Shown: positions 1 through 51,911 of the stretch, piece by piece
Layout of the letters: each line of letters begins with the position of its first letter
Numbering within the stretch: position 1 is the first letter of the stretch
Assembly: GCA_964453075.1 (NCBI GenBank)
Contig: CAYVNM010000006.1
Span: 1 to 51,911, forward strand
Direction: 5' to 3'
Length of the DNA: 51,911 bases
DNA from: an uncultured Candidatus Saccharibacteria bacterium
GTDB lineage: Bacteria > Patescibacteriota > Minisyncoccia > Phycocordibacterales > DATDWN01
The notes under the pieces: model-generated
Told to the model about the DNA's origin: nothing
The model's input: the letters and a program-made list of their open reading frames with translations, nothing else
The model's database searches: none
Translations under genes and position numbers: made by a program

Positions 1-54
1 ACCTACGACCTTATCCTTAAGAGGGATCTGCTCTACCAGCTGAGCTATGGGCGC
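1..54 (-). tRNA. tRNA-Lys(CUU), 5' portion only (cut by window edge)
   Basis: Reverse complement reads GCGCCCA TA GCTC AGCTGGTA GAGC A GATCC CTCTTAA GGATA AGGTC GTAGGT: acceptor, D arm and a 7-nt anticodon loop with CUU. Confidence 0.8.
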
Positions 55-60
55 AAAAAC

Positions 61-234
61 TTATATTACCACAAAACGAAGTTTCGTCGGAGCCTCGGTG
101 GGGTAATCTTTTTGAATTTTATTTCGTCGTCACTCAATAAAATTCAAAACGCAGATTTCCGACAAACGCTGGTGCGTCTGTAGACCGTAAATCTGTTCAA
201 TTCCCACGCGTAAAGCGTTGCTTTACTCGCGGGC
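61..234 (-). ncRNA. tRNA-Leu-trailing, tRNA-derived structured element (copy A)
   Basis: Starts directly after tRNA-Leu(UAA). GCCCGCGAG[hairpin]GTGGGAATTGAAC is an inverted copy of that tRNA's 3' acceptor/T-arm. Two further hairpins follow, then a closing CCCAC strand. Same architecture as 7913-8056. The functional strand is uncertain. Confidence 0.45.
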
Positions 235-319
235 TGGTGCCCGAGGTGGGAATCGAACCCACATCCCTTACGAGACACGATTTTAAGTCGTGCGCGTATA
301 CCAATTCCGCCACTCGGGC
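235..319 (-). tRNA. tRNA-Leu(UAA)
   Basis: Reverse complement reads GCCCGAG..CACGA CTTAAAA TCGTG..long variable arm..GTGGG TTCGATT CCCAC CTCGGGC A CCA. Type II cloverleaf with encoded CCA. Confidence 0.92.
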
Positions 320-351
320 AAACATCTACCAATACACAAAATATTTTTGTG

Positions 352-426
352 TGGAGGCCTGGGGCGGAATTGAACCGCCGTATAAAGATTTTGCAGATCT
401 TTGCCTTACCACTTGGCTACCAGGCC
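352..426 (-). tRNA. tRNA-Cys(GCA)
   Basis: Reverse complement reads GGCCTGG TA GCCA AGTGGTAA GGCA A AAGAT CTGCAAA ATCTT ..GGCGG TTCAATT CCGCC CCAGGCC T CCA. Confidence 0.92.
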
Positions 427-434
427 TATAAATT

Positions 435-758
435 CTAGCCTTGACTCAACAAATCGTCAATTTTTTGGCGATTTTTTTCTCCGTCATCTATCTCAAAATC
501 CATTTGAGGAATTCTTCCTAGTCTAGAGTTTTCTTTTACAAATTCCTTGAATTCGCTTCTTTTTCTTTTTGCAAATTCCAAAGCGGTTTTTTCGAAGTCT
601 ATCGGAAAAACCGTAAACAAAATAGTAGCATATTTTCCATCTCTCGTTAAATTAACATCTGTAACAGTTATAAGAGAAGAGCCATTTCCGTTTAAAGATA
701 AAAATCTAGCCCCTAAATCATGAAGAATCTCTTTTATTTTTTCGTTTCTATTAGCCAT
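435..758 (-). CDS. rbfA: ribosome-binding factor A
   Basis: 107 aa ORF immediately downstream of infB (classic infB-rbfA order). RbfA-like size and pattern (..ITVTDVNLTRDGKYATILF..). Confidence 0.8.
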   Translation of the reverse strand: MANRNEKIKEILHDLGARFLSLNGNGSSLITVTDVNLTRDGKYATILFTVFPIDFEKTALEFAKRKRSEFKEFVKENSRLGRIPQMDFEIDDGEKNRQKIDDLLSQG

Positions 759-2273
759 CTATTTTTCAGTAATTATAAAGCTCTCTATAATATCTCCTGG
801 AGCAATTTCCACTGTGGCTACAACCATAGATCCAAATTCTTTTCCTTCTTTTACTTCATCCACAGAAACTTTTTGTTGTTGTAATTCACGTATTTTTCCT
901 TCTCCTATTTTTGCATCTTTACGTAGTATTTTTACCTGAGATCCGAGACCTATAGCTCCTTTTTCTACTCTACCACCAAAAATTTGTCTGTCTTTTATTT
1001 TACTAAACACTTTCAGAACTTTTATAACTCCTACAGTTTCTTCTGTTTTTATTTTTGGTGTTCTTGTTTCCAAAACTTCTTTCAACCACTCGTTCATTTT
1101 GTAAATAATGTCAAAAGTTTTTATCTCTATTTCGTTTCTGTCTGCAAGGTGTTTTGCTGGAGAATCTATTTTTACATTGAAACCTATAATTATTGCTTTT
1201 TCCTTTCCGTCGGCTAATCTTACATCATTTTCAGATATTGTACCTATCCCACAAGATATTATGTGAGCTGACATTCTGTCTGTGGTTAGTTTTTTTATTT
1301 CAGATGTCAAAGCTTCCAAACTACTACCAGTATCAGCCTTTATGATTACAGGTATAGAATTGGTCGAAGTTATAACATCGTCTGAATGATTATTAGTATT
1401 TTTATTTGAATTTCTGAAGATTCTTTCTTTTTCTATTTTTTCTCTGGCTTCGTCTCTGGTTTTATGTGTTTCAAATATGTCTCCCACTATGGGTAATTCA
1501 TCCCAACCTATTATTTTTACAGGACTAGAGAAAGTAGCTCTATCTATTTGTTTTCCCAAATAATTTTCCATAATTCTTACTGGAGCAGAGGCCGTACCAG
1601 ATGTTATATACATACCTTTTTCCAAGGTTCCATTTTTTATTATGCAGGTTGCAGATATTCCTTTTTTTATATCTCTGTTGCTTTCTATTATTGTTCCTTG
1701 AGCTGTAACTTCTGGATTTCCAGTCAGGTTTTCCATCTCTGATACAAGAATAATCATATCGAGTAAATCAGGTATACCTTCTCCTGTTTTTGCAGACAGT
1801 GCTACTACTGGAATGTCTCCACCATAGCCCTCTATATATATCTCGTTCTCAGTCAGACTTTGTTTTGTTCTATCTATATTTGCTTCAGGTTTGTCTATTT
1901 TATTTATAGCTATGATAAAAGGTGTATTTGCGTTTTTTATTGAGGATAAGGCTTCTAGTGTTTGGGGCTTCACACCATCTTCAGCTGAGACAACAAGTAC
2001 TACAACATCAGCAACGGATGCACCTCTTCGTCTTATGCCACAAAACGCCTCATGTCCTGGGGTATCTACAAAAGTTATGTTGTGTTTCTTACCTTCTTTT
2101 GATACATGCTCTACCTCGTATGCAGAGATGTGTTGGGTGATTCCACCCGCTTCATTTAATGGTTCTGAACTTTTACGTATATAGGAAAGAAGGGTTGATT
2201 TGCCGTGATCAATATGACCCATTATTGCCACAACAGGTCCGCGTTCTATAGTTTTTGTATTCGTAGTCTGCAT
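759..2273 (-). CDS. infB: translation initiation factor IF-2 (N-terminally short form)
   Basis: GTPase motifs GHIDHGKST, DTPGH and NKID, followed by the IF-2 C-terminal domains. 504 aa. Confidence 0.95.
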   Translation of the reverse strand: MQTTNTKTIERGPVVAIMGHIDHGKSTLLSYIRKSSEPLNEAGGITQHISAYEVEHVSKEGKKHNITFVDTPGHEAFCGIRRRGASVADVVVLVVSAEDGVKPQTLEALSSIKNANTPFIIAINKIDKPEANIDRTKQSLTENEIYIEGYGGDIPVVALSAKTGEGIPDLLDMIILVSEMENLTGNPEVTAQGTIIESNRDIKKGISATCIIKNGTLEKGMYITSGTASAPVRIMENYLGKQIDRATFSSPVKIIGWDELPIVGDIFETHKTRDEAREKIEKERIFRNSNKNTNNHSDDVITSTNSIPVIIKADTGSSLEALTSEIKKLTTDRMSAHIISCGIGTISENDVRLADGKEKAIIIGFNVKIDSPAKHLADRNEIEIKTFDIIYKMNEWLKEVLETRTPKIKTEETVGVIKVLKVFSKIKDRQIFGGRVEKGAIGLGSQVKILRKDAKIGEGKIRELQQQKVSVDEVKEGKEFGSMVVATVEIAPGDIIESFIITEK

Positions 2274-2306
2274 TGTGGTAATTGGTTACTGGGCTCATGA
2301 TTAAAT

Positions 2307-2777
2307 TTATTTTTCTAGATTTTTCTTAGCTCCATCTACTACCTCTTTTTCCTCATCCGTTAATTCAAAGTTACTTTCAAATTTTATAAGAGGTTTTGAA
2401 AATACACTAACTCTGTCTCTTGAATACAAGCTTGAAATAACAACCCCATCTCCGTTTTCACTTAAAAATGAAGTTGAGAAACTTTGACTACCTCCTTCTC
2501 CAGTTCCTTTAAATGGATTGAAGCGTATTGTCTCTACTGCTTGTATACTACGATTCAGACGCTTCTCTATATTTATGAAATATGAGACAGATTCCTTTTG
2601 GAACTCATTTAATTTGTCTAAATTGTTGTGTGCTGAGACGATAGAGTCCTCCAAGGATTTTGCGTTTTTACCCCTCAAAAGTCTCCACATCTTTATTTCA
2701 AGACGTACAATCCAACCAACAAGTATTACAATACAGGATATTAGGCCATATGTAACAAATAGAGGGTTGGATAGCAT
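2307..2777 (-). CDS. DUF4446-like membrane-anchored protein
   Basis: N-terminal TM helix, a coiled region, then RFNPF..G.GG.QSFS..L.ENGDGVVISSLYSR, typical of DUF4446. Start moved to the internal ATG at 2777 because the upstream part of ORF 2307..2867 overlaps a palindromic repeat arm. Confidence 0.55.
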   Translation of the reverse strand: MLSNPLFVTYGLISCIVILVGWIVRLEIKMWRLLRGKNAKSLEDSIVSAHNNLDKLNEFQKESVSYFINIEKRLNRSIQAVETIRFNPFKGTGEGGSQSFSTSFLSENGDGVVISSLYSRDRVSVFSKPLIKFESNFELTDEEKEVVDGAKKNLEK

Positions 2778-2840
2778 CCTGCTGATTATTACACATATTA
2801 TTGTCTTTTGCAAAATAAAAGGTATAGTAAATTGTAATCT

Positions 2841-2997
2841 CCTCTTCCTGTTTTGTTTCTGGAGCAACCTGTAATTTCCCAGCGGAAATTACAGGCCAGT
2901 CCTCGGTCGCACTCGTCAAGAGCCCTCGCTTTGCTCGGGTCGTTGACAAGACCGGCTTGCGACCTGCGGGGTCTCCAGAAACAAAAAGGAACAGGAG
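2841..2997. repeat. structured palindromic element, copy 1 (GC-rich core, AT-rich outer arms)
   Basis: Outer arms CTCTTCCTGTTTTGTTTCTGGAG / CTCCAGAAACAAAAAGGAACAGGAG. Inner hairpins CCTGTAATTTC-ccagcg-GAAATTACAGG and GGTCGCA..TGCGACC. Core AGTCCTCGG..AAGAGCCC..GGGTC..TGACAAGACC..GACCTGCGG is shared with 47465-47637. Confidence 0.6.
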
Positions 2998-3013
2998 ATT
3001 TTAGAGAAGAAGA

Positions 3014-4186
3014 ATGAAAATAAACAAAAACAAAAAAAGAATATTTTTAGATTATGCGTCCATTACACCAATAGATAAAAGGGTGAAAGACAAAATGGAC
3101 CAGATTCAGAAATCTACTTTTGCGAACCCTTCTGCACTGTATGGGGAGGCCATGGTTGCCAAAGAGATTATGTTACGAGCTAGGGAAAATATAGCTCAAA
3201 TTTTACATACTCAAAGTAAAGAAATCATTTTCACGAGTGGTGGTACAGAGGGGAACAACCTGGCTATTCTGGGTGTTTTTCAAAAAAATAAAACAAAAAA
3301 TTTCACACCTCATTTTATTACGGTCTCCACTGAACATCCGGCAATCCTGGAGGTTTTCAAAGAGGTAGAGCGTAGGGGTGGGGAAGTAACAGTACTTCCA
3401 GTGGATGAGGATGGATTATTATCGCTTCAGGACCTCAGACAATCTTTAAAGAAAAATACAGTTCTCGTCAGTGTGTCCTATGCAAATAATGAAATAGGTA
3501 CGATACAACCTATACACAGTATCGCTAGAATCATAAAGGATTTCAGATTAAAAAATAATACAGTTTTTCCTTATTTACATACAGATGCTTGTCAGGCCGG
3601 GTTGTATTTATCCTTGGATGTATTGAAGCTTGGTGTGGACATGATGACTTTGGATGGTATAAAAATATACGGACCTAGAGGAAGTGGAATATTGTATGTC
3701 AAAAACAATGTAGAGATGGACCCTGTATTTTTTGGTGGTGGTCAGGAGAGAGGACTGCGAAGTGGGACAGAAAATGTAGCTAATATATCTGGTTTATCAT
3801 TGGCGTTTGAAATCGCTAACAAAATGCGTGATAAGGAGACTTTGAGACTAGGCAAAATACAGGATTATGCTATTGATAAGATATTAAATCTTTTTCCGAA
3901 ATCATCATTGAACGGTTCAAGAAAATACAGATTACCTAATAATGTAAATATTTGTTTTGATGGTCTAGATGCAGAATTTGCAGTAATTTCTTTAGACGTT
4001 GCAGGAATCTCAGCATCATACTCTTCTTCTTGTAGGACTTTGAAAGAGGATTCATCTTCATATGTGGTAGAAAGTTTGGGTAAGGAGGGTTGTGGTAAAT
4101 CTAGCCTACGTTTTACTTTCGGCAGAGAAACAAAAAAAAGTGATATAGATTTTTTGATTACTTCTCTAAAAAGGATTATGTTATAA
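3014..4186 (+). CDS. cysteine desulfurase (class V aminotransferase, NifS/IscS-like)
   Basis: FTSGGTEGNN, HTDACQA, PLP-lysine context LDGIKIYGPRGSG, LRSGTENV, C-terminal Cys loop. Confidence 0.85.
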   Translation: MKINKNKKRIFLDYASITPIDKRVKDKMDQIQKSTFANPSALYGEAMVAKEIMLRARENIAQILHTQSKEIIFTSGGTEGNNLAILGVFQKNKTKNFTPHFITVSTEHPAILEVFKEVERRGGEVTVLPVDEDGLLSLQDLRQSLKKNTVLVSVSYANNEIGTIQPIHSIARIIKDFRLKNNTVFPYLHTDACQAGLYLSLDVLKLGVDMMTLDGIKIYGPRGSGILYVKNNVEMDPVFFGGGQERGLRSGTENVANISGLSLAFEIANKMRDKETLRLGKIQDYAIDKILNLFPKSSLNGSRKYRLPNNVNICFDGLDAEFAVISLDVAGISASYSSSCRTLKEDSSSYVVESLGKEGCGKSSLRFTFGRETKKSDIDFLITSLKRIML

Positions 4187-4195
4187 TAAACAAAT

Positions 4196-5020
4196 ATGGA
4201 GGATTTAAATAAAAATCAAATAGTTTTGTTAACTCTGCTCGTGAGTTTTGTGACTTCTATTGCTACTGGAATAATGACTACTTCTCTTTTGCAAGAAGCT
4301 CCGGTTGAGGTAACTAGGAATATAAATAGAATTGTAGAGAAAACAATAGAAACAGTTACTACTCCATCTGTCACCACATCGGGAGAAAAAGAAGTAACTA
4401 CCATTATCGTAAAGGAAGACGATATGATTGTTAGTTCAATAGACAAAAATGTAAAAAGTGTAGTGAGGATCAATGAGACCAATTCAGTTTCTCAGATAAA
4501 AACTTTTTATGGTATGGGGCTTGTTATAAATAAAGACGGCCTCATAATTGCAGACAGGAAAACAATTTCCAGCTTAATCAATTATTCTGCTGTCTTGAAC
4601 GACGGAAAAGAAGTTTCTCTCCTACCACAGGGTGTAGATAAACAAACAGATTTTATTTTATTCAAAATAATACCAGCAAACAATTCGACAGTAGCTTCAT
4701 ACGGTCTTACTCCTGCAGTGCTAAGTAGTGGAGAGGTAAAACTTGGTCAAACCTTGGCTAGTTTGGGAGGACAAGAAAGTAATTCAGTATCTGTGGGCAG
4801 AGTTATATCTTTAGATACAAAAGAATCTGGTACAGGTACATCGACTGTAAAGTATATATCAAGCATCAACACAGATATGGTTTCAAGTAATTTAGAGAAC
4901 GGTAGTCCATTGTTCAATCTATCAGGTGAAATCGTGGGGATACAGTTATCAAATAATTCTTCAAAATCATTTACTCCAGTATCCGTTTTAAAAAAGGATT
5001 TGAGCGTTTTACAGAACTAA
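4196..5020 (+). CDS. membrane-anchored trypsin-like (S1C/HtrA-like) peptidase-domain protein
   Basis: N-terminal TM helix, then a chymotrypsin-fold-like pattern (GMGLVINKDGLIIAD.., TDFILFKI, ..NGSPLFNLSGEIVGI). Catalytic residues not verified. Confidence 0.5.
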   Translation: MEDLNKNQIVLLTLLVSFVTSIATGIMTTSLLQEAPVEVTRNINRIVEKTIETVTTPSVTTSGEKEVTTIIVKEDDMIVSSIDKNVKSVVRINETNSVSQIKTFYGMGLVINKDGLIIADRKTISSLINYSAVLNDGKEVSLLPQGVDKQTDFILFKIIPANNSTVASYGLTPAVLSSGEVKLGQTLASLGGQESNSVSVGRVISLDTKESGTGTSTVKYISSINTDMVSSNLENGSPLFNLSGEIVGIQLSNNSSKSFTPVSVLKKDLSVLQN

Positions 5021-5090
5021 AAATTTTAATAATTTTTCAAACCCAAAAATTTTGACTTAGGCCAATTATAAGGCTATAATAAGCGAAATT

Positions 5091-7766
5091 ATGCCGCCAT
5101 TTAATCAATTTACAACAAAAGCAAAAGAGGCTATACGTAGGGCCCACGAGGTCGCTATTGAACGTGGACAAAACCATGTTAATTCACTGCATCTTTTGGT
5201 GGCTTTGGTGTTGCAAGAGGAGGGCATTGTTTCTTCAATTCTAGATAAATTAGAAGTAGACACAATATTACTTACAGATTCTCTTTTGGAAAATATAGAG
5301 GGATCAGATGCCGGACAAACTTTGTCTGCATCTTACCAAGTGTATCTTACACCAGATCTAGCATCTGTTTTGGAAACTTCTCTAAAACAAATATCCAAGC
5401 TTCATGATGATTTTGTATCAACTGAACACTTGTTTTTGGCATTGATAGAGGTTCCAAGTCCTGCTCGCGATTTGTTGATGAAATTTAAAATAGAAAAAGA
5501 TTCTGTTCTTAGAGTGGTGGAAGAAATAAGAAGTACAAAAATATCTGGCACAGACTCAACAAAAAAGTTTAAATCTCTTTCAAAATACACTAGAAATCTA
5601 ACAAAACTAGTGGGTATGAACAAACTTGATCCTGTTATAGGACGAGATGATGAGATATCCAGAGTAATACAAATTCTTTCTCGTAGAACTAAAAACAATC
5701 CAATCTTGATAGGAGAGGCTGGTGTGGGTAAAACAGCAATAGCAGAAGGCTTGGCTATTAGAATGGCAATGGGTGAGGTTCCAGAGTCTTTAAAAGACAA
5801 AGAACTTGTTTCGTTGGATCTCGGATTGCTAGTAGCAGGAACAAAATATAGAGGTGAGTTTGAAGAAAGGTTAAAAAATATTTTAAAAGAAATTGAAAAA
5901 TCAGACGGAAAAATTATTCTCTTTGTAGATGAAATACACACAATAGTGGGTGCTGGTTCTGCCGAAGGATCGCTTGATGCATCAAATATGTTGAAACCGG
6001 CTTTGGCTAGAGGAGAATTGCGTGCCATAGGAGCAACAACTCTAAAGGAGTATCAGAAACATATAGAAAAAGACCCAGCTCTTACAAGAAGATTTCAACC
6101 TGTTTATGTTAATGAACCAAGCATAGAGGATGCCATAACGATTCTAAGGGGACTCAAGGAAAAATATGAACTTTATCATGGTGTTCGTATTACAGACGAA
6201 GCAATAGTTGCAGCAGTTAATCTTTCTAGTAGATATATTTCTGATAGATTTTTACCAGATAAGGCTGTTGATCTAATTGATGAATCTGCTTCTTACCTAA
6301 AGATAGCACTTGAAAACAAACCTCCGGTCTTGCAAAACGCGCATTCAAAAATAGTAAAACTTCAAATAGAACACGAGGCTTTGAAAAAAGAAACAGACGC
6401 AAAATCAAAAGCCAGAATTAAAGAAATAGAAAAATCTATAGCAGATCTAAAGGAAGAGACTGGAGAGATAGAACTCAAGTGGAATAATGAAAAAGAGACT
6501 GTTAATGATATAAAAAGCATCAAGAAACAACTTGAGGAACTTCGTCGTGAGGCAGAAACAGCTGAGGCTAGAGCTGATTTAGCTTTAGCCGCAGAAATAA
6601 GATATGACAAGATTCCTACTCTGGAAAAAGATTTGGATAATAAGGCCAAAAGACTGAAGAAGCTTCAGTCTTCGCGCAGGATTTTGAAAGAGGAAATCAC
6701 AGAGAATGATGTTGCTACTATAGTTTCAAAATGGACAGGTATACCAGTTTCTAGAATGTTAGAAGAAGAGGCAGATAAACTAAATAGAATGGAAGATGTT
6801 TTGGAAAAAACTATAGTTGGTCAAAAAGAAGCTGTAAAAAAGATTTCAGACACAATAAAAAGAAGTCGTGCTGGTATCGCAGATCCAAATAGACCTATTG
6901 GTTCCTTCTTGTTTTTGGGTCCAACTGGTGTGGGAAAAACAGAACTTACAAAAGCTTTAGCACAATTCATGTTTAATGATGAGAAAGCTTTAATACGTAT
7001 AGACATGTCGGAGTTTATGGAGAAACATAGTGTCTCCAAGATTTTAGGTGCACCTCCGGGCTATGTTGGTCACGAAGAAGGTGGAACAATAACAGAAATT
7101 GTTCGTCACAGACCATATTCTGTAATTCTTTTTGATGAAATTGAGAAAGCTCATCCAGAAGTCTTTAATGTGCTTTTGCAAATTCTTGATAACGGAAAAC
7201 TTACTGATGCAAAGGGTAGGATAGTGAATTTCAGAAATACAGTTATTATACTGACTTCAAATATCGGTGCTCATTATATAGATAAGATGGAGAAAATAGG
7301 TTTTGCTTTTGATAGCAGTGAAAAAGCAAGTTATGAAGATGCAAAAAATAGAGTGATGGATGCATTAAAAGACAATTTCCGACCAGAATTTTTGAATCGC
7401 TTGGATGATATTATTGTGTTTGATATTTTGAGTCACGAGGCAATTGAGGAAATAGTTAAAATACAGGTAAATATCGTACGTGAGAGATTACTTCAAAAAG
7501 AGATAAAACTGGATCTTTCGCCAGCTGTTTTAGCGTACTTGGCCAAAGAAGGATATAGTCCACAATATGGTGCAAGACCATTGAAACGTCTAATACAAAC
7601 TAAGATACTTACTCCGATAGCAAGTCTCATGGTAAGCAAGGGGTTATCAAAAGGAGGGTCAATTGTGGTAGATATGAAGGCAGGAGAACTTGTCTTTAAT
7701 GTGAAAAAAGGTAAAAACGGATCTTTTGTTACAAATCCATTCACCCATGATGGAGTCTTGGCATAG
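5091..7766 (+). CDS. clpB: ATP-dependent chaperone ClpB
   Basis: Clp_N repeats, two AAA+ modules (GEAGVGKT, GPTGVGKT) separated by a long coiled-coil middle domain. 891 aa. Confidence 0.95.
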   Translation: MPPFNQFTTKAKEAIRRAHEVAIERGQNHVNSLHLLVALVLQEEGIVSSILDKLEVDTILLTDSLLENIEGSDAGQTLSASYQVYLTPDLASVLETSLKQISKLHDDFVSTEHLFLALIEVPSPARDLLMKFKIEKDSVLRVVEEIRSTKISGTDSTKKFKSLSKYTRNLTKLVGMNKLDPVIGRDDEISRVIQILSRRTKNNPILIGEAGVGKTAIAEGLAIRMAMGEVPESLKDKELVSLDLGLLVAGTKYRGEFEERLKNILKEIEKSDGKIILFVDEIHTIVGAGSAEGSLDASNMLKPALARGELRAIGATTLKEYQKHIEKDPALTRRFQPVYVNEPSIEDAITILRGLKEKYELYHGVRITDEAIVAAVNLSSRYISDRFLPDKAVDLIDESASYLKIALENKPPVLQNAHSKIVKLQIEHEALKKETDAKSKARIKEIEKSIADLKEETGEIELKWNNEKETVNDIKSIKKQLEELRREAETAEARADLALAAEIRYDKIPTLEKDLDNKAKRLKKLQSSRRILKEEITENDVATIVSKWTGIPVSRMLEEEADKLNRMEDVLEKTIVGQKEAVKKISDTIKRSRAGIADPNRPIGSFLFLGPTGVGKTELTKALAQFMFNDEKALIRIDMSEFMEKHSVSKILGAPPGYVGHEEGGTITEIVRHRPYSVILFDEIEKAHPEVFNVLLQILDNGKLTDAKGRIVNFRNTVIILTSNIGAHYIDKMEKIGFAFDSSEKASYEDAKNRVMDALKDNFRPEFLNRLDDIIVFDILSHEAIEEIVKIQVNIVRERLLQKEIKLDLSPAVLAYLAKEGYSPQYGARPLKRLIQTKILTPIASLMVSKGLSKGGSIVVDMKAGELVFNVKKGKNGSFVTNPFTHDGVLA

Positions 7767-7804
7767 ATGTGTTTGTTGTGTTAAAGTAGTTAGGTTATAA
7801 ACAT

Positions 7805-7887
7805 GCGTAGGTGGTAGAGTGGTCAATTACAACAGACTGTAAATCTGTCGCCTTCGGGCTACGGGGGTTCAAATCCCTCCCTACGCA
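7805..7887 (+). tRNA. tRNA-Tyr(GUA)
   Basis: GCGTAGG..CAGA CTGTAAA TCTG..long variable arm CGCCTTCGGGCTAC..GGGGG TTCAAAT CCCTC CCTACGC A. No encoded CCA. Confidence 0.9.
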
Positions 7888-7888
7888 C

Positions 7889-7912
7889 AAAAAATCCCCG
7901 CAAGGGGATTTT
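7889..7912 (+). terminator. hairpin after tRNA-Tyr
   Basis: AAAATCCCC-gcaa-GGGGATTTT. Confidence 0.55.
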
Positions 7913-8251
7913 GTGCGTAGGAGCAAAACGAAGTTTTGCGTGAGGGATTTGAACGGATTAGCGGTTTACGCTCGCAGTAGCGAGTGTCGCTAATCCGGTG
8001 CCCAGAAAATTTCAATTCGACGGAATTGAAATTTTCGAGGGAAAATCCCTCCTACTGTTACGTAGGGATTTGAAGACCTTTGATAGTTTTTTGTGAGTTT
8101 ACGAAACAAAAAACAGAAGAGGCTAAAATAGTTTGTTAAACTATTTTAGAAGGTTGTCTATGTTTTTAGAGAGTAGCGAATAAAAACATAATACAACCTG
8201 AACTGAACTTGTAGAGTTTACCGAAACTGTAAGTTTCAAATCCCAAATCTT
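7913..8251 (+). ncRNA. tRNA-Tyr-trailing, tRNA-derived structured region (copy B plus extension)
   Basis: TGCGTAGGAG[CAAAACgaaGTTTTG]cgtGAGGGATTTGAAC is an inverted copy of the tRNA-Tyr 3' end. Hairpins GGATTAGCG..CGCTAATCC and GAAAATTTCAATTC-gacg-GAATTGAAATTTTC follow, with closing ATCCCTC-CTAC. Further T-arm fragments lie at 8062-8075 and 8234-8244, enclosing AT-rich hairpins. Confidence 0.45.
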
Positions 8252-8366
8252 GTGACGATAAGAAAAATATCCGTGACCAAATTTCTTTTTCTAAATAAGA
8301 AAATTGACAGCATGTTATTTTATAAGTATTATTAATTTTGGAAAAAACCTTTTGTCTGGAGGAGTT

Positions 8367-8849
8367 ATGTCAGAAAACGTTGATAGACTTCGTATGCTGG
8401 AGAATGGGTTCTGGACCAACAAAAAGGGAGAGGTTTTTCCTCTCTCTGATGTGGGCGATATCTGGCTCATGCATCTGCTGAAGAAGCTGGATATCTATCG
8501 TACTGGCAACTCATCAAGAGCAGATCGCATGAACAAAATGTACACACTCATTTTGGCAGAGTGTGACAAGAGGAAGTTGGTTACATCTTCTCCGAGATCA
8601 AACAAGTTGTGCCATTGCGGAAGGGTTGGTCTCTACAACGTCAGAGTGATGCAGAATGGTCACCTGAGGTCCCACTATTTCTGTGCGGAACATCGTCAAG
8701 AGGCCATGACTTTGCAGAAAGTGGTTATGGCTAAGAGAGATGTGGGTAAGACACTGAGGGAGAAGGACAGAAAGGAATTTGACCAGGAAGATGCCTGTCG
8801 TTCTGCTGCCAAAAAAACAACAAAATTCGGAAAAGGAGGGTATCGTTGA
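8367..8849 (+). CDS. hypothetical protein (GC-rich cassette C1)
   Basis: Promoter TTGACA(8304)-17 nt-TATTAT. GGAGG SD 5 nt before ATG 8367. 160 aa with a Cys/His cluster (CHCG..FCAEH). Wobble-containing hairpin 8882-8906 plus TTTTCC after the stop. Visibly GC-richer than its flanks. Confidence 0.6.
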   Translation: MSENVDRLRMLENGFWTNKKGEVFPLSDVGDIWLMHLLKKLDIYRTGNSSRADRMNKMYTLILAECDKRKLVTSSPRSNKLCHCGRVGLYNVRVMQNGHLRSHYFCAEHRQEAMTLQKVVMAKRDVGKTLREKDRKEFDQEDACRSAAKKTTKFGKGGYR

Positions 8850-8974
8850 TTTTTACGACAGCCCTCTAGTTCTTTTGGAAAGAAGGCCTCACGGTGGTTG
8901 TGGGGTCTTTTCCATAAAGGTTGCTTTTTTTTCGCCTTTTGTGTATGCTCTAAGAACTTAAATAAATCAAATTT

Positions 8975-9130
8975 ATGTCACAAGACAGATTAATACAGCT
9001 AAAAAACAAGGAGTCTGGGGAAGTATATTGGACTTCAAAAAACAAGAAAAAAGTTGAGCGAAAAATAGAGCTCAAAAAATATAGTAAAAAACTTCGAAAG
9101 AGGATTACCTTCAAAGAAGCCAAAAAATAA
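8975..9130 (+). CDS. rpmG: 50S ribosomal protein L33
   Basis: 51 aa ORF absent from the track (<60 aa): MSQDRLIQLKNKESGEVYWTSKNKKKVERKIELKKYSKKLRKRITFKEAKK. The L33 pattern Y.T.KNK......KlELkKY.P..rKh..fkE.K is present. Confidence 0.85.
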   Translation: MSQDRLIQLKNKESGEVYWTSKNKKKVERKIELKKYSKKLRKRITFKEAKK

Positions 9131-9156
9131 AAACGCCTACTAGGCGTTTTTATTTT
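9131..9156. terminator. hairpin terminator between rpmG and tRNA-Trp
   Basis: AAACGCCTA-ct-AGGCGTTTTTATTTT. Confidence 0.6.
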
Positions 9157-9160
9157 ATTG

Positions 9161-9231
9161 CGGGGGGTGGAAGAATCGGACTCCCGACAACGGTTTTGGA
9201 GACCGTAGTTATACCACTTAACTAACCCCCC
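9161..9231 (-). tRNA. tRNA-Trp(CCA)
   Basis: Reverse complement reads GGGGGGT TA GTTA AGTGGTA TAAC T ACGGT CTCCAAA ACCGT ..GGGAG TCCGATT CTTCC ACCCCCC G. Confidence 0.9.
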
Positions 9232-9256
9232 TAGATTCATCTATGCTACACAATTT

Positions 9257-10189
9257 TTAACTTTTAAGCAAAAAGTGCTCAACGATTTTTTCAGCTTCAC
9301 TGTAATTTTTGGGTTTTACCCACCTTATTTTTTTATCCCCGCCTGCTCCCGACCGAACGGGAGGGCGGGCAGGTCTCTTGAACCATGTCATTTGTCTTTT
9401 TGCATATCGCCATATCTCAGTTTCTAACTTTTCCAAAAATTCTTTTTTTGTTATTTTGTTTTGTAAATATAGAGCTAAGTATCTGTATTCCAAACCCAGT
9501 GCCAACATTCTTTTCCAAGACAAACCCTTTTTATGTAAATTCTGTCCTTCTTTTATCATTCCTTTTTTGACGCGCGAAATTAACCTATTATGAATTCTTT
9601 CTTTCAATTCTTCGTCAGGAATAGTTAATCCTATTTGTAGGAATTGATAATCATTTTTATTCTTTTTTATTTTTGGTACAGAACCAAGTTTGGTTGCTAT
9701 TTCAATGGCCCGGATGAGTCTAACAGGATTTTTTTTATCTATATTTTTCAAACGTTTTGGATCTAGTTTTATTAAAATGGTTTGAAGTTCAGAAAGGCTT
9801 TTCTTCTCTAGTTTTTTACGTAGTTCTTTGTTTGGAGGAACTTCTGGTAGGACAATGTCATCCACTATTGATTGTATGTAGAATCCAGTACCACCACAGA
9901 TAATTGGTAGTTTGCCACGAGCAATGATTTCTTCAATTATTCTTTTTGTGTGTTTCAACCACTCTGACACAGAGAAAATCTTTTTAGGAGAAACAACATC
10001 CAGCATATGGTGGGCAATACCCATCATTTCTTTTTTTGTGATTTTTCCTGTACCCAAGTCTAAGTCGGTGTATACCTGTCTTGAATCAGCAGAAATAACC
10101 TCGCCATTATATTTTTTAGCAACTTTTACGGCAAAATCAGATTTACCTGTGGCAGTAGGGCCAAGTATCACTAGTATTTTAGGTTTCAT
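9257..10189 (-). CDS. miaA: tRNA dimethylallyltransferase
   Basis: P-loop GPTATGKS, ADSRQVY, HHMLDV, YAKRQMTWF. Start set at MKPKILVILG because the longer ORF (to 10273) runs through tRNA-Leu(CAA). Contains an in-frame GC-rich palindromic insert at 9337-9373. Confidence 0.9.
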   Translation of the reverse strand: MKPKILVILGPTATGKSDFAVKVAKKYNGEVISADSRQVYTDLDLGTGKITKKEMMGIAHHMLDVVSPKKIFSVSEWLKHTKRIIEEIIARGKLPIICGGTGFYIQSIVDDIVLPEVPPNKELRKKLEKKSLSELQTILIKLDPKRLKNIDKKNPVRLIRAIEIATKLGSVPKIKKNKNDYQFLQIGLTIPDEELKERIHNRLISRVKKGMIKEGQNLHKKGLSWKRMLALGLEYRYLALYLQNKITKKEFLEKLETEIWRYAKRQMTWFKRPARPPVRSGAGGDKKIRWVKPKNYSEAEKIVEHFLLKS

Positions 10190-10197
10190 TCTATTTG

Positions 10198-10279
10198 TGC
10201 CGGAGAGAGGACTTGAACCTCCATCCCTTGCGAGACGCGATTTTGAGTCGCGCGCGTATACCAATTCCGCCACTCCGGC
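10198..10279 (-). tRNA. tRNA-Leu(CAA)
   Basis: Reverse complement reads GCCGGAG..CGCGA CTCAAAA TCGCG..long variable arm..GGAGG TTCAAGT CCTCT CTCCGGC A. Confidence 0.92.
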
Positions 10280-10340
10280 ATTAACTTTATTAGTCTATAT
10301 TTATTTTACTAAAAAATCAATTTCGTGATAAAATACGTGT

Positions 10341-11384
10341 ATGACACAGTTTTACAATGATTCTGTTTTCTGGATTGATGTAGAAAAAATACACCCGAAT
10401 CCATTTCAACCTAGAAGAGAGTTCGACGAAGCACAATTACAAAGTTTGGCTGACTCCATAAGACAATACGGGGTTCTTCAGGCATTAGTTGTTACTCGCA
10501 AAGAAGTTCCAAAGGAGGATGGTGGTTTGGCTGTTGAATATGAACTCATTGCTGGTGAGAGAAGACTTCGTGCTTCCAAACTAGCTGGTCTAACACAAGT
10601 TCCAGCTTTAATAAAAGTAGGAGATGAGGAAAATGATTTAATGAAGTTGGAGCTTGCCATCATAGAAAACATTCAGCGTGAGGATTTAAATCCTGTAGAT
10701 AGGTCTAAGGCCTTTCAGAGGCTTATAGATGAATTTGGTTTTAAGCACGTTGAAATAGCAAAAAAAGTAGGGAAGAGTCGCGAGTATGTTTCAAATTCTG
10801 TTAGACTTTTATCTCTTCCTCCAGAAATTTTGGACGCTTTGTCTTTGGGTAAAATATCAGAAGGTCACGCAAGACCTCTTATGATGCTCGGTGACAGGGC
10901 GGAAGAACAGAACACTCTTTTTAAAGAAATAATGTTCAAGAAACTTACTGTACGTGAGGCCGAGGCTATAGGTCGCAGAATTGCTTATGACAAGATACGA
11001 AAGAAAGGAATTACACTAGATCCTGAAACACAAGAATTAGAAGAAAAATTAACAGAAACTCTGGGTACTCGTGTCTCGATTGAAAAAAGAGAAAATGGAG
11101 GGAAAATTTTGATAGATTATTTTTCCAATGAAGACCTTAGAGATATTCTGGAACTTATAAAAACGAACAAAGTATCTTCTCCAACAGAGAGATTAGAGAG
11201 ACATATGGCAGAAAATCCTATTCCTCCAAAAAATGACAACATTCCAGATTATGTTAGAGATCCTGACTTGGCAGAAATGACAATAGAAGATTTGAATAAC
11301 ATGGATGATAGAACTCCCGAACAACAAAAAGAAGATGAGAACAGTGAAGACGAGCTGTACTCTATAAAAAATTTCTCAGTTTAA
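10341..11384 (+). CDS. parB: ParB/Spo0J chromosome partitioning protein
   Basis: HPNPFQPRR box, ELIAGERRLRAS ParB box, HTH region, acidic C-terminal tail. Confidence 0.85.
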   Translation: MTQFYNDSVFWIDVEKIHPNPFQPRREFDEAQLQSLADSIRQYGVLQALVVTRKEVPKEDGGLAVEYELIAGERRLRASKLAGLTQVPALIKVGDEENDLMKLELAIIENIQREDLNPVDRSKAFQRLIDEFGFKHVEIAKKVGKSREYVSNSVRLLSLPPEILDALSLGKISEGHARPLMMLGDRAEEQNTLFKEIMFKKLTVREAEAIGRRIAYDKIRKKGITLDPETQELEEKLTETLGTRVSIEKRENGGKILIDYFSNEDLRDILELIKTNKVSSPTERLERHMAENPIPPKNDNIPDYVRDPDLAEMTIEDLNNMDDRTPEQQKEDENSEDELYSIKNFSV

Positions 11385-12895
11385 TTTTTATTTGTTTTAT
11401 CAAGTTCACTTCTTATGTGTCTCCTGGCCATAGTGGTTTTGCAGTAAGGTATCCATTTGCTACTAGGTTTTGAGTTTTTCTTGGTTTCTATTTCTACGCG
11501 ATCGCCATTTTGAAGTATGGTATTTATAGCCACAAATTTTCCATTTATTTTTGCGCCAGACATTCTGTTTCCTATGTCGGTGTGGATGGCATATGCAAAA
11601 TCAATCACTGAAGATTCTTTTGGAAGATCTATCACATCACCTATAGGGGTGAATACAAAAATTCTCTCTTTGAAAAAGTCATCTTTTATATCATCCATAA
11701 ACTCATCACCAGCCTCTTTTTGATACTCTACTAGCTCTTTGACCCAGTGTGGAATATCTACTGTTGGTTTCTCTCCGTTTTCTTTTGTCTGTTTTTTTGC
11801 TGGTAGGATTTTTGTAACCCAAAGAAGACTTGGGTTTGTTGTTTTTTTCTTTACACCTTCTTTATATGATAGATGTGAAGCGATACCGTACTCTGCTTCT
11901 CGGTGCATCTCTTCTGTTCTTATCTGTACCTCAATAATTCCTCCATCTCCAGAAAAAATGGTTGTATGAATAGATCTATAGCCGTTAAGTTTTGGAGAGG
12001 CGATATAGTCTTTTATTCTTCCAGGAAGCGGTCTCCATGATCCGTGTATTATTCCAAGGATTCTATAGCAGTCAGGTATTTCTGGAACTGTTATACGAAG
12101 GGCGGATATATCATAAATTTTTTCAATATCCATATCGTTTCGAGAAAGTTTCCTAAATAGAGAATATAAACCTTTAACTCTGTGATCTATGCGAAAATGA
12201 ATTATGCCGTTTTCTGCCAAATGTTTTTTTATTTGTTTCTCAAATTTTTCTAGATATCTTTCTTGCTCTTCACCACGAATTTTTAGTAGTCTCTGTACTT
12301 CTTTGTATTCCTTTGGATAAACATAGGAAAAAGCTAAATCCTCCAACTCTCTTTGGAGCCTTTTTATTCCGAGTCTGCTTGCTATAGGTGCGTATATTTC
12401 TAGAGTTTCTTTGGCTATGCGCATTTGTTTTTCCTCGCGAACATATTGAAGAGTCTGCATGTTGTGGAGCCTGTCGCATAGTTTAATAATCAAAACTCTA
12501 ATATCTTGTGACATGGCCACAAAAAGTTTTCGCAAGCTCTCGTTGTATCTGGTTGTACCTCTGTATTTTATTTTTCCAAGTTTAGTAACTCCTTCAACCA
12601 AAAACAATATTTCAGATCCAAATTCTTTTTCTAGTTCTTCTCTTGTAACAGATGTGTCTTCGACAATATCATGTAGGAAACCGGCAGCTATGGTTGTAGC
12701 TCCCATACCAAGTTCTGCGATGTTTTTTGCTGTTGCGAATAGGTGATTGAAATATGGTTCTCCACTATTTCGTACATGGCCCGAATGCGCCTTCATAGAG
12801 AAATTATAGGCTTTTTCTATAAGCGCTATATCACTAGAATCTTTGGTATTCAAAAGAGAGAAAATCTCTTTAATATCATTGTTTCCACTATTCAT
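11381..12895 (-). CDS. RelA/SpoT-family (p)ppGpp synthetase/hydrolase
   Basis: HD hydrolase domain (HSGHVRNSGEPYFNHL..LHDIVED), synthetase domain (NGYRSIHT), C-terminal TGS-like segment. 504 aa. Confidence 0.9.
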   Translation of the reverse strand: MNSGNNDIKEIFSLLNTKDSSDIALIEKAYNFSMKAHSGHVRNSGEPYFNHLFATAKNIAELGMGATTIAAGFLHDIVEDTSVTREELEKEFGSEILFLVEGVTKLGKIKYRGTTRYNESLRKLFVAMSQDIRVLIIKLCDRLHNMQTLQYVREEKQMRIAKETLEIYAPIASRLGIKRLQRELEDLAFSYVYPKEYKEVQRLLKIRGEEQERYLEKFEKQIKKHLAENGIIHFRIDHRVKGLYSLFRKLSRNDMDIEKIYDISALRITVPEIPDCYRILGIIHGSWRPLPGRIKDYIASPKLNGYRSIHTTIFSGDGGIIEVQIRTEEMHREAEYGIASHLSYKEGVKKKTTNPSLLWVTKILPAKKQTKENGEKPTVDIPHWVKELVEYQKEAGDEFMDDIKDDFFKERIFVFTPIGDVIDLPKESSVIDFAYAIHTDIGNRMSGAKINGKFVAINTILQNGDRVEIETKKNSKPSSKWIPYCKTTMARRHIRSELDKTNKN

Positions 12896-12987
12896 ATAGC
12901 AGGATTATACCCTAAAACCTATAAAGAAGTTATGGTATTGATTTTTATATATAAGTATGATATAATTGAGTTCAGGAGATGCTTACA

Positions 12988-13218
12988 ATGTCTGGAACTG
13001 AATTCGGTGTGGGTTTCGCTGGAGTCGTTCTCCTGGCCTTGATTTGGGGCCTGAAGGCGGACGGGTATTTTCAGAAATGCAAGAAGTGTGGCAGTCGACT
13101 GACTACTGTGCGTGGTTCGTACCACACTTCACACTGGATTTACGTGAGGTACGTTCACTGTTGGAGTTGTGGTACCAACACCTGGCCGCCTCCGTGGCAT
13201 CTGGTGAACAAAGAGTAA
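12988..13218 (+). CDS. hypothetical small membrane-anchored zinc-ribbon-like protein (GC-rich cassette C2)
   Basis: TTGATT(12938)-17 nt-TATAAT(12961). AGGAG 9 nt before ATG 12988. 76 aa with an N-terminal TM helix and CKKC..17 residues..CWSC. Hairpin CTCAACAC..GTGTTGAG downstream. Confidence 0.55.
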   Translation: MSGTEFGVGFAGVVLLALIWGLKADGYFQKCKKCGSRLTTVRGSYHTSHWIYVRYVHCWSCGTNTWPPPWHLVNKE

Positions 13219-13289
13219 GTGCGTATGGTCTCAACACAGAAAAGTTCTCACATAATGTGGAGCTTTACGTGTTGAGGCCTTTTCTGTAC

Positions 13290-15497
13290 CTAATCTTTTT
13301 TCTTTTTAGCAAAACCTCTTTTCTTTTTTTCTTCGGCTAGTATTTCCAATGCACGTGGAAGTTCGATAGTATAAACATCATCTTCTTTTAGTGAACGAAA
13401 ATCTTTTTGATGAACTATGTATGGTCCAAATCGGCCAATATTTGCTGTTATTTTTTCTCCAGTTGTCGGGTGAACCCCAAGTGTTCTTGGAAGAGTCAGG
13501 TATTTTAGGGCGTCTTGTAGGGTAACAGAAGACAAATCCTTACCTTTTGGTATAGAGGCCATTTTTGGTTTTGGTGCTTTTTTACTTCCTTTACCCTTAA
13601 CTCTTTCACCAATCTGAACATAAGGTCCGTATTTTCCAACCATCATAAAAATAGGTAATCCAGATTCTGGATCAATACCCAAAGGTTCATCTTTTTTTAT
13701 TTCTTCACCATCCATAGTCAAGGCACCTTCACAGTCTGGATATTTTGCACAAGACAGAAACTTGCCACTTCGTGACAATTTTATAATCATAGGACCTCCA
13801 CAAACTGGACATTTGAATGATTTATCTGCATTACCAAGATTTGTAACCTTGTCCAATTTGTCCTTGCTTTTTATCTCAGCTATGAATGGTTTGTAGAAAG
13901 TTTTTAGTGTTTTTACATATTCTTCTTTACCTTCAGCTATAAGATCAAGTCGATCTTCCATGTCGGCTGTAAAGCTGTCACTTATGTATCCAGCAAAGTT
14001 ATCTTCAAGAAAACTAGAGACGACATCTCCGGTATCTGTTGGTATCAGAGCTTTGTTTTGCTTTTCTACGTAACCTCTATCTTCTAGTGTTTTGATCGTT
14101 GAAGCATATGTACTAGGTCTTCCAATTCCTCTTTTTTCTAGTTCTTTTATAAGTCCTGCTTCAGAATATCTTCCCGGTGGTTCTGTTTGTTTTTCTTCCT
14201 TGGAAATATTTTTTAATTCGAGTTTCTCATTTGTTTTTACCTTTGGCAATTCAACATCATCTCCTCTAGATGCAGGATCTCCTAGTAACCAACCGGGAAA
14301 TTTTATTTGTGATCCGGTTACAGAAAAATCTGGAATACCGTCTTTTTCTGAAAGACCTTTCACGTTTGCTGTTATTTTTGTTCGTAAGGTTTTTGCATCT
14401 TTCATTTGAGACGACAAAGCTCTTCTCCAAATGAGTTCATATAATTTTTTTTGTTCGTCATTTATGCCCGCATGCTCTATGTCAAAATGTGTTGGTCGGA
14501 TGGCTTCATGTGCTTCCTGGGCATTTTTGCTTTTTGTTGTAAATTTTCTAATTTGTAAATATTCTTTTCCAAATTTTTTCTCAACAACACTGGCTATCTG
14601 AGCAATGGCCACATTACTTAGGTTTGTAGAATCAGTACGCATATACGTAATATGTCCAGCTTCATACAACTTCTGAGCGATACCCATTGTTCTAGAAGGT
14701 GAGAAACCGAGCCTAGAACTGGCTGTTTGTTGTAAGGTAGAAGTTATAAAAGGAGCTCGTGGACTTTTTTTGACATCTGATTCTTTTACGTCTTTCACAT
14801 ACCACTTGTTTTCCTTACCAGCTTTTTCTGCGGTTTCAATAATGTAGTCTAAAACTTTTTTATCTGTAGGTTCTTCCTCGCAGACAAGAGTTATAGAATT
14901 TTTGTTTTCAGTATTAAAATCAGCTGAAACAACCCAGAATGTGTGACTTTTGAAAGCACGAATCTCTCTCTCACGTTCCATTATTATACGTAGGGCAGGA
15001 GATTGAACTCTACCTGCTGATAGCCCATAACGAACTTTCTTCCATATAAGTCCAGACAAGTCATATCCCACAAGCCTATCCAGAACTCTTCTGGCTTCTT
15101 GAGCTTGCTTCAAATTATCATCTATTTTTCTTGGGTGTTTTATTGCTTCAACCACCGCCTCTTTTGTAATTTCGTGAAAAACTACCCGTTTTGGATGTTT
15201 GAGGCCTGTAGCTTCTGCGATATGCCAAGCAATAGCTTCTCCTTCACGGTCGGGGTCAGTTGCAAGCAAAACTTCCTTTGCTTTTTTTGAAAGAGTTTTA
15301 AGCTCGTTAACAATCTTTTCTTTACCTTTTGATATTTCATAATGTGGAATAAAACCACCTTCTATATCAATGGCTTTTTTATTTGATTTTGGTAAGTCGC
15401 GAATATGACCTACAGAAGCAACCACTGTATATTCTCCATCAAGATATTTTGAAATAGTTTTTGCTTTTGCTGGAGATTCGACAATAAGTAATTTCAT
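13290..15497 (-). CDS. topA: DNA topoisomerase I
   Basis: Toprim start MKLLIVESPAKAKT, DPDREGE, active-site region YMRTDS, C-terminal CxxC zinc ribbons. Start placed at the canonical MKLLIVESP rather than the track's upstream ATG (15578). Confidence 0.95.
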   Translation of the reverse strand: MKLLIVESPAKAKTISKYLDGEYTVVASVGHIRDLPKSNKKAIDIEGGFIPHYEISKGKEKIVNELKTLSKKAKEVLLATDPDREGEAIAWHIAEATGLKHPKRVVFHEITKEAVVEAIKHPRKIDDNLKQAQEARRVLDRLVGYDLSGLIWKKVRYGLSAGRVQSPALRIIMEREREIRAFKSHTFWVVSADFNTENKNSITLVCEEEPTDKKVLDYIIETAEKAGKENKWYVKDVKESDVKKSPRAPFITSTLQQTASSRLGFSPSRTMGIAQKLYEAGHITYMRTDSTNLSNVAIAQIASVVEKKFGKEYLQIRKFTTKSKNAQEAHEAIRPTHFDIEHAGINDEQKKLYELIWRRALSSQMKDAKTLRTKITANVKGLSEKDGIPDFSVTGSQIKFPGWLLGDPASRGDDVELPKVKTNEKLELKNISKEEKQTEPPGRYSEAGLIKELEKRGIGRPSTYASTIKTLEDRGYVEKQNKALIPTDTGDVVSSFLEDNFAGYISDSFTADMEDRLDLIAEGKEEYVKTLKTFYKPFIAEIKSKDKLDKVTNLGNADKSFKCPVCGGPMIIKLSRSGKFLSCAKYPDCEGALTMDGEEIKKDEPLGIDPESGLPIFMMVGKYGPYVQIGERVKGKGSKKAPKPKMASIPKGKDLSSVTLQDALKYLTLPRTLGVHPTTGEKITANIGRFGPYIVHQKDFRSLKEDDVYTIELPRALEILAEEKKKRGFAKKKKD

Positions 15498-15596
15498 ACG
15501 TTTGTCTAGTATTACCGTTTTTTTATTTTTTTGCAAATCTTTGGTGCAATAAATATTTAAGGCGAAGGGGTGTTGCATCTTGCAACACCCCTCAAG

Positions 15597-15821
15597 TCAC
15601 GGAACAGTTGGTGGCCACTTCTTCTGTCCGAGTGGACGGATCTTTTGTCCGAGACAGTAGTCCTCAACTCGTGCTAGCCAGCACGGGATGTCGAAGAATC
15701 CTATCGTGTTTGGCGGCACGAGGGGTCCCCAATGCTTACGGACAACGCCTCCCTTTTTCCCACAGTCACTGCACTCTGTTTCCGGAAACACTCCAACTTC
15801 TGTGTCGGCTGTCGAAGGCAT
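15597..15821 (-). CDS. hypothetical protein (GC-rich cassette C3)
   Basis: GAGGAG SD 7 nt before the ATG. TATAAT upstream, no clear -35. 74 aa. Perfect hairpin GGGGTGTTGCA-aga-TGCAACACCCC (15566-15592) right after the stop. Confidence 0.45.
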   Translation of the reverse strand: MPSTADTEVGVFPETECSDCGKKGGVVRKHWGPLVPPNTIGFFDIPCWLARVEDYCLGQKIRPLGQKKWPPTVP

Positions 15822-15864
15822 AGCCCATCTCCTCTGTGGGGTATTATAGCATGTTTGTAATTTT

Positions 15865-16725
15865 TTATTTTAGGTGTATCTCACCCATGATTTCTTCCAA
15901 AATGCCTTTAATTTCCATTGTAGCTATAATGGTCTGGGTTACATATACTGGTTTGCCCAGTCTGCGAATGATTTCGTCACGAGACAATGGTTCGTTTAAT
16001 ATATTAATAACCTCGTGTTCATCAGATGAACATTCCGAATAGTCTCTTTTTCTAAACAGATCTTCGTGTGGATTTAATCCTAGAGCAGTTATTATGTCGC
16101 TAGATTGTGTTATGGGTGTAGCGCCGAGGCGGAGTAACATATGTGGCCCTTCGGATGTTTGTGAAAAAATTGAATGAGGGACGGTGAACACATCTCTGTT
16201 GTATTCGATTGCGTATTTAGAAGTGATCAATGTTCCTGATTTGAGTGCGGCCTCTATGACCATTGTAGCGTGACACATTCCTGCCATGATTCTGTTTCTT
16301 TGTGGTGGACTCCATGGTGTTGTGACGAAATCATCTGCAAATTCAGAAATTAGAGCTCCACCATTCTCAACTATATCTTTTGCTAAATTTCGGTTACTGG
16401 ACGGGTACAGTACTTTTTGAGAAAGACCAGATGCGGGCACAGCAATAGTTGGTAAACCTGATTTTATTGCAGCTCTATGGGCTATGGCATCCATACCCAA
16501 AGCAAGTCCAGAGACTATTGTTATTGAATATCCTCTTAGTCCTTCGATTAGTTTTTCACAAACTACTTTTCCATAATCACTATATTTTCTAGAACCGACA
16601 ACAGCTAAATATTTTTCTGTTTTAGGTAGTTCTCCAATAATCCTCATGGATTTTGGGGGATCGTTTATTTGTAGGAGTAGGGGAGGAAAATCTTTTTTAT
16701 CCAAATTGCGAATTTCCATGTCCAT
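15865..16725 (-). CDS. dprA: DNA processing protein DprA/Smf
   Basis: Rossmann-like DprA core (VVGSRK.S.YG, SGLALGMDAIAHRAA). Usual dprA-topA neighbourhood. Confidence 0.85.
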   Translation of the reverse strand: MDMEIRNLDKKDFPPLLLQINDPPKSMRIIGELPKTEKYLAVVGSRKYSDYGKVVCEKLIEGLRGYSITIVSGLALGMDAIAHRAAIKSGLPTIAVPASGLSQKVLYPSSNRNLAKDIVENGGALISEFADDFVTTPWSPPQRNRIMAGMCHATMVIEAALKSGTLITSKYAIEYNRDVFTVPHSIFSQTSEGPHMLLRLGATPITQSSDIITALGLNPHEDLFRKRDYSECSSDEHEVINILNEPLSRDEIIRRLGKPVYVTQTIIATMEIKGILEEIMGEIHLK

Positions 16726-16763
16726 ATTTGTATAGTATATCGTATTTTTGCTACACTATATAT

Positions 16764-18035
16764 ATGCTAGATATAAAATTTATACGAGAAAATAAAGACC
16801 TTATTTCCCTTGGTGCTCAAAAAAAGCATATAAACTTTGATGTAGAAGCCCTTATAACAGTGGACGACAAAAGAAAAGAACTTATAGCATCCATTGAGAA
16901 GAAGCGTGCTGAGCAAAACATGGTTAGTGAAAGAATAGTTAGAACCAAGGATGAATCTGAAAAGGGACAGATGGTGAGAGAGATGAAGGCCTTGAAGGAG
17001 GCTATGCAACAAGAGGAAGATGAATTAAAAAAGGTCATGCATGACTGGCAAGTATTAATGCTCTCAGTTCCGAATATTCCTGATGTTTCTGTTCCTGATG
17101 GTGCGGATGATAAGGATAATAAGGAAATCAAGACTTGGGGGGAAATTCCAAAATTTAACTTTACTCCAAAGGATCACATTGAGCTAATGCAGAACCTAGA
17201 TATGCTAGATTTGGAGCGTGGAACAAAGGTTGCTGGTTTCAGAGGATATTTTTTAAAGGGTGATGGTGCCAGACTTCAATTTGCTCTTTGGCACTTTGTT
17301 CAGGATTTCTTTTTGAAGAAAGGAGGTTTTGTTCCCATGATAACTCCCGCGCTTGTCAGAAGAGAAACTCTTATGGGTACAGGATATATTCCACAAGGTG
17401 AAGAGGATTTGTATAAAACCCAAGATGGTGATTATTTGTCTGGAACAGCAGAGGTTGCTCTCATGTCATATTATTCTGATGAGGTTTTAGAAAAAAAAGA
17501 TTTACCAATAAAAATGCTTGGCTTTTCAAACGCTTTTCGTCGTGAGGCAGGAAGTCATGGTAAAGACACTAGAGGAATTTTGAGAGTGCATGAGTTTTTC
17601 AAATTCGAACAAGTTGTTTTATGTGAGGCTTCTCACGCTGAATCAGTAAAATATCATGAAGAAATAAACAACAATACAGAAGAAATAACACAGGCCTTGG
17701 GTTTACCATATCACGTGGTGGCCAATTGTGGTGGGGACCTAGGTTTGGGGCAGGTGAAAAAATATGATATTGAAGTTTGGCTTCCATCAGAGAATACATA
17801 TAGAGAGACAGGTTCAGCTTCTTATTTCCATGATTTTCAAACTCGTAGGTTGAATATTCGTTATCGGGACGATGAAGGTAAAATGAGATTTGTGCATTCT
17901 CTAAATAATACAGCTCTTTCAGGACGACCACTTATCATGATAGTTGAAAATTATCAAAATGAGGACGGGAGCATTCGTATTCCAGAAGTACTACAACCTT
18001 ACATGGGTGGACAAAAAGTTATTACAAAGCAATAG
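16764..18035 (+). CDS. serS: seryl-tRNA synthetase
   Basis: MLDIKFIREN start, N-terminal coiled coil, class II motifs (FRREAGSHGKDTRG, ..ETGSAS..). Start at ATG 16764, not the track's 16653. Confidence 0.95.
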   Translation: MLDIKFIRENKDLISLGAQKKHINFDVEALITVDDKRKELIASIEKKRAEQNMVSERIVRTKDESEKGQMVREMKALKEAMQQEEDELKKVMHDWQVLMLSVPNIPDVSVPDGADDKDNKEIKTWGEIPKFNFTPKDHIELMQNLDMLDLERGTKVAGFRGYFLKGDGARLQFALWHFVQDFFLKKGGFVPMITPALVRRETLMGTGYIPQGEEDLYKTQDGDYLSGTAEVALMSYYSDEVLEKKDLPIKMLGFSNAFRREAGSHGKDTRGILRVHEFFKFEQVVLCEASHAESVKYHEEINNNTEEITQALGLPYHVVANCGGDLGLGQVKKYDIEVWLPSENTYRETGSASYFHDFQTRRLNIRYRDDEGKMRFVHSLNNTALSGRPLIMIVENYQNEDGSIRIPEVLQPYMGGQKVITKQ

Positions 18036-18096
18036 TAAATTTACTAACTTATGCTTTGTTAGTAATTAAAAATTAGGTCAATTAGAAATTTTTATT

Positions 18097-18984
18097 ATGA
18101 TCTCCACCAGCTCTCTTTCACATGAGGAATATTTAAGAAAAAAGAGAAAAAAGAAATTTAGAAAATTTGGTATTTTTTTCTTTTCCCTGATCTTTTTAAT
18201 TGGTGTTTCGTCGTATTTATCTCACAGACCAGAAGTACGTATATCAAAAGTGGAACTAAATGGTGGAATTTTGGTGACAGGAGAAGAAGTTCAATTCAAA
18301 GCACTTTCATATATGAATGGCTCATATATGTGGTTATACCCAAAAAACAATGCTCTTTGGTATCCTCACGATGATTTGGAAAAACATCTAAAAGAAAATT
18401 TTAAAAGAATAGATACTATAAACATAAATAGAAAAGGTTTTGAAACTTTGGTCGTAAATATAAAAGAAAGAAAACCGTTTGCTATATGGTGTAACAGGTT
18501 GGAAGCTTCAGAATCTTCTTTAGCTTCAACTACCGATGAGACTTTGGACACAAAAAAACAAAAAGAAGATTGTTATTTTATAGATCAAAATAGTACTATT
18601 TTTGCCAAGGCCCCAACTTTCTCTGGAGATGCATATTTCAAGTATTATGGTCTAGTAGGAAGTACAACAGAATATTCTCCTATAGGTAGAGAATTTATAT
18701 CTAGCACTACAAAGTTTGCGGACATTTCCGCTTTTGTTTCAAAGACCAAGGAATTGAAAATAAAACCCATGTATATAGAAGCAAAAGAAAATGGAGAGTT
18801 TTCTATGTTTATTGCTGGTGGAGGAGAGATTTATTTTGATACAAGAGAATCACTGTCCATAGTGGGGCAAAATTTAGAGGCGCTTTTGCGTACGCCAGCT
18901 TTTGCAAGTAGTACGGGTAATTTACCTATAGAGTATATTGATTTACGTTATGGTAATAAACTCTTCTATAAATTGAAACAATAG
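18097..18984 (+). CDS. FtsQ/DivIB-like cell division protein (TM + POTRA)
   Basis: Basic N-terminus, single TM helix, then a POTRA-like segment (ISKVELNG....V). Confidence 0.55.
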   Translation: MISTSSLSHEEYLRKKRKKKFRKFGIFFFSLIFLIGVSSYLSHRPEVRISKVELNGGILVTGEEVQFKALSYMNGSYMWLYPKNNALWYPHDDLEKHLKENFKRIDTININRKGFETLVVNIKERKPFAIWCNRLEASESSLASTTDETLDTKKQKEDCYFIDQNSTIFAKAPTFSGDAYFKYYGLVGSTTEYSPIGREFISSTTKFADISAFVSKTKELKIKPMYIEAKENGEFSMFIAGGGEIYFDTRESLSIVGQNLEALLRTPAFASSTGNLPIEYIDLRYGNKLFYKLKQ

Positions 18985-18998
18985 TGTAGTGTGGTCAT

Positions 18999-20207
18999 AT
19001 GAACTTTTGGCAGAAATTAAAAAAACCAATAATGGTTTTGGCTCCTATGGCGGATGTAACAGATCCGGCTTTTCGTCGCATCATCGCGAAATATGGAAAA
19101 CCAGATGTGATCTGGACAGAGTTTGTTTCGGCTGACGGACTTTTCCTTAGTCCAGTTAGAGAGTACTGCGAGAAATTAATAAAAGGTGAGATTGATAAAG
19201 AAAAGTTTTTAGAAAGTCTCTCTAATGGGATAGGTGGCGCACAGTTAATAAAAGATTTGGCTTTCAGTGAGGAGGAGAGACCTGTCGTTGCTCAATTTTT
19301 TACATCCAAACCAGAAATGATGGAGAAGGCAGCAGAGCTTGCTGTTAAACTGGGTTTTGATGGGATAGATATAAACATGGGTTGTCCTGATAAAAGTATA
19401 GAAAAGCAAAATGCTGGAGCGAAATTAATGACCAATCCAAAACTTGCTCAAGAAATAATTCTTGCAGCAAAAAGAGGAGCACAAAATTACAACACATCTC
19501 AAAACATCCAAGGGGAGTCCTTGGATGGGCGTGGGAAAGGGGGTGGGGAGAGCGAGGGGATACCAGTGTCGGTCAAGACAAGAATTGGTTGGAATAAAAA
19601 TGAGCTCGAGACATGGTTGCCTGTTTTGCTCGAGGTAAGTCCAGCGGTTATTACTGTGCATGCTCGTACTCGCAAGGAATTGTCTCTCGTTCCTGCACAA
19701 TGGGAAAATATAAAACGTGCAGTTGAAATCAGAAATAATTTTGTTGATTCAAATGGAAACAAAAGTCAGACTCTGATTTTTGGTAACGGTGATGTTAAAG
19801 ATTTAGAAGATGCAAAAAGAAAAGTAGAGGAAACTGGGTGTGATGGTGTGATGCTCGGTCGCGCTATTTTTGGTAACCCATGGCTTTTCAATCCAAGGAC
19901 TCCCCTTGGACAAGTGGGGATAGAGGAAAAACTAAAGGTAATGGTGGAGCATACAAAACTTTTTGAGGAGATTTTGTCTCACAAGAGCTTCGCTTTGATG
20001 AAGAAGCATTACAAGGCATACGTTACTGGTTGGCCTGCCCGTCACAGCCGAGGATCTCGAACGAAGGCAGGCGGTGATGGTGCAAGAGAGCTTCGCATGA
20101 AATTAATGGAAGCAAAAGATGCAGATGAGGTGGAGCTAATTGTGAATCAATATTTAAAAAACGGCCAAAAACAAGGGTTTTTCTCATTTTTAAAAAAGTA
20201 TTTTTAA
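18999..20207 (+). CDS. tRNA-dihydrouridine synthase
   Basis: LAPMADVTDPAFRR, DINMGCP, TVHARTR: Dus-family TIM-barrel pattern. Carries two GC-rich in-frame insertions (19505-19565 and 20044-20084). Confidence 0.85.
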   Translation: MNFWQKLKKPIMVLAPMADVTDPAFRRIIAKYGKPDVIWTEFVSADGLFLSPVREYCEKLIKGEIDKEKFLESLSNGIGGAQLIKDLAFSEEERPVVAQFFTSKPEMMEKAAELAVKLGFDGIDINMGCPDKSIEKQNAGAKLMTNPKLAQEIILAAKRGAQNYNTSQNIQGESLDGRGKGGGESEGIPVSVKTRIGWNKNELETWLPVLLEVSPAVITVHARTRKELSLVPAQWENIKRAVEIRNNFVDSNGNKSQTLIFGNGDVKDLEDAKRKVEETGCDGVMLGRAIFGNPWLFNPRTPLGQVGIEEKLKVMVEHTKLFEEILSHKSFALMKKHYKAYVTGWPARHSRGSRTKAGGDGARELRMKLMEAKDADEVELIVNQYLKNGQKQGFFSFLKKYF

Positions 20208-20259
20208 AATTTAGCTAAAATTACTTGACTTATTTTGTGGTAGTGGTATGATAATGAAA

Positions 20260-20640
20260 GATGACTCGACCCGCGCAAGGTTGCCCGGGCGACAACAGAC
20301 AGGCAGACGAGCCGAAAAAGGAGGTTGTGACCTACTACCCAATACGTGTTGAGGATGACAGAGGAAACTCTGCTCGAATCACACAAACCAGTTGGGCTGG
20401 TGAAATTACTAATCCTGTCTGAGTCGGGGCGGTCCCCGACAGGTGCCAGCTACCTTGAAAGGCTGGGCATATTAAAAAAAGAGAGCAAGGCGGTAAGACC
20501 TGCAAAGGTTTGAGGCGGCGGTCCGGGGGACCCACTCAAGACTTGTGGGTATACCGAAGCTCGAGGTGTGCGGAGGCGGGTCAGTGAGCCCGATGAGAAC
20601 GCACACAACAGGGGCAGAGTCAAAAAACTCTGCCCCTTTT
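20260..20640 (+). ncRNA. rnpB: probable RNase P RNA
   Basis: Blocks resembling bacterial RNase P RNA: ACAGGUGCCAGCUACCUUGAAAGGCUGGG (cf. GGGUGCCAGGUAACGCCUGGG), AGAGAGCAAGGCGGUAAGACC, CAGUGAGCCCGAUGAGAACGCACACAACAGG (cf. CAGUGAGC..GAUGAAUGAC..CACGACAGAA). Promoter TTGACT(20225). Ends in GGGGCAGAGT-caaaaaa-ACTCTGCCCC-TTTT. The ends are approximate. Confidence 0.7.
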
Positions 20641-20680
20641 CTATTTTCCAAAAAAACACCTTTTACGTTATACTGTTGGT

Positions 20681-21736
20681 ATGTCAGAGGCATTATATAG
20701 AAAATACAGGCCTAATAAATTCTCCGAAGTCTTGGGTCAGGATCATATTGTTAAAGTACTTGAGGCCGAAGTTAAGTCCGGAGAAATTTCTCACGCCTAC
20801 TTATTTGCCGGGACTCGTGGTACTGGCAAGACATCCATTGCTAGAATTTTTGCAAAAGAAATAGGAACATCTCAAAACGATATTTACGAAATAGATGCCG
20901 CTAGTAATACCAGTGTAGATGATATTCGTGCTCTGAATGAATCGGTTTTTACACTTCCTTTTGAATCAAAATACAAAGTCTATATTTTGGACGAGGTTCA
21001 CATGCTTTCCAAATCAGCATCGAACGCATTACTGAAAACACTAGAAGAACCACCAGCTCATGTTGTATTTATCTTGGCTACTACAGAAACACATAAAATC
21101 CCGGAAACAGTCTTGTCTCGTTGTGAGGTTTATACATTCAAAAAACCAAGTCAGGAAGTCTTGAAAAAAATGATTGTTTCAGTTGCTAAGAAAGAGGGCT
21201 ACACAATGGACGATGCGTCCGTAGAGCTCATCGCTATTCTAGGTGACGGTTCATTCCGCGATACACAAGGGATTATTCAAAAGGTACTTTCATACACTAA
21301 GGACCTGCCCACCCTCCCGAAGAGGGAGCAGGCGGGCAAAAAAATATCCGAGGATGAGGTGAGATTGGTCACTGGGGCGCCTGCAGTTGATCTTGTGCAC
21401 GGAGTTATTTCTGCTATAGCGGATAAGGACATAAAGACGGGTCTCTCAAGTGTCAGAAAGGCTGTTGAACAAAATATAGATATGTCTGTTTTTCAAAAAT
21501 TAATCTTGCATACTGCCAGGGCTGTGCTACTTGTGCGTTTCGGAGTAGGGGATTTGGTTCGAGATGATTTCTCCGAAAAAGAGTTTGAATTTATAAATGG
21601 TTTGGCAAAAAAGGATGGAGCTTTTTCTTCTCAAACATTGGTGGAGCTTTTGACTGCTTATGAGAGGACCACTGGGGCGTATATTCCTCAACTCCCATTA
21701 GAACTAGCTTTGGTGAACATAATAGAAAACAAATAA
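20681..21736 (+). CDS. dnaX: DNA polymerase III subunit gamma/tau (short)
   Basis: Walker A GTRGTGKTS, DEVHMLS, LSRCEVY sensor motif. 351 aa. In-frame GC-rich palindromic insert at 21304-21337. Confidence 0.9.
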   Translation: MSEALYRKYRPNKFSEVLGQDHIVKVLEAEVKSGEISHAYLFAGTRGTGKTSIARIFAKEIGTSQNDIYEIDAASNTSVDDIRALNESVFTLPFESKYKVYILDEVHMLSKSASNALLKTLEEPPAHVVFILATTETHKIPETVLSRCEVYTFKKPSQEVLKKMIVSVAKKEGYTMDDASVELIAILGDGSFRDTQGIIQKVLSYTKDLPTLPKREQAGKKISEDEVRLVTGAPAVDLVHGVISAIADKDIKTGLSSVRKAVEQNIDMSVFQKLILHTARAVLLVRFGVGDLVRDDFSEKEFEFINGLAKKDGAFSSQTLVELLTAYERTTGAYIPQLPLELALVNIIENK

Positions 21737-21882
21737 AATTCCCAAAACCCGTCAACCTGGCAGGTTGACGGGTAGGGGTGGGTTTTCAACAGATTAGCAC
21801 TTGACACAAGTGCTTTTTTAGTATAATATATATAGCAGATTGTCAAGTCCGTTTCGGAGTCGGCTTACCCAGGGAGGTTCCC

Positions 21883-22053
21883 GTGCGCGCAACTCTACTG
21901 GCTTTGGCCACGGTGGTGCCAATTCGGCAGGCGCTTCTCTCGTGGTTTGGCAAAGATCTAGGTCTTTGGGCACTCGTGCTCTTCGGTGTCGTGGCGCTGT
22001 TCGTCAGCTATCGCATCAACCGGCGGAGGAACCCTCCTTCGTCAGCACTCTGA
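21883..22053 (+). CDS. hypothetical 56-aa hydrophobic protein (GC-rich cassette C4; GTG start)
   Basis: Not in the track. TTGACA(21801) with a TATAAT-like box. GGGAGG 5 nt before GTG 21883. Product MRATLLALATVVPIRQALLSWFGKDLGLWALVLFGVVALFVSYRINRRRNPPSSAL. Terminator CGCCGTTCGGT-ctagc-ACCGGACGGCG-TTTTCGTTTTT (22075-22112). Confidence 0.45.
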   Translation: MRATLLALATVVPIRQALLSWFGKDLGLWALVLFGVVALFVSYRINRRRNPPSSAL

Positions 22054-22168
22054 CCCAGGGTCAGTCGTCTCCAGCGCCGTTCGGTCTAGCACCGGACGGC
22101 GTTTTCGTTTTTATCTGGGGTGGTAAAAAATAAAAAAAAGTGTAATATGTAGAATGTTTACTAAACAT

Positions 22169-22215
22169 TGGGAGATCGTCTAGGATTAGAGGCCTTGAGC
22201 CTTTAGAGGGGTGAG
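22169..22215 (+). pseudogene. degraded 5' fragment of tRNA-Gln
   Basis: TGGGAGATCGTCTA is identical to the first 14 nt of tRNA-Gln at 22505. The rest aligns with deletions in the D loop and anticodon loop (GAGGC CTTGA GCCTT). There is no T arm or 3' acceptor strand. Confidence 0.55.
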
Positions 22216-22504
22216 CTCGGGATGGGACCCGAGCGCAAGACCTTCTTCAGATATTTTATGAGCACAGCGAAATAAAATATCGAAAAGGTGTACTGCTCCT
22301 GTAAGGAGAGATAGGTATGGAGCGCAAGACCGGAGTCTGTCGAGATGAGGTGAGAAGTGATATTATCACTTCGCAAGACCTTGAACATTTTGTTATCAAA
22401 ATGTGAAAGGTGTACAGTTCTTGTAAAGAAGGGTCGCGAAAATTTTCTCCAGAAAATTATTTGTGACCGATTCCCGTTCATTAAAATTTGTTTGTTTCTA
22501 AAGC
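22216..22504 (+). repeat. structured repeat region between pseudo-tRNA-Gln and tRNA-Gln
   Basis: Three (G/T)CGCAAGACC boxes (22233, 22322, 22371). Two GAAAGGTGTAC boxes, each followed by a GTAA-loop hairpin (CTCCTgtaAGGAG / TTCTTgtaAAGAA). Several AT-rich hairpins. Confidence 0.4.
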
Positions 22505-22575
22505 TGGGAGATCGTCTAACGGTAGGACAGAGGCCTTTGAAGCCTTTAATTGGGGTTCGATTCCCTGTCTCCCAG
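22505..22575 (+). tRNA. tRNA-Gln(UUG)
   Basis: TGGGAGA TC GTCT AACGGTAG GACA GAGGC CTTTGAA GCCTT TAAT TGGGG TTCGATT CCCTG TCTCCCA G. Confidence 0.9.
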
Positions 22576-22650
22576 CTTTGGGCGGAAACAAATTTTAAAT
22601 CTAATTTCTTCCCATCCAGTTTGGGATAGTTTCGGATTTCTAGTAGGATT

Positions 22651-23547
22651 ATGAACAATATGATTTGGGAAGAATTAACAAATTTTTTAATATTTACTGG
22701 TATCGAGGATGTCACGGTCTGGCAAGATATTGCTGTTAGTTCAGTTGTAATTCCGATTACTCTTTTACTTATGACAAAGTTATTAGAATGGTGGAATCAA
22801 TCACGCCCATCTCATTCAATTTTTAAAGGTTATTTGTCAGAAAATAAGGATGTATATGTTTTTCATTCGGAAATGTCTGTAGCAAATAATGATTGGTCAA
22901 AAAATCCGGAGCCTAAATATATCTCTTTTTTCCCAAGTCCAACACCTACAAATCATAATAATTTAAACACTCAACGTAAGTTAAATATTGACCCGGTTTC
23001 ATCCGTCGCTGATGGTGAGTGTGTTGCAGATATTTTTAATATATTGGGTCAAGTTCGGAAAACAAAAAGGATTCATTTTGGAGATACAATTAAAGATTGG
23101 CACAAATGGTCCTCGCCAATTTTTTCTGTAGGATTTAATCCAAAAACTGAAAAGCTTTTGAAAAAATGCAACCCTATTTATTTCGAGTTGGTAAATAATT
23201 CTCACGGACTTATGCTAAAAAATGATTCAATTGTTCTTGATGATCAATCACCTAATGATGCTGGTATTATTCAAAAAACATTTTATTGTGAGTCAAAAAT
23301 GCCTGTATTTATTCTTGCGGGAATAGGAACAACTGGGACAAGTGCAGCTGGGCACGTTTTAAAAGAAAATTATGTTAAATTAGGTAGGCTCTACGGAAAT
23401 CGTCCGTTCTGTTTGCTTTTTAGAGTTAAGTTGGATGAAGGGAAACAGTCTGCTCAAATAAAAAGGATAATGCCACAACCTAAATGGTACGTATATATAA
23501 TTCATCCCATAACCACTTTGACTTTTAAAAATCGAGGGTACTTTTAA
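22651..23547 (+). CDS. hypothetical membrane-anchored protein
   Basis: 298 aa of native AT-rich composition. One N-terminal TM helix. The C-terminal region has PVFILAGIGTTGTSAAGHVL, a glycine-rich Rossmann/SLOG-like loop (weak resemblance only). Confidence 0.55.
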   Translation: MNNMIWEELTNFLIFTGIEDVTVWQDIAVSSVVIPITLLLMTKLLEWWNQSRPSHSIFKGYLSENKDVYVFHSEMSVANNDWSKNPEPKYISFFPSPTPTNHNNLNTQRKLNIDPVSSVADGECVADIFNILGQVRKTKRIHFGDTIKDWHKWSSPIFSVGFNPKTEKLLKKCNPIYFELVNNSHGLMLKNDSIVLDDQSPNDAGIIQKTFYCESKMPVFILAGIGTTGTSAAGHVLKENYVKLGRLYGNRPFCLLFRVKLDEGKQSAQIKRIMPQPKWYVYIIHPITTLTFKNRGYF

Positions 23548-23572
23548 TTTTTATTATATAAACAATGGTTTT

Positions 23573-23911
23573 ATGCAAATTTTTTCACCAAAACTTGAAG
23601 AACAATCAGACGATCAACTTAAAAACAATATTAATTCTGACTTGCCTAATTTTGCCTCATTATCGTCAGACGAATTGACTAGAAGATCACTAGATAAATT
23701 AAGAGAAACGACTGTTGAGCTTGATAAATCAAACAAGAAATATACCCACGCACTAGGTATTTTTGCATTACTACAAATCATAATTGCCGGACTTCAATTG
23801 GTTCTTGATATAAAAAGTTCGCAAGATACCGTGTTCTCAGTATTTATAGGAATATTATTCATCATTATACTGATTTGGTTTACCAGGGAATTTAGGTTGA
23901 TAAAAAGTTAA
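23573..23911 (+). CDS. hypothetical small protein with two C-terminal TM helices
   Basis: 112 aa, starting 26 nt after the previous gene. Hydrophilic N-terminal half, then two hydrophobic helices. Confidence 0.5.
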   Translation: MQIFSPKLEEQSDDQLKNNINSDLPNFASLSSDELTRRSLDKLRETTVELDKSNKKYTHALGIFALLQIIIAGLQLVLDIKSSQDTVFSVFIGILFIIILIWFTREFRLIKS

Positions 23912-24045
23912 GTTTTTAAATCAGTTCTCTCTAGAGAGGTATCAAAAAAGTATCGCGGGGTTTTATTGGGTAAATTTACAAGACCGACTCGTCCAGCTAT
24001 TAGTTCACAACTTTTTATTGTTAGGACTTTTGGTATACTTTAATT

Positions 24046-24831
24046 ATGGATATTTCAAAATTCTTGTTACCAAGAGAACAATATGCTGAAGAGTCAAAAA
24101 AATATACAGGAGTTTTTAGTACTTTTGAGATATCCAAAAGCAATCAAATTTTGTTCTATTTTGGGGCGAACCATGCACGGGATATAAATAATCCTCAATA
24201 TCCGGCTTTAAGAGAATATTGGAATAAGTTTTTAGATATCACAAAAAATGAGAACACAATTATATTTATTGAGGGTGGTTTGCGTAAATTAGAAGAAAGT
24301 GAAGAGTTAGCAATAATTAAAAGTTCTGAAGGGGGTTACATTACATTTCTAGCTAAAGGAAATACCAAAATAATATCTCCAGATGGGAGTATGGATGATT
24401 TGTTTAAAAAAATAGGTGAAATAGACAAAAAAGAGGCTCTTCTTTACAAATTCTTATCATACGTAGACAGTTATCATAGAATTTCAGAACCAAGACCTGG
24501 TTTTAGCGAATGGACTTCAGACTGGATCAAAAGGGAAAGTAGAAATGAATTTTGGAACGGAATTGAATTATCATTTGAGACATTGAAGAGTTTATACAGA
24601 GAAATTATAGGTAAAGATTTTAATCACGCGGAAAGCCAAAATAATTTTGTAAACCCAAATAGAACAGATACAAGAATAAATGTTCTAGCAAGAAAAATGA
24701 GTGATTTCAGAGACTTAAATATAGTTAGTGAAATCGAAAAATATTGGAAAGAAGGAAAAAGTATATTCGTTGTTTTTGGACGTGGGCATCTTATTATTCA
24801 GAAACCTGCTCTTCAGGTTTTATTCAACTAA
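24046..24831 (+). CDS. hypothetical protein (possible TraB/GumN-like fold)
   Basis: 261 aa. Two G..H motifs (YFGANHARD near the N-terminus, VVFGRGHLI near the C-terminus), as in the TraB/GumN family. Assignment is tentative. Confidence 0.4.
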   Translation: MDISKFLLPREQYAEESKKYTGVFSTFEISKSNQILFYFGANHARDINNPQYPALREYWNKFLDITKNENTIIFIEGGLRKLEESEELAIIKSSEGGYITFLAKGNTKIISPDGSMDDLFKKIGEIDKKEALLYKFLSYVDSYHRISEPRPGFSEWTSDWIKRESRNEFWNGIELSFETLKSLYREIIGKDFNHAESQNNFVNPNRTDTRINVLARKMSDFRDLNIVSEIEKYWKEGKSIFVVFGRGHLIIQKPALQVLFN

Positions 24832-24920
24832 CCCCATTTCCTCCCAGACAACCAAATTTATTAAAACAATTGACACGGAATACTTTTTGTGCTATTAATT
24901 TCTCCAGAGGAGGAGTCTAA

Positions 24921-25493
24921 ATGGACGATAAGCAACGGAAGTTTCTGGAACACAACACGATCAACATCGATGGCGATATCAACGTTGATATGGCCAGGTA
25001 TGTGGATAACGCTATCAAACACTTCATGCTGAATGGTAGCCCCGACATCGATGTTCTGATCACCTCAAATGGCGGTGACGTCGACATGGGATTGTTCATT
25101 TTTGATCTCATCGACACTTACAAGGGTAAGACACGAGGCAAGGTGATCTCGTTTGCTCGCTCAATGGGCGCAGTCATTCTGCAGGCTTGTACGACTCGTG
25201 AAGCCAGTAGACACTCAAAGATCCTGATTCACCATGTCAGCAGAAGACAGGTTAGTCTCGATACTTTGACCGACGACAAGAAGCGGCAGGATCTTGTCGA
25301 TGGCATGTGGAAATCTCAAGAGAAGCTTTATCGTATTCTCGAGGGTAGAAGTGGTAAGACAAGACAGGAGATTGTCAACGCCTGTTTGCCTGACACTGAC
25401 ATGACTGCAGACGAAGCTCTCTGTTTCGGGCTTATTTCCTCCATCACTCCATCTTCTCAAAAGGATGATGTGGAGAGAAACCCAACGAAGTAG
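24921..25493 (+). CDS. ClpP-family (S14) serine peptidase-like protein (GC-rich cassette C5)
   Basis: ITSNGGDVDMGLFIFDLI (cf. INSPGG.V.AG.AIYD), Ser in ARSMGAVILQAC, His in ILIHHV, Asp in DTDMTADEALCFGLI. Promoter TTGACA(24870)-17 nt-TATTAA. GAGGAGGAG SD. Terminator GGGGCTG..CAGCCCC-TTATTTT. Confidence 0.75.
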   Translation: MDDKQRKFLEHNTINIDGDINVDMARYVDNAIKHFMLNGSPDIDVLITSNGGDVDMGLFIFDLIDTYKGKTRGKVISFARSMGAVILQACTTREASRHSKILIHHVSRRQVSLDTLTDDKKRQDLVDGMWKSQEKLYRILEGRSGKTRQEIVNACLPDTDMTADEALCFGLISSITPSSQKDDVERNPTK

Positions 25494-25693
25494 AGCTTGG
25501 TTTCTGTGCCTAGGTGTTCGGGGGCTGGCGCACTAAACGTCAGCCCCTTATTTTATTATAATATGTTCCAATTTTGTACCAGATTACTGGTACTATTTGA
25601 CATATTTAATTAATATGTTATTTTGTGTCTAGAACAGTCTGTCACCTAGACTTAAAAGTGGTGAGCTTGTCCGCGAGACATTGGAGAATCCAA

Positions 25694-26185
25694 ATGACCA
25701 GCAAAGAGATGCGTATTCGAGAGGGGAAGTTGTACAACGGGTTGATGAATGAAGTTCTCGTGGGAGATGATCCTGAAGTGTGGATCAACCGCCACGGGAT
25801 GGAAATGTCACTCGGGATCGCCATGGAGGGCATCTCCAATTACATTGAGGCGTGCTACTGGGTGAACGACAACCCTCTTCGACATCTGCGCAAGTCTTTC
25901 CCGGGCTTTACGTGGAAGTTCCACGAGGATGTGAGCCAGGCTAGGCTCGCATCCGTTCTTGGTGTCGCTGATTACATCTGGGTCGGAGGTCTTGTGGTCG
26001 GTGATGCTTTTGTCACTGCAACGCAGGTTCGCGATGCAAAACCTCGGGGTCTCTGCTTCCTTCCCAAGATCAATGAACACTGTGGTTGGAATAGGATGAT
26101 CAGAAGGGATCTCAGTCTTGTCGTTCCTGGTATTCGTTTCGTCCAGGACGGGAATGACAAGGACGCGAACACTGTGATCTGCTAG
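25694..26185 (+). CDS. hypothetical protein (GC-rich cassette C6)
   Basis: TTGACA promoter upstream. GGAGAA SD 5 nt before ATG 25694. 163 aa. Terminator GCCGCCCGAAAG..CTTTTGGGCGGC-TTTCTCTTTT. Confidence 0.55.
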   Translation: MTSKEMRIREGKLYNGLMNEVLVGDDPEVWINRHGMEMSLGIAMEGISNYIEACYWVNDNPLRHLRKSFPGFTWKFHEDVSQARLASVLGVADYIWVGGLVVGDAFVTATQVRDAKPRGLCFLPKINEHCGWNRMIRRDLSLVVPGIRFVQDGNDKDANTVIC

Positions 26186-26267
26186 TTGCTCGCCGCCCGA
26201 AAGCCGTCGTGCTTTTGGGCGGCTTTCTCTTTTATCTAGTCCACACTTTCCATAGTATAATAAACCC

Positions 26268-26525
26268 ATGTATTTCAAATCAAAAAAGATCTCACTCCTA
26301 ATACTGGGTATAACATCCATCATTTGCTCCAGGATAATGCTCGTATCTTTCAACGATCCTGAAGGTCCAAACTTATTAATAATTTCAGTAATGGCACTAG
26401 TTATTTATTTTCCGTCCCTAGCAGTGTATTGGTTAGACCTTTCAATCACAGGTCTAAAGAGACTTTTGTTGGCAATCTCCATTCAAGTAATAATAGTTAC
26501 TGTTTTGTATTTTTTCCTGAGATAA
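26268..26525 (+). CDS. hypothetical small polytopic membrane protein
   Basis: 85 aa, AT-rich, three hydrophobic segments. Confidence 0.4.
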   Translation: MYFKSKKISLLILGITSIICSRIMLVSFNDPEGPNLLIISVMALVIYFPSLAVYWLDLSITGLKRLLLAISIQVIIVTVLYFFLR

Positions 26526-26527
26526 TT

Positions 26528-27028
26528 TTATTTTATAGAAAAACACTGTTCTGTACTGTAGTTGGAATCAACTAATAATGTGTGGTCTAGAGCTCCGTCT
26601 TCACGTGCGTGAAAACTCAATGTCTGGGCAGCGCTCCGAGCAACAGTGGCTATATTGCCTGATGGGTATAGAGCAACCGCCAGAGGGCCAGAAGCGATGG
26701 CGCCAGTTTTTGTCTTGCCTTTGAATGAGAAGCCTGTTGCGTTTCGATAGGTGATTTCGCAGTTGTTGCCGGATGCTGTGTCAGTAATAGTAACAGGGCC
26801 GAAATCTGCAAGTGCGTTTGCGGGGCAGATATATGCGTCGTTGGGTTGTTTGGTGCAAAGAGTGAGATCTATAGCAGGTGCACCGGCAGTTTTGCCGGAA
26901 GGAGCGGAGGAAGTAGTCTGTTCTGTGTCTGATGTTTGAGGGTCACTCGGAGCTTTATTGCCTATGAGTGCAAAACTAGTAATTGCGACGATGATAATGG
27001 CTACAATCCAAATTATTTTATTTTTCAT
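26528..27028 (-). CDS. hypothetical secreted/membrane-anchored protein (borderline GC-rich)
   Basis: Start at MKNKIIWIVAIIIVAITSFALIG (signal/TM). Ser/Thr/Pro linker, then a Cys-containing domain. No clear SD. Confidence 0.45.
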   Translation of the reverse strand: MKNKIIWIVAIIIVAITSFALIGNKAPSDPQTSDTEQTTSSAPSGKTAGAPAIDLTLCTKQPNDAYICPANALADFGPVTITDTASGNNCEITYRNATGFSFKGKTKTGAIASGPLAVALYPSGNIATVARSAAQTLSFHAREDGALDHTLLVDSNYSTEQCFSIK

Positions 27029-27121
27029 ATAAATATATATTACATTGTCTGGTATTAGCCAGCAATCTCCTCGCTGTTTCGTATCCTTTAAAATCATGTG
27101 TAAAACTGGTATATTGTGGAT

Positions 27122-27538
27122 ATGAAAATCTTTATTATTTGTAGTAAAAAGTTCTATGACAAAATACCTGAAGTCCAGAAAACACTGGAAGATAATGGGC
27201 ATAAGATAACTTTGCCTAATTGTTATGATGACCCATCAACAGAGGAAAGATATAGAAATCTGGGAGTAGAAGAACATTCCAAATGGAAATCTGAAATGTT
27301 AAAACATAGCACTGATGTTATTGAAAATAATGATGCTGTTTTGGTTTTGAATTTTGATAAACATGGAATGAAAAATTATATTGGAGGGGCCACATTTTTG
27401 GAAATGTACGATGCTTTCAGATTAGGTAAGAAAATTTTTCTTTATAACGATGTTCCAGAAGGGATTCTGACTGATGAAATTGTTGGTTTTGGTCCATTTG
27501 TTATTAATGGAGATTTACAAAAAATAGATATGTTATAA
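27122..27538 (+). CDS. nucleoside 2-deoxyribosyltransferase-like protein
   Basis: MKIFIICS.., ..AVLVLN.......YIGGATFLEMYDAFRLGKKIFL, a pattern typical of that flavodoxin-like family. Tentative. Confidence 0.45.
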   Translation: MKIFIICSKKFYDKIPEVQKTLEDNGHKITLPNCYDDPSTEERYRNLGVEEHSKWKSEMLKHSTDVIENNDAVLVLNFDKHGMKNYIGGATFLEMYDAFRLGKKIFLYNDVPEGILTDEIVGFGPFVINGDLQKIDML

Positions 27539-27548
27539 TAGTCCTACT

Positions 27549-27941
27549 ATGAATAAAGTCACACATTTTGAATTTCCATGGGACGACAAAGATCGAGCCC
27601 AATCATTTTATAAAAACGTTTTTGAGTGGAAACCTTTTGAGTGGGAGCAGTTTGGTTATACCAGCTGGCAAACCGGTCCAGTAAATGAAAAAATGCAACC
27701 AACTGAACCAGGTTTTATAAATGGTGGGTCTAGTAAACGTGATGCTAGTATGCCGTATCCAATGTTTTATGTTGATGTAGATGATATTGATTTAACCTTG
27801 AATAAAATTGTTGAAAATGGTGGCAGTGTGGTTAAAGGTAAAACTCCACTAGGGGAAAATGGCTCAATGGGATTCCTAGCTTGGTTCAAGGATTCCGAAG
27901 GAAATATTCTAGGCTTGTCCCAATACAAAAAAGCAGAATAA
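27549..27941 (+). CDS. VOC/glyoxalase-family protein
   Basis: 130 aa. HFEFP...D..RAQSFYKNVF.W, ..GGSVV.....G..G....F.DSEGN.LGL. Confidence 0.7.
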   Translation: MNKVTHFEFPWDDKDRAQSFYKNVFEWKPFEWEQFGYTSWQTGPVNEKMQPTEPGFINGGSSKRDASMPYPMFYVDVDDIDLTLNKIVENGGSVVKGKTPLGENGSMGFLAWFKDSEGNILGLSQYKKAE

Positions 27942-27949
27942 GTAATTTC

Positions 27950-28327
27950 ATGCAGATGAGGACATACAAAAATATTGATGAATACATCAAAAATATTCCG
28001 AAGAGTTCAGTTCCAAAAATAAAAGAAATAAGATTATTGGCTAAAAAGCTTATTCCTAAAGGAGAAGAAACAATAAAATATGGAATGCCAACTATAGAAC
28101 TAAACGGAAAAAATTTTATTCATTTTGCTGCAATGAAGGGGCATTTAGGTTTCTATCCAACACCGTCTGGAGTAGCGTCTTTTGAAAATGATCTCAAAAA
28201 ACAAGGCCTGGATTTTTCAAAGGGTTGCATTAGATTTTCTTATGAAAAACCACTTCCAATTTCTCTTGTCACAAAAATAATCAAATTCAGGTTGAAGGAA
28301 GAAAAAACAAAGAACAAAATAAGATAA
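27950..28327 (+). CDS. DUF1801 (YdhG-like) domain protein
   Basis: IDEYI...P......I.EIR.L......GEE.IKYGMPT....GKNFIHFAA.K.HLGFYP pattern. Start at ATG 27950. Confidence 0.6.
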   Translation: MQMRTYKNIDEYIKNIPKSSVPKIKEIRLLAKKLIPKGEETIKYGMPTIELNGKNFIHFAAMKGHLGFYPTPSGVASFENDLKKQGLDFSKGCIRFSYEKPLPISLVTKIIKFRLKEEKTKNKIR

Positions 28328-28336
28328 AATACAGGT

Positions 28337-29140
28337 ATGAAAGAAGTAGAGATGAGTCATAGTTCTATAGAATCGGTTGAGGCAGATATACCTCAAGTGA
28401 ATTTTGAGTTGGCCGATATGGAACTGGAAGCAGAATTGTTTGATGATTTTATCAAGCGTAACAATTGGCCACATATTTTTGCAAAACATCAGGAATTGGT
28501 TGATCTGTTAAATGGTGTAGAAGATAAGGAAAAAAGAAAAGCAATATGTTTGGAGTATGTTAGAAAACTTAGATCTGAACACGAGGCAGAGATGGAAACA
28601 TTTTCAGAGGAAATTAAAAATGAATGGGACAAGATCAATGAAAAATTTTTGGAAATACTATCAGTGCATTTTGGGACAGATTGGCCAGCAGAAGAAAAAA
28701 TAACGGGGTATGTGTCTACTCTTCCTATACATCCCCGTTTTATTGATAAGAACTCATTTTTTATTGGTTATGAAAATCTATCTGCTATGATAGAAACATC
28801 TGCTCATGAAATAGTTCATTTTCTCTGGTTTAAAAAGTGGAAAGAAGTTTTTCCTGAAGTTGAAAGAAGGGAGTATGAAAGACCAAATTTGGTTTGGAAA
28901 TTGAGTGAAATAATGGACCCAATAATATTACAATGTCATCCAGAAATTAAAGAAATGATCAAACCAAAGCAGTGGGGATACAAGACATTTGTTACAAAAA
29001 AAATCGGTGATATGGGAATGGTTGAATATTTTAAAAAAATTTATTTAGACAGCGTTTCTTCTGGAGACTCTTTTGATGTTACTTTAAAGAAGCTTTGGGA
29101 AGAAGCTAAATTACATGAAGCAGAAATAGGAGATATATAA
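28337..29140 (+). CDS. hypothetical protein with HExxH motif
   Basis: 267 aa. TSAHEIVHFLWF suggests a zinc-metallopeptidase-like site. Otherwise unrecognised. Confidence 0.45.
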   Translation: MKEVEMSHSSIESVEADIPQVNFELADMELEAELFDDFIKRNNWPHIFAKHQELVDLLNGVEDKEKRKAICLEYVRKLRSEHEAEMETFSEEIKNEWDKINEKFLEILSVHFGTDWPAEEKITGYVSTLPIHPRFIDKNSFFIGYENLSAMIETSAHEIVHFLWFKKWKEVFPEVERREYERPNLVWKLSEIMDPIILQCHPEIKEMIKPKQWGYKTFVTKKIGDMGMVEYFKKIYLDSVSSGDSFDVTLKKLWEEAKLHEAEIGDI

Positions 29141-29154
29141 TTTTGATATCAAAT

Positions 29155-29667
29155 ATGGAAAAATTTAGTTCAATTGAATTTCCTAATATTGCTTCCGAGA
29201 TTATTCGGATGTATGAAATAGACCAAGATATGCGGGAAAAAAATTTGCAAAATGATTACTGGGACGAAGAAGTAGATAGAAAAAACACAAAAAGAATGAA
29301 AGAAATAGTAAATGAGATTGGGTGGCCCAGTATATCAAGAGTTGGTAGTGAAGCGTCTATGTCGGCTTGGCTCTTGGTTCAGCATGCAGATCACGATGTT
29401 GAATTCCAGTCTCACTGCTTGACCTTGATGAAAGATTTACCAGAAGGAGAGGTGGGATCTGAAAATATAGCCATGCTCACTGATAGGGTAATGATTAATC
29501 AAGGGAAACCTCAGGTTTACGGTACTCAATTTAAACAAGTAAATGGAGCACATGTTCCAAAAGATATTGAAGATATTGAACATGTAGATGAAAGACGAAA
29601 ATCTATGGGATTGGACACTTTGGAGGAAAATATTAACCGAATTAAATTAAAGTATCCTTTAAAATAA
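29155..29667 (+). CDS. hypothetical protein
   Basis: About 170 aa, AT-rich, no motif recognised with confidence. Start taken at the first ATG (29155). Confidence 0.45.
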   Translation: MEKFSSIEFPNIASEIIRMYEIDQDMREKNLQNDYWDEEVDRKNTKRMKEIVNEIGWPSISRVGSEASMSAWLLVQHADHDVEFQSHCLTLMKDLPEGEVGSENIAMLTDRVMINQGKPQVYGTQFKQVNGAHVPKDIEDIEHVDERRKSMGLDTLEENINRIKLKYPLK

Positions 29668-29785
29668 TAGATAAAACCATCTTTATTTCAACAGGAATCT
29701 CAGTGTGGAGACCACCCTTATTTTTTGTAATAAATCAAAAGGCGGTGAAACTTTCGTCCCACCGCCTCACTATCTCCACTCTATC

Positions 29786-30046
29786 TCAGAACAGCCTTCG
29801 GAGACACTCTGACCAGATTCTGAGGTCCTTCATGTCCCTCGGACCAAAGTCCAGCTTCAGGATGTCTTCCTTGGCCTCTTCATCGGAGAGGTTTCCTTCC
29901 CGCCAGCGTTTGTCGATAGCCCCAAGGATGTACGCACTGACGATCTCCACCTCTCTTATCTCGAGATAGAAGTCGATGTTTGGTTGCTCATTCTCGCTCA
30001 GATATTTGCGCGAGAGCTCTTTCAGGGTCTCTTTGTTTGTGTGCAT
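29786..30046 (-). CDS. hypothetical protein (GC-rich cassette C8)
   Basis: Minus-strand TTGATT-17 nt-TATTGT. GGAGAG SD 4 nt before the ATG. 86 aa. Terminator GGCGGTGGGAC-gaaa-GTTTCACCGCC-TTTTGATTT (29741-29768). Confidence 0.55.
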   Translation of the reverse strand: MHTNKETLKELSRKYLSENEQPNIDFYLEIREVEIVSAYILGAIDKRWREGNLSDEEAKEDILKLDFGPRDMKDLRIWSECLRRLF

Positions 30047-30104
30047 TCAGCTCTCCAGTCTGTGTATGACAATACAACACTAATAGAAAAAAATCAAATA
30101 CAGG

Positions 30105-30917
30105 TTATTGTTTTAACAAGTAGCTTACAGATAAAGTGTAAGTGTTTCCAGGAGCTATTAACTCTGGATCAGAAGTCAAACCACCTTTGTCTCTCATCAT
30201 AGGTTCAATACAAATGAAGTCTTTTTCTGGTTGGGACCATATCCATATTTTTTTATATTCGGCAGATGGGTTAATAACTAGAGTTCCTATAGTTGGTATT
30301 TCTATTTCTAAGACAGTAGATGAATCTTTTGTTTTTGGATTATCCACACAGATATATTCTCCATTGGACCAAAGTCCAATTTGTTCTTCTATAAATTTTC
30401 CTCCTTCAAAATTGAATTTGATGTTAGCTTTTTCCTCTCTTGGAACTTTGAAATATGGATGTAAGCCCATAGATAAAGGAAGGTTTTTTGATTGTTCTTT
30501 ATTTTCTACTTTTTCAATTATTGTGAAAGAGTCATTGTCCTCAAATCTGGTTTCGAATGTGAATTGAAAATCAAAAGGAAAAGATTGTTTATTTTTTTCT
30601 TCTGGCAGCAGGGTTTCTATAAAACCACTATCTCTTATTTCAGCTTTCCATTCAGAAGATGTTCTGGCGAATCCGTGTTCCTTTAAATTTGGGAAGTCGG
30701 GACTTTGTACTGGTCCAGCATTTGGAAATAGTATTGGGATACCCCCGTGAACACTAACAGCTGTATTTATAAAAGTTTCTTCTTCCATATATAAAATTTC
30801 TTTGCCTCGAAATTTTAGAGAGGTGATAATACCTCCTCTCTCTGGACAAAATGAAACCTCATTCCCGTTGTCTATTTTTATAGTTTCTATTTTTAGGTTG
30901 TTATTTTCGTTTGTCAT
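30105..30917 (-). CDS. aldose 1-epimerase (galactose mutarotase-like) family protein
   Basis: ERGG.I.SL...G.E.L, HGGIPILFPN.G, HGFAR, GLHPYF. Start at ATG 30917, which straddles the end of the 109-nt repeat. Confidence 0.7.
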   Translation of the reverse strand: MTNENNNLKIETIKIDNGNEVSFCPERGGIITSLKFRGKEILYMEEETFINTAVSVHGGIPILFPNAGPVQSPDFPNLKEHGFARTSSEWKAEIRDSGFIETLLPEEKNKQSFPFDFQFTFETRFEDNDSFTIIEKVENKEQSKNLPLSMGLHPYFKVPREEKANIKFNFEGGKFIEEQIGLWSNGEYICVDNPKTKDSSTVLEIEIPTIGTLVINPSAEYKKIWIWSQPEKDFICIEPMMRDKGGLTSDPELIAPGNTYTLSVSYLLKQ

Positions 30918-31024
30918 CCCGTTAGAGATAGGTCTCACCATAGTTCGCATAATGATTCCTACCGAAATTAATTTATAATATTACAATTACCACCTTGTGA
31001 TTTCCCGTGAATCTCTAACGGGAT
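30916..31024 (-). repeat. 109-nt element with 14-bp terminal inverted repeats, copy 1 (5' leader of the epimerase-family gene)
   Basis: In gene orientation: ATCCCGTTAGAGAT...(18-nt variable)...ATTATAAATTAATTTCG.TAGGAATCAT..GAACTATGGTGAGACCT ATCTCTAACGGGAT|GA. Nearly identical to 39338-39446. Confidence 0.6.
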
Positions 31025-31074
31025 CATATATGTAAAGTATACCAGTTTGGTTTTTAAAATGATAAAATGGTTAT

Positions 31075-31785
31075 GTGGATGAAATAAACAAACAGAAAAA
31101 TAACATTCCTTTCTATAAGGTTCTAGGGGAAATAACGGCTATCTGGACGCTTGTTAATATAGGATATTACTTGGTTTTACCAATGTTTGGTTTTGAATTG
31201 AGCTACAATTCATCCCCGATAGCAATTTCTGTTTACTTTACTGTATGGGCAATAATTACTATCTTTAATTTTTGGGGTTTGTATAGAAAATGGTTTGATA
31301 AACATTTGCATATTTGGTTATATGGTGGTTTATCCATAGTTTCCGCGGGATTAATCTGGGGTTTAATCTATTTGTTTTCACAATTTTCTATACCGAGCGG
31401 ACCCTTACTTTCTCCATATACAGATATATTGTTTGCTACTACTTGGTATTTTTTACCGAAAGCATTAGAGATTTTAATTCAACAGTTACTAGTAACTGTT
31501 CTTGTGCTAGAACTATTTTTTAGATTTGAATCTATAAAGAAGGTTCTTCTTGGTTACGTATTGTGTTTCGGAGGTGCTCATGTGGTTCTGTATCTTCTTA
31601 ATGGTGCGCCTCTACCTTACTCTATGATTATGACAGGTGGGGCTTTTGTGTCCTCTCTCATTTTTCCATTTTTAATTCTCAGGGTTAGAGGGGGATTTGT
31701 TTATGCCTATATGATTCACTTTATTTTTTATGTTATTTTAGCAATGCTTTTGCATGCTTGGCCTCCTCCTGGTTATGTGATTTAG
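31075..31785 (+). CDS. polytopic membrane protein (possibly CPBP-like)
   Basis: About 7 hydrophobic segments. LELFFRF and FGGAH loosely recall CPBP motifs. GTG start as given by the track. Confidence 0.4.
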   Translation: MDEINKQKNNIPFYKVLGEITAIWTLVNIGYYLVLPMFGFELSYNSSPIAISVYFTVWAIITIFNFWGLYRKWFDKHLHIWLYGGLSIVSAGLIWGLIYLFSQFSIPSGPLLSPYTDILFATTWYFLPKALEILIQQLLVTVLVLELFFRFESIKKVLLGYVLCFGGAHVVLYLLNGAPLPYSMIMTGGAFVSSLIFPFLILRVRGGFVYAYMIHFIFYVILAMLLHAWPPPGYVI

Positions 31786-31820
31786 GTTTTTGTATGAGAC
31801 TTGTTTTATAATAAGTAGAA

Positions 31821-32423
31821 ATGAATAATAAAATTGAAGAATTAGCTTCCTTAATATTGGATTTTGGAAAAATAGACAGGATTACTTATCATCAAGATGG
31901 TTTATTGCCAGAATCAGATACAGATCATACTGTTATGATTGGAGTATTAGGTTTGTCCATAGCTTCAAAATTATATAAAGATTTGGATCTTGGTTTAATT
32001 GCACAGTTTGCTTTAGTGCATGATTTGGTGGAAGTTCACGCAGGGGATACACCTACTTTGGTTGGTGTGACTACTGATTCAGTCAGAGAAAAAGAAAAAA
32101 GAGAAAGACATGCTCTAGATAAAATAAAAGAAGATTTTGGTGAAGAGTTTAATTGGATACATGAAACTATAGAGAAATATGAAAGGCTGGATACAAAAGA
32201 AGCTAGGTTTGTAAAAACTCTTGATAAAATTTTACCCAAAATAACAGTTGTGTTGAATAAAGCAAAGGCTGTAAATGATAGGAAGTTTGGTACAAAAGAT
32301 AGCGTTAGACAAAATCAACAGAAACAAATAGAACACTTAAGAAGCATTTCTTTTGATATGCCAGAATTACTAGAGATTTGGGAATATTTTAATTCTAAAC
32401 AATTAGAATTTATTATTGATTAA
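31821..32423 (+). CDS. HD-domain phosphohydrolase (YfbR-like)
   Basis: ESDTDHT..., ALVHDLVEVHAGDT: H..HD..D metal-site pattern. Confidence 0.65.
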   Translation: MNNKIEELASLILDFGKIDRITYHQDGLLPESDTDHTVMIGVLGLSIASKLYKDLDLGLIAQFALVHDLVEVHAGDTPTLVGVTTDSVREKEKRERHALDKIKEDFGEEFNWIHETIEKYERLDTKEARFVKTLDKILPKITVVLNKAKAVNDRKFGTKDSVRQNQQKQIEHLRSISFDMPELLEIWEYFNSKQLEFIID

Positions 32424-32481
32424 AAAAAGACGCTGGGAAGAAGATTTCTCTTCCCAACGCCACTGTGTGCGAGGTCGTGAG

Positions 32482-33156
32482 CTACTTGTCTGCAACCTCC
32501 CTCATGTCCTGCTTGGTCAGCCCAAGCTCGTTCGGGCTGAACTGCCAGGCTCGGAGGATGTGTTGGAGGTAACCTCGTGCGTCCCCACTGCCTTCAAGCA
32601 GGCGAGGACGCAGAACTGCAACCTCTTTCCTGGCCATGACCAGTGCTTCGTTGCGTAGCTGGTCAGGACTGACCCTAAATGTGTCAGGTGAAGTGTCCAT
32701 CCTTGAGACGAACTCCAGAAACACTTCAAGACCTTGCAGGTCTTGATCTCGTCTGGCAACGATGAGGAGGTTTGACGCCTCATGCACCATTGCGAGCTGG
32801 ATCTCGTGCTTGAGGTCTGGGTAACTCGTAGACGGAGAGAGCTCATCGAGCCGTCCCAGCAGAACCTCCATCTTACGGAGGTTCTCCTCTATCTGGCTTG
32901 AGTTCCGCTCGTCTCCCTCGAAAACCTCCCTCGTCCATCCTTGGCTTGGTGTGTCCCGCCGCACAAGGTTGAACTGCTTCTCAATCTCCTGGTACTTCTC
33001 GATGACCACCGTGATTTCCTGGGCCTTCTGCTCCAGTCGGGTCATTGTTGTGGTGGCAGAGGAGGGTGTGGCAATATCTTTGGGTTTTTCCGTGAGGTAT
33101 AAACCTCCGAGTGCCATAACGCAGATTGCAATGATGACACCGAGATTTTTCTTCAT
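32482..33156 (-). CDS. hypothetical exported protein (GC-rich cassette C9)
   Basis: Minus-strand TTGACA(33246-33241)-17 nt-TATACT. GGAGG 4 nt before the ATG. Signal-like MKKNLGVIIAICVMALGGLYL. 224 aa. Terminator GGGAAGAG-aaatc-TTCTTCCC followed by TCTTTTTTT. Confidence 0.6.
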   Translation of the reverse strand: MKKNLGVIIAICVMALGGLYLTEKPKDIATPSSATTTMTRLEQKAQEITVVIEKYQEIEKQFNLVRRDTPSQGWTREVFEGDERNSSQIEENLRKMEVLLGRLDELSPSTSYPDLKHEIQLAMVHEASNLLIVARRDQDLQGLEVFLEFVSRMDTSPDTFRVSPDQLRNEALVMARKEVAVLRPRLLEGSGDARGYLQHILRAWQFSPNELGLTKQDMREVADK

Positions 33157-33283
33157 AGTGCCTCCAGAAAGAAACCGTGGGAGAAATTCCCGAAAGTTTC
33201 TTTATGTTCTGGCCAGTAGTATATCATATTTGAGTATATTTGTCAAACAGTAAAAATTTTTAGTGTCTGATATAATTACATAC

Positions 33284-33832
33284 ATGCAAAATAAAAATAT
33301 ATTTTATTTATTATTGGTAGTTGTTATAGTTGGAGCCCTGATTTGGTTTGGATCTTTGAAAAAAGATGTTTCCAATATTATGTCTTTTGAAGATTGTGAA
33401 AAAGCTGGCTATCCTGTTATGGAAAGTCACCCGCGTCAATGTAAAACTCCTGATGGTAGAACTTATGCAGAGGAATTACCAGAAAAAATTACATACATTA
33501 ATTCCTCAGAAGATTTGATAAAAGTTGAGCTTCCTTTTCCAGGGGCGGTGACAGGGAAGGAATTCAGTGTGGTTGGTCAAGCAAGGGGGGTGTGGTTTTT
33601 TGAGGCGTCTTTTCCAATAAAACTTCTTGATAAAGATGGAAATACTCTTGATACGGCGATTGCTCAGGCACAGGGGGATTGGATGACAGAAGATTTTGTT
33701 TTGTTTAAGGCTAATCTAAAAGCACCAGAATCTTATATTGGTCCTGCAACCATAGTTTTAATTAAAGATAATCCATCAGGAATACCTGAAAAGGATGCAT
33801 CCATATCTTTTCCTATAACAGTAGAATACTAG
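33284..33832 (+). CDS. Gmad2 immunoglobulin-like domain protein (exported)
   Basis: N-terminal TM/signal. C-terminal G.V....F.V.G.ARG.WFFEASFP..L.D..G pattern typical of Gmad2/GerM-associated Ig-like domains. Confidence 0.55.
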   Translation: MQNKNIFYLLLVVVIVGALIWFGSLKKDVSNIMSFEDCEKAGYPVMESHPRQCKTPDGRTYAEELPEKITYINSSEDLIKVELPFPGAVTGKEFSVVGQARGVWFFEASFPIKLLDKDGNTLDTAIAQAQGDWMTEDFVLFKANLKAPESYIGPATIVLIKDNPSGIPEKDASISFPITVEY

Positions 33833-33873
33833 AAACTAAAAACCTCGCGTTATGCGAGGTTTTTAGTTTGTAT

Positions 33874-34314
33874 TTAGTTTACTTTAATTGGCTCACCAGA
33901 AGATATTTTACAACCGTTTTGGAACTGATAAGTTGTAGAACATGTTATCTCAAGATAGAGGTCGTTTGTATTTTCTCCTTGGTTTAATGTCCATTTTTCT
34001 TCTCCGTCATTTGGGGTGTCTTCAGCAATAGTTCTCACTAAAACATAAGTTACTGGTGAATCTCCTGTTTTTCTAATAAGGTTTATGTTTACACCGGCAT
34101 CTTTGGGATAGTCAGAAGTTTTCCAAGTAACCACTTTGCCTCCTGAAAGTGTTGCTGCTGCAGTAAGATCTGTATTCAAATCTGATACTGATTCAATAGA
34201 AACTGTGGCTGTGCTTATTAAAGCTTCTTTTTCAGTTGGAGTTGATTTGAAATAGAAAAACCAAATCAAAGCGAGGATCAATACAAGCACTAAACCAATA
34301 ATAAATTTTTTCAT
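33874..34314 (-). CDS. hypothetical exported protein
   Basis: 146 aa, AT-rich, N-terminal TM/signal MKKFIIGLVLVLILALIWFF. Shares the bidirectional hairpin AAAAACCTCGC-gttat-GCGAGGTTTTT with the upstream gene. Confidence 0.5.
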   Translation of the reverse strand: MKKFIIGLVLVLILALIWFFYFKSTPTEKEALISTATVSIESVSDLNTDLTAAATLSGGKVVTWKTSDYPKDAGVNINLIRKTGDSPVTYVLVRTIAEDTPNDGEEKWTLNQGENTNDLYLEITCSTTYQFQNGCKISSGEPIKVN

Positions 34315-34486
34315 AATTTTATTTTAAATATAATAAATCTATATATACTGTATAACTTTTTTGTAAAAAAGCAAGCTGTGCTATGGAAACATATTTTTCT
34401 GTCCAATTTTACAAAAATTATTTGACTATCTACTATAAATTGGTTATGGTTTAATCTGGTGTACGTTAACTAGAAAGGGCTGGGCG

Positions 34487-34804
34487 ATGAGTCGATCTGT
34501 CAGGGCAGAAGGCAAGCTTCCAAAAGGAAGCAAACCAATCCCAGAGGCAATCAGTGCTCTGAAGCACGTCGTGGACCTTCCGGAAGTTCGGAAGGTGGTT
34601 CACGATCGTCCTATGGTTGTCAGGTGCGGCAAGCCGTACTTGGCAGTCAGCGCTGTCTGCAAGGATGGTCTCAGGGTTCGGATTCGTGGTGGTGGCCAGA
34701 TTCAGCACATCTTCGTGAAGTGCGAAAGTCCCATGGTCATCAAGGATCTCATCGAGAGTGCCTGGGCCAGAAGGCGCCCTGGAGCCTTCAGCAAGCGTTC
34801 CTAG
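34487..34804 (+). CDS. hypothetical protein (GC-rich cassette C10)
   Basis: TTGACT(34422)-17 nt-TATGGT(34445). 105 aa basic protein. Terminator ACGACC..GGTCGT-TTTTTTT. Confidence 0.55.
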   Translation: MSRSVRAEGKLPKGSKPIPEAISALKHVVDLPEVRKVVHDRPMVVRCGKPYLAVSAVCKDGLRVRIRGGGQIQHIFVKCESPMVIKDLIESAWARRRPGAFSKRS

Positions 34805-34892
34805 ACGTACAAGAGTCCATTACGACCTCGTTTCACCAAAAGGTGGAGCGGGGTCGTTTTTTTTAATTTCCATTAGTGTATAATTTGTCTAT

Positions 34893-35927
34893 ATGAGCCA
34901 AGATGCATTACAAAAATATTTTTTTATTACAACTTTATTTTTGGTTTCTATTTTAATATTTTTCATCTTCCTGCCTTTCATTGAGGTTCTGGTGTTGTCT
35001 ACGATTTTTGCTATGGTTTTAAGTCCGTTTTATCGTGTGGTTGTTAAGTTCTTGAAGGGTAGAGAAGCTTTGTCGTCTTTTGTTGTGGTATTTTTGTTTG
35101 CTGTAGTCATTATGGTTCCTGTATTTTTTCTGTCTACACAAATTTTGAATGAATCAACAAGTTTGTATTTTCAATTGAGGGATCAAACAGAAATTGATTA
35201 TATTCAAAAAATAACTAATGCCATAGAAAAACCAATACAAGGATTTTATCCGAATTTTTCAATTGATCTAAATCAATATATTGGTATAGGTACTGATCTT
35301 ATAATAAGTCATTTGAGCACGGTTCTTTATAGTTTGTTTAATCTAGTCACGGGAGTGATTTTGATGTTTATATCTATTTATTTTTTCTTGCGCGATGGAT
35401 CAAAATTTAAGAATGTTCTTGTTGGATTAAGTCCAATGGATAATAAATATGATGAATTGATTTTTAATAAGATAAAACAAACCGTTATCTCTACAATCAA
35501 AGGAGTTATTCTGATTGCTATAATTCAAGGTGTTCTTGCTGGAATAGGTATGAAAATTTTTGGTGTTCCGAACGCAACTCTATGGGGTAGTGTTTCAGCG
35601 GTTGCTTCCCTTGTGCCTGGTCTAGGAACTGCAATTATATTTATACCAGCAATAGCTTATATGTTTATTATAGGTAATACACCTTTTGCTATTGGACTTA
35701 TGTTATGGGGAGTATTAATAGTTGGTTTGGTTGATAATTTCCTCGGTCCATACTTATATTCAAAAGGAACAAAAACCCACCAACTCATTATGCTCTTTGC
35801 AGTATTGGGTGGGTTGAGCTTGTTTGGTCCTATAGGATTTATACTTGGACCTATTGTAGTTGCTCTATTTTTCTCACTAATAGAAATTTATCAAAATCTT
35901 ATTTTGAATCAGTCTAAAAATTATTAA
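34893..35927 (+). CDS. AI-2E family transporter (PerM/YhhT-like)
   Basis: 344 aa, about 8 TM segments, with the characteristic size and topology of this family. Confidence 0.7.
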   Translation: MSQDALQKYFFITTLFLVSILIFFIFLPFIEVLVLSTIFAMVLSPFYRVVVKFLKGREALSSFVVVFLFAVVIMVPVFFLSTQILNESTSLYFQLRDQTEIDYIQKITNAIEKPIQGFYPNFSIDLNQYIGIGTDLIISHLSTVLYSLFNLVTGVILMFISIYFFLRDGSKFKNVLVGLSPMDNKYDELIFNKIKQTVISTIKGVILIAIIQGVLAGIGMKIFGVPNATLWGSVSAVASLVPGLGTAIIFIPAIAYMFIIGNTPFAIGLMLWGVLIVGLVDNFLGPYLYSKGTKTHQLIMLFAVLGGLSLFGPIGFILGPIVVALFFSLIEIYQNLILNQSKNY

Positions 35928-35986
35928 TTTTTATATAAAAAAGATCGGGATGGATCTTCTCAGATCCACCCCGGATGAGTGTCGTG

Positions 35987-36106
35987 CTAGTAGTGGGTGC
36001 CTCCCCACGTTGGCGATGTGATCGGCTTCTTCGTTGTGGTGGCGGCAATTGTTGCTGCTACCACAACTCCGGCGATGAGTGCGCTGACGACGACGATTTT
36101 TTTCAC
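35987..36106 (-). CDS. hypothetical 39-aa hydrophobic peptide (GC-rich cassette C11; GTG start)
   Basis: Not in the track. GGGAG 7 nt before the GTG. Product MKKIVVVSALIAGVVVAATIAATTTKKPITSPTWGGTHY. Terminator GGGGTGGATCT-gaga-AGATCCATCCC-GATCTTTTTT. Confidence 0.4.
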   Translation of the reverse strand: MKKIVVVSALIAGVVVAATIAATTTKKPITSPTWGGTHY

Positions 36107-36248
36107 AAGAACACTCCCTGTGCACCTGCCCAACCATCATGATTGGTGCAGTCCTTTGCTAGTAAAACATATTTCAAATTATTTTGTCAAAGGTTGTATG
36201 TGAAAACTGGCAGGACCTGTGTAGAGGACCTGCCAGTTCGTGTCCGCT

Positions 36249-36383
36249 TTATTCGGACGGGTTGCTTGGTGGAGTCTTCTTCTTGAGAAAGGCGAAGGCC
36301 CCCATGATGAGCACACACAGAAAGATCAGGGCGAGAGCACCACCCAGTGCTCCCATGTCGTGGTTCGTGGTTGCAATAAACAT
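36249..36383 (-). CDS. hypothetical 44-aa single-TM peptide (GC-rich cassette C12)
   Basis: Not in the track. Minus-strand TTGACA-17 nt-TATTTT. Product MFIATTNHDMGALGGALALIFLCVLIMGAFAFLKKKTPPSNPSE. Terminator CTGGCAGGTCCT-ctacac-AGGTCCTGCCAG-TTTTC. Confidence 0.4.
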   Translation of the reverse strand: MFIATTNHDMGALGGALALIFLCVLIMGAFAFLKKKTPPSNPSE

Positions 36384-36510
36384 TTTTAGTCACAGGATTT
36401 GGGCTACATTGCTCTCAACCTGTGCCTCCAAAAATAAAATATCACCGTTTTTGATGTTTGTCAAAAATGTTTTTTTAAAAAACATGATACAATGAAAAGT
36501 ATCTAATTTT

Positions 36511-37131
36511 ATGGATCATCTTATAAATTTTATACAGTATGCTGGATATTTTGGTTATGCAATTTTATTCCTAATTATTTTTTTAGAATCATTTCCGCCA
36601 ACGTTATTTTTGCCAGGTGATAGTTTGCTTTTTATTTCTGGATTTCTGGCCTCACAAGGTCATTTTAATATAGCCTTACTTATCTTAACTTTATTTATTG
36701 CTAGTGTTGTTGGTTATATTTTTAGTTATTCAATGGGTGAGTGGCTTCGCTCTTTTATTCTAAGGAGTAATGACAGATATTGGTTTAAAAAGAAACACAT
36801 TGAATATACAGAAAATTTTTACAAAAAATACGGTATAAAGACTTTGGTTATAGGTAGATTTGTTCCAATAGTGAGGTCTTTCAGTCCTACTTTAGCTGGA
36901 GCTGTGGATATGGATTATAAAACTTTTATGAAATATGTTGTTTTAGGAGGATTTCTTTGGACAGGAGGAGTGACTTCTATTGGATATTATTTGGGTCAAG
37001 TAATACCAAATGCAGAGAAATTGTTGACGCCTATTATTTTAGGAATAATTTTTGTTTCTCTTGTGCCTGCTTTTGCCGAACACATAATGGCTTGGATAAA
37101 GAAATATATGAATAAAAAAGAAAACATTTAA
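36511..37131 (+). CDS. DedA-family membrane protein
   Basis: LIIFLESFPPTLFLPGDSLLFISGFLA, ..GRFVPIVRSF.P..AG: VTT/DedA signature. Confidence 0.8.
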   Translation: MDHLINFIQYAGYFGYAILFLIIFLESFPPTLFLPGDSLLFISGFLASQGHFNIALLILTLFIASVVGYIFSYSMGEWLRSFILRSNDRYWFKKKHIEYTENFYKKYGIKTLVIGRFVPIVRSFSPTLAGAVDMDYKTFMKYVVLGGFLWTGGVTSIGYYLGQVIPNAEKLLTPIILGIIFVSLVPAFAEHIMAWIKKYMNKKENI

Positions 37132-37137
37132 TTTTTT

Positions 37138-38370
37138 ATGAGTGAAATAATTTCTGTTAGTCAATATCTGGACAAGTTAAATTTTTCTCTCAAAGGAGAA
37201 AAAGCCAAAATTATTGGTGAAGTCTCAGGTTTTCAAGAATATCCCGGGCGTACTTATTTATATTTTTCCATAAAAGATTCTAAAGATCAGAGCACGGTAA
37301 AATGTTTTATGTGGAAAAGAGATTTTCACATTTCTGGTGTGGCTCTTGCTGATGGTATGGAAGTAATTATTACTGCATATCCCAATATATATAAACCAAA
37401 TGGAGGGCTGACTATGCAGGTGGAGCTTTTAGAACGGGTAGGTGAGGGTGCTTTACAAATAGCATACGAAAAACTAAAAAGAGAACTTGAAAAAGAAGGT
37501 TTGTTTTCTGAGGATAAGAAGAGGTTGTTGCCGGATTTTCCTCATAAGATAGGAGTTATAACTTCAAAAAGTGGTGCAGTTATAAATGATTTTTTGACAA
37601 ATATAGGTAAATTTGGTTATGAAATTTTGTTTGTTGATTCTAGGGTTGAGGGGCAGGAAGCTATAAAGGATTTACTGTCCGCAGTAGAGACTCTAAAACA
37701 TAAAGATATAGATGTTCTGGTTATTATGCGGGGAGGGGGATCACTCGAGTCTTTTCAGGCATTTAACAATGAGGTATTGGTTCGGGCTGTGGCCAAATTT
37801 CCTATACCTGTTTTGACAGGTATAGGTCACGACAAGGATACACCATTGATTTCTCTAGTGTCAGACAAGAATGTTTCTACTCCAACAGCGGTGGCCAATC
37901 TTTTAAATAATAGCTGGAACAATGCTTTGGCAAACGTTAATATGGCTGATCAAAAAATAAATTATAGCTTTGATTCAGCACTGAAAGACACTCGCTTTTT
38001 AATAGAAAATTCTGAAGTTTTGATTCAAAACAGGTTCAACTCATTATTTGATGTGTTCAAAAAGGCAGAGCAAACCTTAGTTAATGCGGTGAATCGTATT
38101 GAATCAGGTTTGGAAAGAATAAAAGATAATATAAAACACGTAGAAAAAGATTTGGTAAGAGGTTTTGTTTTTCTAGTAGGTGAGGTGAACGAGCTTGTTT
38201 CCCAAAGTGAAAAATTAATAAAACAATCTAACCCAGAGAACCAACTAAAAAGAGGATATAGTATAGTTAGGCATAAAGGAAAAATTTTACGTAGCGTCAA
38301 AGAAATTGGAAAGGGTGACCCATTAGACATTTCGGTTTCTGACGGTATAATAAAATCAATAACACAATAA
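37138..38370 (+). CDS. xseA: exodeoxyribonuclease VII large subunit
   Basis: OB-fold N-terminus (..GEVSGFQEYPGRTYLYFSIKD), IGVITS..GA...D, RGGGS.E.L..FN. Followed by xseB. Confidence 0.9.
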   Translation: MSEIISVSQYLDKLNFSLKGEKAKIIGEVSGFQEYPGRTYLYFSIKDSKDQSTVKCFMWKRDFHISGVALADGMEVIITAYPNIYKPNGGLTMQVELLERVGEGALQIAYEKLKRELEKEGLFSEDKKRLLPDFPHKIGVITSKSGAVINDFLTNIGKFGYEILFVDSRVEGQEAIKDLLSAVETLKHKDIDVLVIMRGGGSLESFQAFNNEVLVRAVAKFPIPVLTGIGHDKDTPLISLVSDKNVSTPTAVANLLNNSWNNALANVNMADQKINYSFDSALKDTRFLIENSEVLIQNRFNSLFDVFKKAEQTLVNAVNRIESGLERIKDNIKHVEKDLVRGFVFLVGEVNELVSQSEKLIKQSNPENQLKRGYSIVRHKGKILRSVKEIGKGDPLDISVSDGIIKSITQ

Positions 38371-38377
38371 AAATAAA

Positions 38378-38584
38378 ATGAAAAAAACATCAAATACTCA
38401 GATTAATCTGAATGATACGTTAAAAAAACTAGCCAATATAGTTTCCTGGTTTGAGTCTCAATCAGAATTGGATGTTGAGAAGGGTTTAGAGTATGTTAAG
38501 GAGGGGGCTAACCTTATCAAGGCTTCTAGAGAAAGACTTTCTGAAATAGAGAACGAATTTAAAGAGATAAAAAAAGATTTATAA
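38378..38584 (+). CDS. xseB: exodeoxyribonuclease VII small subunit
   Basis: 68 aa helical protein immediately after xseA (L..L..IV..FE......LE....Y.EG..L). Confidence 0.8.
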   Translation: MKKTSNTQINLNDTLKKLANIVSWFESQSELDVEKGLEYVKEGANLIKASRERLSEIENEFKEIKKDL

Positions 38585-38586
38585 AA

Positions 38587-39339
38587 TTAATTTTCTATTT
38601 CTATACCTGAAGAGTTTAAATCCTTGTGGGTGAATTTGACTGTCTCTCTGACGGGAGTTTTTCTTATTATTTCAATAATTTCATCTTCATTGTCTGATAT
38701 TTTATAAAGAGTTAAATCATTTTTATCTACGGTGCCCAGCTTAAACAGAGTATTCTTTATGAGATCATCAATCCGGTTCCAGAAATCACTGCCGACTAGA
38801 ATTATCGGCATTTTTATGATTTTACCAGTTTGAATGAGTGTGATAATTTCAAAAAATTCATCTAACGTTCCGTAACCTCCCGGGAAGAAAATGTAGGCTT
38901 CTGCTGAGAAAGAAAGGCAAACTTTTCTACTGAAAAAGTAATAAAAATCTAAATTGTGAGTGAGATATGCATTTTGAACTTGGTGATTCGGTAATTCTAT
39001 AGTGAGTCCGATTGATTCACCTCCAGCTTCAAAAGCCCCGCGGTTTGCTCCTTCCATTACACCCGGACCTCCTCCTGTTACTACACAGTAGTGTAATTCA
39101 TTTACTATTTTTTTTGCTAAACTCCTGGCTTTCTGGTAATAGATGTTCGATTCTTCAAAATGGGTTCCTCCAAAAAAAGTTACTGATCTGGGATAATCTT
39201 GGAGAAAGTTGAAACCGTCTGTGAACTCTTTTGATATCAAATGTACTCTTTCTCTGGTATCCTCTGCCATTTCTCTCTTGGACATTGGAATAGATGGTAG
39301 TTCTCTTGGTGGCAAATTTAATATTGGTTTGTCTTTCAT
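38587..39339 (-). CDS. LOG-family (TIGR00730) nucleotide phosphoribohydrolase-like protein
   Basis: VTGGGPGVMEGANRGA and FPGGYGTLDEFFE motifs. Start at ATG 39339, straddling the end of the 109-nt repeat. Confidence 0.8.
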   Translation of the reverse strand: MKDKPILNLPPRELPSIPMSKREMAEDTRERVHLISKEFTDGFNFLQDYPRSVTFFGGTHFEESNIYYQKARSLAKKIVNELHYCVVTGGGPGVMEGANRGAFEAGGESIGLTIELPNHQVQNAYLTHNLDFYYFFSRKVCLSFSAEAYIFFPGGYGTLDEFFEIITLIQTGKIIKMPIILVGSDFWNRIDDLIKNTLFKLGTVDKNDLTLYKISDNEDEIIEIIRKTPVRETVKFTHKDLNSSGIEIEN

Positions 39340-39446
39340 CCCGTTAGAGATAGGTCTCACCATAGTTCATACGATGATTCCTATCGAAATTAATTTATAA
39401 TGTCAGATTTACTTATTATTGATTTCCCGTGAATCTCTAACGGGAT
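39338..39446 (-). repeat. 109-nt element with 14-bp terminal inverted repeats, copy 2 (5' leader of the LOG-family gene)
   Basis: Same termini (ATCCCGTTAGAGAT / ATCTCTAACGGGAT) and same length as 30916-31024. It differs mainly in an 18-nt central segment. Confidence 0.6.
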
Positions 39447-39488
39447 TCATGGATTATATTGTATCTTAGCTGAAAGGTTTTTGTAAAA

Positions 39489-40220
39489 TTACAATCCTAT
39501 GCTTTTTAAAAAAATTTCTAATTCATCTCCCGTGATTTCTCTGTATGAATTCGTAGGAACATCATTTAGTTCTATATTTTGAATTCTTATTCTCTGTAGA
39601 TCTCTCACTGTATACCCCAGCTTTTCTGTCATTCTTCTTATTTGGCGATTCATGCCTTCTGTTAGGATTATGCTAAATGTTTTTTCTCCTATTTTTTTAA
39701 GAACAGCTGGTCTGGTAATAGCTTCTCCTATATCGACACCTTCTTGCATGTGTTTTATGAAGGCCGGAGTAAACTTTCTGTCTACTTCAACCAAATATTC
39801 CTTTTGGTGATTATAAATGGGATTTAGGAGTCTATCGGTTACACGTCCGTCGTTTGTAAGGATGATAAGGCCGTGGGATTCTTTATCTAATCTACCTACT
39901 GGAAAAACTCCTTTTATGGTTTCGGTTATACTTTTTTCTTTACCTTGTGGATTAGTACTGACTATTCCTTTGGGCTTGTTGTATGCAAGATAGATGTGGT
40001 TCTTTTTTGTATGGGTTCCACGAACTTCTACTTTATCTGTTTCTAGTATCTTGTCTCCAAGTTTTGCAATTTTGCCATTAATTAATATTTTATGGTTTTT
40101 TATTAGTTCATCTACTCCGGTACGTGTGGCAACACCCTTATGAGCAAGGTATTTGTTTATTCGCATTGGAAAAACATTTGTTACAACCGCTGGTGTTTTC
40201 TTGATTTTACCCATACACAA
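39489..40220 (-). CDS. RsuA/RluB-family pseudouridine synthase
   Basis: S4 domain (MRINKYLAHKGVATR) and catalytic motif VGRLDKESHGLIILTNDG. The true start may be the internal MRINKYL (about 40166). Confidence 0.85.
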   Translation of the reverse strand: MCMGKIKKTPAVVTNVFPMRINKYLAHKGVATRTGVDELIKNHKILINGKIAKLGDKILETDKVEVRGTHTKKNHIYLAYNKPKGIVSTNPQGKEKSITETIKGVFPVGRLDKESHGLIILTNDGRVTDRLLNPIYNHQKEYLVEVDRKFTPAFIKHMQEGVDIGEAITRPAVLKKIGEKTFSIILTEGMNRQIRRMTEKLGYTVRDLQRIRIQNIELNDVPTNSYREITGDELEIFLKSIGL

Positions 40221-40274
40221 ATAATAGCATGAAAATTGTTTACTTAATAAAAAAAACGTAATATAATTGAGCTT

Positions 40275-40733
40275 ATGAAAAATCTAGAACAAAAAGAATG
40301 GGTTGCGGTTGTAGTCGCAATCTTTGTGGTTGGTTTTTTCTTTATATTTGGACAAAGTTTAATTTCTTTATTTACTAATGAAAATTCAAAGATGAGTACT
40401 TCACAAAAACCAGAATTACTAGCTGAAGATGTGGTGGTGGGAACGGGTGAGGAGGCTTTTTCTGGTGACAGGGTGGTGGTGCATTACACTGGACGTTTTG
40501 TTGATGGTAGAGTTTTTGACAGTTCTGTTTCTAGAAATGAACCATTTCAGTTTGTTTTGGGTGTTGGTCAGGTGATACAGGGCTGGGATCAGGGGATACT
40601 AGGAATGAGAGTTGGAGGAAAAAGAATCTTGTCAGTTCCTCCTGAGCTCGGTTATGGACCAAATGATTATGGTCCAATACCTGGAAATTCTACATTGATT
40701 TTTGAGGTGGAATTATTGAAGGTTGAAAAATAA
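40275..40733 (+). CDS. FKBP-type peptidyl-prolyl cis-trans isomerase (membrane-anchored)
   Basis: GDRVVVHYTGRFVDGRVFDSS, FVLGVGQVIQGWDQG, PPELGYG, LIFEVELL. Confidence 0.85.
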   Translation: MKNLEQKEWVAVVVAIFVVGFFFIFGQSLISLFTNENSKMSTSQKPELLAEDVVVGTGEEAFSGDRVVVHYTGRFVDGRVFDSSVSRNEPFQFVLGVGQVIQGWDQGILGMRVGGKRILSVPPELGYGPNDYGPIPGNSTLIFEVELLKVEK

Positions 40734-40750
40734 ATTTTATATTTTTCTAG

Positions 40751-42004
<1,254 letters not shown>

Positions 42005-42044
42005 AGCCCTTGACTTATTTTGTGGTCGGGTGTATAATTAATTG

Positions 42045-42316
42045 TAGAGGTGGTGGCGCTCCTGAGAGATCGAGAAAGTCGACGAGACGAGAAGCAAAAC
42101 CGCAAAACCGCAAAACCGCAAAACCGCAAAACCGCAAAACCGCAAAACCGAAAAAGTAAAAGCTGACGAGAAGCAACTCTCGGGTACGATGCGCTGCCAC
42201 CTCAGTTCCTTGATTCTGATCCCCCGAGTCACTCGGTCTAGGGGGCCTGCCGCAAGGTGGGTTACTACCGGGTTCATCTGGGCGGGGTTCGTAGCTGCAG
42301 CTACACCCCGCCTTTT
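42045..42316 (+). ncRNA. unclassified ncRNA with 7 tandem CAAAACCG units
   Basis: Promoter TTGACT(42010)-17 nt-TATAAT(42033). Helix GAGGTGGTGGCGC(42047)/GCGCTGCCACCTC(42191) and helix CCTGAGAG/CTCTCGGG, both with G-U pairs possible only on the + strand. 7 x CAAAACCG lie at 42095-42150 in the enclosed loop. A second domain ends in the terminator GGCGGGGTtcGTAGCTGCAGCTACACCCCGCC-TTTT. Confidence 0.6.
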
Positions 42317-42348
42317 CTATTATATATAATTTATTGTATAGTGTTGGG

Positions 42349-44394
42349 ATGAATTTCCAGATTAAACGCGATTTTAAACCTGCGGGGGATCAACCACAGG
42401 CCATAGAAAAACTTGTAAAAGGTGTGAAAACAGGTCTGCGACATCAGACTCTTTTTGGAGTGACTGGTTCCGGCAAAACTTTTACAGTTGCCAATGTGAT
42501 ACAGGAAATTAACAAGCCAACTCTTATTATTGCTCACAACAAGACACTAGCTGCGCAACTTGCTCAAGAATATAAAGAATTTTTTCCAAATAATGCTGTT
42601 CATTATTTTGTTTCTTACTACGACTACTATCAACCAGAAGCGTATATGCCAGTTTCTGATACATATATAGAAAAAGAAGCGATGATAAATGAAGAAATAG
42701 ACAGACTTCGTCACGCATCAACCCAGGCATTATTGACTCGCAAAGATGTGATTATTGTCGCTTCTGTGTCCTGTATATATGGTCTTGGTTCTCCAGCAGA
42801 ATATGAAAAAGTTAATTTGAAAGTAAGTCAGGGAGAAAAAATTTCTCGTGCGGAGTTTATTCGTAAACTCATAGATATTCATTACGAGAGAACAACCGCA
42901 GATTTGAAACCGGGAATGTTTCGAGCTATTGGTAATATGTTGGAGATAATGCCTATATCCCAAAAGCAGATTTATAGAATTGAGATAGAAGAAGGGAAGA
43001 TAAAAGAAATTTTGGTCATAGATGCTATTACTCGTGCTGTTTTAGAATCAACACCTGCTTTTTTCTTGTTCCCAGCAAAACATTTTATATCTACAAAAGA
43101 ACAAAACGAAAGAGCATTTAAAACAATAAAAGCGGAATTAACTACAAGGCTTAAGGAACTAGAAAAAGAAGGAAAACTTCTGGAAGCGGAGAGACTTAAA
43201 AGACGCACCTCATATGACCTAGCTTTAATTCGTGAGATGGGGTATTGCAATGGAATAGAAAATTACTCCAGACATTTTTCTGGTAAAAAGCCCGGAGAGG
43301 CACCAGACACATTGCTGTCATATTTTCCACATAAACCAGATGGTACCCCAGATTTTCTTACGGTTATAGATGAGTCACATGTTTCTGTTCCACAGATAGG
43401 AGCTATGCATGGAGGTGATTCTTCCAGAAAACAAGCATTGGTGGATTATGGTTTTAGACTTCCTAGTGCCAAAGATAACAGACCTTTAACTTTCAAAGAA
43501 TTTGAAGAAAGAGTTGGCCAGACAATATATACATCTGCCACACCTGGTGAATACGAGAGAGAGCATAGTGAGCAGATAGTAGAGCAGATTATACGCCCAA
43601 CAGGACTTATTGATCCTGTGGTGGAGGTTAGGCCTATAGTTGAAAAAGGAAAATACAAAGGTCAGATTTTTGATTTTATAAAAGAGGCAGAGACGGCTAT
43701 CAAAAAAGGTGGTCGTGTTATCGCAACAACCTTAACCAAAAAAATGGCAGAGGATTTGAGCGAGTATCTAAAGGAAAAGGGAATTCGAGCTGAATACTTG
43801 CATAGTGATATAAAAACAATACAAAGAATTGAAATACTAACTTCTCTTCGTCGGGGTGAGTTTGATTGTCTGGTCGGTGTGAATCTGTTGCGAGAAGGTT
43901 TGGATTTGCCGGAAGTCACTCTTATCGGGATCCTTGATGCCGACAAAGAAGGATTTCTCAGAAGTGATACAAGTTTGATACAGATTATAGGTCGCGCAGC
44001 TAGAAATGTTCTTGGTAAGGTTATCTTATACGCAGATACGGAGACAGAATCTATGAAAAGAGCTATAGATGAGACAAATCGCCGTCGTGCTTTGCAGATT
44101 GATTATAATAAAAAACACGGAATTACTCCAAAAACAATCATAAAAAAGATTCAGGATATTACTGAACAAATGAAAACAGAACATGCCAAGACTGTAGACA
44201 GTTTGTTACACATGGATGAGAAAATGTTTACAAAAGATCCACAAAAACTAATCAAAATAAAAGAAAGGCAAATGGATGGGGCAGTCAAGATTTTGGATTT
44301 TGAAACCGCTGCAATACTGCGAGATGAAATTGCGGAATTAATAAAAAGACTTGCACCAAAAAGAGAGAAAAAATCAAAAAATAAATTAGAATAA
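42349..44394 (+). CDS. uvrB: excinuclease ABC subunit B
   Basis: GVTGSGKTF, DESHV, helicase motifs, C-terminal UVR domain (FETAAILRDEI). Start at ATG 42349. Confidence 0.95.
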   Translation: MNFQIKRDFKPAGDQPQAIEKLVKGVKTGLRHQTLFGVTGSGKTFTVANVIQEINKPTLIIAHNKTLAAQLAQEYKEFFPNNAVHYFVSYYDYYQPEAYMPVSDTYIEKEAMINEEIDRLRHASTQALLTRKDVIIVASVSCIYGLGSPAEYEKVNLKVSQGEKISRAEFIRKLIDIHYERTTADLKPGMFRAIGNMLEIMPISQKQIYRIEIEEGKIKEILVIDAITRAVLESTPAFFLFPAKHFISTKEQNERAFKTIKAELTTRLKELEKEGKLLEAERLKRRTSYDLALIREMGYCNGIENYSRHFSGKKPGEAPDTLLSYFPHKPDGTPDFLTVIDESHVSVPQIGAMHGGDSSRKQALVDYGFRLPSAKDNRPLTFKEFEERVGQTIYTSATPGEYEREHSEQIVEQIIRPTGLIDPVVEVRPIVEKGKYKGQIFDFIKEAETAIKKGGRVIATTLTKKMAEDLSEYLKEKGIRAEYLHSDIKTIQRIEILTSLRRGEFDCLVGVNLLREGLDLPEVTLIGILDADKEGFLRSDTSLIQIIGRAARNVLGKVILYADTETESMKRAIDETNRRRALQIDYNKKHGITPKTIIKKIQDITEQMKTEHAKTVDSLLHMDEKMFTKDPQKLIKIKERQMDGAVKILDFETAAILRDEIAELIKRLAPKREKKSKNKLE

Positions 44395-44442
44395 AAAATT
44401 AGCGTGGGTCGCAACGACCCACGCCAGCGCTCGAGGCTCTCT

Positions 44443-44697
44443 CTAGACGAACCTCTTCTCCAGATCTTCCCAGTGAAATGCACGGATGCTACCGTCTTCG
44501 TTTGTGATGGGGACACCTTTCTTTTCCAAGGTGACCATGTAGGAGACCTTACCATTTCCTCCTGGCTTTCTTACTCTGCAAACATGGAAGATCCCGAAAC
44601 AGTAGCCGAACTTCCTTACGAGCCCCTTGAATTTCGGATCCTTTTTCTTGGCCAGTCTGACCTGCATTCCAACTACCGGATGGATTCGGTTCGACAT
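44443..44697 (-). CDS. hypothetical protein (GC-rich cassette C13)
   Basis: Minus-strand TTGACA with a TAGTGT-like -10. 84 aa basic protein. Terminator GCGTGGGTCG-ttg-CGACCCACGC-TAATTTTTT (44402-44426). Confidence 0.55.
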   Translation of the reverse strand: MSNRIHPVVGMQVRLAKKKDPKFKGLVRKFGYCFGIFHVCRVRKPGGNGKVSYMVTLEKKGVPITNEDGSIRAFHWEDLEKRFV

Positions 44698-44839
44698 TTT
44701 TGGCCTTTCTGGGATGCGATCCCGGAAGTTTTTTCTGATAAAACACTAACATTACTAGGTTTGATGTCAAATTTGTTTATTTGTGGTATTATGTCTGTCT
44801 ACCCCTATACCTATACGAAGAAACGGGGTCTCTTTATGT

Positions 44840-47464
44840 ATGAAAAAAGAAAAACAAGATCTAATCATAGTTAAGGGTGCTAGAACGCACAATCTTAAAA
44901 ATATAACTTTGGAAATGCCACGAAACAAAATGGTGGTTTTTACTGGTTTGTCTGGTTCGGGTAAATCGTCTTTAGCCTTTGATACTATTTTTGCCGAGGG
45001 ACAGAGAAGGTATGTGGAATCTCTTTCTTCTTATGCCCGTCAGTTTTTGAGACAGATGCAGAAACCAGATGTAGATGAAATATCAGGACTTTCTCCAGCT
45101 ATTTCTATAGATCAAAAATCACGATCAAATAATCCACGCTCTACCGTTGCTACTATTACAGAGATTTATGATTATCTACGTATTTTGTATTCACGCATAG
45201 GGCATCCACACTGTTTGGTTTGTGGAGATGAAATAAAAAAACTTTCAAACGAGGAAATTAAAAATTTCATTTTAGAAAAAATTGATGCAAAGAAAAAAAC
45301 AATAACAACTAGTACAAAAAAAATTCCTCTTCCTATCTATGTTGAGATTTTTGCACCAGTGGTTAGAGGAAGAAAGGGAGAGTATTACCAACTGCTTTAT
45401 GACCTACTCGGTAAGGGCTATTCACATGTATTAGTAGACGGTGTTCGCAAATCACTTCGTGAAAGAATAGAAATGACAAAAACCAAAAGACATTCCATAG
45501 ATGTTCTGGTGGACAGCATTTCTCTTTTGGATTTTAAAACAGATGTTAAGAGTGCCGAGGAAAGATTGGCTGAGGATTTGGAAAAAGCTCTAAACGAATC
45601 AGATGGACAGGTAAAAATAATGTTTCGTGATGTCGCGCAGGAGTCTAATAAAGAATACATTCCTGAAGAATTTTTCATGTCTTCAAAACTGTCCTGTCCA
45701 AAAGATGGTTATTCATATCCAGAAGTGGAACCAAGACTATTTTCTTTTAATTCTCCTTATGGAGCATGTCCCGAATGTAATGGTTTGGGAACAAGACATT
45801 TTTTTGGAAAAGAACTTTGCCCTAAGTGTAACGGCGCGAGACTTCGTGAGGAAGCTTTGCATGTTCTGATAGGAAACAAAAATATAGTTGAACTAACTAG
45901 AATGTCTATCAAAGACGCTTATGATTTTGTAATGAATTTGAAACTCACTGAACGTGAAAAAAATATTTCAAAAGTCGTGATGAGAGAAATAGAATCCAGA
46001 CTTCTTTTTATGATAAATGTTGGTATTGAATATTTGTCTCTTGATCGTAGAGCTCATACTCTTTCTGGTGGTGAAGCTCAGCGTATTCGTCTAGCCTCAC
46101 AGTTAGGCTCTGGTTTGGTTGGTGCTTTATACGTTTTGGATGAACCAACTATTGGATTGCATTCTAGAGATAACGACAGACTTGTTAAAACACTTCTCAA
46201 TCTTCGTGATTTGGGTAATACAATAATAGTAGTGGAGCATGATGAGGATACAATATTTGCTTCTGATTATATTGTTGACATAGGTCCAGGTGCTGGTGTT
46301 CATGGAGGTAATGTTATTGTGGCCGACTATTTGGATGATTTGATTACTGCCAAGAAAAATATTTCAGGTTCTGTCACTTTGGATTATTTGAGAGGGGACA
46401 GGGTTTTGGAAGTGCCAGAAGAAAGGAGAGACACACCAAAAGGAGAGTTGTCTATTCGTGGTGGAAAAATATTTAATATTAAAAATTTGAATGTGGATAT
46501 TCCGCTTGGTAGATTTGTGGCGGTGACGGGAGTTTCTGGTTCTGGTAAGTCTTCTTTTGTCTACGAAATTTTGCATAGAAATCTACAAGCCAGATTTGAG
46601 AGAAAATATAGATCTGCGGAAATATACAATTGTAAGTCTTTTACAGGTACGGAATATCTTGGCAGGGCTATTTTGATAGATCAATCTCCGATAGGACGTA
46701 CCCCACGTTCAAATCCAGCTACATATACTGGAGCGTGGTCTTTTATACGTGATTTGTTTGCGGAAACTGCAGAAGCACGTGCTCGTGGGTGGAAAGCAAA
46801 TAGATTTTCTTTTAATGTGAAGGGTGGAAGGTGTGAGACTTGTCAGGGTAATGGAATGATAGAAGTTGAAATGCATTTTCTTCCTACCGTATATGTGCCT
46901 TGCGATGTTTGTAAAGGTAAAAGGTTTATGAAGGAGACTTTGGAGGTGCACTATAAAAAGAAAAATATTTACGATGTGTTAAAAATGACAGTTGAAGAAG
47001 CATTAAAGTTCTTTGAGGACATTCCATCTATTGCTGATAGATTGAAAACTCTGGACGAAGTTGGTCTTGGATATTTGGAACTCGGCCAGTCTGCTACTAC
47101 TTTGTCAGGTGGTGAGGCACAGAGAGTGAAAGTGTCATCAGAGTTGTTTCGTCCACACTTACAAAAAACAATTTATCTTTTAGACGAGCCAACAATCGGT
47201 TTGCACTATGAAGATGTCAAAAAATTAATTGAGATTTTGCAGAAGTTGGTAAACAAAGGAAATACGGTTGTTGTTATCGAGCACAATATGGATATTATAA
47301 AATCTTGCGACTATGTTATAGACATAGGTCCAGAAGGTGGTGATGGGGGAGGACAAATCGTTGCCAAAGGAACTCCAGAGGAAATTGCGAATAATGAAAA
47401 ATCATACACAGGTATTTATTTGAAAAAAGCTTTGAAGCAGTTTAGGGCGTATAGGAAGGGGTAA
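44840..47464 (+). CDS. uvrA: excinuclease ABC subunit A
   Basis: GARTHNLKN, two ABC modules ([18 protein letters not shown]; LSGGEAQR twice), CxxC zinc modules. Start at ATG 44840 rather than the track's GTG 44783. Confidence 0.95.
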
Positions 47465-47637
47465 AAAATCTCTTCCTCACCAAAACTTTTTCAGAGACGT
47501 TCGTCATTCCAGCGAATGACTCACTCTAGTCCTCGGCCATGACTTGTAAAGAGCCCCTCACTTCGTTCGGGGTCTATGACAAGACCATGCTCATGACCTG
47601 CGGATGCTCTGAAAAGATTTTGGCTCAACGAGATTTT
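47465..47637. repeat. structured palindromic element, copy 2
   Basis: Outer arms AAAATCTC..CCAAAACTTTTTCAGAG / CTCTGAAAAGATTTTGG..GAGATTTT. Inner hairpins GTCATTC-cagc-GAATGAC and GGCCATGA..TCATGACC. The core is shared with 2841-2997. Confidence 0.6.
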
Positions 47638-47711
47638 TTAAAGAGAATTAATTTTTAAAATGGAAATGGGCGCCGAGGGTTAGTCGGCGCCCGGGGTGGG
47701 TGTACTGTTGA

Positions 47712-47993
47712 TCAGCGCACTGCGCTGATCTTGAGGAAGCACTGAGCCTCTTCGAGGAGACTCCAAACGGACGAAGCTTGGGCCGTGTAGTCGTGCCTGA
47801 TGGGTGACCTGACTACCATAAGCTCGCTCATGAGTATGAGAGCGGCAGCCCAACCTGGCTGAAGTTGGAATCGTGCCACACTCTCCTTGTCAGTATCGTT
47901 GACGCCATTCTCGATGAAGACCTCGTTCTTCTTGAGGCCATCGCTGAGCCTCTTTGTCAGGATGGCCAACTGCTTCCTGTCGGTCTGGTTCAT
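47712..47993 (-). CDS. hypothetical protein (GC-rich cassette C14)
   Basis: GGAGGA SD 5 nt before the ATG. TATAAA -10 upstream. 93 aa. Terminator GGGCGCCGA-ctaaccc-TCGGCGCCC (47660-47690). Confidence 0.55.
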   Translation of the reverse strand: MNQTDRKQLAILTKRLSDGLKKNEVFIENGVNDTDKESVARFQLQPGWAAALILMSELMVVRSPIRHDYTAQASSVWSLLEEAQCFLKISAVR

Positions 47994-48087
47994 ACAGTTC
48001 CTCCGATGGATTTTATATCACAATAAAAATAATAAAACAAGTATTTGTTTTGTAAATAGTAAAGAGCGCCGATGTTACTTGGCGCTC

Positions 48088-48321
48088 TCAGTGAACCGTT
48101 TGGGATCCTACTGTGTCATCCATCGCGTTCCAATAGAAGACAATATTGTGGAATGTAGCACCACGTTCCTTTAGGTGTAACAACAGTAGAGCCGTTACCA
48201 CGTCGTCCGTTATGCTCCTGGATCTTACTCCATGGATGGGTATGGTTTCCGGATAGTTCTCCGGCGTCTCGATCTCTTCTCCTTCAAGGGTTTCGTACCA
48301 CAGCTTGACATGGATGGTCAT
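48088..48321 (-). CDS. hypothetical protein (GC-rich cassette C15)
   Basis: AGGAGG 6 nt before ATG 48321 (the track uses a TTG two codons upstream). 77 aa acidic protein. Terminator AGAGCGCC..GGCGCTCT (48062-48090). Confidence 0.5.
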   Translation of the reverse strand: MTIHVKLWYETLEGEEIETPENYPETIPIHGVRSRSITDDVVTALLLLHLKERGATFHNIVFYWNAMDDTVGSQTVH

Positions 48322-48367
48322 GTACAACCTCCTTGATTAATATTAGCATGTAAAGTATTAATAGCAT

Positions 48368-49609
48368 ATGTTGGAAAAAGACTTAAGACAAAAAATATCT
48401 AAATTCCCAGACACACCTGGGGTGTACTTTTTCCTTGATAAGAATGGCAAAGTTTTGTACATAGGTAAGGCTACTTCTCTACGAGATAGAGTTAGGAGTT
48501 ATTTTAACCAAGATATAGTAAACACCAGGAGTCCGTTGGTTTTGAAAATGCTAAATGGTTTTATTGATATAAAATATACAGAAACTAGTTCTGTATTGGA
48601 GGCTCTTGTGCTAGAGGCTCATCTCATAAAAAAATATCAGCCAGAAGCAAACATAAAAGAAAAAGATAATAAGAGTTTTAACTTTGTAATTATCACTAAT
48701 GAAGATTTTCCTCGTGTTTTAGTGGTGAGACAGAGAGAGTTGGAAAAAATGGGTTACGATGTGTCTTATACATTTGGACCATTTCCGAACGGTAGTCAGT
48801 TGCGCGAGGCCATGAAGATAATTCGTAAGATGTTCCCGTTTCGTGATAAGTGCGAACCATACAATCCAAGGACTCCCCTTGGAAAGAATAAAGCGTGTTT
48901 TAATAGACAAATAGGACTTTGTCCGGGAGTTTGTTCAGGTGAAATATCCAAAGAGGATTATGCAAAGCAAATCAAAAATATTATCCTGTTTTTTGAAGGC
49001 AACAAAAAAAGACTAATAAAAAATCTAGAAAAGGAAATGAAGGTTCTTGCTGAGAAAAAAGATTTTGAAAAGGCAAACCTTACAAAACATACATTGTTTG
49101 CATTAAACCATATTCAAGATATTTCTCTAATAAAAAACGATGTGTGGAAAAACAGAGAAGGTGTCACAGAAGTTTTTCGTATTGAATCATACGATATTGC
49201 TCACATGTCGGGAAAAAATGTAGTTGGTGTTATGACTGTGATTGAAGATGGAGAGATAAAAAAATCAGAGTACAGAAAATTTAAAATAAAAGAAGATCCG
49301 GGTGCTAATGATACTAAGGCTTTGAAGGAAGTTTTATCTAGACGGTTAGCTCATATAGAATGGAGAGAACCCAATCTGATTGTGGTGGATGGTGGGGTGG
49401 CGCAAAAGAGAGTCATGGAGAAGATCTTACAGGAAAATACTGTGCAAATACCAGTGGTATCAGTAGTAAAAGATGATAGGCATAAACCAAAAGAAATTCT
49501 AGGAGATAAGAAGTGGCTCAAATATGAAAGAGAAATATTGTTATCAAACAGTGAGGCTCATAGGTATGCAATAAATTTTCACAAACATCTTCGCGAAAAA
49601 ATTTTGTAA
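48368..49609 (+). CDS. uvrC: excinuclease ABC subunit C (short, apparently without the C-terminal HhH region)
   Basis: GIY-YIG (PGVYFFLDKNGKVLYIGKA), UVR-like segment, endonuclease domain (ESYDIAHMSG). 413 aa. Confidence 0.9.
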   Translation: MLEKDLRQKISKFPDTPGVYFFLDKNGKVLYIGKATSLRDRVRSYFNQDIVNTRSPLVLKMLNGFIDIKYTETSSVLEALVLEAHLIKKYQPEANIKEKDNKSFNFVIITNEDFPRVLVVRQRELEKMGYDVSYTFGPFPNGSQLREAMKIIRKMFPFRDKCEPYNPRTPLGKNKACFNRQIGLCPGVCSGEISKEDYAKQIKNIILFFEGNKKRLIKNLEKEMKVLAEKKDFEKANLTKHTLFALNHIQDISLIKNDVWKNREGVTEVFRIESYDIAHMSGKNVVGVMTVIEDGEIKKSEYRKFKIKEDPGANDTKALKEVLSRRLAHIEWREPNLIVVDGGVAQKRVMEKILQENTVQIPVVSVVKDDRHKPKEILGDKKWLKYEREILLSNSEAHRYAINFHKHLREKIL

Positions 49610-49626
49610 AGTGTATAATATATTTC

Positions 49627-50574
49627 ATGAAAACTTTACCGTCTTCTATCCACATAGGAGTTCTTCGTGGAGGACCGTCTCCTGAATATGATTTATCTCT
49701 AAAAACTGGTGCAAATGTTTTGAGGCACCTGTCTCAAACCCACAAACCAATTGATATTTTTGTTTCAAAAGAAGGTAAGTGGCACATGAACGGCTTAGAG
49801 AGATCACCTGAGAGGATACTAAAAAATGTAGATGTGGTTTTTAATTCTATACATGGTGCTTATGGCGAAGATGGGAAAGTTCAAGAAATATTGAGTCACA
49901 ATGGTATTCCTTTTGTTGGTTCTGATAGATATGCTTCTGCTATATCAATGAACAGATGGATTTCTAAGCAAAAAGCAACGCAAGCAGGAATAAAAACACC
50001 AGTATCTATACTGGTAAGAAGATCTGATCAACTAATACCAAAGGCAAAGCAAATTTTTGAATCTATACCTTGTCCTTTGATGGTTAAGCCTGCAGTGGGA
50101 GGTTTTAATGTAGGTTCATATAAAGTTGAGTCTTTTAATGACTTGATCTCAGCTCTTGAAAATGTGCTGTATCTTTGTGAAGCAGCTATAGTAGAAGAAT
50201 ATATGGTTGGTAAGTTTGCTTCCTGTGATGTCATTGATAATTTTAGACAGAAAGATAATTATGTTTTACCACCTGTTGAAATTATCTCATCCGATAATAT
50301 TGTTTCTCCTGGAAATTTTAGTCCATCAGAAAAAAAAGAGATAGAGAAAGTTGCTTTATTAATACATAACAAATTAGGTTTGAAACATTATTCCAACTCT
50401 AATTTTGTCGTATCTCCAAAGAGGGGCGTTTATTTGTTAGAAGTTAATACTACACCCAGGATTGAGGAGAAGTCTTCCCTCGTAGAATCTCTTCATTCTG
50501 TTGGGGTGGAGGTTAAAGACTTTTTGCATCACTTGTTGCATATGGCCTTGTACAAGACAGGTCTGTGGATTTAG
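49627..50574 (+). CDS. ddl: D-alanine--D-alanine ligase
   Basis: GGPS.E...SL.TG, HGAYGEDGKVQ..L...GIPFVGS, ATP-grasp core. Confidence 0.85.
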   Translation: MKTLPSSIHIGVLRGGPSPEYDLSLKTGANVLRHLSQTHKPIDIFVSKEGKWHMNGLERSPERILKNVDVVFNSIHGAYGEDGKVQEILSHNGIPFVGSDRYASAISMNRWISKQKATQAGIKTPVSILVRRSDQLIPKAKQIFESIPCPLMVKPAVGGFNVGSYKVESFNDLISALENVLYLCEAAIVEEYMVGKFASCDVIDNFRQKDNYVLPPVEIISSDNIVSPGNFSPSEKKEIEKVALLIHNKLGLKHYSNSNFVVSPKRGVYLLEVNTTPRIEEKSSLVESLHSVGVEVKDFLHHLLHMALYKTGLWI

Positions 50575-50620
50575 TAAACGAAAAAGCCCACCGGGATTAA
50601 TTTGAGCTTCTCCGTGTGGA

Positions 50621-50869
50621 CTAGTGTTGTTTTGCTCGCCGATGAGCGAGCACTTCGTGAGTGTAGCCACATTCTTGGGTAACATCTCCTAATAGGCCAT
50701 CTACTGGCCCGCGAAGGTTTGACGGATCACCGCAAATGTCAGAAACATCTCCAGTGATGCCGGAGACATCTCCTTCGATACCTGCGAAGTTTCCCCAGAC
50801 TCCATCGTGAAGTCCAGAGATGGTGTTCTCAACGTTGTGCTGTGGTCTTTTCTGGTGGATAGGGCGCAT
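50621..50869 (-). CDS. hypothetical protein with six G-initiated heptad repeats (GC-rich cassette C16)
   Basis: 82 aa. GNFAGIE GDVSGIT GDVSDIC GDPSNLR GPVDGLL GDVTQEC. TATAAT -10 upstream, GGAAAGGAAA SD region, imperfect hairpin plus TTTTTCGTTT downstream. Confidence 0.5.
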   Translation of the reverse strand: MRPIHQKRPQHNVENTISGLHDGVWGNFAGIEGDVSGITGDVSDICGDPSNLRGPVDGLLGDVTQECGYTHEVLAHRRAKQH

Positions 50870-50940
50870 GCATTTTCCTTTCCAGATTTTTGTTCTATAA
50901 AAATTATATCACGAAATAAAATAATAAAGTAAAAAAATAA

Positions 50941-51003
50941 ATGAGAAAACCCCGCGACACTTGCGAAGCGCAGGGCTTCTCATGTGCGGGGCTGGGGGGT
51001 GGT
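50941..51003 (-). terminator. shared ~55-nt terminator module, copy 1 (after C17)
   Basis: Minus strand reads CCCCGCACA..GAAGCcctgcGCTTC..TGTCGCGGGG-TTTTCTCAT. Near-identical to 51400-51457. Confidence 0.55.
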
Positions 51004-51004
51004 A

Positions 51005-51331
51005 CTACCAGAAGAGGATCTTGTGTGCGCAGATGATTTTGCGCAATCTTTTCCTGTAAGTCTTCTTCTCGGCCGAGGTGAGTGGAACGACCCTGAGAAG
51101 GAGTGTGTTTCTGCCAGGTGCCTTTCTGGGTTTTGACACAACCCATCCAGGCACAACCGCGTAGCTTCCGGTGTGGTTGTTGTAGGCTTGGAAGAAGATG
51201 ATGGAACCCTTTCTCACCTTCAACTCTCTCGGCGGGTCAAAGATCTGGCCATCTGTACCCGGAATCTCCAGGTATAGGCTATTCAAGTATGACTTCGGGT
51301 CATACTCGTAGATCTGAAATTTCTTGCTCAT
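51005..51331 (-). CDS. hypothetical protein (GC-rich cassette C17)
   Basis: Minus-strand TTGACT-17 nt-TACTGT. GAGGAGAA SD. 108 aa with a basic C-terminus. Confidence 0.55.
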   Translation of the reverse strand: MSKKFQIYEYDPKSYLNSLYLEIPGTDGQIFDPPRELKVRKGSIIFFQAYNNHTGSYAVVPGWVVSKPRKAPGRNTLLLRVVPLTSAEKKTYRKRLRKIICAHKILFW

Positions 51332-51399
51332 CGGTGTATGGTTCTCCTCTCGCAGTACAGTACAATTAAATCAATATTTAGTCAAAGATATTTAGGGAT

Positions 51400-51457
51400 A
51401 TGAGAAAACCCCGCGACACTTGAAGCGCGGGGCTTCCTTGTGTGCGGGGTGGGGGCG
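51400..51457 (-). terminator. shared ~55-nt terminator module, copy 2 (after C18)
   Basis: ATGAGAAAACCCCGCGACACTT..GAAGCGC.GGGCTTC..TGTGCGGGG aligns with 50941-51003 with only a few differences. Confidence 0.55.
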
Positions 51458-51460
51458 GAG

Positions 51461-51748
51461 TTAGATCCCGCCGACGTCGATGAGACTCTCATCGAACGGC
51501 GGAAGGTCGATCTCCTCGCCGGTAGTCTCGCGGACTGCACCAGCAAAAGCGGTGTAGTGGAGGAACAGAAGTCCTTCCACGATTTCACGCGCCATCGCCT
51601 TCTGTTCGTCCGTGGGAGGGAGTGGTGGGGTAGAGAATGTTCTTCCCGTCAACATGAAGATGATGGTGGGGGAGCTTCTCTCGTCGTAGTAGAGAGTGCT
51701 CCAGACCGCCTCTTCCAGTTCCGGCGAAACGACAGGTTCGCTTGCCAT
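51461..51748 (-). CDS. hypothetical protein (GC-rich cassette C18)
   Basis: Minus-strand TTGACT(51814-51809)-17 nt-TATAAT(51791-51786). AAGGAGG 9 nt before ATG 51748. 95 aa acidic protein. The track's longer ORF (to 51871) would start inside the promoter. Confidence 0.55.
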   Translation of the reverse strand: MASEPVVSPELEEAVWSTLYYDERSSPTIIFMLTGRTFSTPPLPPTDEQKAMAREIVEGLLFLHYTAFAGAVRETTGEEIDLPPFDESLIDVGGI

Positions 51749-51894
51749 GTTTCGTGCCCTCCTTAGGCACAGCAATCTATTTACAATTATAGCACTAATT
51801 GAGTTTATAGTCAATACTATTTTGCAATATCTGAGAGTAACTACTGATTTATGTACTTGTGAGATTAACAAAAGTTTGATAATCTAGTTTAGTT

Positions 51895-51911
51895 GGGCCC
51901 TTAGCTTAGTT
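51895..51911 (+). tRNA. 5' end of a tRNA (identity undeterminable, cut by window edge)
   Basis: GGGCCCT TA GCT TAGTT looks like an acceptor stem plus the start of a D arm. Confidence 0.45.

What the first reader, a model, noticed from the sequence alone, without database searches (positions are those of the whole stretch)
2841..2997. About 160-nt nested-hairpin element with a GC-rich conserved core and covarying stems (copy 1 of 2)
Copies at 2841-2997 and 47465-47637 share a core: AGTCCTCGG..(A)AGAGCCC(C)TC..loop..(C)GGGTC..TGACAAGACC..GACCTGCGG.

At least four helices differ in sequence between the copies but keep their pairing:
- CCTGTAATTTC/GAAATTACAGG versus GTCATTC/GAATGAC, with a similar CAGCG-type loop (ccagcg versus cagc).
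- GGTCGCA/TGCGACC versus GGCCATGA/TCATGACC.
- CTGGAG/CTCCAG versus TCAGAG/CTCTGA.
- Long AT-rich outermost arms that are unrelated between the two copies.

This fits either a structured RNA family or a hairpin-targeting miniature mobile element that landed in the loop of pre-existing AT-rich palindromes. The genomic contexts differ. Copy 1 lies in a divergent promoter region upstream of the desulfurase gene. Copy 2 lies in a convergent terminator region after uvrA.
Basis: seen in the sequence. Interest (0 to 1): 0.65.

Follow-up and report, generated by a model that had tools for sequence, protein, structure and literature searches.

The report
Structured 173-nt repeat of Patescibacteria
The two look-alike stretches are real copies of an apparently uncatalogued, about 173-base repeated element of ultra-small (Patescibacteria) bacteria that folds into a conserved three-armed hairpin, is present or absent at the same site in related genomes, and has no known function.

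Summary
Copies at 2836-3000 and 47465-47637 share a conserved core and covarying helices, and both fold far better than shuffles (z -7.3 and -4.1).

Pattern scans and synteny walks found about 20 more copies in Patescibacteria genomes and metagenomes. Seventeen distinct copies support one structure: a long interrupted outer stem, a three-way junction, a short C(A/G)GC hairpin, and a long arm with an invariant irregular helix and a 7-nt bulge. 95% of cells are paired and 28 of 43 pairs have double changes (0 of 500 shuffles).

No Rfam 15 family matches, and I found no paper describing it.

It behaves as a discrete repeat:
- other loci join it exactly at 47464|47465 and 47637|47638;
- metagenome depth over it is 2-5x its flanks;
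- three relatives have no element after uvrA;
- it lies in both orientations between unrelated housekeeping genes;
- degenerate copies exist.

The copy upstream of the cysteine desulfurase is kept in all relatives checked, behind a conserved promoter, but its arms and core subtype are swapped.

The "landed in a pre-existing palindrome" idea is not supported.

Best reading: a structure-dependent, MITE-like mobile repeat carried in mRNAs. The mobilising enzyme, the active strand and the function are unknown.

The parts
2801..2828 (+). Promoter-like TTGTCT-16 nt-TATAGT, ending about 8 nt before copy 1. It belongs to the locus, not to the repeat unit.
   Evidence: The whole stretch is conserved in orthologous loci down to 72% protein identity (alignment A4).
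2836..3000 (+). Copy 1, whole unit. The strand is that of the model; the active strand is not settled.
   Evidence: (128.6 bits).
2838..2864 (+). Copy 1, P1 5' arm. This lineage-specific 'W' arm is shared only with L019.
2973..2998 (+). Copy 1, P1 3' arm. Its sequence AACAAAAAGGAACAGGAGA also survives downstream of a usual-armed copy in L023.
2868..2895 (+). Copy 1, P2 hairpin: 12 bp with a CAGC loop.
2898..2906 (+). Copy 1, conserved AGTCCTCGG: the junction plus the 5' strand of the invariant irregular helix.
2905..2911 (+). Copy 1, P3 5' strand GGTCGCA. It pairs with 2958-2964.
2912..2950 (+). Copy 1, P4 (CTCGTCAA 2912-2919 with TTGACAAG 2943-2950) enclosing the variable P5 hairpin (2920-2942).
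   Evidence: P5 is absent in L020 and L029.
2951..2957 (+). Copy 1, conserved bulge ACCGGCT (family consensus ACCRUGCU).
2958..2972 (+). Copy 1, P3 3' strand TGCGACC followed by the conserved CTGCGGGGT, which is the 3' strand of the irregular helix.
47462..47464 (+). uvrA stop codon, directly abutting copy 2.
47465..47637 (+). Copy 2, whole unit of 173 nt with the family's usual arms.
   Evidence: 175.3 bits. Contigs from other loci diverge at 47464|47465 and 47637|47638.
47465..47496 (+). Copy 2, P1 5' arm: AAAATCTC, internal loop TTCCTCA, CCAAAA, TTTTTCAGAG.
47607..47637 (+). Copy 2, P1 3' arm: CTCTGAAAAG, TTTTGG, internal loop CTCAAC, GAGATTTT.
47503..47520 (+). Copy 2, P2 hairpin GTCATTC-CAGC-GAATGAC.
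47528..47606 (+). Copy 2, long arm:
- AGTCCTCGG 47528-47536
- P3 47535-47542 with 47591-47598
- P4 47543-47550 with 47576-47583
- P5 47551-47575
- bulge ACCATGC 47584-47590
- CTGCGGATG 47598-47606
47523..47550 (-). Promoter-like TTTACA-16 nt-TAGAGT inside the element on the opposite strand. In usual copies it reads TTGACA-16 nt-TAGAGT/TAGAAC.
   Evidence: In L016 the same site (10 of 12 matches) faces the adjacent AI-2E transporter gene. This is a consensus match only.
47668..47692 (-). Intrinsic terminator of the convergent small GC-rich ORF. In relatives it follows uvrA directly, and this marks the empty site.

Best explanation
The two stretches belong to an uncatalogued family of discrete repeats, about 173 nt long, found in Patescibacteria (Parcubacteria/Paceibacteria-type and Saccharibacteria-labelled genomes).

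**Fold of one unit, as a single strand.**
- P1: an outer stem of about 28 bp, AU-rich, usually interrupted by a conserved internal loop (UUNCUCA / CUCRAC).
- P1 closes a three-way junction.
- P2: a short hairpin with a C(A/G)GC loop.
- A long arm made of an invariant irregular helix (UCCUCGG / CCUGCGGR, with a U bulge and a U.C mismatch), then P3, a 7-nt bulge ACCRUGCU, P4 (GUCAA/UUGAC), and an optional variable hairpin P5.

**Shown.**
- The fold is under selection.
- The unit has fixed ends and is multi-copy.
- It is present or absent at orthologous sites.
- It sits in either orientation, tightly wedged between unrelated housekeeping genes.
- It decays in some places.
- It is exchanged between loci.

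**Inferred.**
- It is a non-autonomous, MITE-like mobile element. Its spread depends on the folded single strand (ssDNA or RNA) being recognised by an enzyme supplied in trans, so only copies that keep the junction and the helices leave descendants.
- In the host it is carried passively inside neighbouring transcripts.
- At the desulfurase locus it has become the fixed 5' leader, because the conserved promoter puts the transcription start at its first base and leaves no room for another promoter before the ATG.
- After uvrA it is a 3' extension.
- Its long duplex probably acts there as a processing, stability or termination signal, as described for ERIC and Correia elements.
For: **Structure.** Fold z scores are -7.3 and -4.1. 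22 of 43 pairs are compensatory on a MAFFT alignment. On 17 copies, 95% of cells are paired, 28 pairs have double changes, and 0 of 500 shuffles reach this; slid controls give 34-49%.

**Family.** Four genome loci and 11 true metagenome loci were found. Copies found by synteny rather than by pattern (L019, L020, L024, L027, L023, L029) keep the same architecture.

**Discrete, multi-copy unit.** In DNA metagenomes, contigs from other loci diverge exactly at 47464|47465 and 47637|47638, and depth over the unit is 2-5x the flanks. Assemblies break inside it (L023, L029, L030).

**Presence or absence.** There is no element after uvrA in L025, L026 and L027/L028, whose uvrA is 89-92% identical. L026 comes from the same contig as L024, which does have the locus-1 copy.

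**Different sites in different genomes.** One copy lies upstream of xseA in L027. Neighbours include uvrA, an ABC-F ATPase, two aaRS genes, MreB, S9, L25, SecG, MsrB, an AI-2E transporter, YgjP and BrnT.

**Orientation.** Roughly 10 loci are sense and 3 are antisense to both neighbours, with 0-10 nt of spacing.

**No own promoter.** None was found in front of six copies that were scanned.

**Decayed copies.** L015 2702-2850 and L027 71-242.

**Copy exchange.** L023's locus-1 copy resembles window copy 2 and retains a remnant of copy 1's 3' arm. A related strain has a usual-armed unit replacing exactly 2834-3013.

**Co-transcription.** Metatranscriptome contigs run from uvrA into the element and from the element onward.
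Against: - No transposase, recombinase or reverse transcriptase was found next to any copy, and no longer element with the same ends was seen.
- No target-site duplication or conserved target is visible in about 16 flank pairs.
- The arms covary instead of being conserved in sequence. That is not what a transposase binding double-stranded terminal repeats would produce.
- About 35 unpaired or irregular positions are conserved across classes of Patescibacteria while the stems have diverged to saturation. This is the pattern of long-lived functional RNAs such as ribozymes or riboswitch aptamers.
- The desulfurase-locus copy is retained in every relative checked (98, 81, 79 and 72% protein identity) behind a conserved promoter. 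This argues for host function at that site.
- Every filled/empty comparison could equally be a deletion.
- The pattern scans required three exact blocks, so the diversity, copy number and host range of the family are underestimated.
Confidence: 0.5

Rival explanations
1. It is a functional structured RNA (sense strand): a protein-binding scaffold or a new self-cleaving or other catalytic RNA. It would be released from host transcripts through its long P1 stem. The scattered copies would be working genes or modules, not selfish DNA.
For: - The conserved junction, irregular helix and bulge sit among freely covarying stems of variable length, and P5 is optional. This is typical of ribozymes and aptamers.
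- A conserved promoter ends about 8 nt before the unit at the desulfurase locus, and synteny is stable there.
- The region is represented in metatranscriptome assemblies.
- No Rfam family matches, so it would be a new class.
Against: - Three of about 13 loci are antisense to both abutting genes, with no room for and no prediction of an own promoter. Other copies with room upstream also lack one.
- In L001 the unit lies behind the rpsI terminator.
- Helices are almost purely Watson-Crick. In the core helices there are 7 independent A.C/C.A events against 1 G.U on the + strand, the opposite of what + strand RNA selection predicts.
- RNA contig depth over copy 2 is like that of its neighbours, not that of an abundant stable RNA.
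- Distribution is patchy, and the element is absent after uvrA in close relatives.
Confidence: 0.3
2. It is a metabolite- or ion-sensing riboswitch, or another dedicated cis-regulator of the downstream cysteine desulfurase gene.
For: Copy 1 is a conserved 5' leader of the desulfurase gene in all relatives checked.
Against: - Most other copies lie downstream of genes, or between genes of unrelated function, and in both orientations.
- P1 is a duplex of 25-30 bp with no alternative expression platform.
- Copy 2 follows uvrA and faces a convergent gene.
Confidence: 0.03
3. One reading: a GC-rich mini-element that targets hairpins and landed in the loops of pre-existing, unrelated AT-rich palindromes.
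For: - The arms of the two window copies differ.
- One locus, L015 2702-2850, has the arms with an AT-rich interior.
- L023 shows a usual-armed unit next to a remnant of another arm.
Against: - The same arms accompany the core at unrelated loci and in different genomes.
- Empty uvrA sites have no palindrome.
- The L015 interior keeps recognisable core remnants.
- Repeat boundaries in metagenomes lie outside the arms, at 47465 and 47637.
Confidence: 0.04
4. It is a chance resemblance of two ordinary hairpins or terminators.
For: None beyond the AT-rich arms.
Against: - Model scores are 128.6 and 175.3 bits (E 1e-31 and 1e-43) for the two window copies, which were part of the model's training alignment; copies found independently by synteny score 96-170 bits.
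- About 20 copies are found elsewhere, with covariation.
- The terminator scan does not call either copy.
Confidence: 0.01

Closest known systems
ERIC / IRU elements of Enterobacteriaceae (about 127-bp imperfect palindromes; PMC3184786)
   Same: Both are small intergenic units found in either orientation and co-transcribed with neighbours. Both fold into a long imperfect hairpin, are present or absent at orthologous sites, and have no transposase identified. ERIC is reported to affect mRNA stability.
   Different: - ERIC is a simple hairpin. It has no three-way junction and no invariant junction or bulge nucleotides.
- ERIC-type repeats are reported with TA flanks and target duplications. None is seen here.
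- The host group is different.
- Here the stems have diverged to saturation while the junction is conserved.
Correia elements (CREE) of Neisseria (PMC3184786)
   Same: Both are units of 100-160 bp with terminal inverted repeats, lying next to or between genes and transcribed with them. Correia elements carry promoter activity. Here there is an internal TTGACA-16 nt-TAGAGT match, and a -35-like TCGACA lies near the 3' end.
   Different: - Correia elements have conserved terminal-repeat sequences and TA duplications; here the arms covary and no duplication is seen.
- The promoter matches here are only consensus hits.
REPINs mobilised by RAYT transposases (PMC3116915)
   Same: Both are non-autonomous hairpin-forming repeats in which compensatory changes across the hairpin are common, and the unit of selection is the folded repeat. 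This is a precedent for structure-dependent spread without target duplication.
   Different: - REPINs are two inverted REP sequences with two-fold symmetry. This unit is asymmetric: the reverse strand scores 15-40 bits against 96-194.
- This unit is branched.
- No RAYT or IS200-like gene was seen near any copy, and whole genomes were not examined.
Retron msr-msd non-coding RNA
   Same: The topology is the same: a stem formed by the two ends, one short hairpin, then one long hairpin, about 150-200 nt in all.
   Different: No reverse transcriptase gene lies next to any of about 15 loci (gene tables). P1 is far longer than retron a1/a2 repeats. The comparison rests on my own knowledge of retrons.
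Rfam structured RNAs (6S, SRP, RNase P, tmRNA, known self-cleaving ribozymes, HEARO/IS605-orfB RNAs)
   Same: Comparable size and degree of covariation.
   Different: No match on either strand, even at E <= 10 in stretches of 261 to 401 nt around the window copies and a canonical copy. The element is multi-copy and patchily distributed, unlike the universal RNAs.

Membership tests
Any Rfam 15 family | Covariance-model score at or above the family's gathering cut-off | tested here: not met
   Only tRNAs were found in the window. Nothing was found in L001-L004. Targeted scans at E <= 10 of both window copies and of a canonical copy give only noise of at most 17 bits.
MITE (miniature inverted-repeat transposable element) | Terminal inverted repeats flanking a short non-coding core | tested here: met
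   The arms are 25-30 nt and pair (I2, 70). However, they covary between copies instead of being conserved in sequence.
MITE (miniature inverted-repeat transposable element) | Target-site duplication flanking the unit | tested here: not met
   Flanks of about 16 copies were read by eye. No consistent direct repeat was found. Apparent TA flanks occur in some copies and cannot be told apart from extension of the palindrome.
MITE (miniature inverted-repeat transposable element) | Several copies per genome, and insertion polymorphism between related genomes | tested here: met
   Two copies lie in 52 kb of the window and two in one MAG. Depth over the unit is 2-5x the flanks. The uvrA site is empty in three relatives.
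MITE (miniature inverted-repeat transposable element) | A related autonomous element or transposase sharing the ends | not testable with these tools
Whole genomes could not be scanned with the model.
ERIC/Correia-type transcribed intergenic repeat | Lies in transcribed intergenic space and is part of neighbouring mRNAs | tested here: inconclusive
   Spacing to flanking ORFs is 0-10 nt. Metatranscriptome contigs bridge uvrA, the element and the downstream region. These are unstranded contigs and DNA carry-over is possible.
REPIN | Two inverted REP sequences (two-fold symmetry) and an associated RAYT gene | tested here: not met
   The reverse strand scores 15-40 bits against 96-194 for the forward strand. 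The core is branched and asymmetric. The presence of a RAYT gene in these genomes was not tested.
Riboswitch / dedicated cis-regulatory leader | Consistent 5'-UTR position upstream of functionally related genes | tested here: not met
   Neighbours are unrelated housekeeping genes. Many copies lie downstream of genes, and three are antisense.
Intrinsic terminator | GC-rich stem directly followed by an unpaired U-tract | tested here: not met
   The scan calls neither copy. The base of the stem is AU-rich, and the U-run pairs with the 5' A-run.
Retron msr-msd | Reverse transcriptase gene adjacent to the non-coding RNA | tested here: not met
   Gene tables and Pfam scans of the flanks show none.
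Integron attC site | R''/R' core sites RYYYAAC ... GTTRRRY at the ends of the palindrome | tested here: not met
   Read directly from the arms: no such boxes are present. The neighbours are housekeeping genes, not cassettes. The consensus is from my own knowledge.

The most novel reading that the evidence does not exclude
The conserved three-way junction, irregular helix and bulge form an active site or a specific recognition surface. One possibility is a new class of self-processing or protein-recruiting RNA that punctuates the densely packed transcripts of ultra-small bacteria. The other is the recognition fold of a new kind of bacterial mobile element that moves as a folded single strand, ssDNA or RNA. 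On that second reading, the opposite-strand TTGACA-16 nt-TAGAGT would form a duplex -35 box with a single-stranded -10 box, that is, a hairpin promoter.
Probability: 0.3. Interest if true: 0.8.

Novelty: new variant of a known kind. Interest (0 to 1): 0.6.

Why it matters
Patescibacteria make up a large share of bacterial diversity, yet almost nothing is known about their non-coding RNAs or their mobile DNA.

This element is small, strongly covarying and easy to model. It would be a ready entry for RNA-family databases and would stop such regions being left unannotated.

If it is mobile, it is a tractable case of a repeat whose fitness depends on a branched fold rather than on terminal sequence. 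It also marks recombination and assembly break points in these genomes: several contigs end inside it.

If the RNA is the active agent, it would be a new RNA class, with a conserved core worth testing for cleavage or protein binding.

Tried and rejected
- **Rfam on both strands.** Gathering threshold plus E <= 10 on three copies: nothing.
- **More copies in the window.** Mismatch searches and a model search with filters off: only the two.
- **Viral contigs.** Three patterns, covering the core, a relaxed core and the arms: no hit.
- **Chance hits.** L005 and L008 from the metagenome scan were discarded by eye.
- **Resemblance to the 3' end of 16S rRNA** (GUCGUAACAAGG...ACCUGCGG, recalled from memory). 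The local alignment is no better than 15-22% of shuffles, so I rejected it.
- **Own promoter in front of copies.** Found only at the desulfurase locus, not at L016, L003, L017, L014, L001 or L009.
- **Target-site duplication or conserved target.** None found.
- **Strand assignment from wobble pairs.** There were 13 G.U (7 of them at one terminal pair) against 18 A.C. This gives no support for the + strand. The - strand RNA of copy 2 actually folds better.
- **Pseudoknot between the P2 loop and the bulge.** Three or four possible pairs but no covariation, so I dropped it (alignment).
- **Empty allele in metagenome contigs at the uvrA site.** None seen.
- **Flanks of another locus seen in those contigs.** They are not in the window or in the held loci.
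- **Pfam on GC-rich small ORFs.** Looking for a mobilising enzyme: only a ClpP-like hit.
- **Literature.** Six searches found no description of the element, and a survey of ncRNAs in 50 bacterial genomes does not cover these phyla.

Full report
**1. Observation**

The two stretches are real and related. Three conserved blocks occur exactly, and only, at the two sites in the 51.9-kb window:
- AGTCCTCGG at 2898-2906 and 47528-47536;
- TGACAAGACC at 2944-2953 and 47577-47586;
- GACCTGCGG at 2961-2969 and 47595-47603.

The two stretches align at 77% column identity. Each folds into a long hairpin with a branched interior, far better than dinucleotide shuffles. Copy 1 gives -78.8 kcal/mol (z -7.3) and copy 2 gives -54.6 kcal/mol (z -4.1); 0 of 200 shuffles match either.

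**2. A family**

Rfam 15 reports only tRNAs in the window. Targeted scans of both copies at E <= 10, and later of a canonical copy, give only noise.

A three-block pattern found four loci in GTDB representative genomes:
- two in one MAG labelled Saccharibacteria;
- one in a Minisyncoccia MAG;
- one on a contig binned as Nitrospira, whose neighbours look patescibacterial.

The same kind of pattern found 13 metagenome loci, of which 11 are true members and two are chance hits. Viral contigs gave none.

Protein homologues place the window in Parcubacteria/Paceibacteria-type Patescibacteria. The sequencing runs that hold it are mostly wastewater and activated sludge.

**3. Structure**

A MAFFT alignment of 13 distinct copies gives an RNAalifold consensus of 43 pairs, 22 of them with compensatory changes. 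A covariance model built from that alignment scores the two window copies at 175 and 129 bits and finds no further copy in the window, even with filters off.

On 17 distinct copies aligned to the model:
- 95% of cells are standard pairs, against 34-49% when partners are slid by 1-3 columns;
- 28 pairs carry double changes;
- none of 500 shuffles reaches the observed values.

The model-fitted alignment leans towards the structure, but the MAFFT result is independent of it. Six copies were found by synteny rather than by pattern, so they are free of the ascertainment that makes the three blocks look invariant. They keep the same architecture (L019, L020, L023, L024, L027, L029).

The architecture is:
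- P1, about 28 bp and AU-rich, usually with a conserved internal loop UUNCUCA/CUCRAC;
- a three-way junction;
- P2, 6-12 bp, with a C(A/G)GC loop closed by C-G;
- a junction strand ending in UCUAG;
- an invariant irregular helix UCCUCGG/CCUGCGGR, with a bulged U and a U.C mismatch;
- P3, 7-8 bp and freely covarying;
- a 7-nt bulge ACCRUGCU;
- P4, GUCAA/UUGAC plus 3-4 covarying pairs;
- a variable hairpin P5.

In a second core subtype (L020, L029), P5 is replaced by a 10-nt loop AACGGGRUGC.

**4. Behaviour in genomes**

*A discrete, multi-copy unit.* In DNA metagenome assemblies that hold the window's organism, contigs from other loci match the unit and diverge exactly at 47464|47465 and 47637|47638. 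Depth over the unit is 2-5 times that of its flanks. Several assemblies end inside the element.

*Presence or absence.* uvrB-uvrA-uvrC synteny is conserved in relatives whose UvrA is 89-92% identical, but none of L025, L026 or L027/L028 has the element after uvrA. There the stop codon is followed within 6-20 nt by the GC-rich terminator of a convergent small ORF. L026 and L024 come from the same 99-kb contig, so that genome has the desulfurase-locus copy but not the uvrA copy. L027 instead has a degraded copy upstream of xseA.

*Context.* Neighbours are unrelated housekeeping genes: uvrA, an ABC-F ATPase, two aminoacyl-tRNA synthetases, MreB, S9, L25, SecG, MsrB, an AI-2E transporter, YgjP and BrnT. 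Spacing to flanking ORFs is often 0-10 nt. About ten loci are co-oriented with a neighbour, and three (L003, L013/L016, L017) are antisense to both neighbours.

*Decay and exchange.*
- L015 2702-2850 has the usual arms around an AT-rich interior that keeps only fragments of the core.
- L010 combines the 5' flank of L004 with the core and 3' flank of L001. This is either recombination between copies or an assembly chimera.

**5. The desulfurase locus**

The order RbfA-IF2-DUF4446 <- -> desulfurase-protease-ClpB is conserved. Every relative examined has an element in the same place and orientation; these relatives are 98, 81, 79 and 72% identical in the desulfurase.

The 60 nt upstream of the element are almost unchanged. 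They contain TTGTCT-16 nt-TATAGT on the + strand, ending about 8 nt before the unit, and a divergent TTGCAA-17 nt-AATAAT for DUF4446. Only 14 nt separate the unit from the ATG, so the desulfurase mRNA must start at or near the first base of the element and carry it as its leader. This is an inference.

The element itself is not stable at this locus:
- The window and L019 have unique arms.
- L020 has a third, again covarying, arm pair and the P5-less core.
- L024, L023, L029 and L030 have the usual arms.
- L023's copy resembles window copy 2 in P2, P3 and P5, and is followed by a remnant of copy 1's 3' arm.
- A co-occurring strain, about 95-99% identical in the flanks, has a usual-armed unit replacing exactly 2834-3013.

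So the site is always occupied, but the occupant is exchanged.

**6. RNA or DNA, and which strand**

Metatranscriptome assemblies contain contigs that bridge uvrA into the element and the element into the downstream region, at depths like the neighbours. These are unstranded contigs and may include DNA.

No own promoter is predicted in front of six other copies. One of them, L001, sits behind the rpsI terminator.

The helices are almost purely Watson-Crick. On the + strand there are 13 G.U cells, seven of them at one terminal pair, against 18 A.C cells. In the core helices there are seven independent A.C/C.A events against one G.U. This is the opposite of what selection on + strand RNA predicts, though the numbers are small.

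The reverse strand of copy 2 folds better as RNA (-67.1 kcal/mol, z -5.2). The unit also folds significantly with DNA parameters (z -3.9).

I therefore treat the folded single strand as what selection sees. Whether it is RNA or ssDNA, and which strand, remains open.

**7. Explanation**

The combination points to a non-autonomous, MITE-like repeat: fixed ends, several copies, filled and empty sites, both orientations, unrelated neighbours, decayed copies, exchange between loci, and a patchy distribution across classes of Patescibacteria. It is comparable in lifestyle to ERIC and Correia elements (PMC3184786).

The covarying arms and branched core mean that spread must depend on the fold rather than on terminal sequence. 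The precedent is REPINs, where compensatory changes across the hairpin are common and a RAYT enzyme acts in trans (PMC3116915).

Three things are missing: no mobilising enzyme, no target duplication and no autonomous relative was found. About 35 conserved unpaired or irregular positions are conserved, which is what one sees in ribozymes and aptamers. I therefore give the 'functional RNA class' rival substantial weight (0.3).

A riboswitch is excluded by context, and chance is excluded by the statistics.

**8. Comparison and novelty**

No defining test of any Rfam family, retron, attC site, REPIN or intrinsic terminator is met. The MITE definition is met for inverted ends, copy number and polymorphism. 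It is not met for target duplication, and it could not be tested for an autonomous partner.

I found no description of the element in six literature searches.

I rate it a new variant of a known kind: a structured intergenic repeat with an unusually elaborate, conserved core. There is a 0.3 chance that it is something more, either a new RNA class or a new structure-dependent mobility mechanism.

Noticed in passing
window 22481-22598: tRNA-Gln (22505-22576) is embedded in a 31-nt leader/trailer inverted repeat. This extends its acceptor stem by about 24 bp (fold z -5.1). The inner 15 nt of the leader resemble the 5' arm of copy 1 (4 matches against 0.8 expected). It could be a processing stalk, or another cargo in similar arms.
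   Followed up: partly
window 7867-7954 and 195-258: Inverted partial copies of the 3' half of a tRNA (T arm plus acceptor strand) lie just beside tRNA-Tyr and tRNA-Leu. These look like the att-type scars of integrative elements.
   Followed up: no
window 47712-47993(-), 48088-48327(-), 21840-22133, 25625-26185, 32482-33156(-), 34487-34804, 51005-51871(-); L025 12701-13428; L026 12690-13100; L027 10880-11090: Small ORFs in a 36% GC genome have no Pfam hit; most of those measured are 50-57% GC (48088-48327 was not measured). The uvrA-uvrC spacer holds different small GC-rich minus-strand ORFs, apparently hydrophobic, in each relative, and most are followed by a GC-rich terminator. It looks like a variable hotspot.
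   Followed up: partly
window 47523-47550(-); L016 2689-2716; L009 3618-3647(-): The conserved P4 helix reads TTGACA on both strands. On the opposite strand it lies 16 nt from the conserved TAGAGT/TAGAAC, and in L016 this promoter-like site faces the abutting AI-2E transporter gene. In L009 the TCGACA of the 3' arm combines with a flanking TATAAT (11 of 12 matches) in front of a BrnT toxin gene. These are consensus matches only.
   Followed up: partly
alignment A5 (17 copies): Mismatches in the helices are mostly A.C/C.A rather than G.U on the model strand: seven events against one in the core helices. This unexplained asymmetry would fit the opposite strand being the folded one.
   Followed up: partly
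L015 2702-2850 (+), 320 nt from the intact copy at 3171-3344 (-): A unit with the usual arms has an AT-rich interior that keeps only fragments of the core. It contains a perfect 34-nt palindrome (ACATAAGATTCTAGCATATGCTAGAATCTTATGT) where P2 would be.
   Followed up: partly
L010 versus L004 and L001: L010 joins the ABC-F gene flank of L004 to the core and 3' flank of L001 through the shared 5' part of the element. This is either recombination between copies or an assembly chimera at the repeat.
   Followed up: no
window 1-4000: GC skew changes sign, from about -0.1/-0.18 to +0.2, at the divergent gene pair where copy 1 sits. I could not separate a gene-strand effect from a replication-related switch. 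I saw no DnaA-box-like sequences by eye.
   Followed up: no
window 30904-31036: A 14-bp perfect inverted repeat (CCCGTTAGAGAT / ATCTCTAACGGG, within 26-nt arms) brackets about 81 nt of AT-rich divergent intergenic DNA (fold z -3.4). It may be a pair of operator sites.
   Followed up: partly
L020 329-1012: A LAGLIDADG-type homing endonuclease ORF (weak Pfam hit) lies next to rbfA in one relative of the window's genome.
   Followed up: no

Follow-up and report, generated by a model that had tools for sequence, protein, structure and literature searches.

Behind the tRNA-Tyr gene of an uncultured Candidatus Saccharibacteria bacterium, we found three stacked modules: a complete one of type A, a truncated one of type B and a remnant of type C. 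They belong to a family of protein-less modules, about 130-190 nt long, that most likely represents an undescribed miniature element settling at tRNA 3' ends in the Paceibacteria. Read in the tRNA sense, a complete unit consists of an optional terminator hairpin with a GNRA loop, an inverted copy of the acceptor 3' strand, a small hairpin held between AG and CGT, an inverted copy of the T-stem 3' strand and T-loop, and a body of two conserved hairpins. At its far boundary the unit repeats the tRNA 3' end in direct orientation, from within the T-loop onwards. The window referred to below is the whole stretch of DNA that was analysed, 51,911 nucleotides.

The intact tRNA-Tyr(GUA) gene occupies 7805-7888 (ARAGORN; 61 bits with the Rfam tRNA model), on the plus strand like all parts of its trailer. 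Its T-loop lies at 7868-7874, the T-stem 3' strand at 7875-7879, the acceptor 3' strand at 7880-7886, the discriminator A at 7887 and a C at 7888; we call this 3' end copy D0. A terminator-like hairpin, t (AAAAAATCCCC-GCAA-GGGGATTTT, 7889-7912), comes next, with a 7-bp stem, a loop that is GNRA in the tRNA sense, four T after the stem and six T on the opposite strand. Because only four T follow the stem, it has no entry in the terminator scan. The first part of the inverted copy, I-acc (GTGCGTAGG, 7913-7921), is the reverse complement, at 100%, of the acceptor 3' strand, discriminator and C, and so has the sequence of an acceptor 5' strand. The junction AG-CAAAACgaaGTTTTG-CGT (7922-7941; small hairpin CAAAAC gaa GTTTTG) follows, and then I-T (7942-7954), the 13-nt reverse complement, again at 100%, of the T-loop and T-stem 3' strand. 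This conserved junction splits the inverted copy exactly at the acceptor/T-stem border. An earlier note on this DNA had described such a hairpin-split, inverted copy of the acceptor 3' strand and T-arm, and its description is borne out by two exactly complementary 13-nt pairs, GTTCAAATCCCTC (7867-7879) with GAGGGATTTGAAC (7942-7954) and CCTACGCACAAAA (7880-7892) with TTTTGTGCGTAGG (7909-7921), both at 100%. The copy is perfect over the last 22 bases of the tRNA, and hairpin t forms the tip of a long palindrome, D0-t-I. In other genomes, a hairpin of the form ATCCCCG(N)AAGGGGAT likewise accompanies modules that follow Tyr, Leu-UAG and Leu-CAA, and t is unlike its counterpart in the closest relative (L001) despite flanks that are about 99% identical.

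The type A body comprises hairpin A (GGATTAGCG-GTTTAC-GCTCGC agta GCGAG-TGT-CGCTAATCC, 7955-7996), in which an internal loop and a G.U pair are conserved, and hairpin B of subtype A1 (GGTGCCCAG, an AT-rich stem with the loop GACG, and CGAGGGA; 7997-8042). The direct copy D1 (AAATCCCTCCTAC, 8043-8055) contains the end of the T-loop, the T-stem 3' strand and the start of the acceptor 3' strand; it lacks one C, ends early, and pairs with I-T, closing a multi-helix junction. It is the re-pairing strand of the earlier note, found a few bases away from the position implied there. Repeats and comparison with L001 identify the next unit as an older type B module without its 5' part (8056-8244). What survives is the 3' half of the small hairpin (8055-8060), CGT (8061-8063), a second inverted copy, I-T#2 (AGGGATTTGAA, 8064-8074), a set of AT-rich hairpins, a GAAAC-TGTAA-GTTTC hairpin (8223-8237) and a second direct copy, D#2 (TTCAAATCCC, 8235-8244). 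The further T-arm fragments reported earlier are these last inverted and direct copies, exact 10-11-mers. The same type B module is intact in L001 (98% ClpB identity), where it lies directly after tRNA-Tyr. A still older type C remnant (TTGTGACGATAAGAAAAATATCCGTGACC followed by AAATTTC, 8250-8285) matches the type C module that is complete in L002, namely its 3' half (...CTTGTGACGACAAGAAAAATATCCGTGGCCAAATCTC). With this third module, the trailer, a real feature that had been delimited at 7888-8251, extends to about 8285. It forms a much more stable fold than shuffled sequences do, with z = -9.4 on the plus strand and -9.9 on the minus strand.

An inverted copy of the tRNA's own 3' end lies downstream of two of the seven tRNAs in the window, Tyr and Leu-UAA. 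The tRNA-Leu(UAA) gene (235-319, minus strand) has a type A2 module abutting its CCA (92-236, minus strand; covariance-model match of 136.6 bits), and the claim that the same design recurs there thus held. This module reads GCCCGCGAG - small hairpin - CGC - GTGGGAATTGAAC - hairpin A - hairpin B - GATTACCCCAC, begins with a G immediately after the CCA, and sits within a tRNA operon, between Leu and Lys in the order Cys-Leu-Lys, with a promoter-like site at 460-432 on the minus strand. The arrangement at tRNA-Gln is different in that the modules lie upstream of the intact gene (22505-22576, plus strand), between it and a 5' fragment. The region 22169-22479 on the plus strand contains a copy of the 5' two-thirds of tRNA-Gln (22169-22211, with a 14-nt 5' copy at -336), followed by a pair of type B-like modules and by a type C tail that has GTGACC-GATTCCCGTTC at its end (22431-22479). 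Apart from tRNA, no Rfam family matched this region.

We surveyed the ClpB-syntenic loci of 80 related Paceibacteria, covering 14-52 kb per genome, and found modules at 46 of 203 scored tRNAs (Tyr, three Leu, Trp, Cys and Lys). Other tRNAs and many relatives thus carry such trailers, and the condition by which the earlier note would have been refuted, their absence there, does not apply. Among 58 tRNA-Tyr genes of the relatives, an inverted copy of 9 nt or more lies downstream in 20 and upstream in none. The inverted and direct copies always fit the local tRNA, involving at least 15 distinct T-stem/acceptor sequences from seven tRNA species, so that the inverted copies exceed chance and the trailer does track its neighbouring tRNA, as had been proposed. 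At least three body types (A, B and C) share the common design; they recur, together with matching types of small hairpin, behind different tRNAs, the form of the small hairpin being correlated with the type of body. A covariance model of type A gave 27 matches with E<0.01 in 1 Mb searched on both strands. All 27 are downstream of a tRNA and in its orientation, 26 of them within -9 to +137 nt of its end.

The direct copies in the relatives are 12-21 nt long, lie at +117 to +172 and end with the discriminator and C. Their left edge varies between T-loop positions 54 and 58. The T-loop part of a direct copy is element-specific, whereas the T-stem/acceptor part tracks the tRNA; a peculiar TTCAAA(AC)TCC, for example, adjoins the T-stems CCCTC, CCTTC and CCTGC. 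The two kinds of sequence thus meet at the T-loop/T-stem border. Only the T-loop-derived part of the outer arms is constant, the arms otherwise varying with the tRNA; wherever I-acc and its direct counterpart, D-acc, both exist, the acceptor-like helix is identical to that of the tRNA. The helix closing the multi-helix junction changes with the tRNA, in agreement with the earlier note. The direct copies look like displaced tRNA gene ends: a terminator of their own often follows them (L027, L024, L025, L137), and in L045 and L029 a CCA is present on the direct copy and absent from the live tRNA end. Units without the acceptor-like 5' strand are common. The Trp modules of L016 and L017 lie between the tRNA and its terminator. 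Modules so placed, or inside a tRNA operon as at Leu-UAA, must be co-transcribed with the tRNA. Most Tyr-linked modules are found behind a terminator-like hairpin and have no promoter-like site of their own.

The tRNA neighbourhoods of this clade are also variable in other respects. In 13 of 58 loci, the tRNA-Tyr gene has the reverse orientation with respect to ClpB, and 5' tRNA fragments and GIY-YIG insertions occur in tRNA regions as well. The site behind tRNA-Tyr also accepts other insertions, which is in keeping with integrative elements: in L008 a 3.4-kb insertion with two genes separates tRNA-Tyr from its old module; in Pfam, one of its ORFs is a helicase-like protein and the other has no assigned function.

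Folding of the modules is under selection on one strand, as is seen from covariation and strand asymmetry. In the type A alignment, 94.9% of cells are paired compared with 76% in shuffles, and none of 500 shuffles reached the observed value. Compensatory changes occur in 31 of 47 pairs (slid controls, 40-54%), and the covariance analysis suggested earlier returned strong covariation. They include the stem of the small hairpin (helices 1-2), 12 of 18 pairs in hairpin A (helices 5-6), where columns 63:78 hold a G.U pair in 7 of 10 cases, and 13 of 15 pairs in hairpin B (helix 7). The tRNA-sense strand is the more stable in 23 of 26 modules (mean 6.1 kcal/mol). In some type B units a 2-nt AC bulge, together with the small hairpin, interrupts the arm helix. 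Module identity between species is 0.66-0.77, compared with 0.37-0.53 at ClpB third-codon positions. A1 at Tyr and A1 at Trp are 0.71 identical, a value comparable to that of pairs from the same locus.

Close relatives differ in the modules they carry. Relative to L001, which has type B only, the window has an additional 132-nt type A module and a different terminator hairpin. L002 (94% ClpB identity) carries a type C module with a remnant of type B behind it, and the single B of L147 contrasts with a B-C-B array in L145. In stacks, the unit next to the tRNA is complete and the distal units are without their 5' parts. Module-free tRNA-Tyr loci occur in L136, L141, L146, L003 and L008; no compared pair was close enough to give a clean insertion with unchanged flanks. 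At Leu-UAA, the window, L004 and L011 have persistent, conserved modules with compensatory changes.

Our preferred reading, to which we give a little less than even confidence, is that the modules are mini integrative elements of a non-autonomous kind, directed at tRNA 3' ends and dependent on the folding of a single strand. Beyond the observed anatomy, tRNA tracking, position and orientation, covariation, strand asymmetry and turnover, we infer mobility as such, the crossover site, the single-stranded intermediate and the enzyme. A module would enter by recombination within the segment of the tRNA gene from the T-loop to the 3' end, in the manner of tRNA-targeting islands. The intact tRNA would then adjoin the new unit, and the previous tRNA 3' end, pushed downstream, would become the direct copy. 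Repeated entry could build up the stacks, and loss of the centre of the palindrome formed by tRNA end, terminator and inverted copy would leave older units truncated on their 5' side. The inverted copy may fold the unit, on one strand, into a duplex that mimics the acceptor/T-arm helix of the tRNA gene, a duplex that the small hairpin would break, as would the 2-nt bulge present in some type B units. This folded single strand, ssDNA or RNA in the tRNA sense, is the form that a recombinase or other enzyme supplied in trans might recognise. It is possible, though we would not expect it, that the modules constitute an undescribed class of tRNA-gene-specific elements, tiny and without proteins, in which a single strand imitates the acceptor/T-arm helix of one tRNA gene, entry and maintenance are left to enzymes acting in trans, and the element co-evolves base by base with its host tRNA. 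Of the three roles offered in the earlier note, nested att-site scars is the best, given the differences between relatives, the 5'-truncated stacks and the direct copies resembling displaced ends; 'scars' is too weak a word for conserved, covarying families. The other two, an anti-T-arm and a tRNA-mimic decoy, fit poorly with the intervening hairpin at most Tyr-linked modules and with the rapid turnover.

Several observations weigh against mobility. How a module acquires matching copies for a new tRNA species is left unexplained by it. Persistence at the same locus with compensatory changes, in streamlined genomes, could equally reflect a function for the host. The ORFs scanned near the modules include no mobility gene, the 14-52 kb per genome yielded no near-identical pair within a genome, no free, circular or excised form was seen, and some modules must be co-transcribed with the tRNA. 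The main rival, which we consider unlikely, is a host-functional, tRNA-shaped structured RNA made from the tRNA transcript. Its fold would have an acceptor-like helix with the neighbouring tRNA's sequence, a small arm in place of nucleotides 8-48, and two hairpins borne on a long T-stem-like helix. Such an RNA might have a role in processing, as a signal to RNase P, RNase Z or the CCA-adding enzyme; it might, as a decoy or sponge, bind proteins that read the acceptor/T-arm helix; or it might slow tRNA folding as an antisense brake. The constant co-orientation with the tRNA, the better folding of the sense strand with its conserved G.U pair, the strong covariation and the conservation above third-codon positions all speak for an RNA, as does the lack of mobility genes among the nearby ORFs scanned; modules in a tRNA operon or before the terminator are necessarily transcribed, and the Leu module of the window starts with G right after the CCA. 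However, modules accompany only about a quarter of the tRNAs, their type and number vary between close relatives, and stacks of truncated, dead copies are unexpected for a gene. Most of the Tyr-linked modules, behind their terminator-like hairpin, lack a promoter-like site of their own, and many units are missing the acceptor-like 5' strand. With the T-loop paired, the modules have no 'elbow' of the kind recognised by RNase P and other tRNA enzymes, and no Rfam family matches them.

The modules could also be by-products of repair or replication at tRNA genes, formed without dedicated machinery, which we think improbable. Template switching at a palindromic terminator hairpin would extend the palindrome into the tRNA 3' end and produce the inverted copy, while unequal exchange and uptake of tRNA-anchored foreign DNA would shuffle the downstream segment. 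Quasipalindrome correction generates exactly such extended palindromes, and the tRNA end, terminator and inverted copy do form a nearly perfect one (36 bp in L072; 13+13 nt exact in the window). No recombinase gene was found nearby, and the tRNA genes of the clade are rearrangement hot spots, considering the 13 Tyr flips, the 5' fragments, and the GIY-YIG and 3.4-kb insertions. Left unexplained are the conserved AG-small hairpin-CGT at the exact acceptor/T border, body hairpins conserved with compensatory changes, the same body types behind seven tRNA species, and conservation above neutral sites. We judge it very improbable that the module is an opposite-strand gene or pseudogene, namely a degenerate convergent copy of the same tRNA that shares a bidirectional terminator and was left by tRNA flips. 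The antisense order (acceptor 5' strand, two hairpins, T-loop and T-stem 3' strand, acceptor 3' strand) would suit such a copy, as would the longer T-run of the antisense terminal hairpin (6 T vs 4 T) and the changes of tRNA orientation among relatives. But neither ARAGORN nor the Rfam tRNA model gave a match on the opposite strand, where the local T-stem 5' strand, D-arm and anticodon arm are all absent and no promoter-like site is positioned to drive an antisense gene. In 23 of 26 modules, moreover, the antisense strand has the less stable fold; the conserved G.U would be C.A on that strand, and the same bodies accompany unrelated tRNAs.

None of the libraries or papers that we searched contains a description of the modules. 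Pfam identified no Phage_integrase, transposase or RT domain in 20 of the about 55 ORFs of the window, nor among the 25 listed of 29 families in 46 ORFs lying no more than 3.5 kb from module-bearing tRNAs, and the modules themselves contain no ORF. With Rfam 15 at the gathering threshold, the only matches in the whole window were tRNAs, and permissive scans of 7880-8300, 1-450 and 22100-22620 gave matches at chance level only. No near-identical copies at different tRNAs of one genome were found in the 14-52 kb available for each, and recent transposition is therefore not indicated. Full-text searches of the literature on tRNA repeats, MITEs, attC sites, tRNA-like structures and folded attP in Patescibacteria, CPR or Parcubacteria found no such elements described. 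A phage origin was rejected: in a blastn search of 7700-8400 against 50,697 phage records the tRNA alone matched, pattern matches of the type B core in IMG/VR were at chance level (one of 54 had the required hairpin, and it lay in coding-like sequence), and the single match of the type A core was to unrelated GC-rich DNA. The CTGTAAG hairpin of type B is not a tRNA-Tyr anticodon arm, because its loop recurs in modules at Leu, Trp and Lys. We also rejected retro-insertion, whether primed on a mature tRNA or switching template to one, since it would be expected to leave a CCA junction and only 4 of 9 abutting modules have this, compared with 23% of module-free tRNAs. Overwriting of the tRNA by element-borne 3' strands was rejected too; it should introduce extra G.U pairs or mismatches, and no difference was found (0.80 vs 0.76 per tRNA for Tyr).

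Patescibacterial genomes are among the smallest and most streamlined of bacteria, yet about a quarter of the sampled tRNA genes bear modules. If mobile, the modules would represent a new mode of gene targeting, in which a folded single strand with no gene of its own imitates the target duplex, and would help to explain the rearranged tRNA neighbourhoods of Patescibacteria. If they are RNAs, they would be an unrecognised and equally novel family of tRNA mimics, paired one-to-one with tRNAs, released from their transcripts and mimicking each acceptor arm, in organisms whose RNA biology is almost unexplored. On the practical side, inverted and direct tRNA fragments can mislead predictors of tRNAs and att sites, and near-perfect palindromes might trouble assemblers.

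Among known systems, the primer-binding sites of retroviruses and LTR elements resemble the modules in being complementary to the 3'-terminal ~20 nt of a tRNA (acceptor 3' strand and T-arm). They differ in that the modules have no complement of CCA, TTTTG rather than TGG precedes the inverted copy, a hairpin interrupts it, the junction with the tRNA is not consistently CCA, and no RT was found nearby. The tRNA mimics (viral TLS, mascRNA at the MALAT1 3' end, the YrlA Y RNA, the tRNA-like domain of tmRNA) likewise stack an acceptor-like helix on a T-stem-like helix and lie downstream of an RNA gene; from such a position RNase P or RNase Z could release the modules. As mimics, the modules would use the sequence of a real tRNA and branch where nucleotides 8-48 leave the helix. 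Unlike the known mimics, they have a fully paired T-loop, no elbow, no anticodon-like arm and often no 5' acceptor strand, and the Rfam models of tRNA, tmRNA and YrlA did not match them.

REP/REPIN, BIME, Correia and MITE-like repeats are short, non-coding, extragenic hairpins that form persistent families mobilised in trans. These repeats have fixed terminal sequences and no tie to tRNAs, whereas the outer arms of the modules follow the tRNA and all copies found are at tRNA genes. The fixed terminal inverted repeats and short target-site duplication of MITEs are not seen in the modules, whose arms vary and whose direct repeat is 12-21 nt. The resemblance to integrative elements at tRNA 3' ends (tyrosine-integrase prophages and genomic islands) extends to a fixed orientation at the tRNA 3' end, a live tRNA left intact, a bounding direct repeat of the tRNA 3' segment from the T-loop region, and tandem arrays with the newest copy next to the tRNA. 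As in an att duplication, a direct repeat bounds the insert while the tRNA is intact, the copies in the window being those at 8043-8055 and 8235-8244. However, the modules measure 130-190 nt instead of kilobases, lack an integrase or any ORF, hold an internal, hairpin-split inverted att copy, and have an interior of conserved, covarying hairpins; one module body, moreover, occurs with different tRNA species.

Integron attC sites and attP(+) of the Vibrio phage CTX (XerCD) are recombination sites that are active as a folded single strand. In attC and attP(+), as in the modules, imperfectly complementary arms on one strand imitate a double-stranded target, extrahelical features break the symmetry (the small hairpin and 2-nt bulge of the modules), one strand is favoured, and structure is conserved while stem sequence varies. 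The modules have the conserved structure, extrahelical elements and strand bias of such sites. Their target is a tRNA gene end rather than attI or dif, no IntI or Xer gene is linked to them, and their bodies carry no cargo. Neither the attC R''/R' consensus (RYYYAAC ... GTTRRRY) nor a dif-like XerC/XerD site is present in the module alignments, where the unit ends are tRNA-derived, as in GTGCGTAGG ... CCTACGCAC. To our knowledge, no single-stranded stage is known for these bacteria. Integration of the CTX type predicts a layout of target copy, loop, inverted copy, body and target copy, which is the layout of the modules.

The trailer of tRNA-Tyr (7805-7888) begins on the plus strand with a GCAA-loop hairpin directly after the gene (7889-7912), followed by GTGCGTAGG (7913-7921), AG-CAAAACgaaGTTTTG-CGT (7922-7941) and GAGGGATTTGAAC (7942-7954). 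Two hairpins (7955-7996 and 7997-8042) precede the re-pairing strand, AAATCCCTCCTAC (8043-8055). A repeat finder located two exact 13-nt inverted matches in the trailer to the last 26 bases of tRNA-Tyr and also confirmed the re-pairing strand, in agreement with the layout read from the sequence in an earlier note. That note had further claimed the same design for tRNA-Leu(UAA), and indeed the trailer there (92-236, minus strand) has its parts in the same order as at tRNA-Tyr, made from the Leu(UAA) sequence. The tRNA-Tyr trailer region has a folding z-score of about -9.5 on either strand. We refer to each hairpin-rich unit bounded by an inverted and a direct copy of the tRNA 3' end as a module. 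Just past the Leu(UAA) module, at 61-91, the plus strand reads CAAAACGAAGTTTCG. This is almost identical to the small hairpin seen at Tyr, CAAAACGAAGTTTTG, but with respect to tRNA-Leu it points the other way; it could be a piece of a further, inverted unit.

The DNA of the window is chromosomal and comes from a patescibacterium in the Paceibacteria (Parcubacteria) group; its nearest ClpB loci are in Paceibacteria/Zambryskibacteria/Taylorbacteria-type MAGs. Its genes are housekeeping genes (short IF-2, RbfA, ClpB, MiaA, ParB, RelA/SpoT, TopA, DprA, SerRS, Dus, DnaX and ClpP), and ARAGORN and Rfam identify seven tRNAs. The longest ORF of the MiaA-like protein (9257-10273, minus strand) overlaps tRNA-Leu(CAA) (10197-10279, minus strand). 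Its IPPT domain starts at residue 66; the true start is probably further downstream, and the overlap an artefact of ORF calling rather than biology.

All modules share a 5' design consisting of an optional inverted acceptor copy, (G)AG, a small hairpin, and CGT or CGC/CGG. Whichever triplet is present, an inverted copy of the T-stem and T-loop that ends in GAA(C/A/G) comes next and completes the 5' design; the 3' part comprises two hairpins, the first of them long, and then a direct copy starting inside the T-loop. There are at least three body types, and the small hairpin is built differently in each. Type A (subtypes A1 and A2) has the body GGATTxxCGGTYTACG...TGTCGxxAATCC and a small hairpin with a 6-bp stem and 3-nt loop; type B has the body ...GTACTGAnnCTGTAAGnnTCGA and a 7-8-bp stem with a TGGGA-like loop; type C has the body ...CGGGGTCGCGG - AT hairpin - CCGTGACC and a small hairpin like CAAGCAAACTGCTTTGCTTG. 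The CTGTAAG loop of type B was considered as an anticodon and rejected, as it is identical behind Leu, Trp, Lys and Tyr. The small hairpin occupies exactly the point at which, in a real tRNA, nucleotides 8-48 branch off the acceptor/T-stem stack, and therefore the unit is tRNA-shaped in topology, its "T-loop" being paired and bearing both body hairpins.

The survey used 80 ClpB-syntenic loci taken from species-representative genomes (all MAGs, 14-52 kb each), in which we compared each tRNA with its own flanks. Of 58 tRNA-Tyr genes, 20 had, at +28 to +71, an inverted copy of 9 nt or more of their own 3' end, and 19 had a direct copy, mostly at +117 to +172; neither occurred in any of the 58 upstream flanks. 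The copies track the local tRNA across at least 15 different T-stem/acceptor combinations, for example GTTGGATTCGAAC / TCCAACCCGGCGCAC in L014. By alignment score, 46 of 203 tRNAs (Tyr, Leu(UAA, UAG, CAA), Trp, Cys and Lys) have an inverted T-arm copy, and scanning metagenomes for the tRNA-Tyr of this clade added 10 loci with sufficient downstream DNA, 7 of them with modules; the pattern is thus general rather than a single local duplication, the possibility that the earlier note had named as counting against its reading. With respect to ClpB, tRNA-Tyr is flipped in 13 of the 58 loci (e.g. L006, L009, L020, L023, L027 and L045), and tRNA-Trp, tRNA-Lys and tRNA-Leu also change orientation among relatives. 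Modules remain co-oriented with their own tRNA.

A home-made type A covariance model was run on both strands of 1 Mb. At E<0.01, with E-values that are rough, it gave 27 matches, weaker type B and C matches included, every one of them on the downstream side of a tRNA and in its orientation. Some adjoin the tRNA end (-9 to +1), others lie past a hairpin (+24 to +50), and a few lie further out, to +137, behind another module. The sole exception in distance is L008, where a 3.4-kb insertion parts the module from tRNA-Tyr, so that the module site also accepts gene-sized DNA. This insertion (8799-12190) carries a gene for a helicase-like (ResIII/DEAD) protein of 640 aa that contains four "INT_rpt" repeats, together with a 326-aa ORF that has no Pfam match; the tRNA-end remnant CTCCGCAC lies on the far side of the insertion. 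A hairpin with a GNRA loop, ATCCCCG(N)AAGGGGAT, is nearly unchanged behind Tyr, Leu-UAG and Leu-CAA in different species (window 7894-7909; L014 8732; L008 267 and 12196; L004 11746; L016 8848; L045 9681). It is directly 3' of the tRNA end at six of these seven sites; that at L008 12196 lies past the insertion, just before the old module. In L016 the sequence beyond the hairpin is only partly module-like.

Comparison among modules indicates that their structure is under selection, and on the tRNA-sense strand. In ten type A modules, 94.9% of cells held standard pairs versus 76.1% in shuffles (0 of 500 shuffles reached 94.9%), 31 of 47 pairs had changes on both sides, and sliding the partner lowered pairing to 40-54%. 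A G.U pair of hairpin A, in sense orientation, is kept in seven of the ten. In 23 of 26 modules the sense strand folds more stably than the complementary one (mean difference 6.1 kcal/mol), and the hairpin 3' of the tRNA has GNRA loops in sense orientation. Between species, module identity is 66-77%, whereas ClpB third-codon identity for the same species is merely 37-53%. The A1 modules at Tyr in the window and at Trp in L017 are 71% identical, as close as same-locus modules are to each other.

The tRNA-Tyr trailer of the window is a stack of a complete type A, a 5'-truncated type B and a 3' remnant of type C (8250-8285). The first gene 3' of the stack (8304-8849, plus strand; 181 aa, without a Pfam match) has an 11/12 promoter-like site at 8304-8332. 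In L001 (98% ClpB identity), the tRNA is identical through C 7888, CCA is encoded onward, and the type B module further on shares about 97% identity; in the window, a different terminator hairpin and the 132-nt type A replace 17 nt from the 5' part of type B, a part that is intact in L001. L002 (94% identity) has a complete C followed by a B remnant, L147 a single B, and L145 a B-C-B array whose later units consist only of inverted T copy, body and direct T copy, with 3-7 nt joins. Direct copies are often trailed by their own terminator and sometimes by the next inverted copy (L027, L024, L025, L004, L137). In L045 and L029, CCA is encoded in the downstream copy and absent from the live tRNA end; a consistent CCA at the tRNA-module junction was not seen. 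The quirk TTCAAA(AC)TCC recurs beside differing T-stems in several direct copies of type B, so the T-loop part is the element's own and the T-stem/acceptor part tracks the tRNA. Taken together, the modules form a family of units that are conserved, structured and anchored to tRNAs; their outer arms copy the neighbouring tRNA, and their turnover is fast.

At tRNA-Gln in the window, a pseudo-copy of the 5' two-thirds (22169-22211) is followed by two B-like modules, a C tail and the intact gene (22505-22576), the pseudo-copy and modules together (22169-22479) sitting immediately upstream of the live gene. Modules can thus lie between a dead 5' fragment and a live gene, an arrangement that fits loss of the palindromic centre plus the old 3' end. 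Small GIY-YIG-type nuclease ORFs, identified by motif only, lie just 5' of intact tRNA-Tyr in L053 (8701-9057, plus strand; VYVIKS...FYIGCTNNLERRIKEHN) and of intact tRNA-Leu(CAA) in L056 (9678-10064, minus strand; YVYVIRS...YVGITNNVERRIKEHN). A 15-nt duplicate of the tRNA 5' end precedes each ORF (GCGTCGGTGGTAGAG and GCCGGAGTGGCGTAA, respectively), and both ORFs have the look of free-standing insertions of the homing-endonuclease type at tRNA genes.

No Rfam family matches the modules, phage records showed no similarity except to the tRNA itself, IMG/VR gave chance matches only, and the ORFs scanned included no integrase, transposase or reverse transcriptase. Neither wobble pairs nor mismatches are in excess in the stems of tRNAs that bear modules. 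We consider it quite possible, if slightly short of an even chance, that the modules are non-autonomous mini integrative elements. Entry inside the segment from T-loop to 3' end would push the old tRNA end downstream, which would explain why a direct copy exists and why it automatically matches the tRNA. The new end, the terminator and the inverted copy would come from the element, and later trimming of the resulting palindrome could have left the 5'-truncated older units. Against this reading, no enzyme turned up among the ORFs scanned and no intermediate was observed, and it does not explain how a body type would come by the arms of a new tRNA species. A co-transcribed tRNA-shaped RNA, which we regard as rather doubtful, has in its favour co-orientation, strand bias, conservation and the copies inside operons. 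That the modules are by-products of repair or replication seems improbable, and a pseudo-tRNA on the opposite strand very improbable indeed.

The literature searched gave no description of such tRNA-anchored elements, and we did not find described the combination of strict tRNA specificity, a unit that encodes no protein, an internal mimic of the target split by a hairpin, and covarying bodies that different tRNA species have in common. We only tentatively suggest that the modules are a new class of element. They behave like tRNA-targeting islands and like MITE/REPIN-type repeats, without the full set of defining features of either. Integron attC and CTX attP(+) act as folded single strands, and on the mini-element reading the recognised form of the modules may likewise be a folded single strand, as suggested by the inverted copy, its interruption by a hairpin and the sense-strand bias.

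Follow-up and report, generated by a model that had tools for sequence, protein, structure and literature searches.

GC-rich cassettes between core genes

The window, the whole stretch of 51,911 nt that was analysed, has an overall GC content of 37.9% and is assigned on sequence grounds to the chromosome of an ultra-small bacterium of the Zambryskibacteria/Paceibacteria (CPR); relatives of its XseA were 55–88% identical in 44 loci, the majority with Patescibacteria, Parcubacteria, Zambryskibacteria or Paceibacterota in their titles. An earlier note on this DNA had described 17 GC-rich ORFs amid AT-rich core genes, and both the ORFs and the named neighbours (rel, topA, dprA, Dus, dnaX, uvrB, uvrA, uvrC and ddl) were confirmed. 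When the comparison of GC and codon use with neighbouring genes that it proposed was run, the cassette ORFs (n = 17; GC 0.46–0.59, GC3 0.46–0.72) fell outside the core ranges (n = 33; GC 0.30–0.41, GC3 0.19–0.36). At third codon positions, C and G reached 0.32 and 0.29 in the cassettes versus 0.11 and 0.16 in the core, and codon choice was inverted, with isoleucine encoded by ATC in 72% versus 11% and by ATA in 6% versus 50% of cases. The block at 26528–27028 (−), previously listed as borderline, has a GC3 of 0.39 and is better placed in the native class than among the cassettes. In the cassettes, the shift extends to every codon position and to the non-coding spacer on the 3′ side, and it raises G and C alike. 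The jump had been said to coincide with ORF plus terminator behind AT-rich promoters; this holds for ORF and terminator, but the 3′ spacer (GC 0.53) is included as well, and the 5′UTRs show mild enrichment only (0.39).

Promoters and terminators were identified as matches to consensus sequences. Promoter-like sites in total did not exceed shuffled sequence, but 11 of the 25 with scores of 10/12 or higher preceded a GC-rich block in the correct orientation by no more than 140 nt (expected 0.8, p = 1e-9). All six promoters quoted in the earlier note were recovered at the positions given there. Terminator-like sites occurred at about twice the shuffle expectation, and hairpins with at least 11 pairs were nearly all located directly 3′ of a block (20610, 22073, 25520, 26192, 29768, 32461, 34822, 35973 and 44426), as was the hairpin at 47692, which has 9 pairs, including 8 G-C. 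Sigma-70-like promoters with the highest match scores and intrinsic terminators of greatest strength are almost confined to the GC-rich blocks. The description of the blocks as self-contained units stands with respect to promoters and terminators and in part for translation signals, with an SD GGAG(G) 4–12 nt ahead of the start in about 12–13 of the 17 ORFs and none adjacent to ORF 36249 (ORFs are named by their first coordinate).

The leftmost cassette (8304–8935, +) combines a TTGACA-17-TATTAT promoter (8304–8332), an SD, ORF 8367–8849 (160 aa, net charge +14, 5 Cys; GC 0.46, GC3 0.52; length P = 0.002) and a downstream hairpin with T-run. Between rel and topA (12938–13300, +), a promoter at 12938–12966 and a long hairpin terminator enclose the putatively coding ORF 12988–13218 (76 aa, GC3 0.58, length P = 0.08), with a TM segment and a CxxC...CxxC motif. 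The topA/dprA block (15540–15870, −), which has no counterpart in related locus L064, contains an extended −10 (TGCTATAAT), an SD, a hairpin and ORF 15597–15821 (74 aa, GC 0.55, length P = 0.12), which may be coding or part of an RNA gene and lacks codon-position periodicity since its GC1/2/3 values are 0.60/0.51/0.53. In the dnaX/tRNA-Gln gap (21801–22110, +; promoter 21801–21829, terminator 22073–22103), ORF 21883–22053 specifies a hydrophobic 56-aa product (GC3 0.63), and the same slot in L064 holds unrelated GC-rich sequence. The next cassette (24870–25560, +; TTGACA-17-TATTAA, terminator 25520–25548) carries ORF 24921–25493, whose 190-aa product had been recognised as ClpP-like, an assignment supported by Pfam Clp_protease (E = 9e-21) and, for its resemblance to phage head-maturation proteases, phrog_94 (E = 3e-24); its family of 41 members is GC-rich in the window, L062 and L064 and of native AT-rich composition in L061 (GC3 0.23). 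It is followed at 25597–26235 (+) by ORF 25694–26185 (163 aa, GC3 0.62; promoter 25597–25624, terminator 26192–26223 with 13 pairs), which had no match in Pfam, PHROG or phage collections, nor a copy at the corresponding site of the sister species.

Beside the Lnb_N gene (29739–30110, −; terminator 29768–29739) lies ORF 29786–30046 (86 aa, GC3 0.69), with homologues in L053 (53% identity) and L058 (47%). The cassette at 32429–33246 (−) displays a promoter matching 11/12 positions (33246–33218), a conserved 5′UTR, a terminator at 32461–32429 and ORF 32482–33156, for which a 224-aa product with an N-terminal TM helix and a helical domain is predicted (AF2 pLDDT 79), a model with no fold match in the PDB. 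Upstream of the AI-2E transporter gene (34422–34865, +; promoter 34422–34450, terminator 34822–34857 with 16 pairs), ORF 34487–34804 encodes a 105-aa protein of net charge +13 with a predicted alpha-beta4-alpha fold (pLDDT 75). Two small cassettes follow, one at 35946–36206 (−; promoter-like site 36206–36178, terminator 35973–35946) with the putatively coding ORF 35987–36106 (39-aa TM peptide, length P = 0.58), the other at 36205–36464 (−; promoter 36464–36436) with ORF 36249–36383 (44-aa TM peptide, 64% aa identity to L005, with 9/8/21 differences at codon positions 1/2/3). The AI-2E|VTT gap measures 571–583 nt with GC 0.45–0.47 in four species.

Between uvrB and uvrA (44400–44775, −; terminator 44426–44400), ORF 44443–44697 encodes an 84-aa product of net charge +11 that shares 44% aa identity with its L005 counterpart (dN/dS 0.22, dS 2.5); L008, L009 and L027 have nothing in this slot, and other loci fill it with unrelated ORFs. 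After uvrA (47668–48056, −; promoter 48056–48029, terminator 47692–47668) comes ORF 47712–47993 (93 aa, GC3 0.72), without a counterpart in L005, and before uvrC (48060–48400, −) ORF 48088–48321 (77 aa, acidic, GC3 0.56, length P = 0.04), with an AAGGAGG SD and a hairpin directly 3′ of the stop codon. Three tandem cassettes on the minus strand follow ddl: 50560–50948 with ORF 50621–50869 (82 aa, GC 0.51, GC1 0.66, GC3 0.46), 50949–51400 with ORF 51005–51331 (108 aa, net charge +13, GC3 0.68; no match in phage collections), and 51401–51814 with a TTGACT-17-TATAAT promoter including a TG (51814–51786) and ORF 51461–51748 (95 aa, net charge −12, GC3 0.68). The second terminator (50969–50949) is nearly identical to that of the third cassette.

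Coding status, orphan products and ncRNA-like blocks

Comparison with orthologues gave dN/dS values of 0.07–0.23, with differences mostly at third positions, for ORFs 32482 (0.23 against L005, dS 1.13), 34487 (0.07), 36249 and 44443. These substitution patterns show that the cassette families with orthologues are protein-coding and under purifying selection. ORF length was significant for ORFs of at least 150 aa, while length alone was not for the shortest (35987, 36249, 21883, 15597 and 12988; P 0.08–0.58).

The products fall into small peptides of membrane or secreted type, small and very basic proteins, zinc-ribbon-like proteins rich in Cys, and the one ClpP/phage-protease-like protein. Among 44 high-GC3 proteins, almost none belonged to a Pfam, PHROG or PADLOC family. 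Deep homologue searches of three product families against 5.8 and 1.84 billion proteins yielded only 9 homologues for ORF 32482 and 5 for ORF 34487, and ORF 8367 had only 6 relatives among the 1.84 billion representative proteins; all members for which the contig was retrieved lay on CPR-like contigs with the same synteny. By these searches, the cassette ORFs encode genus-restricted orphan proteins.

The claim of one ORF per block applies to the 17 listed cassettes, and two further blocks, absent from the earlier list, lack a convincing ORF. The first (20225–20640, +; promoter 20225–20252, terminator 20610–20637), just upstream of dnaX, is probably a structured ncRNA of about 380 nt: it folds strongly (z = −4.9) and is 91% identical to its L064 counterpart, with the differences restricted to one hairpin, while an Rfam search gave no match even at E ≤ 1. 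The second (42010–42320, +), between the gene at 40772–42004 and uvrB, is a probable sRNA with (CAAAACCG)x8, a terminator at about 42281–42313 and a promoter almost the same as that at 20225; it likewise had no Rfam match. The gap at this junction ranges from 21 to 1236 nt across relatives. The block at 42010–42320 was also assigned to family D1.

Slot turnover and inheritance in place

The check for presence or absence across syntenic loci, also proposed in the earlier note, was run on 45 related loci, nearly all of which contain GC-rich islands. The same intergenic junctions were empty in some relatives (128–171 nt, or 21–46 nt) and occupied by unrelated GC-rich ORFs in others, the gaps varying between empty and about 1.2 kb, with unrelated families inside. 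Roughly half of the window cassettes are common to the sister species, and only 16% of high-GC3 ORFs had a homologue in another related locus, compared with 67% of size-matched ordinary ORFs. The proposed accessory layer of single-gene units in intergenic gaps is thus upheld, and the comparison of loci shows that, on the timescale of families, the intervals separating conserved genes serve as slots that are used repeatedly, their occupants being gained, lost or replaced. The architecture is therefore moron-like. The suggestion of a mobile cassette system was not supported, as neither shared flanking repeats nor att/attC-like motifs were found around the cassettes, and no integrase or recombinase was seen. 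With their T-runs, the hairpins are ordinary terminators.

Synonymous divergence of the cassettes (dS 1.1–2.5) resembles the unrecombined core baseline (1.3–2.7), and recently exchanged core genes (dS 0.1–0.4) adjoin them. Within the genus, the cassettes are shown by these divergences to be vertically inherited in place.

Maintenance of the GC-rich composition

The persistence of the GC-rich composition was assessed in two families with enough sequences. In the trio of ORF 32482, W>S and S>W changes were equal in number (39 each), compared with about 75% S>W predicted under the core regime (p = 2e-6), the direction being assigned by parsimony on fairly diverged third positions, which in a core control visibly biased counts towards common-to-rare changes. 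The family of ORF 34487 has a GC3 of 0.61–0.68 at one position in four species, while its AI-2E neighbour, with saturated third positions, remains at 0.23–0.26. The steady-state view also draws on the ClpP-like family, in which both compositions, GC-rich and native, occur in different genomes. These two families show, and two more are consistent with, GC-richness and inverted codon use as a maintained steady state, so that a GC3 kept at 0.6–0.7 with balanced substitutions does not represent a fading donor signature.

This bears directly on the possibility that the cassettes were acquired horizontally and recently, as true morons or islets, from phages, plasmids, a host or other CPR of higher GC content and still carry un-ameliorated donor GC, which we consider unlikely. 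Orphan ORFs, patchy distribution, presence/absence differences at conserved junctions and the product resembling a phage head-maturation protease would fit such an origin, as would the GC-enriched MsrB and radical-SAM genes of L062. Published work ascribes as much as 13% of the genome length of Patescibacteria to HGT (PMC12455944). Some import does appear to occur, since a few high-GC3 genes of relatives look like mobile-element genes, one being MerR/excisionase-like and one, by eye only, ParB-like. However, GC-richness is steady over long evolutionary time, whereas borrowed DNA should fade: orthologous older cassettes hold their GC3 across dS values of at least 1, core-like rates would demand an ancestral GC3 above 1, and cassettes that also occur in the sister species have the same GC3 as those unique to the window. 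Moreover, phage-derived orphans are normally AT-richer than the host genome (PMC11293555). The earlier idea of import from a GC-rich host or phage is likewise unsupported: the few relatives (5, 6 and 9) lay on CPR-like contigs wherever the contig was retrieved, and no donor homologue emerged from the searches of 5.8 and 1.84 billion proteins. Phage collections gave only distant matches (≤36% identity), all to the ClpP-like protein.

The equilibrium GC of the cassettes might also be raised by a local process at the DNA level, either biased gene conversion at recombination hot spots or a repair bias linked to these units, with no selection on product or RNA. Such a process would agree with the shift of all codon positions and the 3′ spacer in both G and C, with the presence of dprA, as expected for competence, and with a lineage that recombines, as the core dS mosaic of 0.1–2.7 indicates. 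It is nevertheless a very improbable explanation: recent tracts of recombination between species extend over core genes and end at the cassettes, which keep full species divergence and are therefore cold spots, not hot spots, of detectable exchange, and AT-rich flanks persist although any homologous tract must include them. The required effect is about +0.35 GC3 over 0.2–0.7 kb, and reported bacterial gBGC effects are far smaller than this.

Looking for intergenic regions of high GC is a known way to find ncRNAs in AT-rich genomes, and the blocks could be primarily structured RNA genes, GC-rich as tRNAs are, with the ORFs as by-products, young de novo genes or the second function of dual-function RNAs. 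The two blocks of identical architecture without a good ORF, one of them conserved and strongly folding, point in this direction, as do the lack of periodicity in ORF 15597, the tendency of stop-poor GC-rich sequence to yield 40–60-codon ORFs by chance, and the folding of the ORFs themselves (z ≤ −2 in 6 of 15, including −3.9 for 34487, −2.1 for 50621 and −3.3 for both 51005 and 51461). We give this account little credence, in view of protein-type substitutions with low dN/dS in every family with orthologues, indels in multiples of three, confident models for products of 105–224 aa, correctly spaced SDs at most starts and a covariation term of about zero in the 32482 mRNA.

The reading that we favour, and hold to be reasonably probable as a whole, combines the accessory layer, slot turnover, genus-level vertical inheritance and maintained GC with probable selection at the transcript level. 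The chromosome would accordingly carry about 17 monocistronic units, each with a predicted strong sigma-70-type promoter, usually an SD, and an intrinsic terminator, and at least two putative non-coding RNA genes would share this build. Individual cassettes may stem from HGT, de novo birth or divergence past recognition. Our best guess is that GC-richness is kept by selection on the whole transcript, as suggested by the 3′ spacer, the folding excess of the ORFs (mean z −1.64 for ORFs taken alone versus −0.24 in core segments, p = 0.002–0.008) and third positions in ORF 34487 that are more conserved than those of its neighbour. With coding and 3′ regions that are GC-rich and fold in excess, the mRNAs may be stable or regulated in a different way from the AU-rich bulk. 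The 32482 family counts against this part of the reading: its GC3 is at equilibrium although its folding z is −0.45 and its covariation term about zero, so conserved RNA structure cannot be the general cause of the composition. The cassette proteins diverge several times faster than core proteins, and their probable role lies in rapidly changing interactions with hosts, competitors or phages.

Composition and architecture of the GC-rich cassettes

The GC content of the window as a whole is 37.9%, and its 300-nt profile displays sharp peaks of 0.47–0.56 above a floor of 0.29–0.40. The earlier note had read these peaks as GC-rich blocks set among AT-rich core genes, a description that was confirmed: the 17 listed ORFs (the cassettes, named here by ORF start) translate cleanly, with GC contents of 0.46–0.59 and GC at third codon positions (GC3) of 0.46–0.72, and these ranges do not overlap those of the large ORFs outside the blocks, all of which fall at 0.30–0.41 and 0.19–0.36, respectively. 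ORF 26528, put forward as a borderline member, has a GC3 of 0.39 and was moved to the native class, and codon periodicity is absent from cassette 15597. Codon choice in the cassettes is inverted, beyond a mere shift. Isoleucine is encoded by ATC in 72% of cases in the cassettes compared to 11% in the core ORFs and by ATA in 6% compared to 50%, while the leucine codon CTC rises from 6% in the core to 38% and the lysine codon AAG from 22% to 70%. GC1 and GC2 are higher too, with more Arg, Cys and Trp and less Ile, Asn and Lys. The jump in GC spans the ORF, the short spacer following the stop codon (0.53) and the terminator, whereas the 5'UTRs (0.39) and promoters are AT-rich.

TGA is the stop codon of 6 of the 17 cassettes, compared to none of the 31–33 core ORFs in the window. 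Recoding of TGA was considered and dropped, since 12% of core ORFs in the clade as a whole stop at TGA, and the difference is probably due to chance together with GC pressure. Two long 'ORFs', 22203–22715 (-) and 144–332 (-), lie across tRNA-Gln and tRNA-Leu, on the same strand or the opposite one, and are almost certainly spurious, GC-rich tRNA sequence being poor in stop codons.

By consensus promoter and terminator prediction, and thus on sequence grounds, the blocks are self-contained transcription units. All six promoters quoted in the earlier note were located where it had placed them. Promoter-like sites overall are not commoner than in shuffled sequence. Among the 25 sites that score at least 10 out of 12, however, 11 are correctly oriented and no more than 140 nt upstream of a GC-rich block, compared to 0.8 expected (p = 1e-9). 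Terminator-like sites occur at approximately twice the shuffle expectation, and hairpins of at least 11 pairs are nearly all found directly 3' of a block. The claim that a Shine-Dalgarno sequence precedes the starts held in part, as GGAG(G) is present at 4–12 nt for approximately 12–13 of the 17, and 36249 has no adjacent one. The flanking genes were named correctly (rel, topA, dprA, dnaX, uvrB, uvrA, uvrC and ddl), and the reading of the blocks as self-contained units in gaps between conserved genes is supported; they are scattered at intervals of approximately 2.5 kb on both strands.

Within 8000–51911, 11 of the 17 cassettes lie on the minus strand and 26 of 34 core ORFs on the plus strand (Fisher p = 0.006). 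GC skew is positive on the plus strand throughout the same region, and the cassettes may preferentially be oriented head-on to replication. The terminators following the tandem cassettes 51005 and 51461 (50949–50969 and approximately 51395–51440) are nearly identical, GAAGCCCYGCGCTTC..AAGTGTCGCGGGGTTTTCTCAT, and a terminator module may have been duplicated locally; the products of these adjacent cassettes carry opposite net charges (+13 and -12). For cassette 32482 (32482–33156), the 5'UTR (33157–33218) and the 3' terminator (32429–32481) are near-invariant in four species (the window, L053, L005 and L057), while the coding region is only 57–70% identical, suggesting that the leader is under regulatory constraint.

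Coding status, products and turnover among relatives

A search with XseA yielded 44 related loci, mostly titled Patescibacteria, Parcubacteria, Zambryskibacteria or Paceibacterota, and GC-rich islands were present in nearly all of them. The mosaic is not an assembly artefact, since 8.4 kb of the sequence recurs at 100% in an independent Logan contig. This genome also occurs at 100% identity in the samples SRR12487046 and SRR12487035. When GC3 was expressed relative to the local core (948 ORFs in 45 loci), the distribution comprised a main peak and a long right tail, consisting mostly of ORFs shorter than 100 aa.

By tblastn, only the closest species (the sister loci L005 and L064, with 85% identical XseA) shared cassettes of the window, namely 32482 (62%), 34487 (96%), 36249 (64%), 44443 (44%) and 24921 (94%), along with the native-class ORF 26528 (87%); the other slots in these two loci hold unrelated GC-rich ORFs or different genes. 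Similar variability was seen at single positions across the relatives. The uvrB|uvrA gap is 128–171 nt long and AT-rich in L008, L009 and L027, but 276–941 nt long and GC-rich in twenty others, where the ORFs belong to several mutually unrelated BLAST families, and the gap between ORF 40772 and uvrB ranges from 21 to 1236 nt. Among ORFs of 50–250 aa, a homologue in any other locus was found for 21 of 129 with high GC3, compared to 280 of 416 ordinary ones. Some cassettes nevertheless keep their place: in four species 34487 (34487–34804) immediately precedes the gene for the AI-2E transporter, and 32482 adjoins the HD-domain gene in four lineages. A single scan of metagenome contigs using the AI-2E protein as query returned only five, fairly distant loci. 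Taken as a whole, the cassettes are accessory at the family level and resident at the genus level.

The GC-rich class in relatives (L062 9523–20111; L015, L019, L027 and L038) includes recognisable families, among them MsrB/SelR, a B12-binding radical-SAM enzyme, a cytidylate-kinase-like protein and a SWEET-like transporter, and also a family of approximately 400–500 aa with an N-terminal hydrophobic, signal-like segment that is common to four genomes. In the window itself, a direct repeat of 119 nt (85% identical; 30906–31024 and 39328–39446) spans the 5' ends of two genes on the minus strand (Lnb_N-like and LOG-like) together with the sequence upstream of each, and the independent contig L001 breaks exactly at these repeats.

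In the four families with an orthologue in L005, the differences are mostly at third positions, dN/dS is 0.07–0.23 (0.02–0.10 for core genes) and the gaps in the alignments come in threes or multiples thereof. For the five shortest ORFs, length by itself does not reach significance. A deep search of 5.8e9 proteins recovered nine relatives of 32482 and five of 34487, and an exhaustive HMMER pass over 1.84e9 representatives recovered six of 8367. Judged by these comparisons, 32482, 34487, 36249, 44443 and 8367 qualify as taxonomically restricted orphan protein-coding genes; for the remaining cassettes, orphan status refers to comparison with Pfam and PHROGs only.

As the earlier note had anticipated, the single recognisable product is ClpP-like: Pfam, PHROGs and PADLOC recognised only 24921 (24921–25493; ClpP or head-maturation-protease-like) among the cassettes of the window, and the same three resources gave almost nothing for 44 high-GC3 proteins of relatives. 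Confident AlphaFold2 models predict a transmembrane helix with a helical domain for 32482 (pLDDT 79) and an alpha-beta4-alpha fold for 34487 (pLDDT 75), neither of which matched the PDB below E = 0.1 in Foldseek. The suggestion that several products bear signal or transmembrane segments held for six of them, by simple measures. Four products are very basic (+11 to +14), some neighbouring pairs are oppositely charged, and 21883, 35987 and 36249 are predicted to encode hydrophobic peptides of 39–56 aa. Nothing was found in scans of IMG/VR with 24921 and 25694, or by tblastn of 8367, 25694 and 51005 against INPHARED, and the ClpP-like protein has only distant phage matches.

Persistence and maintenance of the GC-rich state

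An unusual base composition is commonly taken to show that a gene is foreign and how recently it arrived. In the cassette families that could be tested, it is not a donor signature. Between the window and L005 (31820–47460), the dS of core genes forms a mosaic of 0.1–2.7, with values of 0.1–0.4 for the HD gene, 40772–42004, uvrA and the AI-2E gene and of 0.9–2.7 for the rest, a pattern indicating frequent homologous exchange between species in tracts that end at the cassettes. The cassettes themselves show dS of 1.1–2.5 (0.29 for 34487), which equals the unrecombined baseline, and strongly similar core genes abut much more diverged cassettes. The cassettes are therefore old residents and not hot spots of recent exchange.

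Their composition has also been stable. GC3 is 0.63–0.74 in five lineages for the 32482 family and 0.61–0.68 in four species for 34487, compared to 0.23–0.26 for the adjacent AI-2E gene, where third positions are saturated. When third positions were polarised by parsimony in a trio of the 32482 family, 39 AT-to-GC changes were balanced by 39 GC-to-AT changes, where core rates predict approximately 75% GC-to-AT (p = 2e-6); parsimony inflates common-to-rare changes, as seen in the core control, a bias which would make the cassette look more decaying, not less. A simple decay calculation, taking core-like rates and a dS of approximately 1.1, would place the ancestral GC3 above 1. No age trend was seen either, the cassettes that the sister species also carries being at least as GC-rich as the unique ones. 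In the ClpP-like family, GC3 is 0.23 in an operon-like array of one island-free genome and 0.56–0.62 in the stand-alone genes of three others; GARP/FYMINK composition, tried as a proxy of GC state in 41 ClpP-like proteins, was too noisy.

Two origins raised in the earlier note are not supported by these data. Against import from a GC-rich host stand the confinement of homologues to close CPR relatives in the three families searched in depth, the balanced substitutions and the stable GC3, and against a mobile cassette system the direct-repeat search, in which no repeats flanked the blocks, and the fact that no attC, array or intI was seen. The cassettes resemble horizontal islets in their atypical composition and patchy distribution, but not with regard to donor, mobility or amelioration, as neither homologues beyond close CPR relatives, nor flanking repeats, nor amelioration were found. 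The unexpected result is a steady-state compositional dichotomy, of which a limited literature search returned no description in CPR bacteria.

Some points favour selection on the transcript as the force that keeps the cassettes GC-rich. The non-coding 3' spacer is GC-rich as well, the predicted expression signals of the cassettes are the strongest in the window, and the synonymous sites of 34487 are more conserved than those of its neighbour. Moreover, folding of the ORFs alone, with z-scores computed on 240-nt segments, gave a mean z of -1.64 compared to -0.24 for the core, and 6 of 15 cassettes reached z <= -2 (p = 0.002–0.008). A specific conserved structure would be harder to reconcile with the 32482 mRNA, for which z is -0.45 and the RNAalifold covariation term across four transcripts of the family is approximately 0. 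Gene conversion biased towards GC is disfavoured, as tracts of exchange do not run into the cassettes, and the flanks remain AT-rich. Ordinary translational selection is unlikely, given that G-ending codons rise besides C-ending ones, GC1 and GC2 besides GC3, and that non-coding sequence is affected, and the AT-richness of intergenic DNA makes a neutral GC-rich equilibrium unlikely.

A more far-reaching reading, to which we give little credence, is that two 'dialects' of nucleotides and codons coexist stably in this CPR lineage, an AT-rich housekeeping core and a GC-rich set that comprises autonomous orphan genes and sRNAs, with the composition itself being functional. Composition could then label a regulon with mRNAs spared from bulk AU-directed decay; alternatively, translation could be gated by the supply of tRNAs reading G/C-ending codons. 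Host attachment, phage attack or dormancy could be the conditions under which such a regulon is active.

A class of genes lying approximately 35 GC3 points above its genome, and stable while neighbouring synonymous sites saturate, has wider consequences. Because cassette GC3 is stable, composition-based calls of horizontal transfer in CPR would mislabel resident genes. Mutation bias cannot be all that acts on these particular genes, which lie in a tiny genome where selection is presumably weak, and the cassettes offer a concrete, testable case for the long-running debate over whether selection or biased conversion favours GC in bacteria. CPR bacteria are thought to be host-attached, and we know of no effectors described for them. 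The cassettes constitute a compact, easily recognised list of fast-evolving effector candidates, comprising secreted or membrane peptides and small basic proteins, which is accompanied by two unclassified candidate RNAs.

Two probable RNA blocks and comparison with known systems

Two GC-rich blocks missing from the earlier list, 20225–20640 and 42010–42320, possess terminators but no convincing ORF, and share an almost identical promoter, CTTGACTTATTTTGTGGT...TAT(G)ATAAT. Apart from tRNAs, nothing was found with Rfam in the window, either at the gathering threshold or at E <= 1, and the blocks, cassettes included, are not known RNA families. The first is a probable RNA of approximately 380 nt, conserved and strongly folding, with its own predicted promoter and terminator, immediately upstream of dnaX. 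Its 20258–20640 portion is 91% identical to that of the sister species, with differences limited to one hairpin, folds well below shuffled sequence (z = -4.9) and lacks an ORF signal, as expected of a structured non-coding RNA. In Firmicutes, the SRP RNA occupies the position upstream of dnaX, and by analogy this RNA could be a divergent housekeeping RNA. The second block is a probable sRNA, with eight tandem copies of CAAAACCG (42094–42157) and a strong terminator immediately ahead of uvrB; the repeat may act as a sponge that binds protein or RNA, and a structured non-coding RNA gene at 42045–42313 is plausible. The cassettes with orthologues differ from this type in their protein-like substitutions and, for 32482, in the lack of covariation.

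The best label for the whole is a taxonomically restricted layer of orphan genes at intergenic hot spots, stably GC-rich and with inverted codon usage, together with two unclassified, probable non-coding RNA genes. The cassettes share with ORFans and flexible-genome hot spots their small size, rapid evolution, narrow distribution and weak purifying selection, and they recur in the same gaps between core genes. In a large survey that covered gut species, however, orphans followed the GC and GC3 of their genome nearly one-to-one, those of phage-like type being AT-richer (PMC11293555), whereas cassette GC3 is stably approximately 0.35 higher.

The 'morons' reportedly named by Hendrix and colleagues for lambdoid prophages are likewise single extra genes between genes adjacent in relatives, with their own promoter and terminator (here predicted) and a composition unlike their surroundings. 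The cassettes, in contrast, sit among cellular housekeeping genes (rel, topA, dprA, dnaX, uvrABC and ddl), neither structural nor integration genes of phages were noticed near the blocks, and phage searches were negative except for the one distant protease. Their composition is also at equilibrium and GC-richer than the genome, and is not an arbitrary signature of a recent donor. The architecture agrees with that of morons in three of four defining features; the location, in a cellular housekeeping context, and the meaning of the composition differ.

Integron cassettes are similarly single-ORF modules that end in an imperfect palindrome and vary in content by genome. The present blocks, however, have their own promoters, their palindromes are T-run terminators without a common core site, and they are scattered in both orientations instead of being arrayed at attI beside intI. 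No integrase-like ORF was noticed among the ORFs scanned, which comprised part of the core ORFs, and no repeated motif common to the blocks was found, the hairpin sequences being different. The blocks are not an integron.

In AT-rich genomes, tRNAs and other non-coding RNAs can be detected by screening for intergenic regions of high GC. The blocks resemble such genes in their sharp GC peaks with promoter and terminator, and two of them are probably such RNAs, although most encode proteins under purifying selection. Finally, 21883, 35987 and 36249 could be likened to type I toxin–antitoxin loci, being stand-alone, structured, monocistronic intergenic units with hydrophobic predicted peptides, a likeness which would cover only three or four blocks.

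Follow-up and report, generated by a model that had tools for sequence, protein, structure and literature searches.

Among the short repeats described so far, those that come closest to the sequence studied here are the intragenic REPs, imperfect palindromes of 20-40 bp with a conserved tetranucleotide at one end (Di Nocera et al. 2013, PMC3733652). Intragenic REPs tagged with GTAG or CGTC are known in Opitutus terrae, in Rickettsia (RPE-4 and RPE-6) and in others, and such repeats have also been reported in PVC bacteria (PMC3733652). They are found as singles, dimers and clusters; some lie wholly inside ORFs, to which they add 10-30 residues, and the genes that host them are notably those of replication and repair, tRNA synthetases and tRNA modification (PMC3733652). 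RAYTs are known to cleave GTAG (PMC3733652). A second precedent is provided by RPE-1 and its relatives, presented as 'selfish DNA in protein-coding genes' (Ogata et al. 2000, quoted here as cited in PMC3733652).

IS200/IS605 elements and their miniature derivatives, the PATEs, which are moved by Y1 HUH enzymes, carry a different subterminal hairpin at either end and measure at least 100 bp. In yeast mitochondria, GC clusters are GC-rich palindromes of 30-50 bp that are optional between strains and sometimes lie in coding regions or are nested. The byps of Magnusiomyces derive from such clusters; they are out of frame and are skipped by the ribosome.

Here we analyse a window of 51,911 nt, the whole stretch of DNA under study, from an ultra-small, AT-rich bacterium of the candidate phyla radiation (CPR) that is Paceibacteria/Zambryskibacteria-like; in this window, the dnaX gene contains a short GC-rich palindrome that begins with CCTG. 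We put at about three in four the probability that this is a GC-rich hairpin repeat of the REP/RPE type, inserted as DNA and translated in dnaX. The family to which it belongs, called here the CCTG-hairpin family, is apparently undescribed: topical literature searches returned no description of it in CPR, and the sequence of the element was met only in irrelevant contexts.

The dnaX element and its sister copies

The gene that hosts the element is dnaX, which encodes the gamma/tau subunits of DNA polymerase III (351 aa); it was recognised by its homologues and Pfam domains and occupies positions 20681-21736 of the forward strand. An exact-protein lookup gave no match to the window's DnaX. The element itself, read directly from the sequence as CCTGCCCACCCTCCCGAAGAGGGAGCAGGCGGG, covers positions 21304-21336 of the same strand (33 nt, 11 codons), is found once in the window and is flanked by GSFRDTQGIIQKVLSYTKD and KKISEDEVRLVTGAP. 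A first-pass annotation of this DNA had already placed an in-frame palindromic element inside dnaX. It is indeed there and starts where that annotation put it, while the end then given, 21337, is one base too far.

The first base of the element completes the codon of Asp208. The remainder is read as LPTLPKREQAG (residues 209-219), after which the protein continues with KKISEDEV; the stretch across the insert is ...SYTKDLPTLPKREQAGKKISE.... With its borders marked by slashes, the codons are GA/C CTG CCC ACC CTC CCG AAG AGG GAG CAG GCG GG/C. The length of 33 nt keeps the reading frame, a point that the first-pass annotation had left to be checked. The GC content of the element is about 70-80%, in a window of 38% GC.

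Both arms were delimited by family alignment and lie on the forward strand. The left one, CCTGCCCACCCTCCCG (21304-21319), consists of the 5′ CCTG tag and the 5′ strands of the outer and inner stems. The right one, GGGAGCAGGCGGG (21324-21336), holds the 3′ strand of the inner stem, the CA bulge and the 3′ strand of the outer stem, and it is the same in the miaA copy described below and in all 56 aligned family members. The element is thus an imperfect palindrome, and its RNA fold with flanks reaches -21.2 kcal/mol (z = -4.05). As bare DNA it forms a weak hairpin (-7.2 kcal/mol, z = -1.1), because position 8 is an A, where the family usually has G, and this A breaks the outer stem of the canonical copies.

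No match to the whole 33-mer is expected by chance (0 in window shuffles), and an approximate search of the window with it found only itself, since the copies differ in loop length. A generic repeat finder run on the window did not report the family either. Copies in the window came to light only with regular expressions for the separate arms and with a covariance model; the model gave 46.3 bits to the dnaX element, which was in its training set.

Altogether, the window carries 3 copies in 52 kb, all of them intragenic. The canonical copy in miaA (positions 9338-9373, reverse strand), recognised by arm match and scored at 62.9 bits by the covariance model, is 36 nt long and has the sequence CCTGCCCGCCCTCCCGTTCGGTCGGGAGCAGGCGGG. 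It shares with the dnaX copy 15 of 16 bases in the left arm and 13 of 13 in the right, in line with the resemblance at most positions noted earlier. Its translation, PARPPVRSGAGG, begins at codon position 1 and that of the dnaX copy at codon position 3, which confirms the difference in frame that the first-pass annotation had pointed out. The peptides are unlike, despite near-identical arms, because the reading frames differ. A MiaA homologue in locus L116 (58% identical) is without exactly the 12 residues (TWFKR/D).

The third copy, CCTGCCCGTCAC...GGCAGGCGGT, lies in the Dus gene at positions 20034-20075 of the forward strand, is 42 nt long and is translated as PARHSRGSRTKAGG. Only its termini, CCTGCCCG...GCAGGCGG, are shared with the family, and the covariance model gave it just 10 bits (E = 1.3). 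It is missing in L001 and L004, where the borders, TTGG/GATGG, are unambiguous and show no target duplication. It is a diverged member of a subfamily. The dnaX element had been called the third copy of the palindromic element, a count that holds with the caveat that the Dus copy agrees with the others at its ends alone. Like the miaA copy, the Dus copy is a clean insertion, and both stand in another frame than the one in dnaX.

Evidence for insertion as DNA

The best 120 homologues of the protein, which come from Paceibacteria/Zambryskibacteria (candidate phyla radiation), were aligned as the first-pass annotation had suggested. Their usual state at the insert site is ...SYSKD-KKISEEEV..., without the 11 residues; LPTLPKREQAG is carried only by the window and by P0001, which is 99% identical. 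Insert-free alleles, which that annotation had proposed to look for, were found at the DNA level as well. In L001-L003 (94% amino acid and about 90% nucleotide identity), exactly 33 nt are absent, leaving AAGGA/TAAGAAG, while in L004 and L005 (about 91% identical) the identical GC-rich element is present.

Three metatranscriptome runs from wastewater also yielded contigs, about 93% identical to the window, in which exactly positions 21304-21336 are skipped. Such RNA contigs might be taken to mean that the insert is never translated, being removed from RNA like a tiny intron or bypassed by the ribosome in the manner of byp elements; Magnusiomyces mitochondria do bypass GC-rich hairpin inserts. 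However, about 6% of the flanking positions in these contigs do not agree with the window, and on account of this divergence we read them as the empty allele of a related insert-free lineage, like L001-L003, and not as products of RNA processing. RNA splicing of the dnaX insert was rejected on this ground. A contig of RNA run X13 has the element in another AT-rich sequence (with the loose ends 21303/21335). In addition, nearly all intragenic copies of the family are divisible by 3 and free of stop codons (see below), which would be needless if they were removed or bypassed. We therefore regard an untranslated insert as very improbable.

In four samples, of which one is about 6.5% diverged, DNA contigs contain the dnaX insert, and the identical GC-rich element is present in contigs of runs X2, X5 and X6. 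A short, palindromic and compositionally foreign segment could in principle be an artefact of assembly or library preparation, for instance an adaptor hairpin or the product of a chimeric assembly. This explanation is scarcely credible, since the segment stands at the same site and in frame in the independent assembly GCA_964507615.1, recurs in Logan contigs of runs X1, X2, X5 and X6 (wastewater, soil, activated sludge) and belongs to a family whose copies come from many projects and assemblers.

It is worth stressing that in no relative did we see the same peptide encoded by AT-rich, non-palindromic codons, the finding that would have spoken for a conserved protein segment; each relative has either the identical element or none. 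The clean 33-nt absence in relatives shows that the element was inserted as DNA between the second and third bases of the codon for Asp208, with neither target duplication nor deletion, and it bears out the earlier argument for an insertion of DNA and not a protein motif. The same alignments show an event that is recent in evolutionary terms, polymorphic among lineages 6-10% apart in DNA.

Insert site in the DnaX protein

In an AlphaFold model of DnaX built with 50 homologues (mean pLDDT 84.6), residues 209-219 join helix 192-208, the sensor-2 helix, to the start of domain III. There is no regular structure in the model from that helix to residue 222, and residues 211-220 form the lowest internal block, with a pLDDT of 54. 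The insert is thus predicted to occupy a surface loop between the sensor-2 helix and domain III.

In the alignment of the 120 homologues, this loop is an insertion hotspot. Inserts of 5-23 residues were observed there in 26 of them, at five points that follow window residues 206, 207, 208, 220 and 221, and 24 of the 118 homologues that remain once the two carriers of LPTLPKREQAG are set aside have other, unrelated inserts. The DNA of three of these other inserts (L065, L066 and L067) is hairpin-forming and unrelated in sequence; one of them looks nested. A second, minor hotspot was observed at residues 307-312. To DnaX as a protein, the insert is probably of no use.

The CCTG-hairpin family

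Members of the family are about 32-42 nt long and share one layout: 5′-CCTG, CCCGCC, a variable inner hairpin, AG-CA and GGCGGG-3′. The consensus is R/CCTG CCCGCC CTCCCG nTGGT CGGGAG CA GGCGGG/G(A). All copies begin with CCTG, which is CAGG-3′ on the opposite strand, and the base 3′ of the search pattern is an invariant G in all aligned copies, though the pattern did not demand it.

In the first scan, an exact pattern with 26 fixed bases, built from the miaA and dnaX copies, was run on one genome per species. It gave 59 matches in 596 Gb of genomes, against about 0.003 expected. These 59 loci range from 30 to 71% GC and belong to Patescibacteria, Lentisphaerae, Kiritimatiellia, Verrucomicrobiota, Planctomycetes, Omnitrophota, Marinimicrobia and Acidobacteria, with 1-5 copies per species genome under the strict pattern. 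Exact patterns also found more than 120 copies in metagenomes. These include at least 120 metagenome loci from a second scan, with only the ends fixed, which revealed several subfamilies with the same ends and different interiors, among which CTCACGATRGTTCGGG is very common in low-GC contigs. Exact head-to-tail dimers were observed in L120 and L125. No genuine match to the family turned up in viral contigs, phage records or plasmid records, and neither the element nor the larger PVC repeat around it matched Rfam 15 at the gathering threshold or at E <= 5.

The canonical copy folds into a 12-bp stem with a CA bulge, preceded by a 4-nt tail. As DNA, canonical copies reach -13 to -14 kcal/mol (z about -3.2 to -3.6). 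The inner stem varies in a compensatory manner (CTCCCG/CGGGAG, CTCCTG/CAGGAG and CTCGAG/CTCGAG), and self-pairing is possible in 81% of 64 distinct interiors. The hairpin is a property of the family as a whole. The constancy of the family sequence is in part a matter of ascertainment, as the search patterns fixed the arms.

This raises the question of whether the hairpin is kept because it benefits the host or the gene as a nucleic acid, either as a protein-binding site in DNA or as an RNA structure that affects mRNA stability, pausing of RNA polymerase or the ribosome, or co-translational folding between domains. The compensatory stem changes would fit such a benefit, and so would the position of the insert exactly at a domain boundary of DnaX. 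Moreover, arms are retained where flanks diverge: L043 and L054 have flanks 73-76% identical, yet 28 of 29 arm bases agree, with 3 of 7 loop bases different, and in L063, L025 and L010 the flanks are 58-68% identical and the arms identical. This comparison is biased, because the pattern that brought up the two members of each pair requires intact arms. A covariance-model search of 478 kb also found no half-decayed copies. On the other hand, the insert is polymorphic among close relatives and missing from most orthologues; copies vary in host gene, position, strand and frame; they also lie in pseudo-tRNA fragments, at IS66 junctions and in loops of other repeats; and the dnaX copy itself has a weakened stem. 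We consider a benefit to the host or gene unlikely. Arms kept while flanks diverge could reflect selection, gene conversion or repeated insertion at a hotspot.

Reading frames and host genes

We compared copies well inside long ORFs with clearly non-coding ones at the low-GC loci, where the context is plainly coding for 33 copies and plainly non-coding for 39. The length is divisible by 3 in 32 of the 33 intragenic copies, which are stop-free and 33, 36, 39 or 42 nt long, but in only 20 of the 39 non-coding ones; the single intragenic exception lies in a spurious ORF. Outside genes, the canonical subfamily is most often 35 nt long. Lengths divisible by 3 inside ORFs imply that the copies are translated and filtered by selection. 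From these frame statistics we infer that the 11 extra residues of DnaX are likewise translated and, it would seem, tolerated by the protein. Byps, which are organellar, out of frame and skipped, differ in this respect, for the conservation of frame in the CCTG family points to ordinary translation. A translational bypass element or mini-intron was rejected on the same counts.

Inside ORFs, sense and antisense orientations stand at 25:8, and five of the six possible reading frames are in use, which extends to the whole family the earlier argument that two frames for one DNA element speak for insertion. This use of frames also bears on the alternative that the insert is a lineage-specific, Pro/Gly/Arg-rich protein linker whose likeness to the miaA and Dus inserts stems from a peptide motif or from compositional convergence. 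Such a linker would account for the fact that the inserted peptides are all rich in Pro, Ala, Gly and Arg and lie in loops. It would not account for near-identical DNA that encodes peptides as unlike as LPTLPKREQAG and PARPPVRSGAGG, for the five frames and both strands used across the family, for identical DNA in non-coding contexts, or for an insert so GC-rich in an AT-rich genome, and we hold it to be extremely improbable.

Beyond the three genes of the window, host genes include the essential ones for IleRS, RpoB, SecA, trigger factor, MurE/F and MraW, as well as an AddA/UvrD-type helicase and class II aminoacyl-tRNA synthetases.

Comparison with known repeats

The CCTG family resembles intragenic REPs in several ways: it is a short palindrome with one tagged end, occurs as singles, dimers and clusters, has copies inside ORFs and enters similar classes of host genes, of which dnaX, miaA, Dus, IleRS and the AddA/UvrD-type helicase match those known for REPs. 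The tag is different, CCTG in place of GTAG or CGTC. Further differences are the bipartite 12-bp stem with its CA bulge, the low copy number per genome and the near-identical copies shared across phyla. Among the CPR copies seen, most are intragenic, whereas classical REPs are predominantly extragenic and present in many copies. In a REP-RAYT system, the RAYT gene is flanked by repeats (a REPtron); none was found for the CCTG family in the fetched loci. In short, the family behaves like intragenic REPs but has another tag and lacks the high extragenic copy number of REPs.

With RPEs the family shares in-frame palindromes in essential genes of a small AT-rich genome, absent from orthologues (dnaX, Dus and miaA). 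Judged by the account of RPEs in the citing paper, it also resembles them in that the inserts are translated, are borne by the protein at its surface and come and go from one relative to another. Compared with that same account by description, RPE-1 measures about 100-150 bp and is confined to Rickettsia, whereas the CCTG element is 33-42 bp long, GC-rich and present in many phyla. The likeness to yeast GC clusters lies in short GC-rich palindromes that are optional, sit in genes of an AT-rich genome and can be nested.

Several other classes were considered and set aside. A MITE would have terminal inverted repeats and a target-site duplication and would measure about 50-500 bp, while copies of the CCTG element measure 32-42 bp and have no duplication. 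CRISPR repeats do not fit, since the copies are single and form arrays only as abutting dimers or 80-nt units; at L055, where a CRISPR array was considered, the 'spacers' are identical and tRNA-derived. A described structured RNA family was rejected, there being no match in Rfam 15.

CPR genomes are tiny, gene-dense and usually called streamlined; here, selfish hairpin DNA is seen to enter genes that are among their most essential ones and to be translated there. The genes entered encode the clamp loader and tRNA-modification enzymes and, in relatives, IleRS, RpoB and SecA. Hairpin inserts of this kind provide a steady supply of new loops, and the resulting variation in length may mislead annotation and alignment; they also provide a fine-scale marker of strain history and recombination. 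That phyla far apart have this 35-nt sequence in common suggests either that it moves horizontally, for which IS66-type elements are a possible means, or that one enzyme recognises it in all of them. With this family, the REP/RPE concept also comes to include another tag and further hosts, and the family is a tractable test case for the movement of single-hairpin repeats, a live question in the study of REPs.

Target site, neighbourhood and possible mover

No target-site duplication was seen, and the apparent target is R^GA(A/T). Among 102 copies, 92 have a purine at position -1, and positions +2 and +3 are A-rich. Flanks identical over 2 nt occur in 13, over 3 nt in 4 and over 4 nt in 0 of these 102 copies. 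The empty sites are TGG/GAT in Dus, AGA/GAT in miaA and GGA/(C/T)AA in dnaX, and the target in dnaX (A/CAA) fits the consensus only partly. Copies are often nested in the loops of other hairpins, for example those of a PVC repeat, a Verrucomicrobia repeat and a CGTC-type REP, or in tRNA-like fragments, where they occupy the D-loop or the T-loop.

Only two Y1_Tnp genes are present in the 1.25 Mb of DNA fetched around the copies, and each lies less than 100 nt from a copy, one in L120 (Pfam E = 4e-33) and the other in L179 (E = 1.7e-7). Both are flanked by their own, different hairpins (GCAGCAAGCTGC and GGTCACCAACCAGTTGGTGACC), so this adjacency may reflect only a taste for REP-rich DNA. The CCTG family is similar to IS200/IS605 elements and PATEs in its hairpin, the lack of target duplication, the short target, the strand bias and the Y1_Tnp genes near two copies; it differs from their paired hairpins in that each element is a single hairpin. 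We know of no cognate enzyme for an element of that form. There is no transposase gene in the window, and in the loci none could be tied to the element.

The lack of target duplication, the purine at position -1, the A-rich positions +2 and +3, the orientation bias, the dimers, the nesting in loops and the Y1 neighbours would suit a Y1-like mode of movement. The CCTG tag speaks against it, given that GTAG is what RAYTs are known to cleave. We tentatively propose that the repeats may be moved as hairpins of single-stranded DNA, on which an HUH/Y1 transposase of the IS200/RAYT kind would act in trans. Such an enzyme would read the basal stem with its CA bulge together with the 5′ CCTG tetranucleotide. 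Insertion would occur beside a short target that reads R^GA(A/T) on the top strand and (A/T)TC^ on the bottom strand, and loops of other hairpins would be favoured.

A bolder reading, which we consider rather doubtful, is that the family represents a previously unrecognised minimal mobile DNA. One 35-nt hairpin would then be the whole element, moving between distant phyla (CPR, PVC, Omnitrophota, Marinimicrobia and Acidobacteria), kept in sequence by a widely shared enzyme or host factor, colonising essential genes of ultra-small bacteria and perhaps served by a mover other than RAYT. If true, this form of DNA would be adding new surface loops to the proteins of such bacteria.

Clustering of neighbouring genes returned mostly housekeeping synteny, together with a junction between a DruA-like ORF and an IS66 transposase, at which a copy lies in five loci from different phyla. 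An IS66-type element might thereby carry copies from phylum to phylum. The 1.25 Mb of loci contained neither isolated halves nor longer forms of the element, and the idea that it represents the two terminal inverted repeats of a full-length IS was dropped. A GIY-YIG gene beside L063-type copies was likewise rejected as a mover, as it belongs to a single conserved locus and shows no general association.

A separate observation concerns recombination. When the window is compared with L004, a near-identical tract at positions 21299-21811 begins at the left edge of the dnaX element, and another tract border falls at the Dus element. Indel heterology that halts recombination tracts would explain both borders.

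Hairpin inserts in the DnaX loop and length variation in Dus

The loop of DnaX that carries the CCTG element in the window also accepts other, unrelated hairpin inserts in relatives (homologues P0004-P0118). At the DNA level they were examined in loci L065, L066 and L067 (about 10600-10700). One encodes the peptide QPLKASGGRMT (CAACCGCTGGAAGCGAGCAGTGGTCGCATGACC), a longer form contains a 12-bp inverted repeat (GGTCATACGACC...GGTCGTATGACC), and a further insert reads PSTRAELSTGHS (CCCAGTACTAGAGCAGAGCTCAGTACGGGG). Paceibacteria thus hold several families of translated hairpin inserts.

Comparison with the close relatives L001 and L004 revealed a second optional insert in the Dus gene (19489-19560, 72 nt), which is present in the window and in L001 and absent from L004. 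Its 6-bp hairpin, CCAAGGggagtCCTTGG, precedes a stretch rich in G, GGGCGTGGGAAAGGGGGTGGGGAGAGCGAGGGG; comparable GGTGAGGGG motifs, likewise G-rich, border CCTG elements in several metagenome loci (L081, L129, L132 and L183). At about 19150-19245 the window also has an AT-rich segment of its own, which takes the place of ~16-18 nt of the relatives. Because of this segment and the two GC-rich inserts, Dus reaches 402 aa in the window, versus 321-350 aa in close relatives.

Identity between the window and L004 is patchy (regions 20034-20195 and 21299-21811): some stretches match at about 88-92%, others at 98-100%. Two borders of these tracts fall at the sites of the two elements, suggesting that the indels there bring recombination tracts to a halt.

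CCTG elements in tRNA-derived and mobile sequences

In locus L063 (560-945), and likewise in L010, L025, L107 and L166, we observed a conserved arrangement in which the 5′ half of a tRNA, with a CCTG element in its D-loop, is followed by an 80-aa GIY-YIG ORF and then by the intact tRNA. This looks like a small GIY-YIG cassette put into a tRNA gene whose 5′ part was duplicated in the process. A Neomarinimicrobiota genome (L055, 4090-4413) carries three tandem 80-nt units adjoining the intact tRNA; each is a tRNA 3′ fragment whose T-loop is split by a CCTG element (GGTTC|GAGTCC).

In Acidobacteria, Victivallales and three metagenome contigs (L020, L021, L068, L071 and L160), a copy lies where a DruA-like (PF14236) ORF meets an IS66-family transposase. 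It is possible that this junction served as a vehicle for the spread of the element between phyla. In locus L179 (3290-3315, 4027-4050 and 4075-4100), GGTCACCAACCAGTTGGTGACC palindromes lie on both sides of a RAYT-like Y1 gene, which is adjoined by CGTC-type REPs (CGTCACGAA...TTCGTGACG); the loop of one of them is interrupted by a CCTG element. L179 is a REPtron-like locus.

Surroundings of dnaX and other features of the window

GC-rich non-coding stretches lie on both sides of dnaX (20208-20680 and about 21840-22240), with spurious ORFs called across both. The one upstream shows conservation with L004; conservation is poor in part of the one downstream (about 21870-22046). The SRP RNA gene is a frequent neighbour of dnaX. 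Searching Rfam with a cutoff as loose as E <= 5 returned nothing for either stretch, and both may represent structured RNAs that lack annotation.

Strong GC-rich hairpins occur just 3′ of dnaX (CCGTCAACCTGgcAGGTTGACGG, 21746-21771) and of two other genes (GCGTGGGTCGcaaCGACCCACGC, 44402-44424; GGGCGCCGAgggttagTCGGCGCCC, 47668-47692). None of the three is related to the CCTG family; they may act as terminators or belong to other repeat families. An intergenic tandem repeat (42086-42163) comprises ~9 copies of the 8-nt unit GCAAAACC.

Follow-up and report, generated by a model that had tools for sequence, protein, structure and literature searches.

A candidate lineage-restricted small-RNA gene with a copy-number-polymorphic octanucleotide array between tgt and uvrB in a Patescibacteria bacterium

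The tgt-uvrB locus and its transcription signals

The window, which is the whole stretch of 51,911 nt that was analysed, comes, as judged from its sequence, from a Paceibacteria/Zambryskibacteria-like bacterium of the Patescibacteria (CPR), a group with tiny genomes and a host-dependent life. Among GTDB species representatives the best matches of its Tgt protein were MAGs of Zambryskibacteria, Paceibacteria and Parcubacteria, with identities of 80% or less. Pfam confirmed tgt (40772-42004), uvrB (42343-44394) and uvrA (44783-47464), and the element described here lies between the first two, in the same + orientation as uvrB, which is directly downstream of it. The remainder of the 52-kb window has a housekeeping content (IF-2, ClpB, ParB, RelA/SpoT, TopA, DprA, SerRS, Dus, DnaX, ClpP, XseA, UvrC and Ddl) and within it no reverse transcriptase, Hfq, CsrA or guide-RNA effector is encoded. 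An exact look-up of the UvrB protein returned no record.

The element begins with a sigma-70-type promoter, TTGACT-17-TATAAT (42010-42038, + strand), which has 11/12 matches and is the top site between 41000 and 43500, and from which transcription would probably start near 42045-42046. It ends with an intrinsic terminator on the same strand (42281-42316), GGCGGGGU..GUAGC-UGCA-GCUAC.ACCCCGCC and then UUUU, whose arms GGCGGGGT...ACCCCGCC (42281-42288 / 42305-42312) were found by the fold as well as by the repeat finder and are followed by TTTT, the U-run at 42313-42316. A simple terminator scan missed this hairpin because its stem is interrupted. With the transcript and its ends placed by these signals, the putative RNA gene is about 270 nt long and runs from about 42046 to 42316 on the + strand. 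When both strands were folded, the + strand gave -96.3 kcal/mol with z = -2.24, whereas the - strand gave -90.9 kcal/mol with z = +0.42, which is no better than shuffles. The G-U pairs in both closing helices, as well as the promoter and the U-run, point to the + strand as the one transcribed. According to the preliminary description of this DNA, the element is a non-coding RNA gene in its own right that extends from promoter to terminator on the + strand, and with this the signals and the strand-specific fold agree; the promoter, the array, the boxes that flank it, both closing helices and the terminator were all found at the coordinates it had given. Among tgt loci of other contigs, which are denoted here by L numbers, the promoter is kept in L088 and L092 and a closely similar one is present in L004 and L005, 7-13 nt past the tgt stop. 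The terminator is kept in L085, L088 and L092, and L004 has a similar terminator context, GUUCUUCG-UGGGCGG.

The first 17 nt of the promoter, TTGACTTATTTTGTGGT, are found again exactly at 20225. This had been noted in the preliminary description, which took the gene at 20225 to be that of RNase P RNA; the common promoter start is confirmed, but the RNase P identity is not, as the element at 20225 has no RNase P match in Rfam even at E<=10. ORFs are absent from this second element, whose RNA would span 20258-20640. Many CPR RNase P RNAs fall below the Rfam thresholds (Lui et al., PMC8172020), and for this reason it is plausible that the element at 20225 is a putative RNase P RNA. By eye, a P4-like arrangement, GAGGAAA-CUCUGC ... 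ACAGGG-GCAGAG, can be made out in it.

The 5' domain, the octanucleotide array and its relatives

The 5' domain is closed by two helices on the + strand. P1 (GAGGTGGTGGCGC / GCGCTGCCACCTC) has 13 pairs, 2 of them G-U, and is formed by the 5' strand GAGGUGGUGGCGC (42047-42059) and the 3' strand GCGCUGCCACCUC (42191-42203), as found by the fold and by the repeat finder. P2 (CCTGAGAG / CTCTCGGG) is formed by CCUGAGAG (42061-42068) and CUCUCGGG (42177-42184) and is present in the MFE and centroid folds alike; at its position L088 has GAGA/UCUC. Inside P2 there is first a conserved box, GAAAGUCGACG (42074-42084), of which GAAGUCGACG is common to the window, L088 and L092, and then the left copy of a direct repeat, D2, with the sequence GACGAGAAGCAA (42086-42097), which runs into the first unit of the array. 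The array itself consists of seven perfect copies of GCAAAACC (42094-42149) and a degenerate eighth unit, GAAAAAGU, that extends to 42155. It is followed by the right copy of GACGAGAAGCAA (42165-42176), a duplicated block that, by comparison with the fold of L088, would take the position of the inner helices in the canonical hairpin. A longer direct repeat, D3 (42075-42087 / 42159-71), was also reported by the repeat finder. TRF gave the array (42094-42155) a period of 8, 7.8 copies, 98% matches and a score of 117, and it is the sole strong tandem repeat in the 52-kb window, the others having at most 2.8 copies and scores of at most 69. The 16-mer CAAAACCGCAAAACCG occurs 6 times compared to 0.02 expected. 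In the predicted fold the loop enclosed by P1 and P2 measures about 108 nt and is almost wholly unpaired, two 3' hairpins and the strong terminator hairpin come after it, and the inner helices P3 and P4 that are seen in the fold of L088 are missing in that of the window. Outside the element the complement of the repeat does not occur in the window.

The contigs that were informative about relatives fall into the same 90% Tgt cluster as the window. Neither blastn nor nhmmer found a homologue of the RNA in 80 GTDB species representatives whose tgt loci were searched, and a covariance model of the 3' domain (R1) recovered only the known members from the 758 kb searched. The repeat pattern and back-translated patterns of the 3' domain had 0 matches in viral contigs, and scans of JGI metagenomes had 0 matches to GATCCCCCGAGTNNNNNGGTCTAGGGGGC and, with degenerate peptide patterns, 0 among the matches listed. 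The distribution of the gene is, as far as these sequence searches extend, limited to one narrow group of Paceibacteria/Zambryskibacteria-like bacteria of the CPR.

When contigs with an identical Tgt were compared, L082, which is from an independent sample, had 7 units, L081 and L084, which are from two JGI samples, had 5 units, and L083 ended within the array; outside the array the sequences of the 5-unit and 7-unit contigs are identical. Reads of about 150 nt are assumed to be typical of such data. An assembler error in these counts is unlikely because each count was obtained in two independent assemblies and the array, at 56 nt, is shorter than such reads. In L088, which is the same as L089, L090 and L091, tgt is 95% identical to that of the window at the nucleotide level, and in the L092 group, which includes L093 and L096, it is 85% identical. 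In common with the window, L088 and L092 have its promoter, both closing helices, the GAAGUCGACG box and the 3' domain. L088, L092 and L096, however, have one unit (GAAGCAAAACUUGAAAAGUA) compared to the seven of the window. In L088 and L092 the 5' domain folds as a long hairpin with imperfect pairing, and in its apical loop of 27 nt, CAUUGAAGCAAAACUUGAAAAGUAGGUA, one CAAAAC unit lies inside an 8-nt proto-repeat, CAAAACUU-GAAAAGUA. The 5' domain of the window, with its array collapsed, aligned locally to that of L088 with a score of 27 compared to a shuffle maximum of 22, and this alignment runs AAGTCGACG...GAAGCAAAAC..GAAAAGTA. Since the homologous loop of L088 and L092 has one unit, the seven-unit array is an expansion within that loop, and since its copies are perfect this points to recent slippage and not to an old functional array. 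The preliminary description had looked to relatives for a conserved repeat number, and this expectation fails, as they have 1, 5 or 7 units.

Coding readings and known RNA families

The variation in copy number also bears on whether the element is coding. It had been described earlier as non-coding on the argument that an 8-nt period rules out a coding repeat; the argument does not hold, as three units make 24 nt, but the conclusion does, on the strength of the copy-number polymorphism and of indels. The 5-unit and 7-unit forms differ by 16 nt, and among the homologues the 3' domain varies by indels of 2 nt and 3 nt; because these differences break every ORF the element is non-coding. Two ORFs on the + strand (42050-42166 and 42189-42329) and one of 79 aa on the - strand (42038-42277) were rejected on account of the frame-shifting copy number and the indels of the homologues.

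Could the element nevertheless code for a small basic/hydrophobic peptide, or carry a tmRNA-style tag frame, GCA AAA CCG ... AAG UAA? A frame from GCA to a stop can be read in the window (AKPQNRKT..KK and stop), L088 (AKLEK and stop) and L092 (ARLEK and stop), the stop is retained between L088 and L092 through a change of UAG to UAA, and Prodigal calls a minus-strand ORF on L084. There is also a likeness to tmRNA (SsrA) in the A-rich ORF-like stretch from GCA to stop, in the pseudoknot-capable domain downstream of it and in the comparable size of about 270 nt, that of E. coli tmRNA being about 360 nt. Unlike in tmRNA, however, the frame is not kept across copy-number variants, as the difference between 5 and 7 units shifts it. 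There is no Shine-Dalgarno, the + strand ORFs, when translated, differ in length and sequence across the window and its homologues (13, 26 and 38 aa), and the ORF at 42189 is broken by indels. ARAGORN found no tmRNA, standard or permuted, and the Rfam tmRNA models were negative. The element is without a tRNA-like acceptor/T-arm domain and without a 3' CCA context, its 3' end is the terminator hairpin, and its 5' end pairs with 42191-42203 rather than with the 3' end. Tags of tmRNA typically have a hydrophobic C-terminus and the putative tags here do not. We regard the coding or tmRNA-like reading as effectively refuted.

Rfam 15 was searched at gathering thresholds over the whole window, where only tRNAs were found, and at E<=10 over 41900-42450, where there were only two chance-level matches near 10 bits. 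The elements of L088, L092 and L085 had no match in Rfam either, nor had elements from neighbouring lineages, and among the models without a match to the element are those for RNase P, CsrB/Rsm, CrcZ, Y RNA/YrlA and the preQ1 riboswitches. The statement in the preliminary description that the transcript could not be matched to tmRNA, SRP RNA or 6S RNA is thus upheld by the family search, in which no known family matched. 6S RNAs are rod-like, about 180 nt long, paired at their ends and opened in the middle by a two-sided bubble between long helices; the element does not have this form, and 6S RNA was rejected since the Rfam 6S search was negative and L088 forms a hairpin, with the apical loop as its largest unpaired region, that is followed by a 3' extension of about 120 nt. 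A preQ1 riboswitch, which the neighbouring tgt brought to mind, was rejected as there is no Rfam match and the element lies downstream of tgt. A telomerase-like or reverse transcriptase template reading of CAAAACCG was rejected as no reverse transcriptase is encoded in the 52-kb window and the relatives have a single unit. TIGR-Tas arrays are reported to have repeats of about 36 nt with spacers beside a Tas (Nop-domain) gene (PMC12045711), and the repeats of type III toxin-antitoxin RNAs are processed units beside a ToxN-like gene. Neither a TIGR-Tas guide array nor a type III toxin-antitoxin RNA was retained as a candidate, the period being 8 without spacers and the neighbours being tgt, uvrB and uvrA.

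The 3' domain, variability of the locus and possible function

Downstream of P1 there is a pyrimidine-rich linker (42204-42230, + strand) that ends in GAUCCCCCGAGU, which is invariant in 4/4 variants, and equivalent GUUCG-rich linkers are present in L088, L092 and L085. The core of the 3' domain (42231-42273, + strand) consists of helix Pa (42231-42237 with 42267-42273), which encloses hairpin Pb (42246-42251, a GCAA loop, and 42256-42261). In Pa the variants are A-U/G-U, U-G/U-A/C-G and C-G/U-G, all of which are paired, and in Pb the changes are C-G to U-A, U-G to C-G and G-U to A-U. In the alignment of the four distinct sequences of this domain, 99.2% of the cells pair compared to 40-55% with slid partners, and the variable pairs stay paired in 7/7 cases; the covariation score was matched by 44 of 500 shuffles, and these statistics are weak because only four distinct homologous sequences were found. 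P1 was predicted independently in the folds of the window, L088 (GAGAUGGUGA/UCACCAUUUC) and L092 (AGAGAUGGUGACG/CGUCACCGUCUCU), and when these sequences are read side by side G-C to A-U double changes are seen at two positions, the other changes being by way of G-U intermediates. The preliminary description had proposed to test covariation of the closing helices in relatives, and in the homologues helix-preserving substitutions are seen. A putative pseudoknot stem could be formed by CCCCC at 42221-42225 and GGGGG at 42241-42245, and its pairs never vary. Outside the element, the complement of the invariant C-rich box does not occur in the window.

The same C5 run (42221-42225), on a reading of the sequence, could pair either with the G5 or with the GGCGGGG arm of the terminator, as might be expected if the element acted in cis on uvrB, as its leader or attenuator. 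Transcription of uvrB would then start from the promoter at 42010 and pass through a structured leader, termination at 42281-42316 would represent the off state of a riboswitch-like element, and the orientation of the element and its place immediately upstream of uvrB would suit this. However, uvrB has a conserved promoter of its own, TTGTATAGT, 6 nt before its ATG, and this promoter is also present, and is sufficient, in L086, L095 and L008, which are without the element. Moreover, no riboswitch family matches, the preQ1 classes of Rfam included, and the 5' domain is freely replaceable, as L085 shows. A role as a uvrB leader is therefore very unlikely.

When identities were compared at fourfold-degenerate sites of tgt, they were 0.84 for the window and L088, 0.64 for the window and L085, and 0.58 for L088 and L092. 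The RNAs of L088 and L092 are 89% identical over their full length and 93-97% in the 3' domain, while the adjoining 3' ends of their tgt genes are 67-68% identical. An identity in the RNA that is far above that at synonymous sites (89% vs 58%) argues that the RNA is functional, and the 67-68% at the tgt end argues that no recombination tract reaches into the flanks. On this comparison of sequences we consider the canonical RNA of L088 and L092 to be under purifying selection.

The tgt genes of the window and L088 are 95% identical at the nucleotide level but their RNA bodies are only 38-77% identical, with many gaps. The 3' domain of the window has 96% identity with its counterpart in L085, which is more distant, and only 83% with that of the sister L088. 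L085 has a wholly different 5' domain; that this might be an inverted copy of the window's was considered and rejected, as the alignment was no better than those of shuffles. There are thus 5' modules A (L088 and L092), A* (window) and B (L085), and 3' alleles alpha (window and L085) and beta (L088 and L092), and because their distribution does not follow the tgt tree the locus is mosaic.

The divergence between the window and L088 could also mean that the gene is being lost in the clade and that the array and the duplication are neutral damage in an unconstrained copy. The absence of P3 and P4 from the window would fit such a decay, as would the deletion of the gene in L086 and L095, all that is left in L086 being part of a terminator of the L094 type. 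Against it, the window retains an intact promoter, P1, P2, 3' domain and terminator, the same sequence was obtained from the independent sample L082, and the 96% identity of the 3' domain to that of L085, compared to 64% at the fourfold-degenerate sites of tgt, indicates an allele that is maintained or was recently exchanged rather than one that drifts. We therefore hold decay to be quite improbable.

The element is absent from L086, L095, L087 and L008, and in L094 its place between tgt and uvrB is taken by another RNA-like element, unrelated to it, of whose terminator type only the tail is left in L086. In 80 species the tgt-uvrB gap varies from -17 to 3091 nt and holds assorted GC-rich small ORFs or RNA-like elements. 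The RNA bodies of L004 and L005 are strongly structured (z = -8.4 and -5.5, respectively) and cannot be aligned with that of the window; L005, a probable orthologue, has (GAAAAAA)3 in the loop of a GC-clamped hairpin, and L004 has no A-rich loop. The sequences thus mark the tgt-uvrB gap as what we take to be a variable, recombination-prone hot spot. One could go further and propose that the gap hosts a modular, fast-exchanged small-RNA cassette with a tandem A-tract hairpin as a platform, on which the number of binding sites for a single-strand-binding partner would be tunable, the locus being subject to diversifying and not neutral evolution. There are at least three 5' modules and two 3' alleles that are incongruent with the tgt phylogeny, and A-tracts presented by hairpins recur as (SAAAASUW)2 in L088, as (CAAAACCG)5-7 in the window's lineage and as (GAAAAAA)3 in L005. 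If this were true, the diversifying evolution might result, for example, from conflict between the episymbiont and its host or phages, but we consider this proposal unlikely.

The explanation that we favour, with a confidence somewhat better than even, is that the element is a lineage-restricted, functional small RNA in which a motif of the apical loop has undergone a recent, polymorphic expansion by slippage, and not an ancestral multi-site design. The canonical form, as in L088 and L092, would consist of a 5' hairpin, P1 to P4, with an A-rich loop, followed by a linker rich in GUUCG, by a 3' module in which two helices are nested and a pseudoknot may form, and by the terminator. In the lineage of the window the first unit of the loop would have been amplified to seven copies of CAAAACCG, and to five in other populations, most likely by replication slippage, and a duplication of about 20 nt would have replaced the inner helices, which accounts for the closing of a nearly unpaired loop of about 108 nt by P1 and P2. 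The array would then be a young copy-number-polymorphic repeat in a loop that tolerates it, and a change in the number of repeats would alter at most the size of the loop or the number of copies of the motif. The RNA most likely acts in trans, in a regulatory or protein-binding role, and would make its contacts through the A-rich loop and through the 3' module, which is invariant and C-rich. Since the unit comes from a loop motif that is conserved despite near-saturated synonymous sites, and L005 has its (GAAAAAA)3, the single-stranded A-rich platform may be the functional surface. For similar reasons, namely that the unit belongs to a conserved loop motif and that L005 has an A-tract tandem loop, the expansion could be adaptive and not neutral.

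This brings up the possibility, close to what the preliminary description had proposed, that the array is an adaptive multivalent platform or sponge, whose A/C-rich units would bind a single-strand RNA-binding protein or a pyrimidine-rich RNA and whose increase from 1 to 5-7 copies would have been selected for titration. The unit derives from GAAGCAAAAC..GAAAAGUA, which is kept between L088 and L092, the predicted P1 and P2 would display the array as a single essentially unpaired loop, and in L005 a GC stem closes the (GAAAAAA)3 loop of an element whose promoter is at the same position; the promoter of the window is near consensus and is common to another structured RNA. Like CsrB/RsmZ with their GGA motifs and CrcZ with its A-rich Hfq/Crc motifs, the element has several short single-stranded copies of a motif in a structured sRNA that has a strong promoter and ends in a terminator, and the motif is A-rich as in CrcZ. 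The known sponges, however, carry diverged motifs dispersed over separate hairpins, whereas here the copies are perfect, in tandem and in one loop, and the unit CAAAACCG, when read for such motifs, has neither GGA nor AAnAAnAA. The multiplicity of the motif is not kept in the homologues, where it ranges from 1 to 7 copies; as a multi-site sponge design the seven-unit array is therefore not conserved, L088 and L092 having one unit and contigs with an identical Tgt having 5 or 7. The entire gene is dispensable in close relatives, L004 has the same promoter and position without an A-rich loop, and in the surrounding 52-kb window there is no gene for Hfq, for CsrA or for any other candidate partner. 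A selected sponge is thus rather doubtful; in a weaker form of this reading the A-rich loop may be the surface of interaction and additional copies may provide further binding sites.

Other known systems bear a partial likeness to the element. As in RsaE/RoxS-type sRNAs, it has its own promoter and intrinsic terminator, and shortly before its 3' hairpins come a linker rich in pyrimidines and an invariant C-rich stretch, AUCCCCCGAG; unlike in these, there is no similarity in sequence or in Rfam, and the C-run may be sequestered by the GGGGG of the putative pseudoknot. There is also a likeness to the SSR or contingency loci of small-genome host-associated bacteria, in that the unit is perfect, its length is not a multiple of 3, the copies number 5 vs 7, the array is an isolated outlier in its genome segment and slipped-strand mispairing is the obvious mechanism. 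The copy number is polymorphic among near-identical strains, as in such loci, but the array is not placed as an on/off switch would be, since it lies between a promoter and a terminator and there is no conserved ORF. Classical SSRs are in ORFs, in promoters or in mRNA leaders targeted by sRNAs, an example of the last being the target of RepG in H. pylori, in which the repeat switches expression (PMC8295292). Here, in contrast, the array is within the apical loop of a non-coding RNA, and its repeats alter the architecture of the RNA and not a reading frame or the spacing of a promoter.

A full-text literature search for regulatory or small RNAs or Hfq in CPR/Patescibacteria found nothing relevant. 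The locus is a concrete candidate for a small-RNA gene that has comparative support and that no database model recognises, and it suggests that such genes in CPR evolve by the swapping of modules, by deletion and by microsatellite expansion inside a loop. It also calls for caution in scans made from a single sequence, where a loop with an array of identical motifs resembles a sponge, whereas relatives reveal the recent polymorphic expansion of one conserved motif. If the copy number does tune binding, the natural alleles with 1, 5 and 7 units would form a series in which the effect of motif number in an RNA decoy could be followed.

A second structured RNA between dus and dnaX

Between dus and dnaX, at 20225-20645, lies a structured RNA about 380 nt long with its own promoter and terminator, in which an ORF was looked for and none was found. 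The preliminary description had taken this element for the RNase P RNA gene and had stated that the two promoters begin alike; the latter is correct, as the first 17 nt of its promoter and of the promoter at 42010 are exactly the same, but the identification as RNase P RNA did not gain support from Rfam, where a search at E<=10 gave no match, to RNase P or otherwise. By eye, an RNase P P4-like arrangement, GAGGAAA-CUCUGC ... ACAGGG-GCAGAG, and the motif GGUGCCAG..CUGGG are seen in it, and RNase P RNAs of CPR bacteria have been reported to evade Rfam (PMC8172020). Oddly, the 5' arm of the terminator doubles as the 3' P4-like strand.

The tgt-uvrB gap in related contigs

When the tgt-uvrB gap was examined in contigs from relatives, it was found that L094 (1700-1925), L006 (5392-5545), L004 (5250-5436) and L005 (5304-5582) carry other promoter-to-terminator elements that are strongly structured, with fold z-scores of -5.5 to -8.4 in the three that were folded (those of L006, L004 and L005), and that had no match in Rfam. 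The L006 element has a tandem CAGAGUACUCC x2 and the L005 element has (GAAAAAA)3 in a hairpin loop. In L009 and L019 the gap is occupied by small GC-rich ORFs instead of structured RNA-like elements, and these look like putative HTH/excisionase-type proteins. Of the four short contigs whose Tgt protein is identical to that of the window, three (L083, L081 and L084) stop inside the 8-nt repeat array or within about 90 nt past it, which is consistent with assembly-graph breaks from strain heterogeneity at this locus.

The uvrB start in the window reads TATAGT-GTTGGG-ATG (42333-42345) and that of dnaX reads TATACT-GTTGGT-ATG (20669-20683). These -10-like hexamers six bases before the ATG suggest that both mRNAs may be leaderless or near-leaderless, and the uvrB arrangement is kept in relatives with or without the RNA gene at 42010-42316.

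Paired GC-rich elements and small ORFs

Two structured elements, GC-rich and about 140 nt long, lie on the + strand at 2850-2995 and 47485-47640, one copy immediately 5' of a class-V aminotransferase gene and the other just 3' of uvrA. They are 77% identical, and two stems are clearly compensatory between the copies, CTGGAG/CTCCAG versus TCAGAG/CTCTGA and GGTCGCA/TGCGACC versus GGCCATGA/TCATGACC. Both copies also have a hairpin whose CAGCG loop is conserved, and they share the boxes TAGTCCTCGG, AAGAGCCC, TGACAAGACC and GACCTGCGG. Neither had a match in Rfam, and the pair may represent a cis-regulatory or mobile RNA motif that is as yet unclassified.

Many small ORFs of 44-108 aa and 48-59% GC lie in intergenic gaps of this 37% GC genome, among them 12979-13218, 21883-22053, 34487-34804 and, on the minus strand, 29786-30046, 35987-36133, 36249-36383, 47712-47993, 48088-48327 and 51005-51331. 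A Pfam scan of six of them gave no match for any. Several are hydrophobic and several have apparent promoters and terminators of their own; lying between housekeeping genes, they resemble accessory or foreign insertions.
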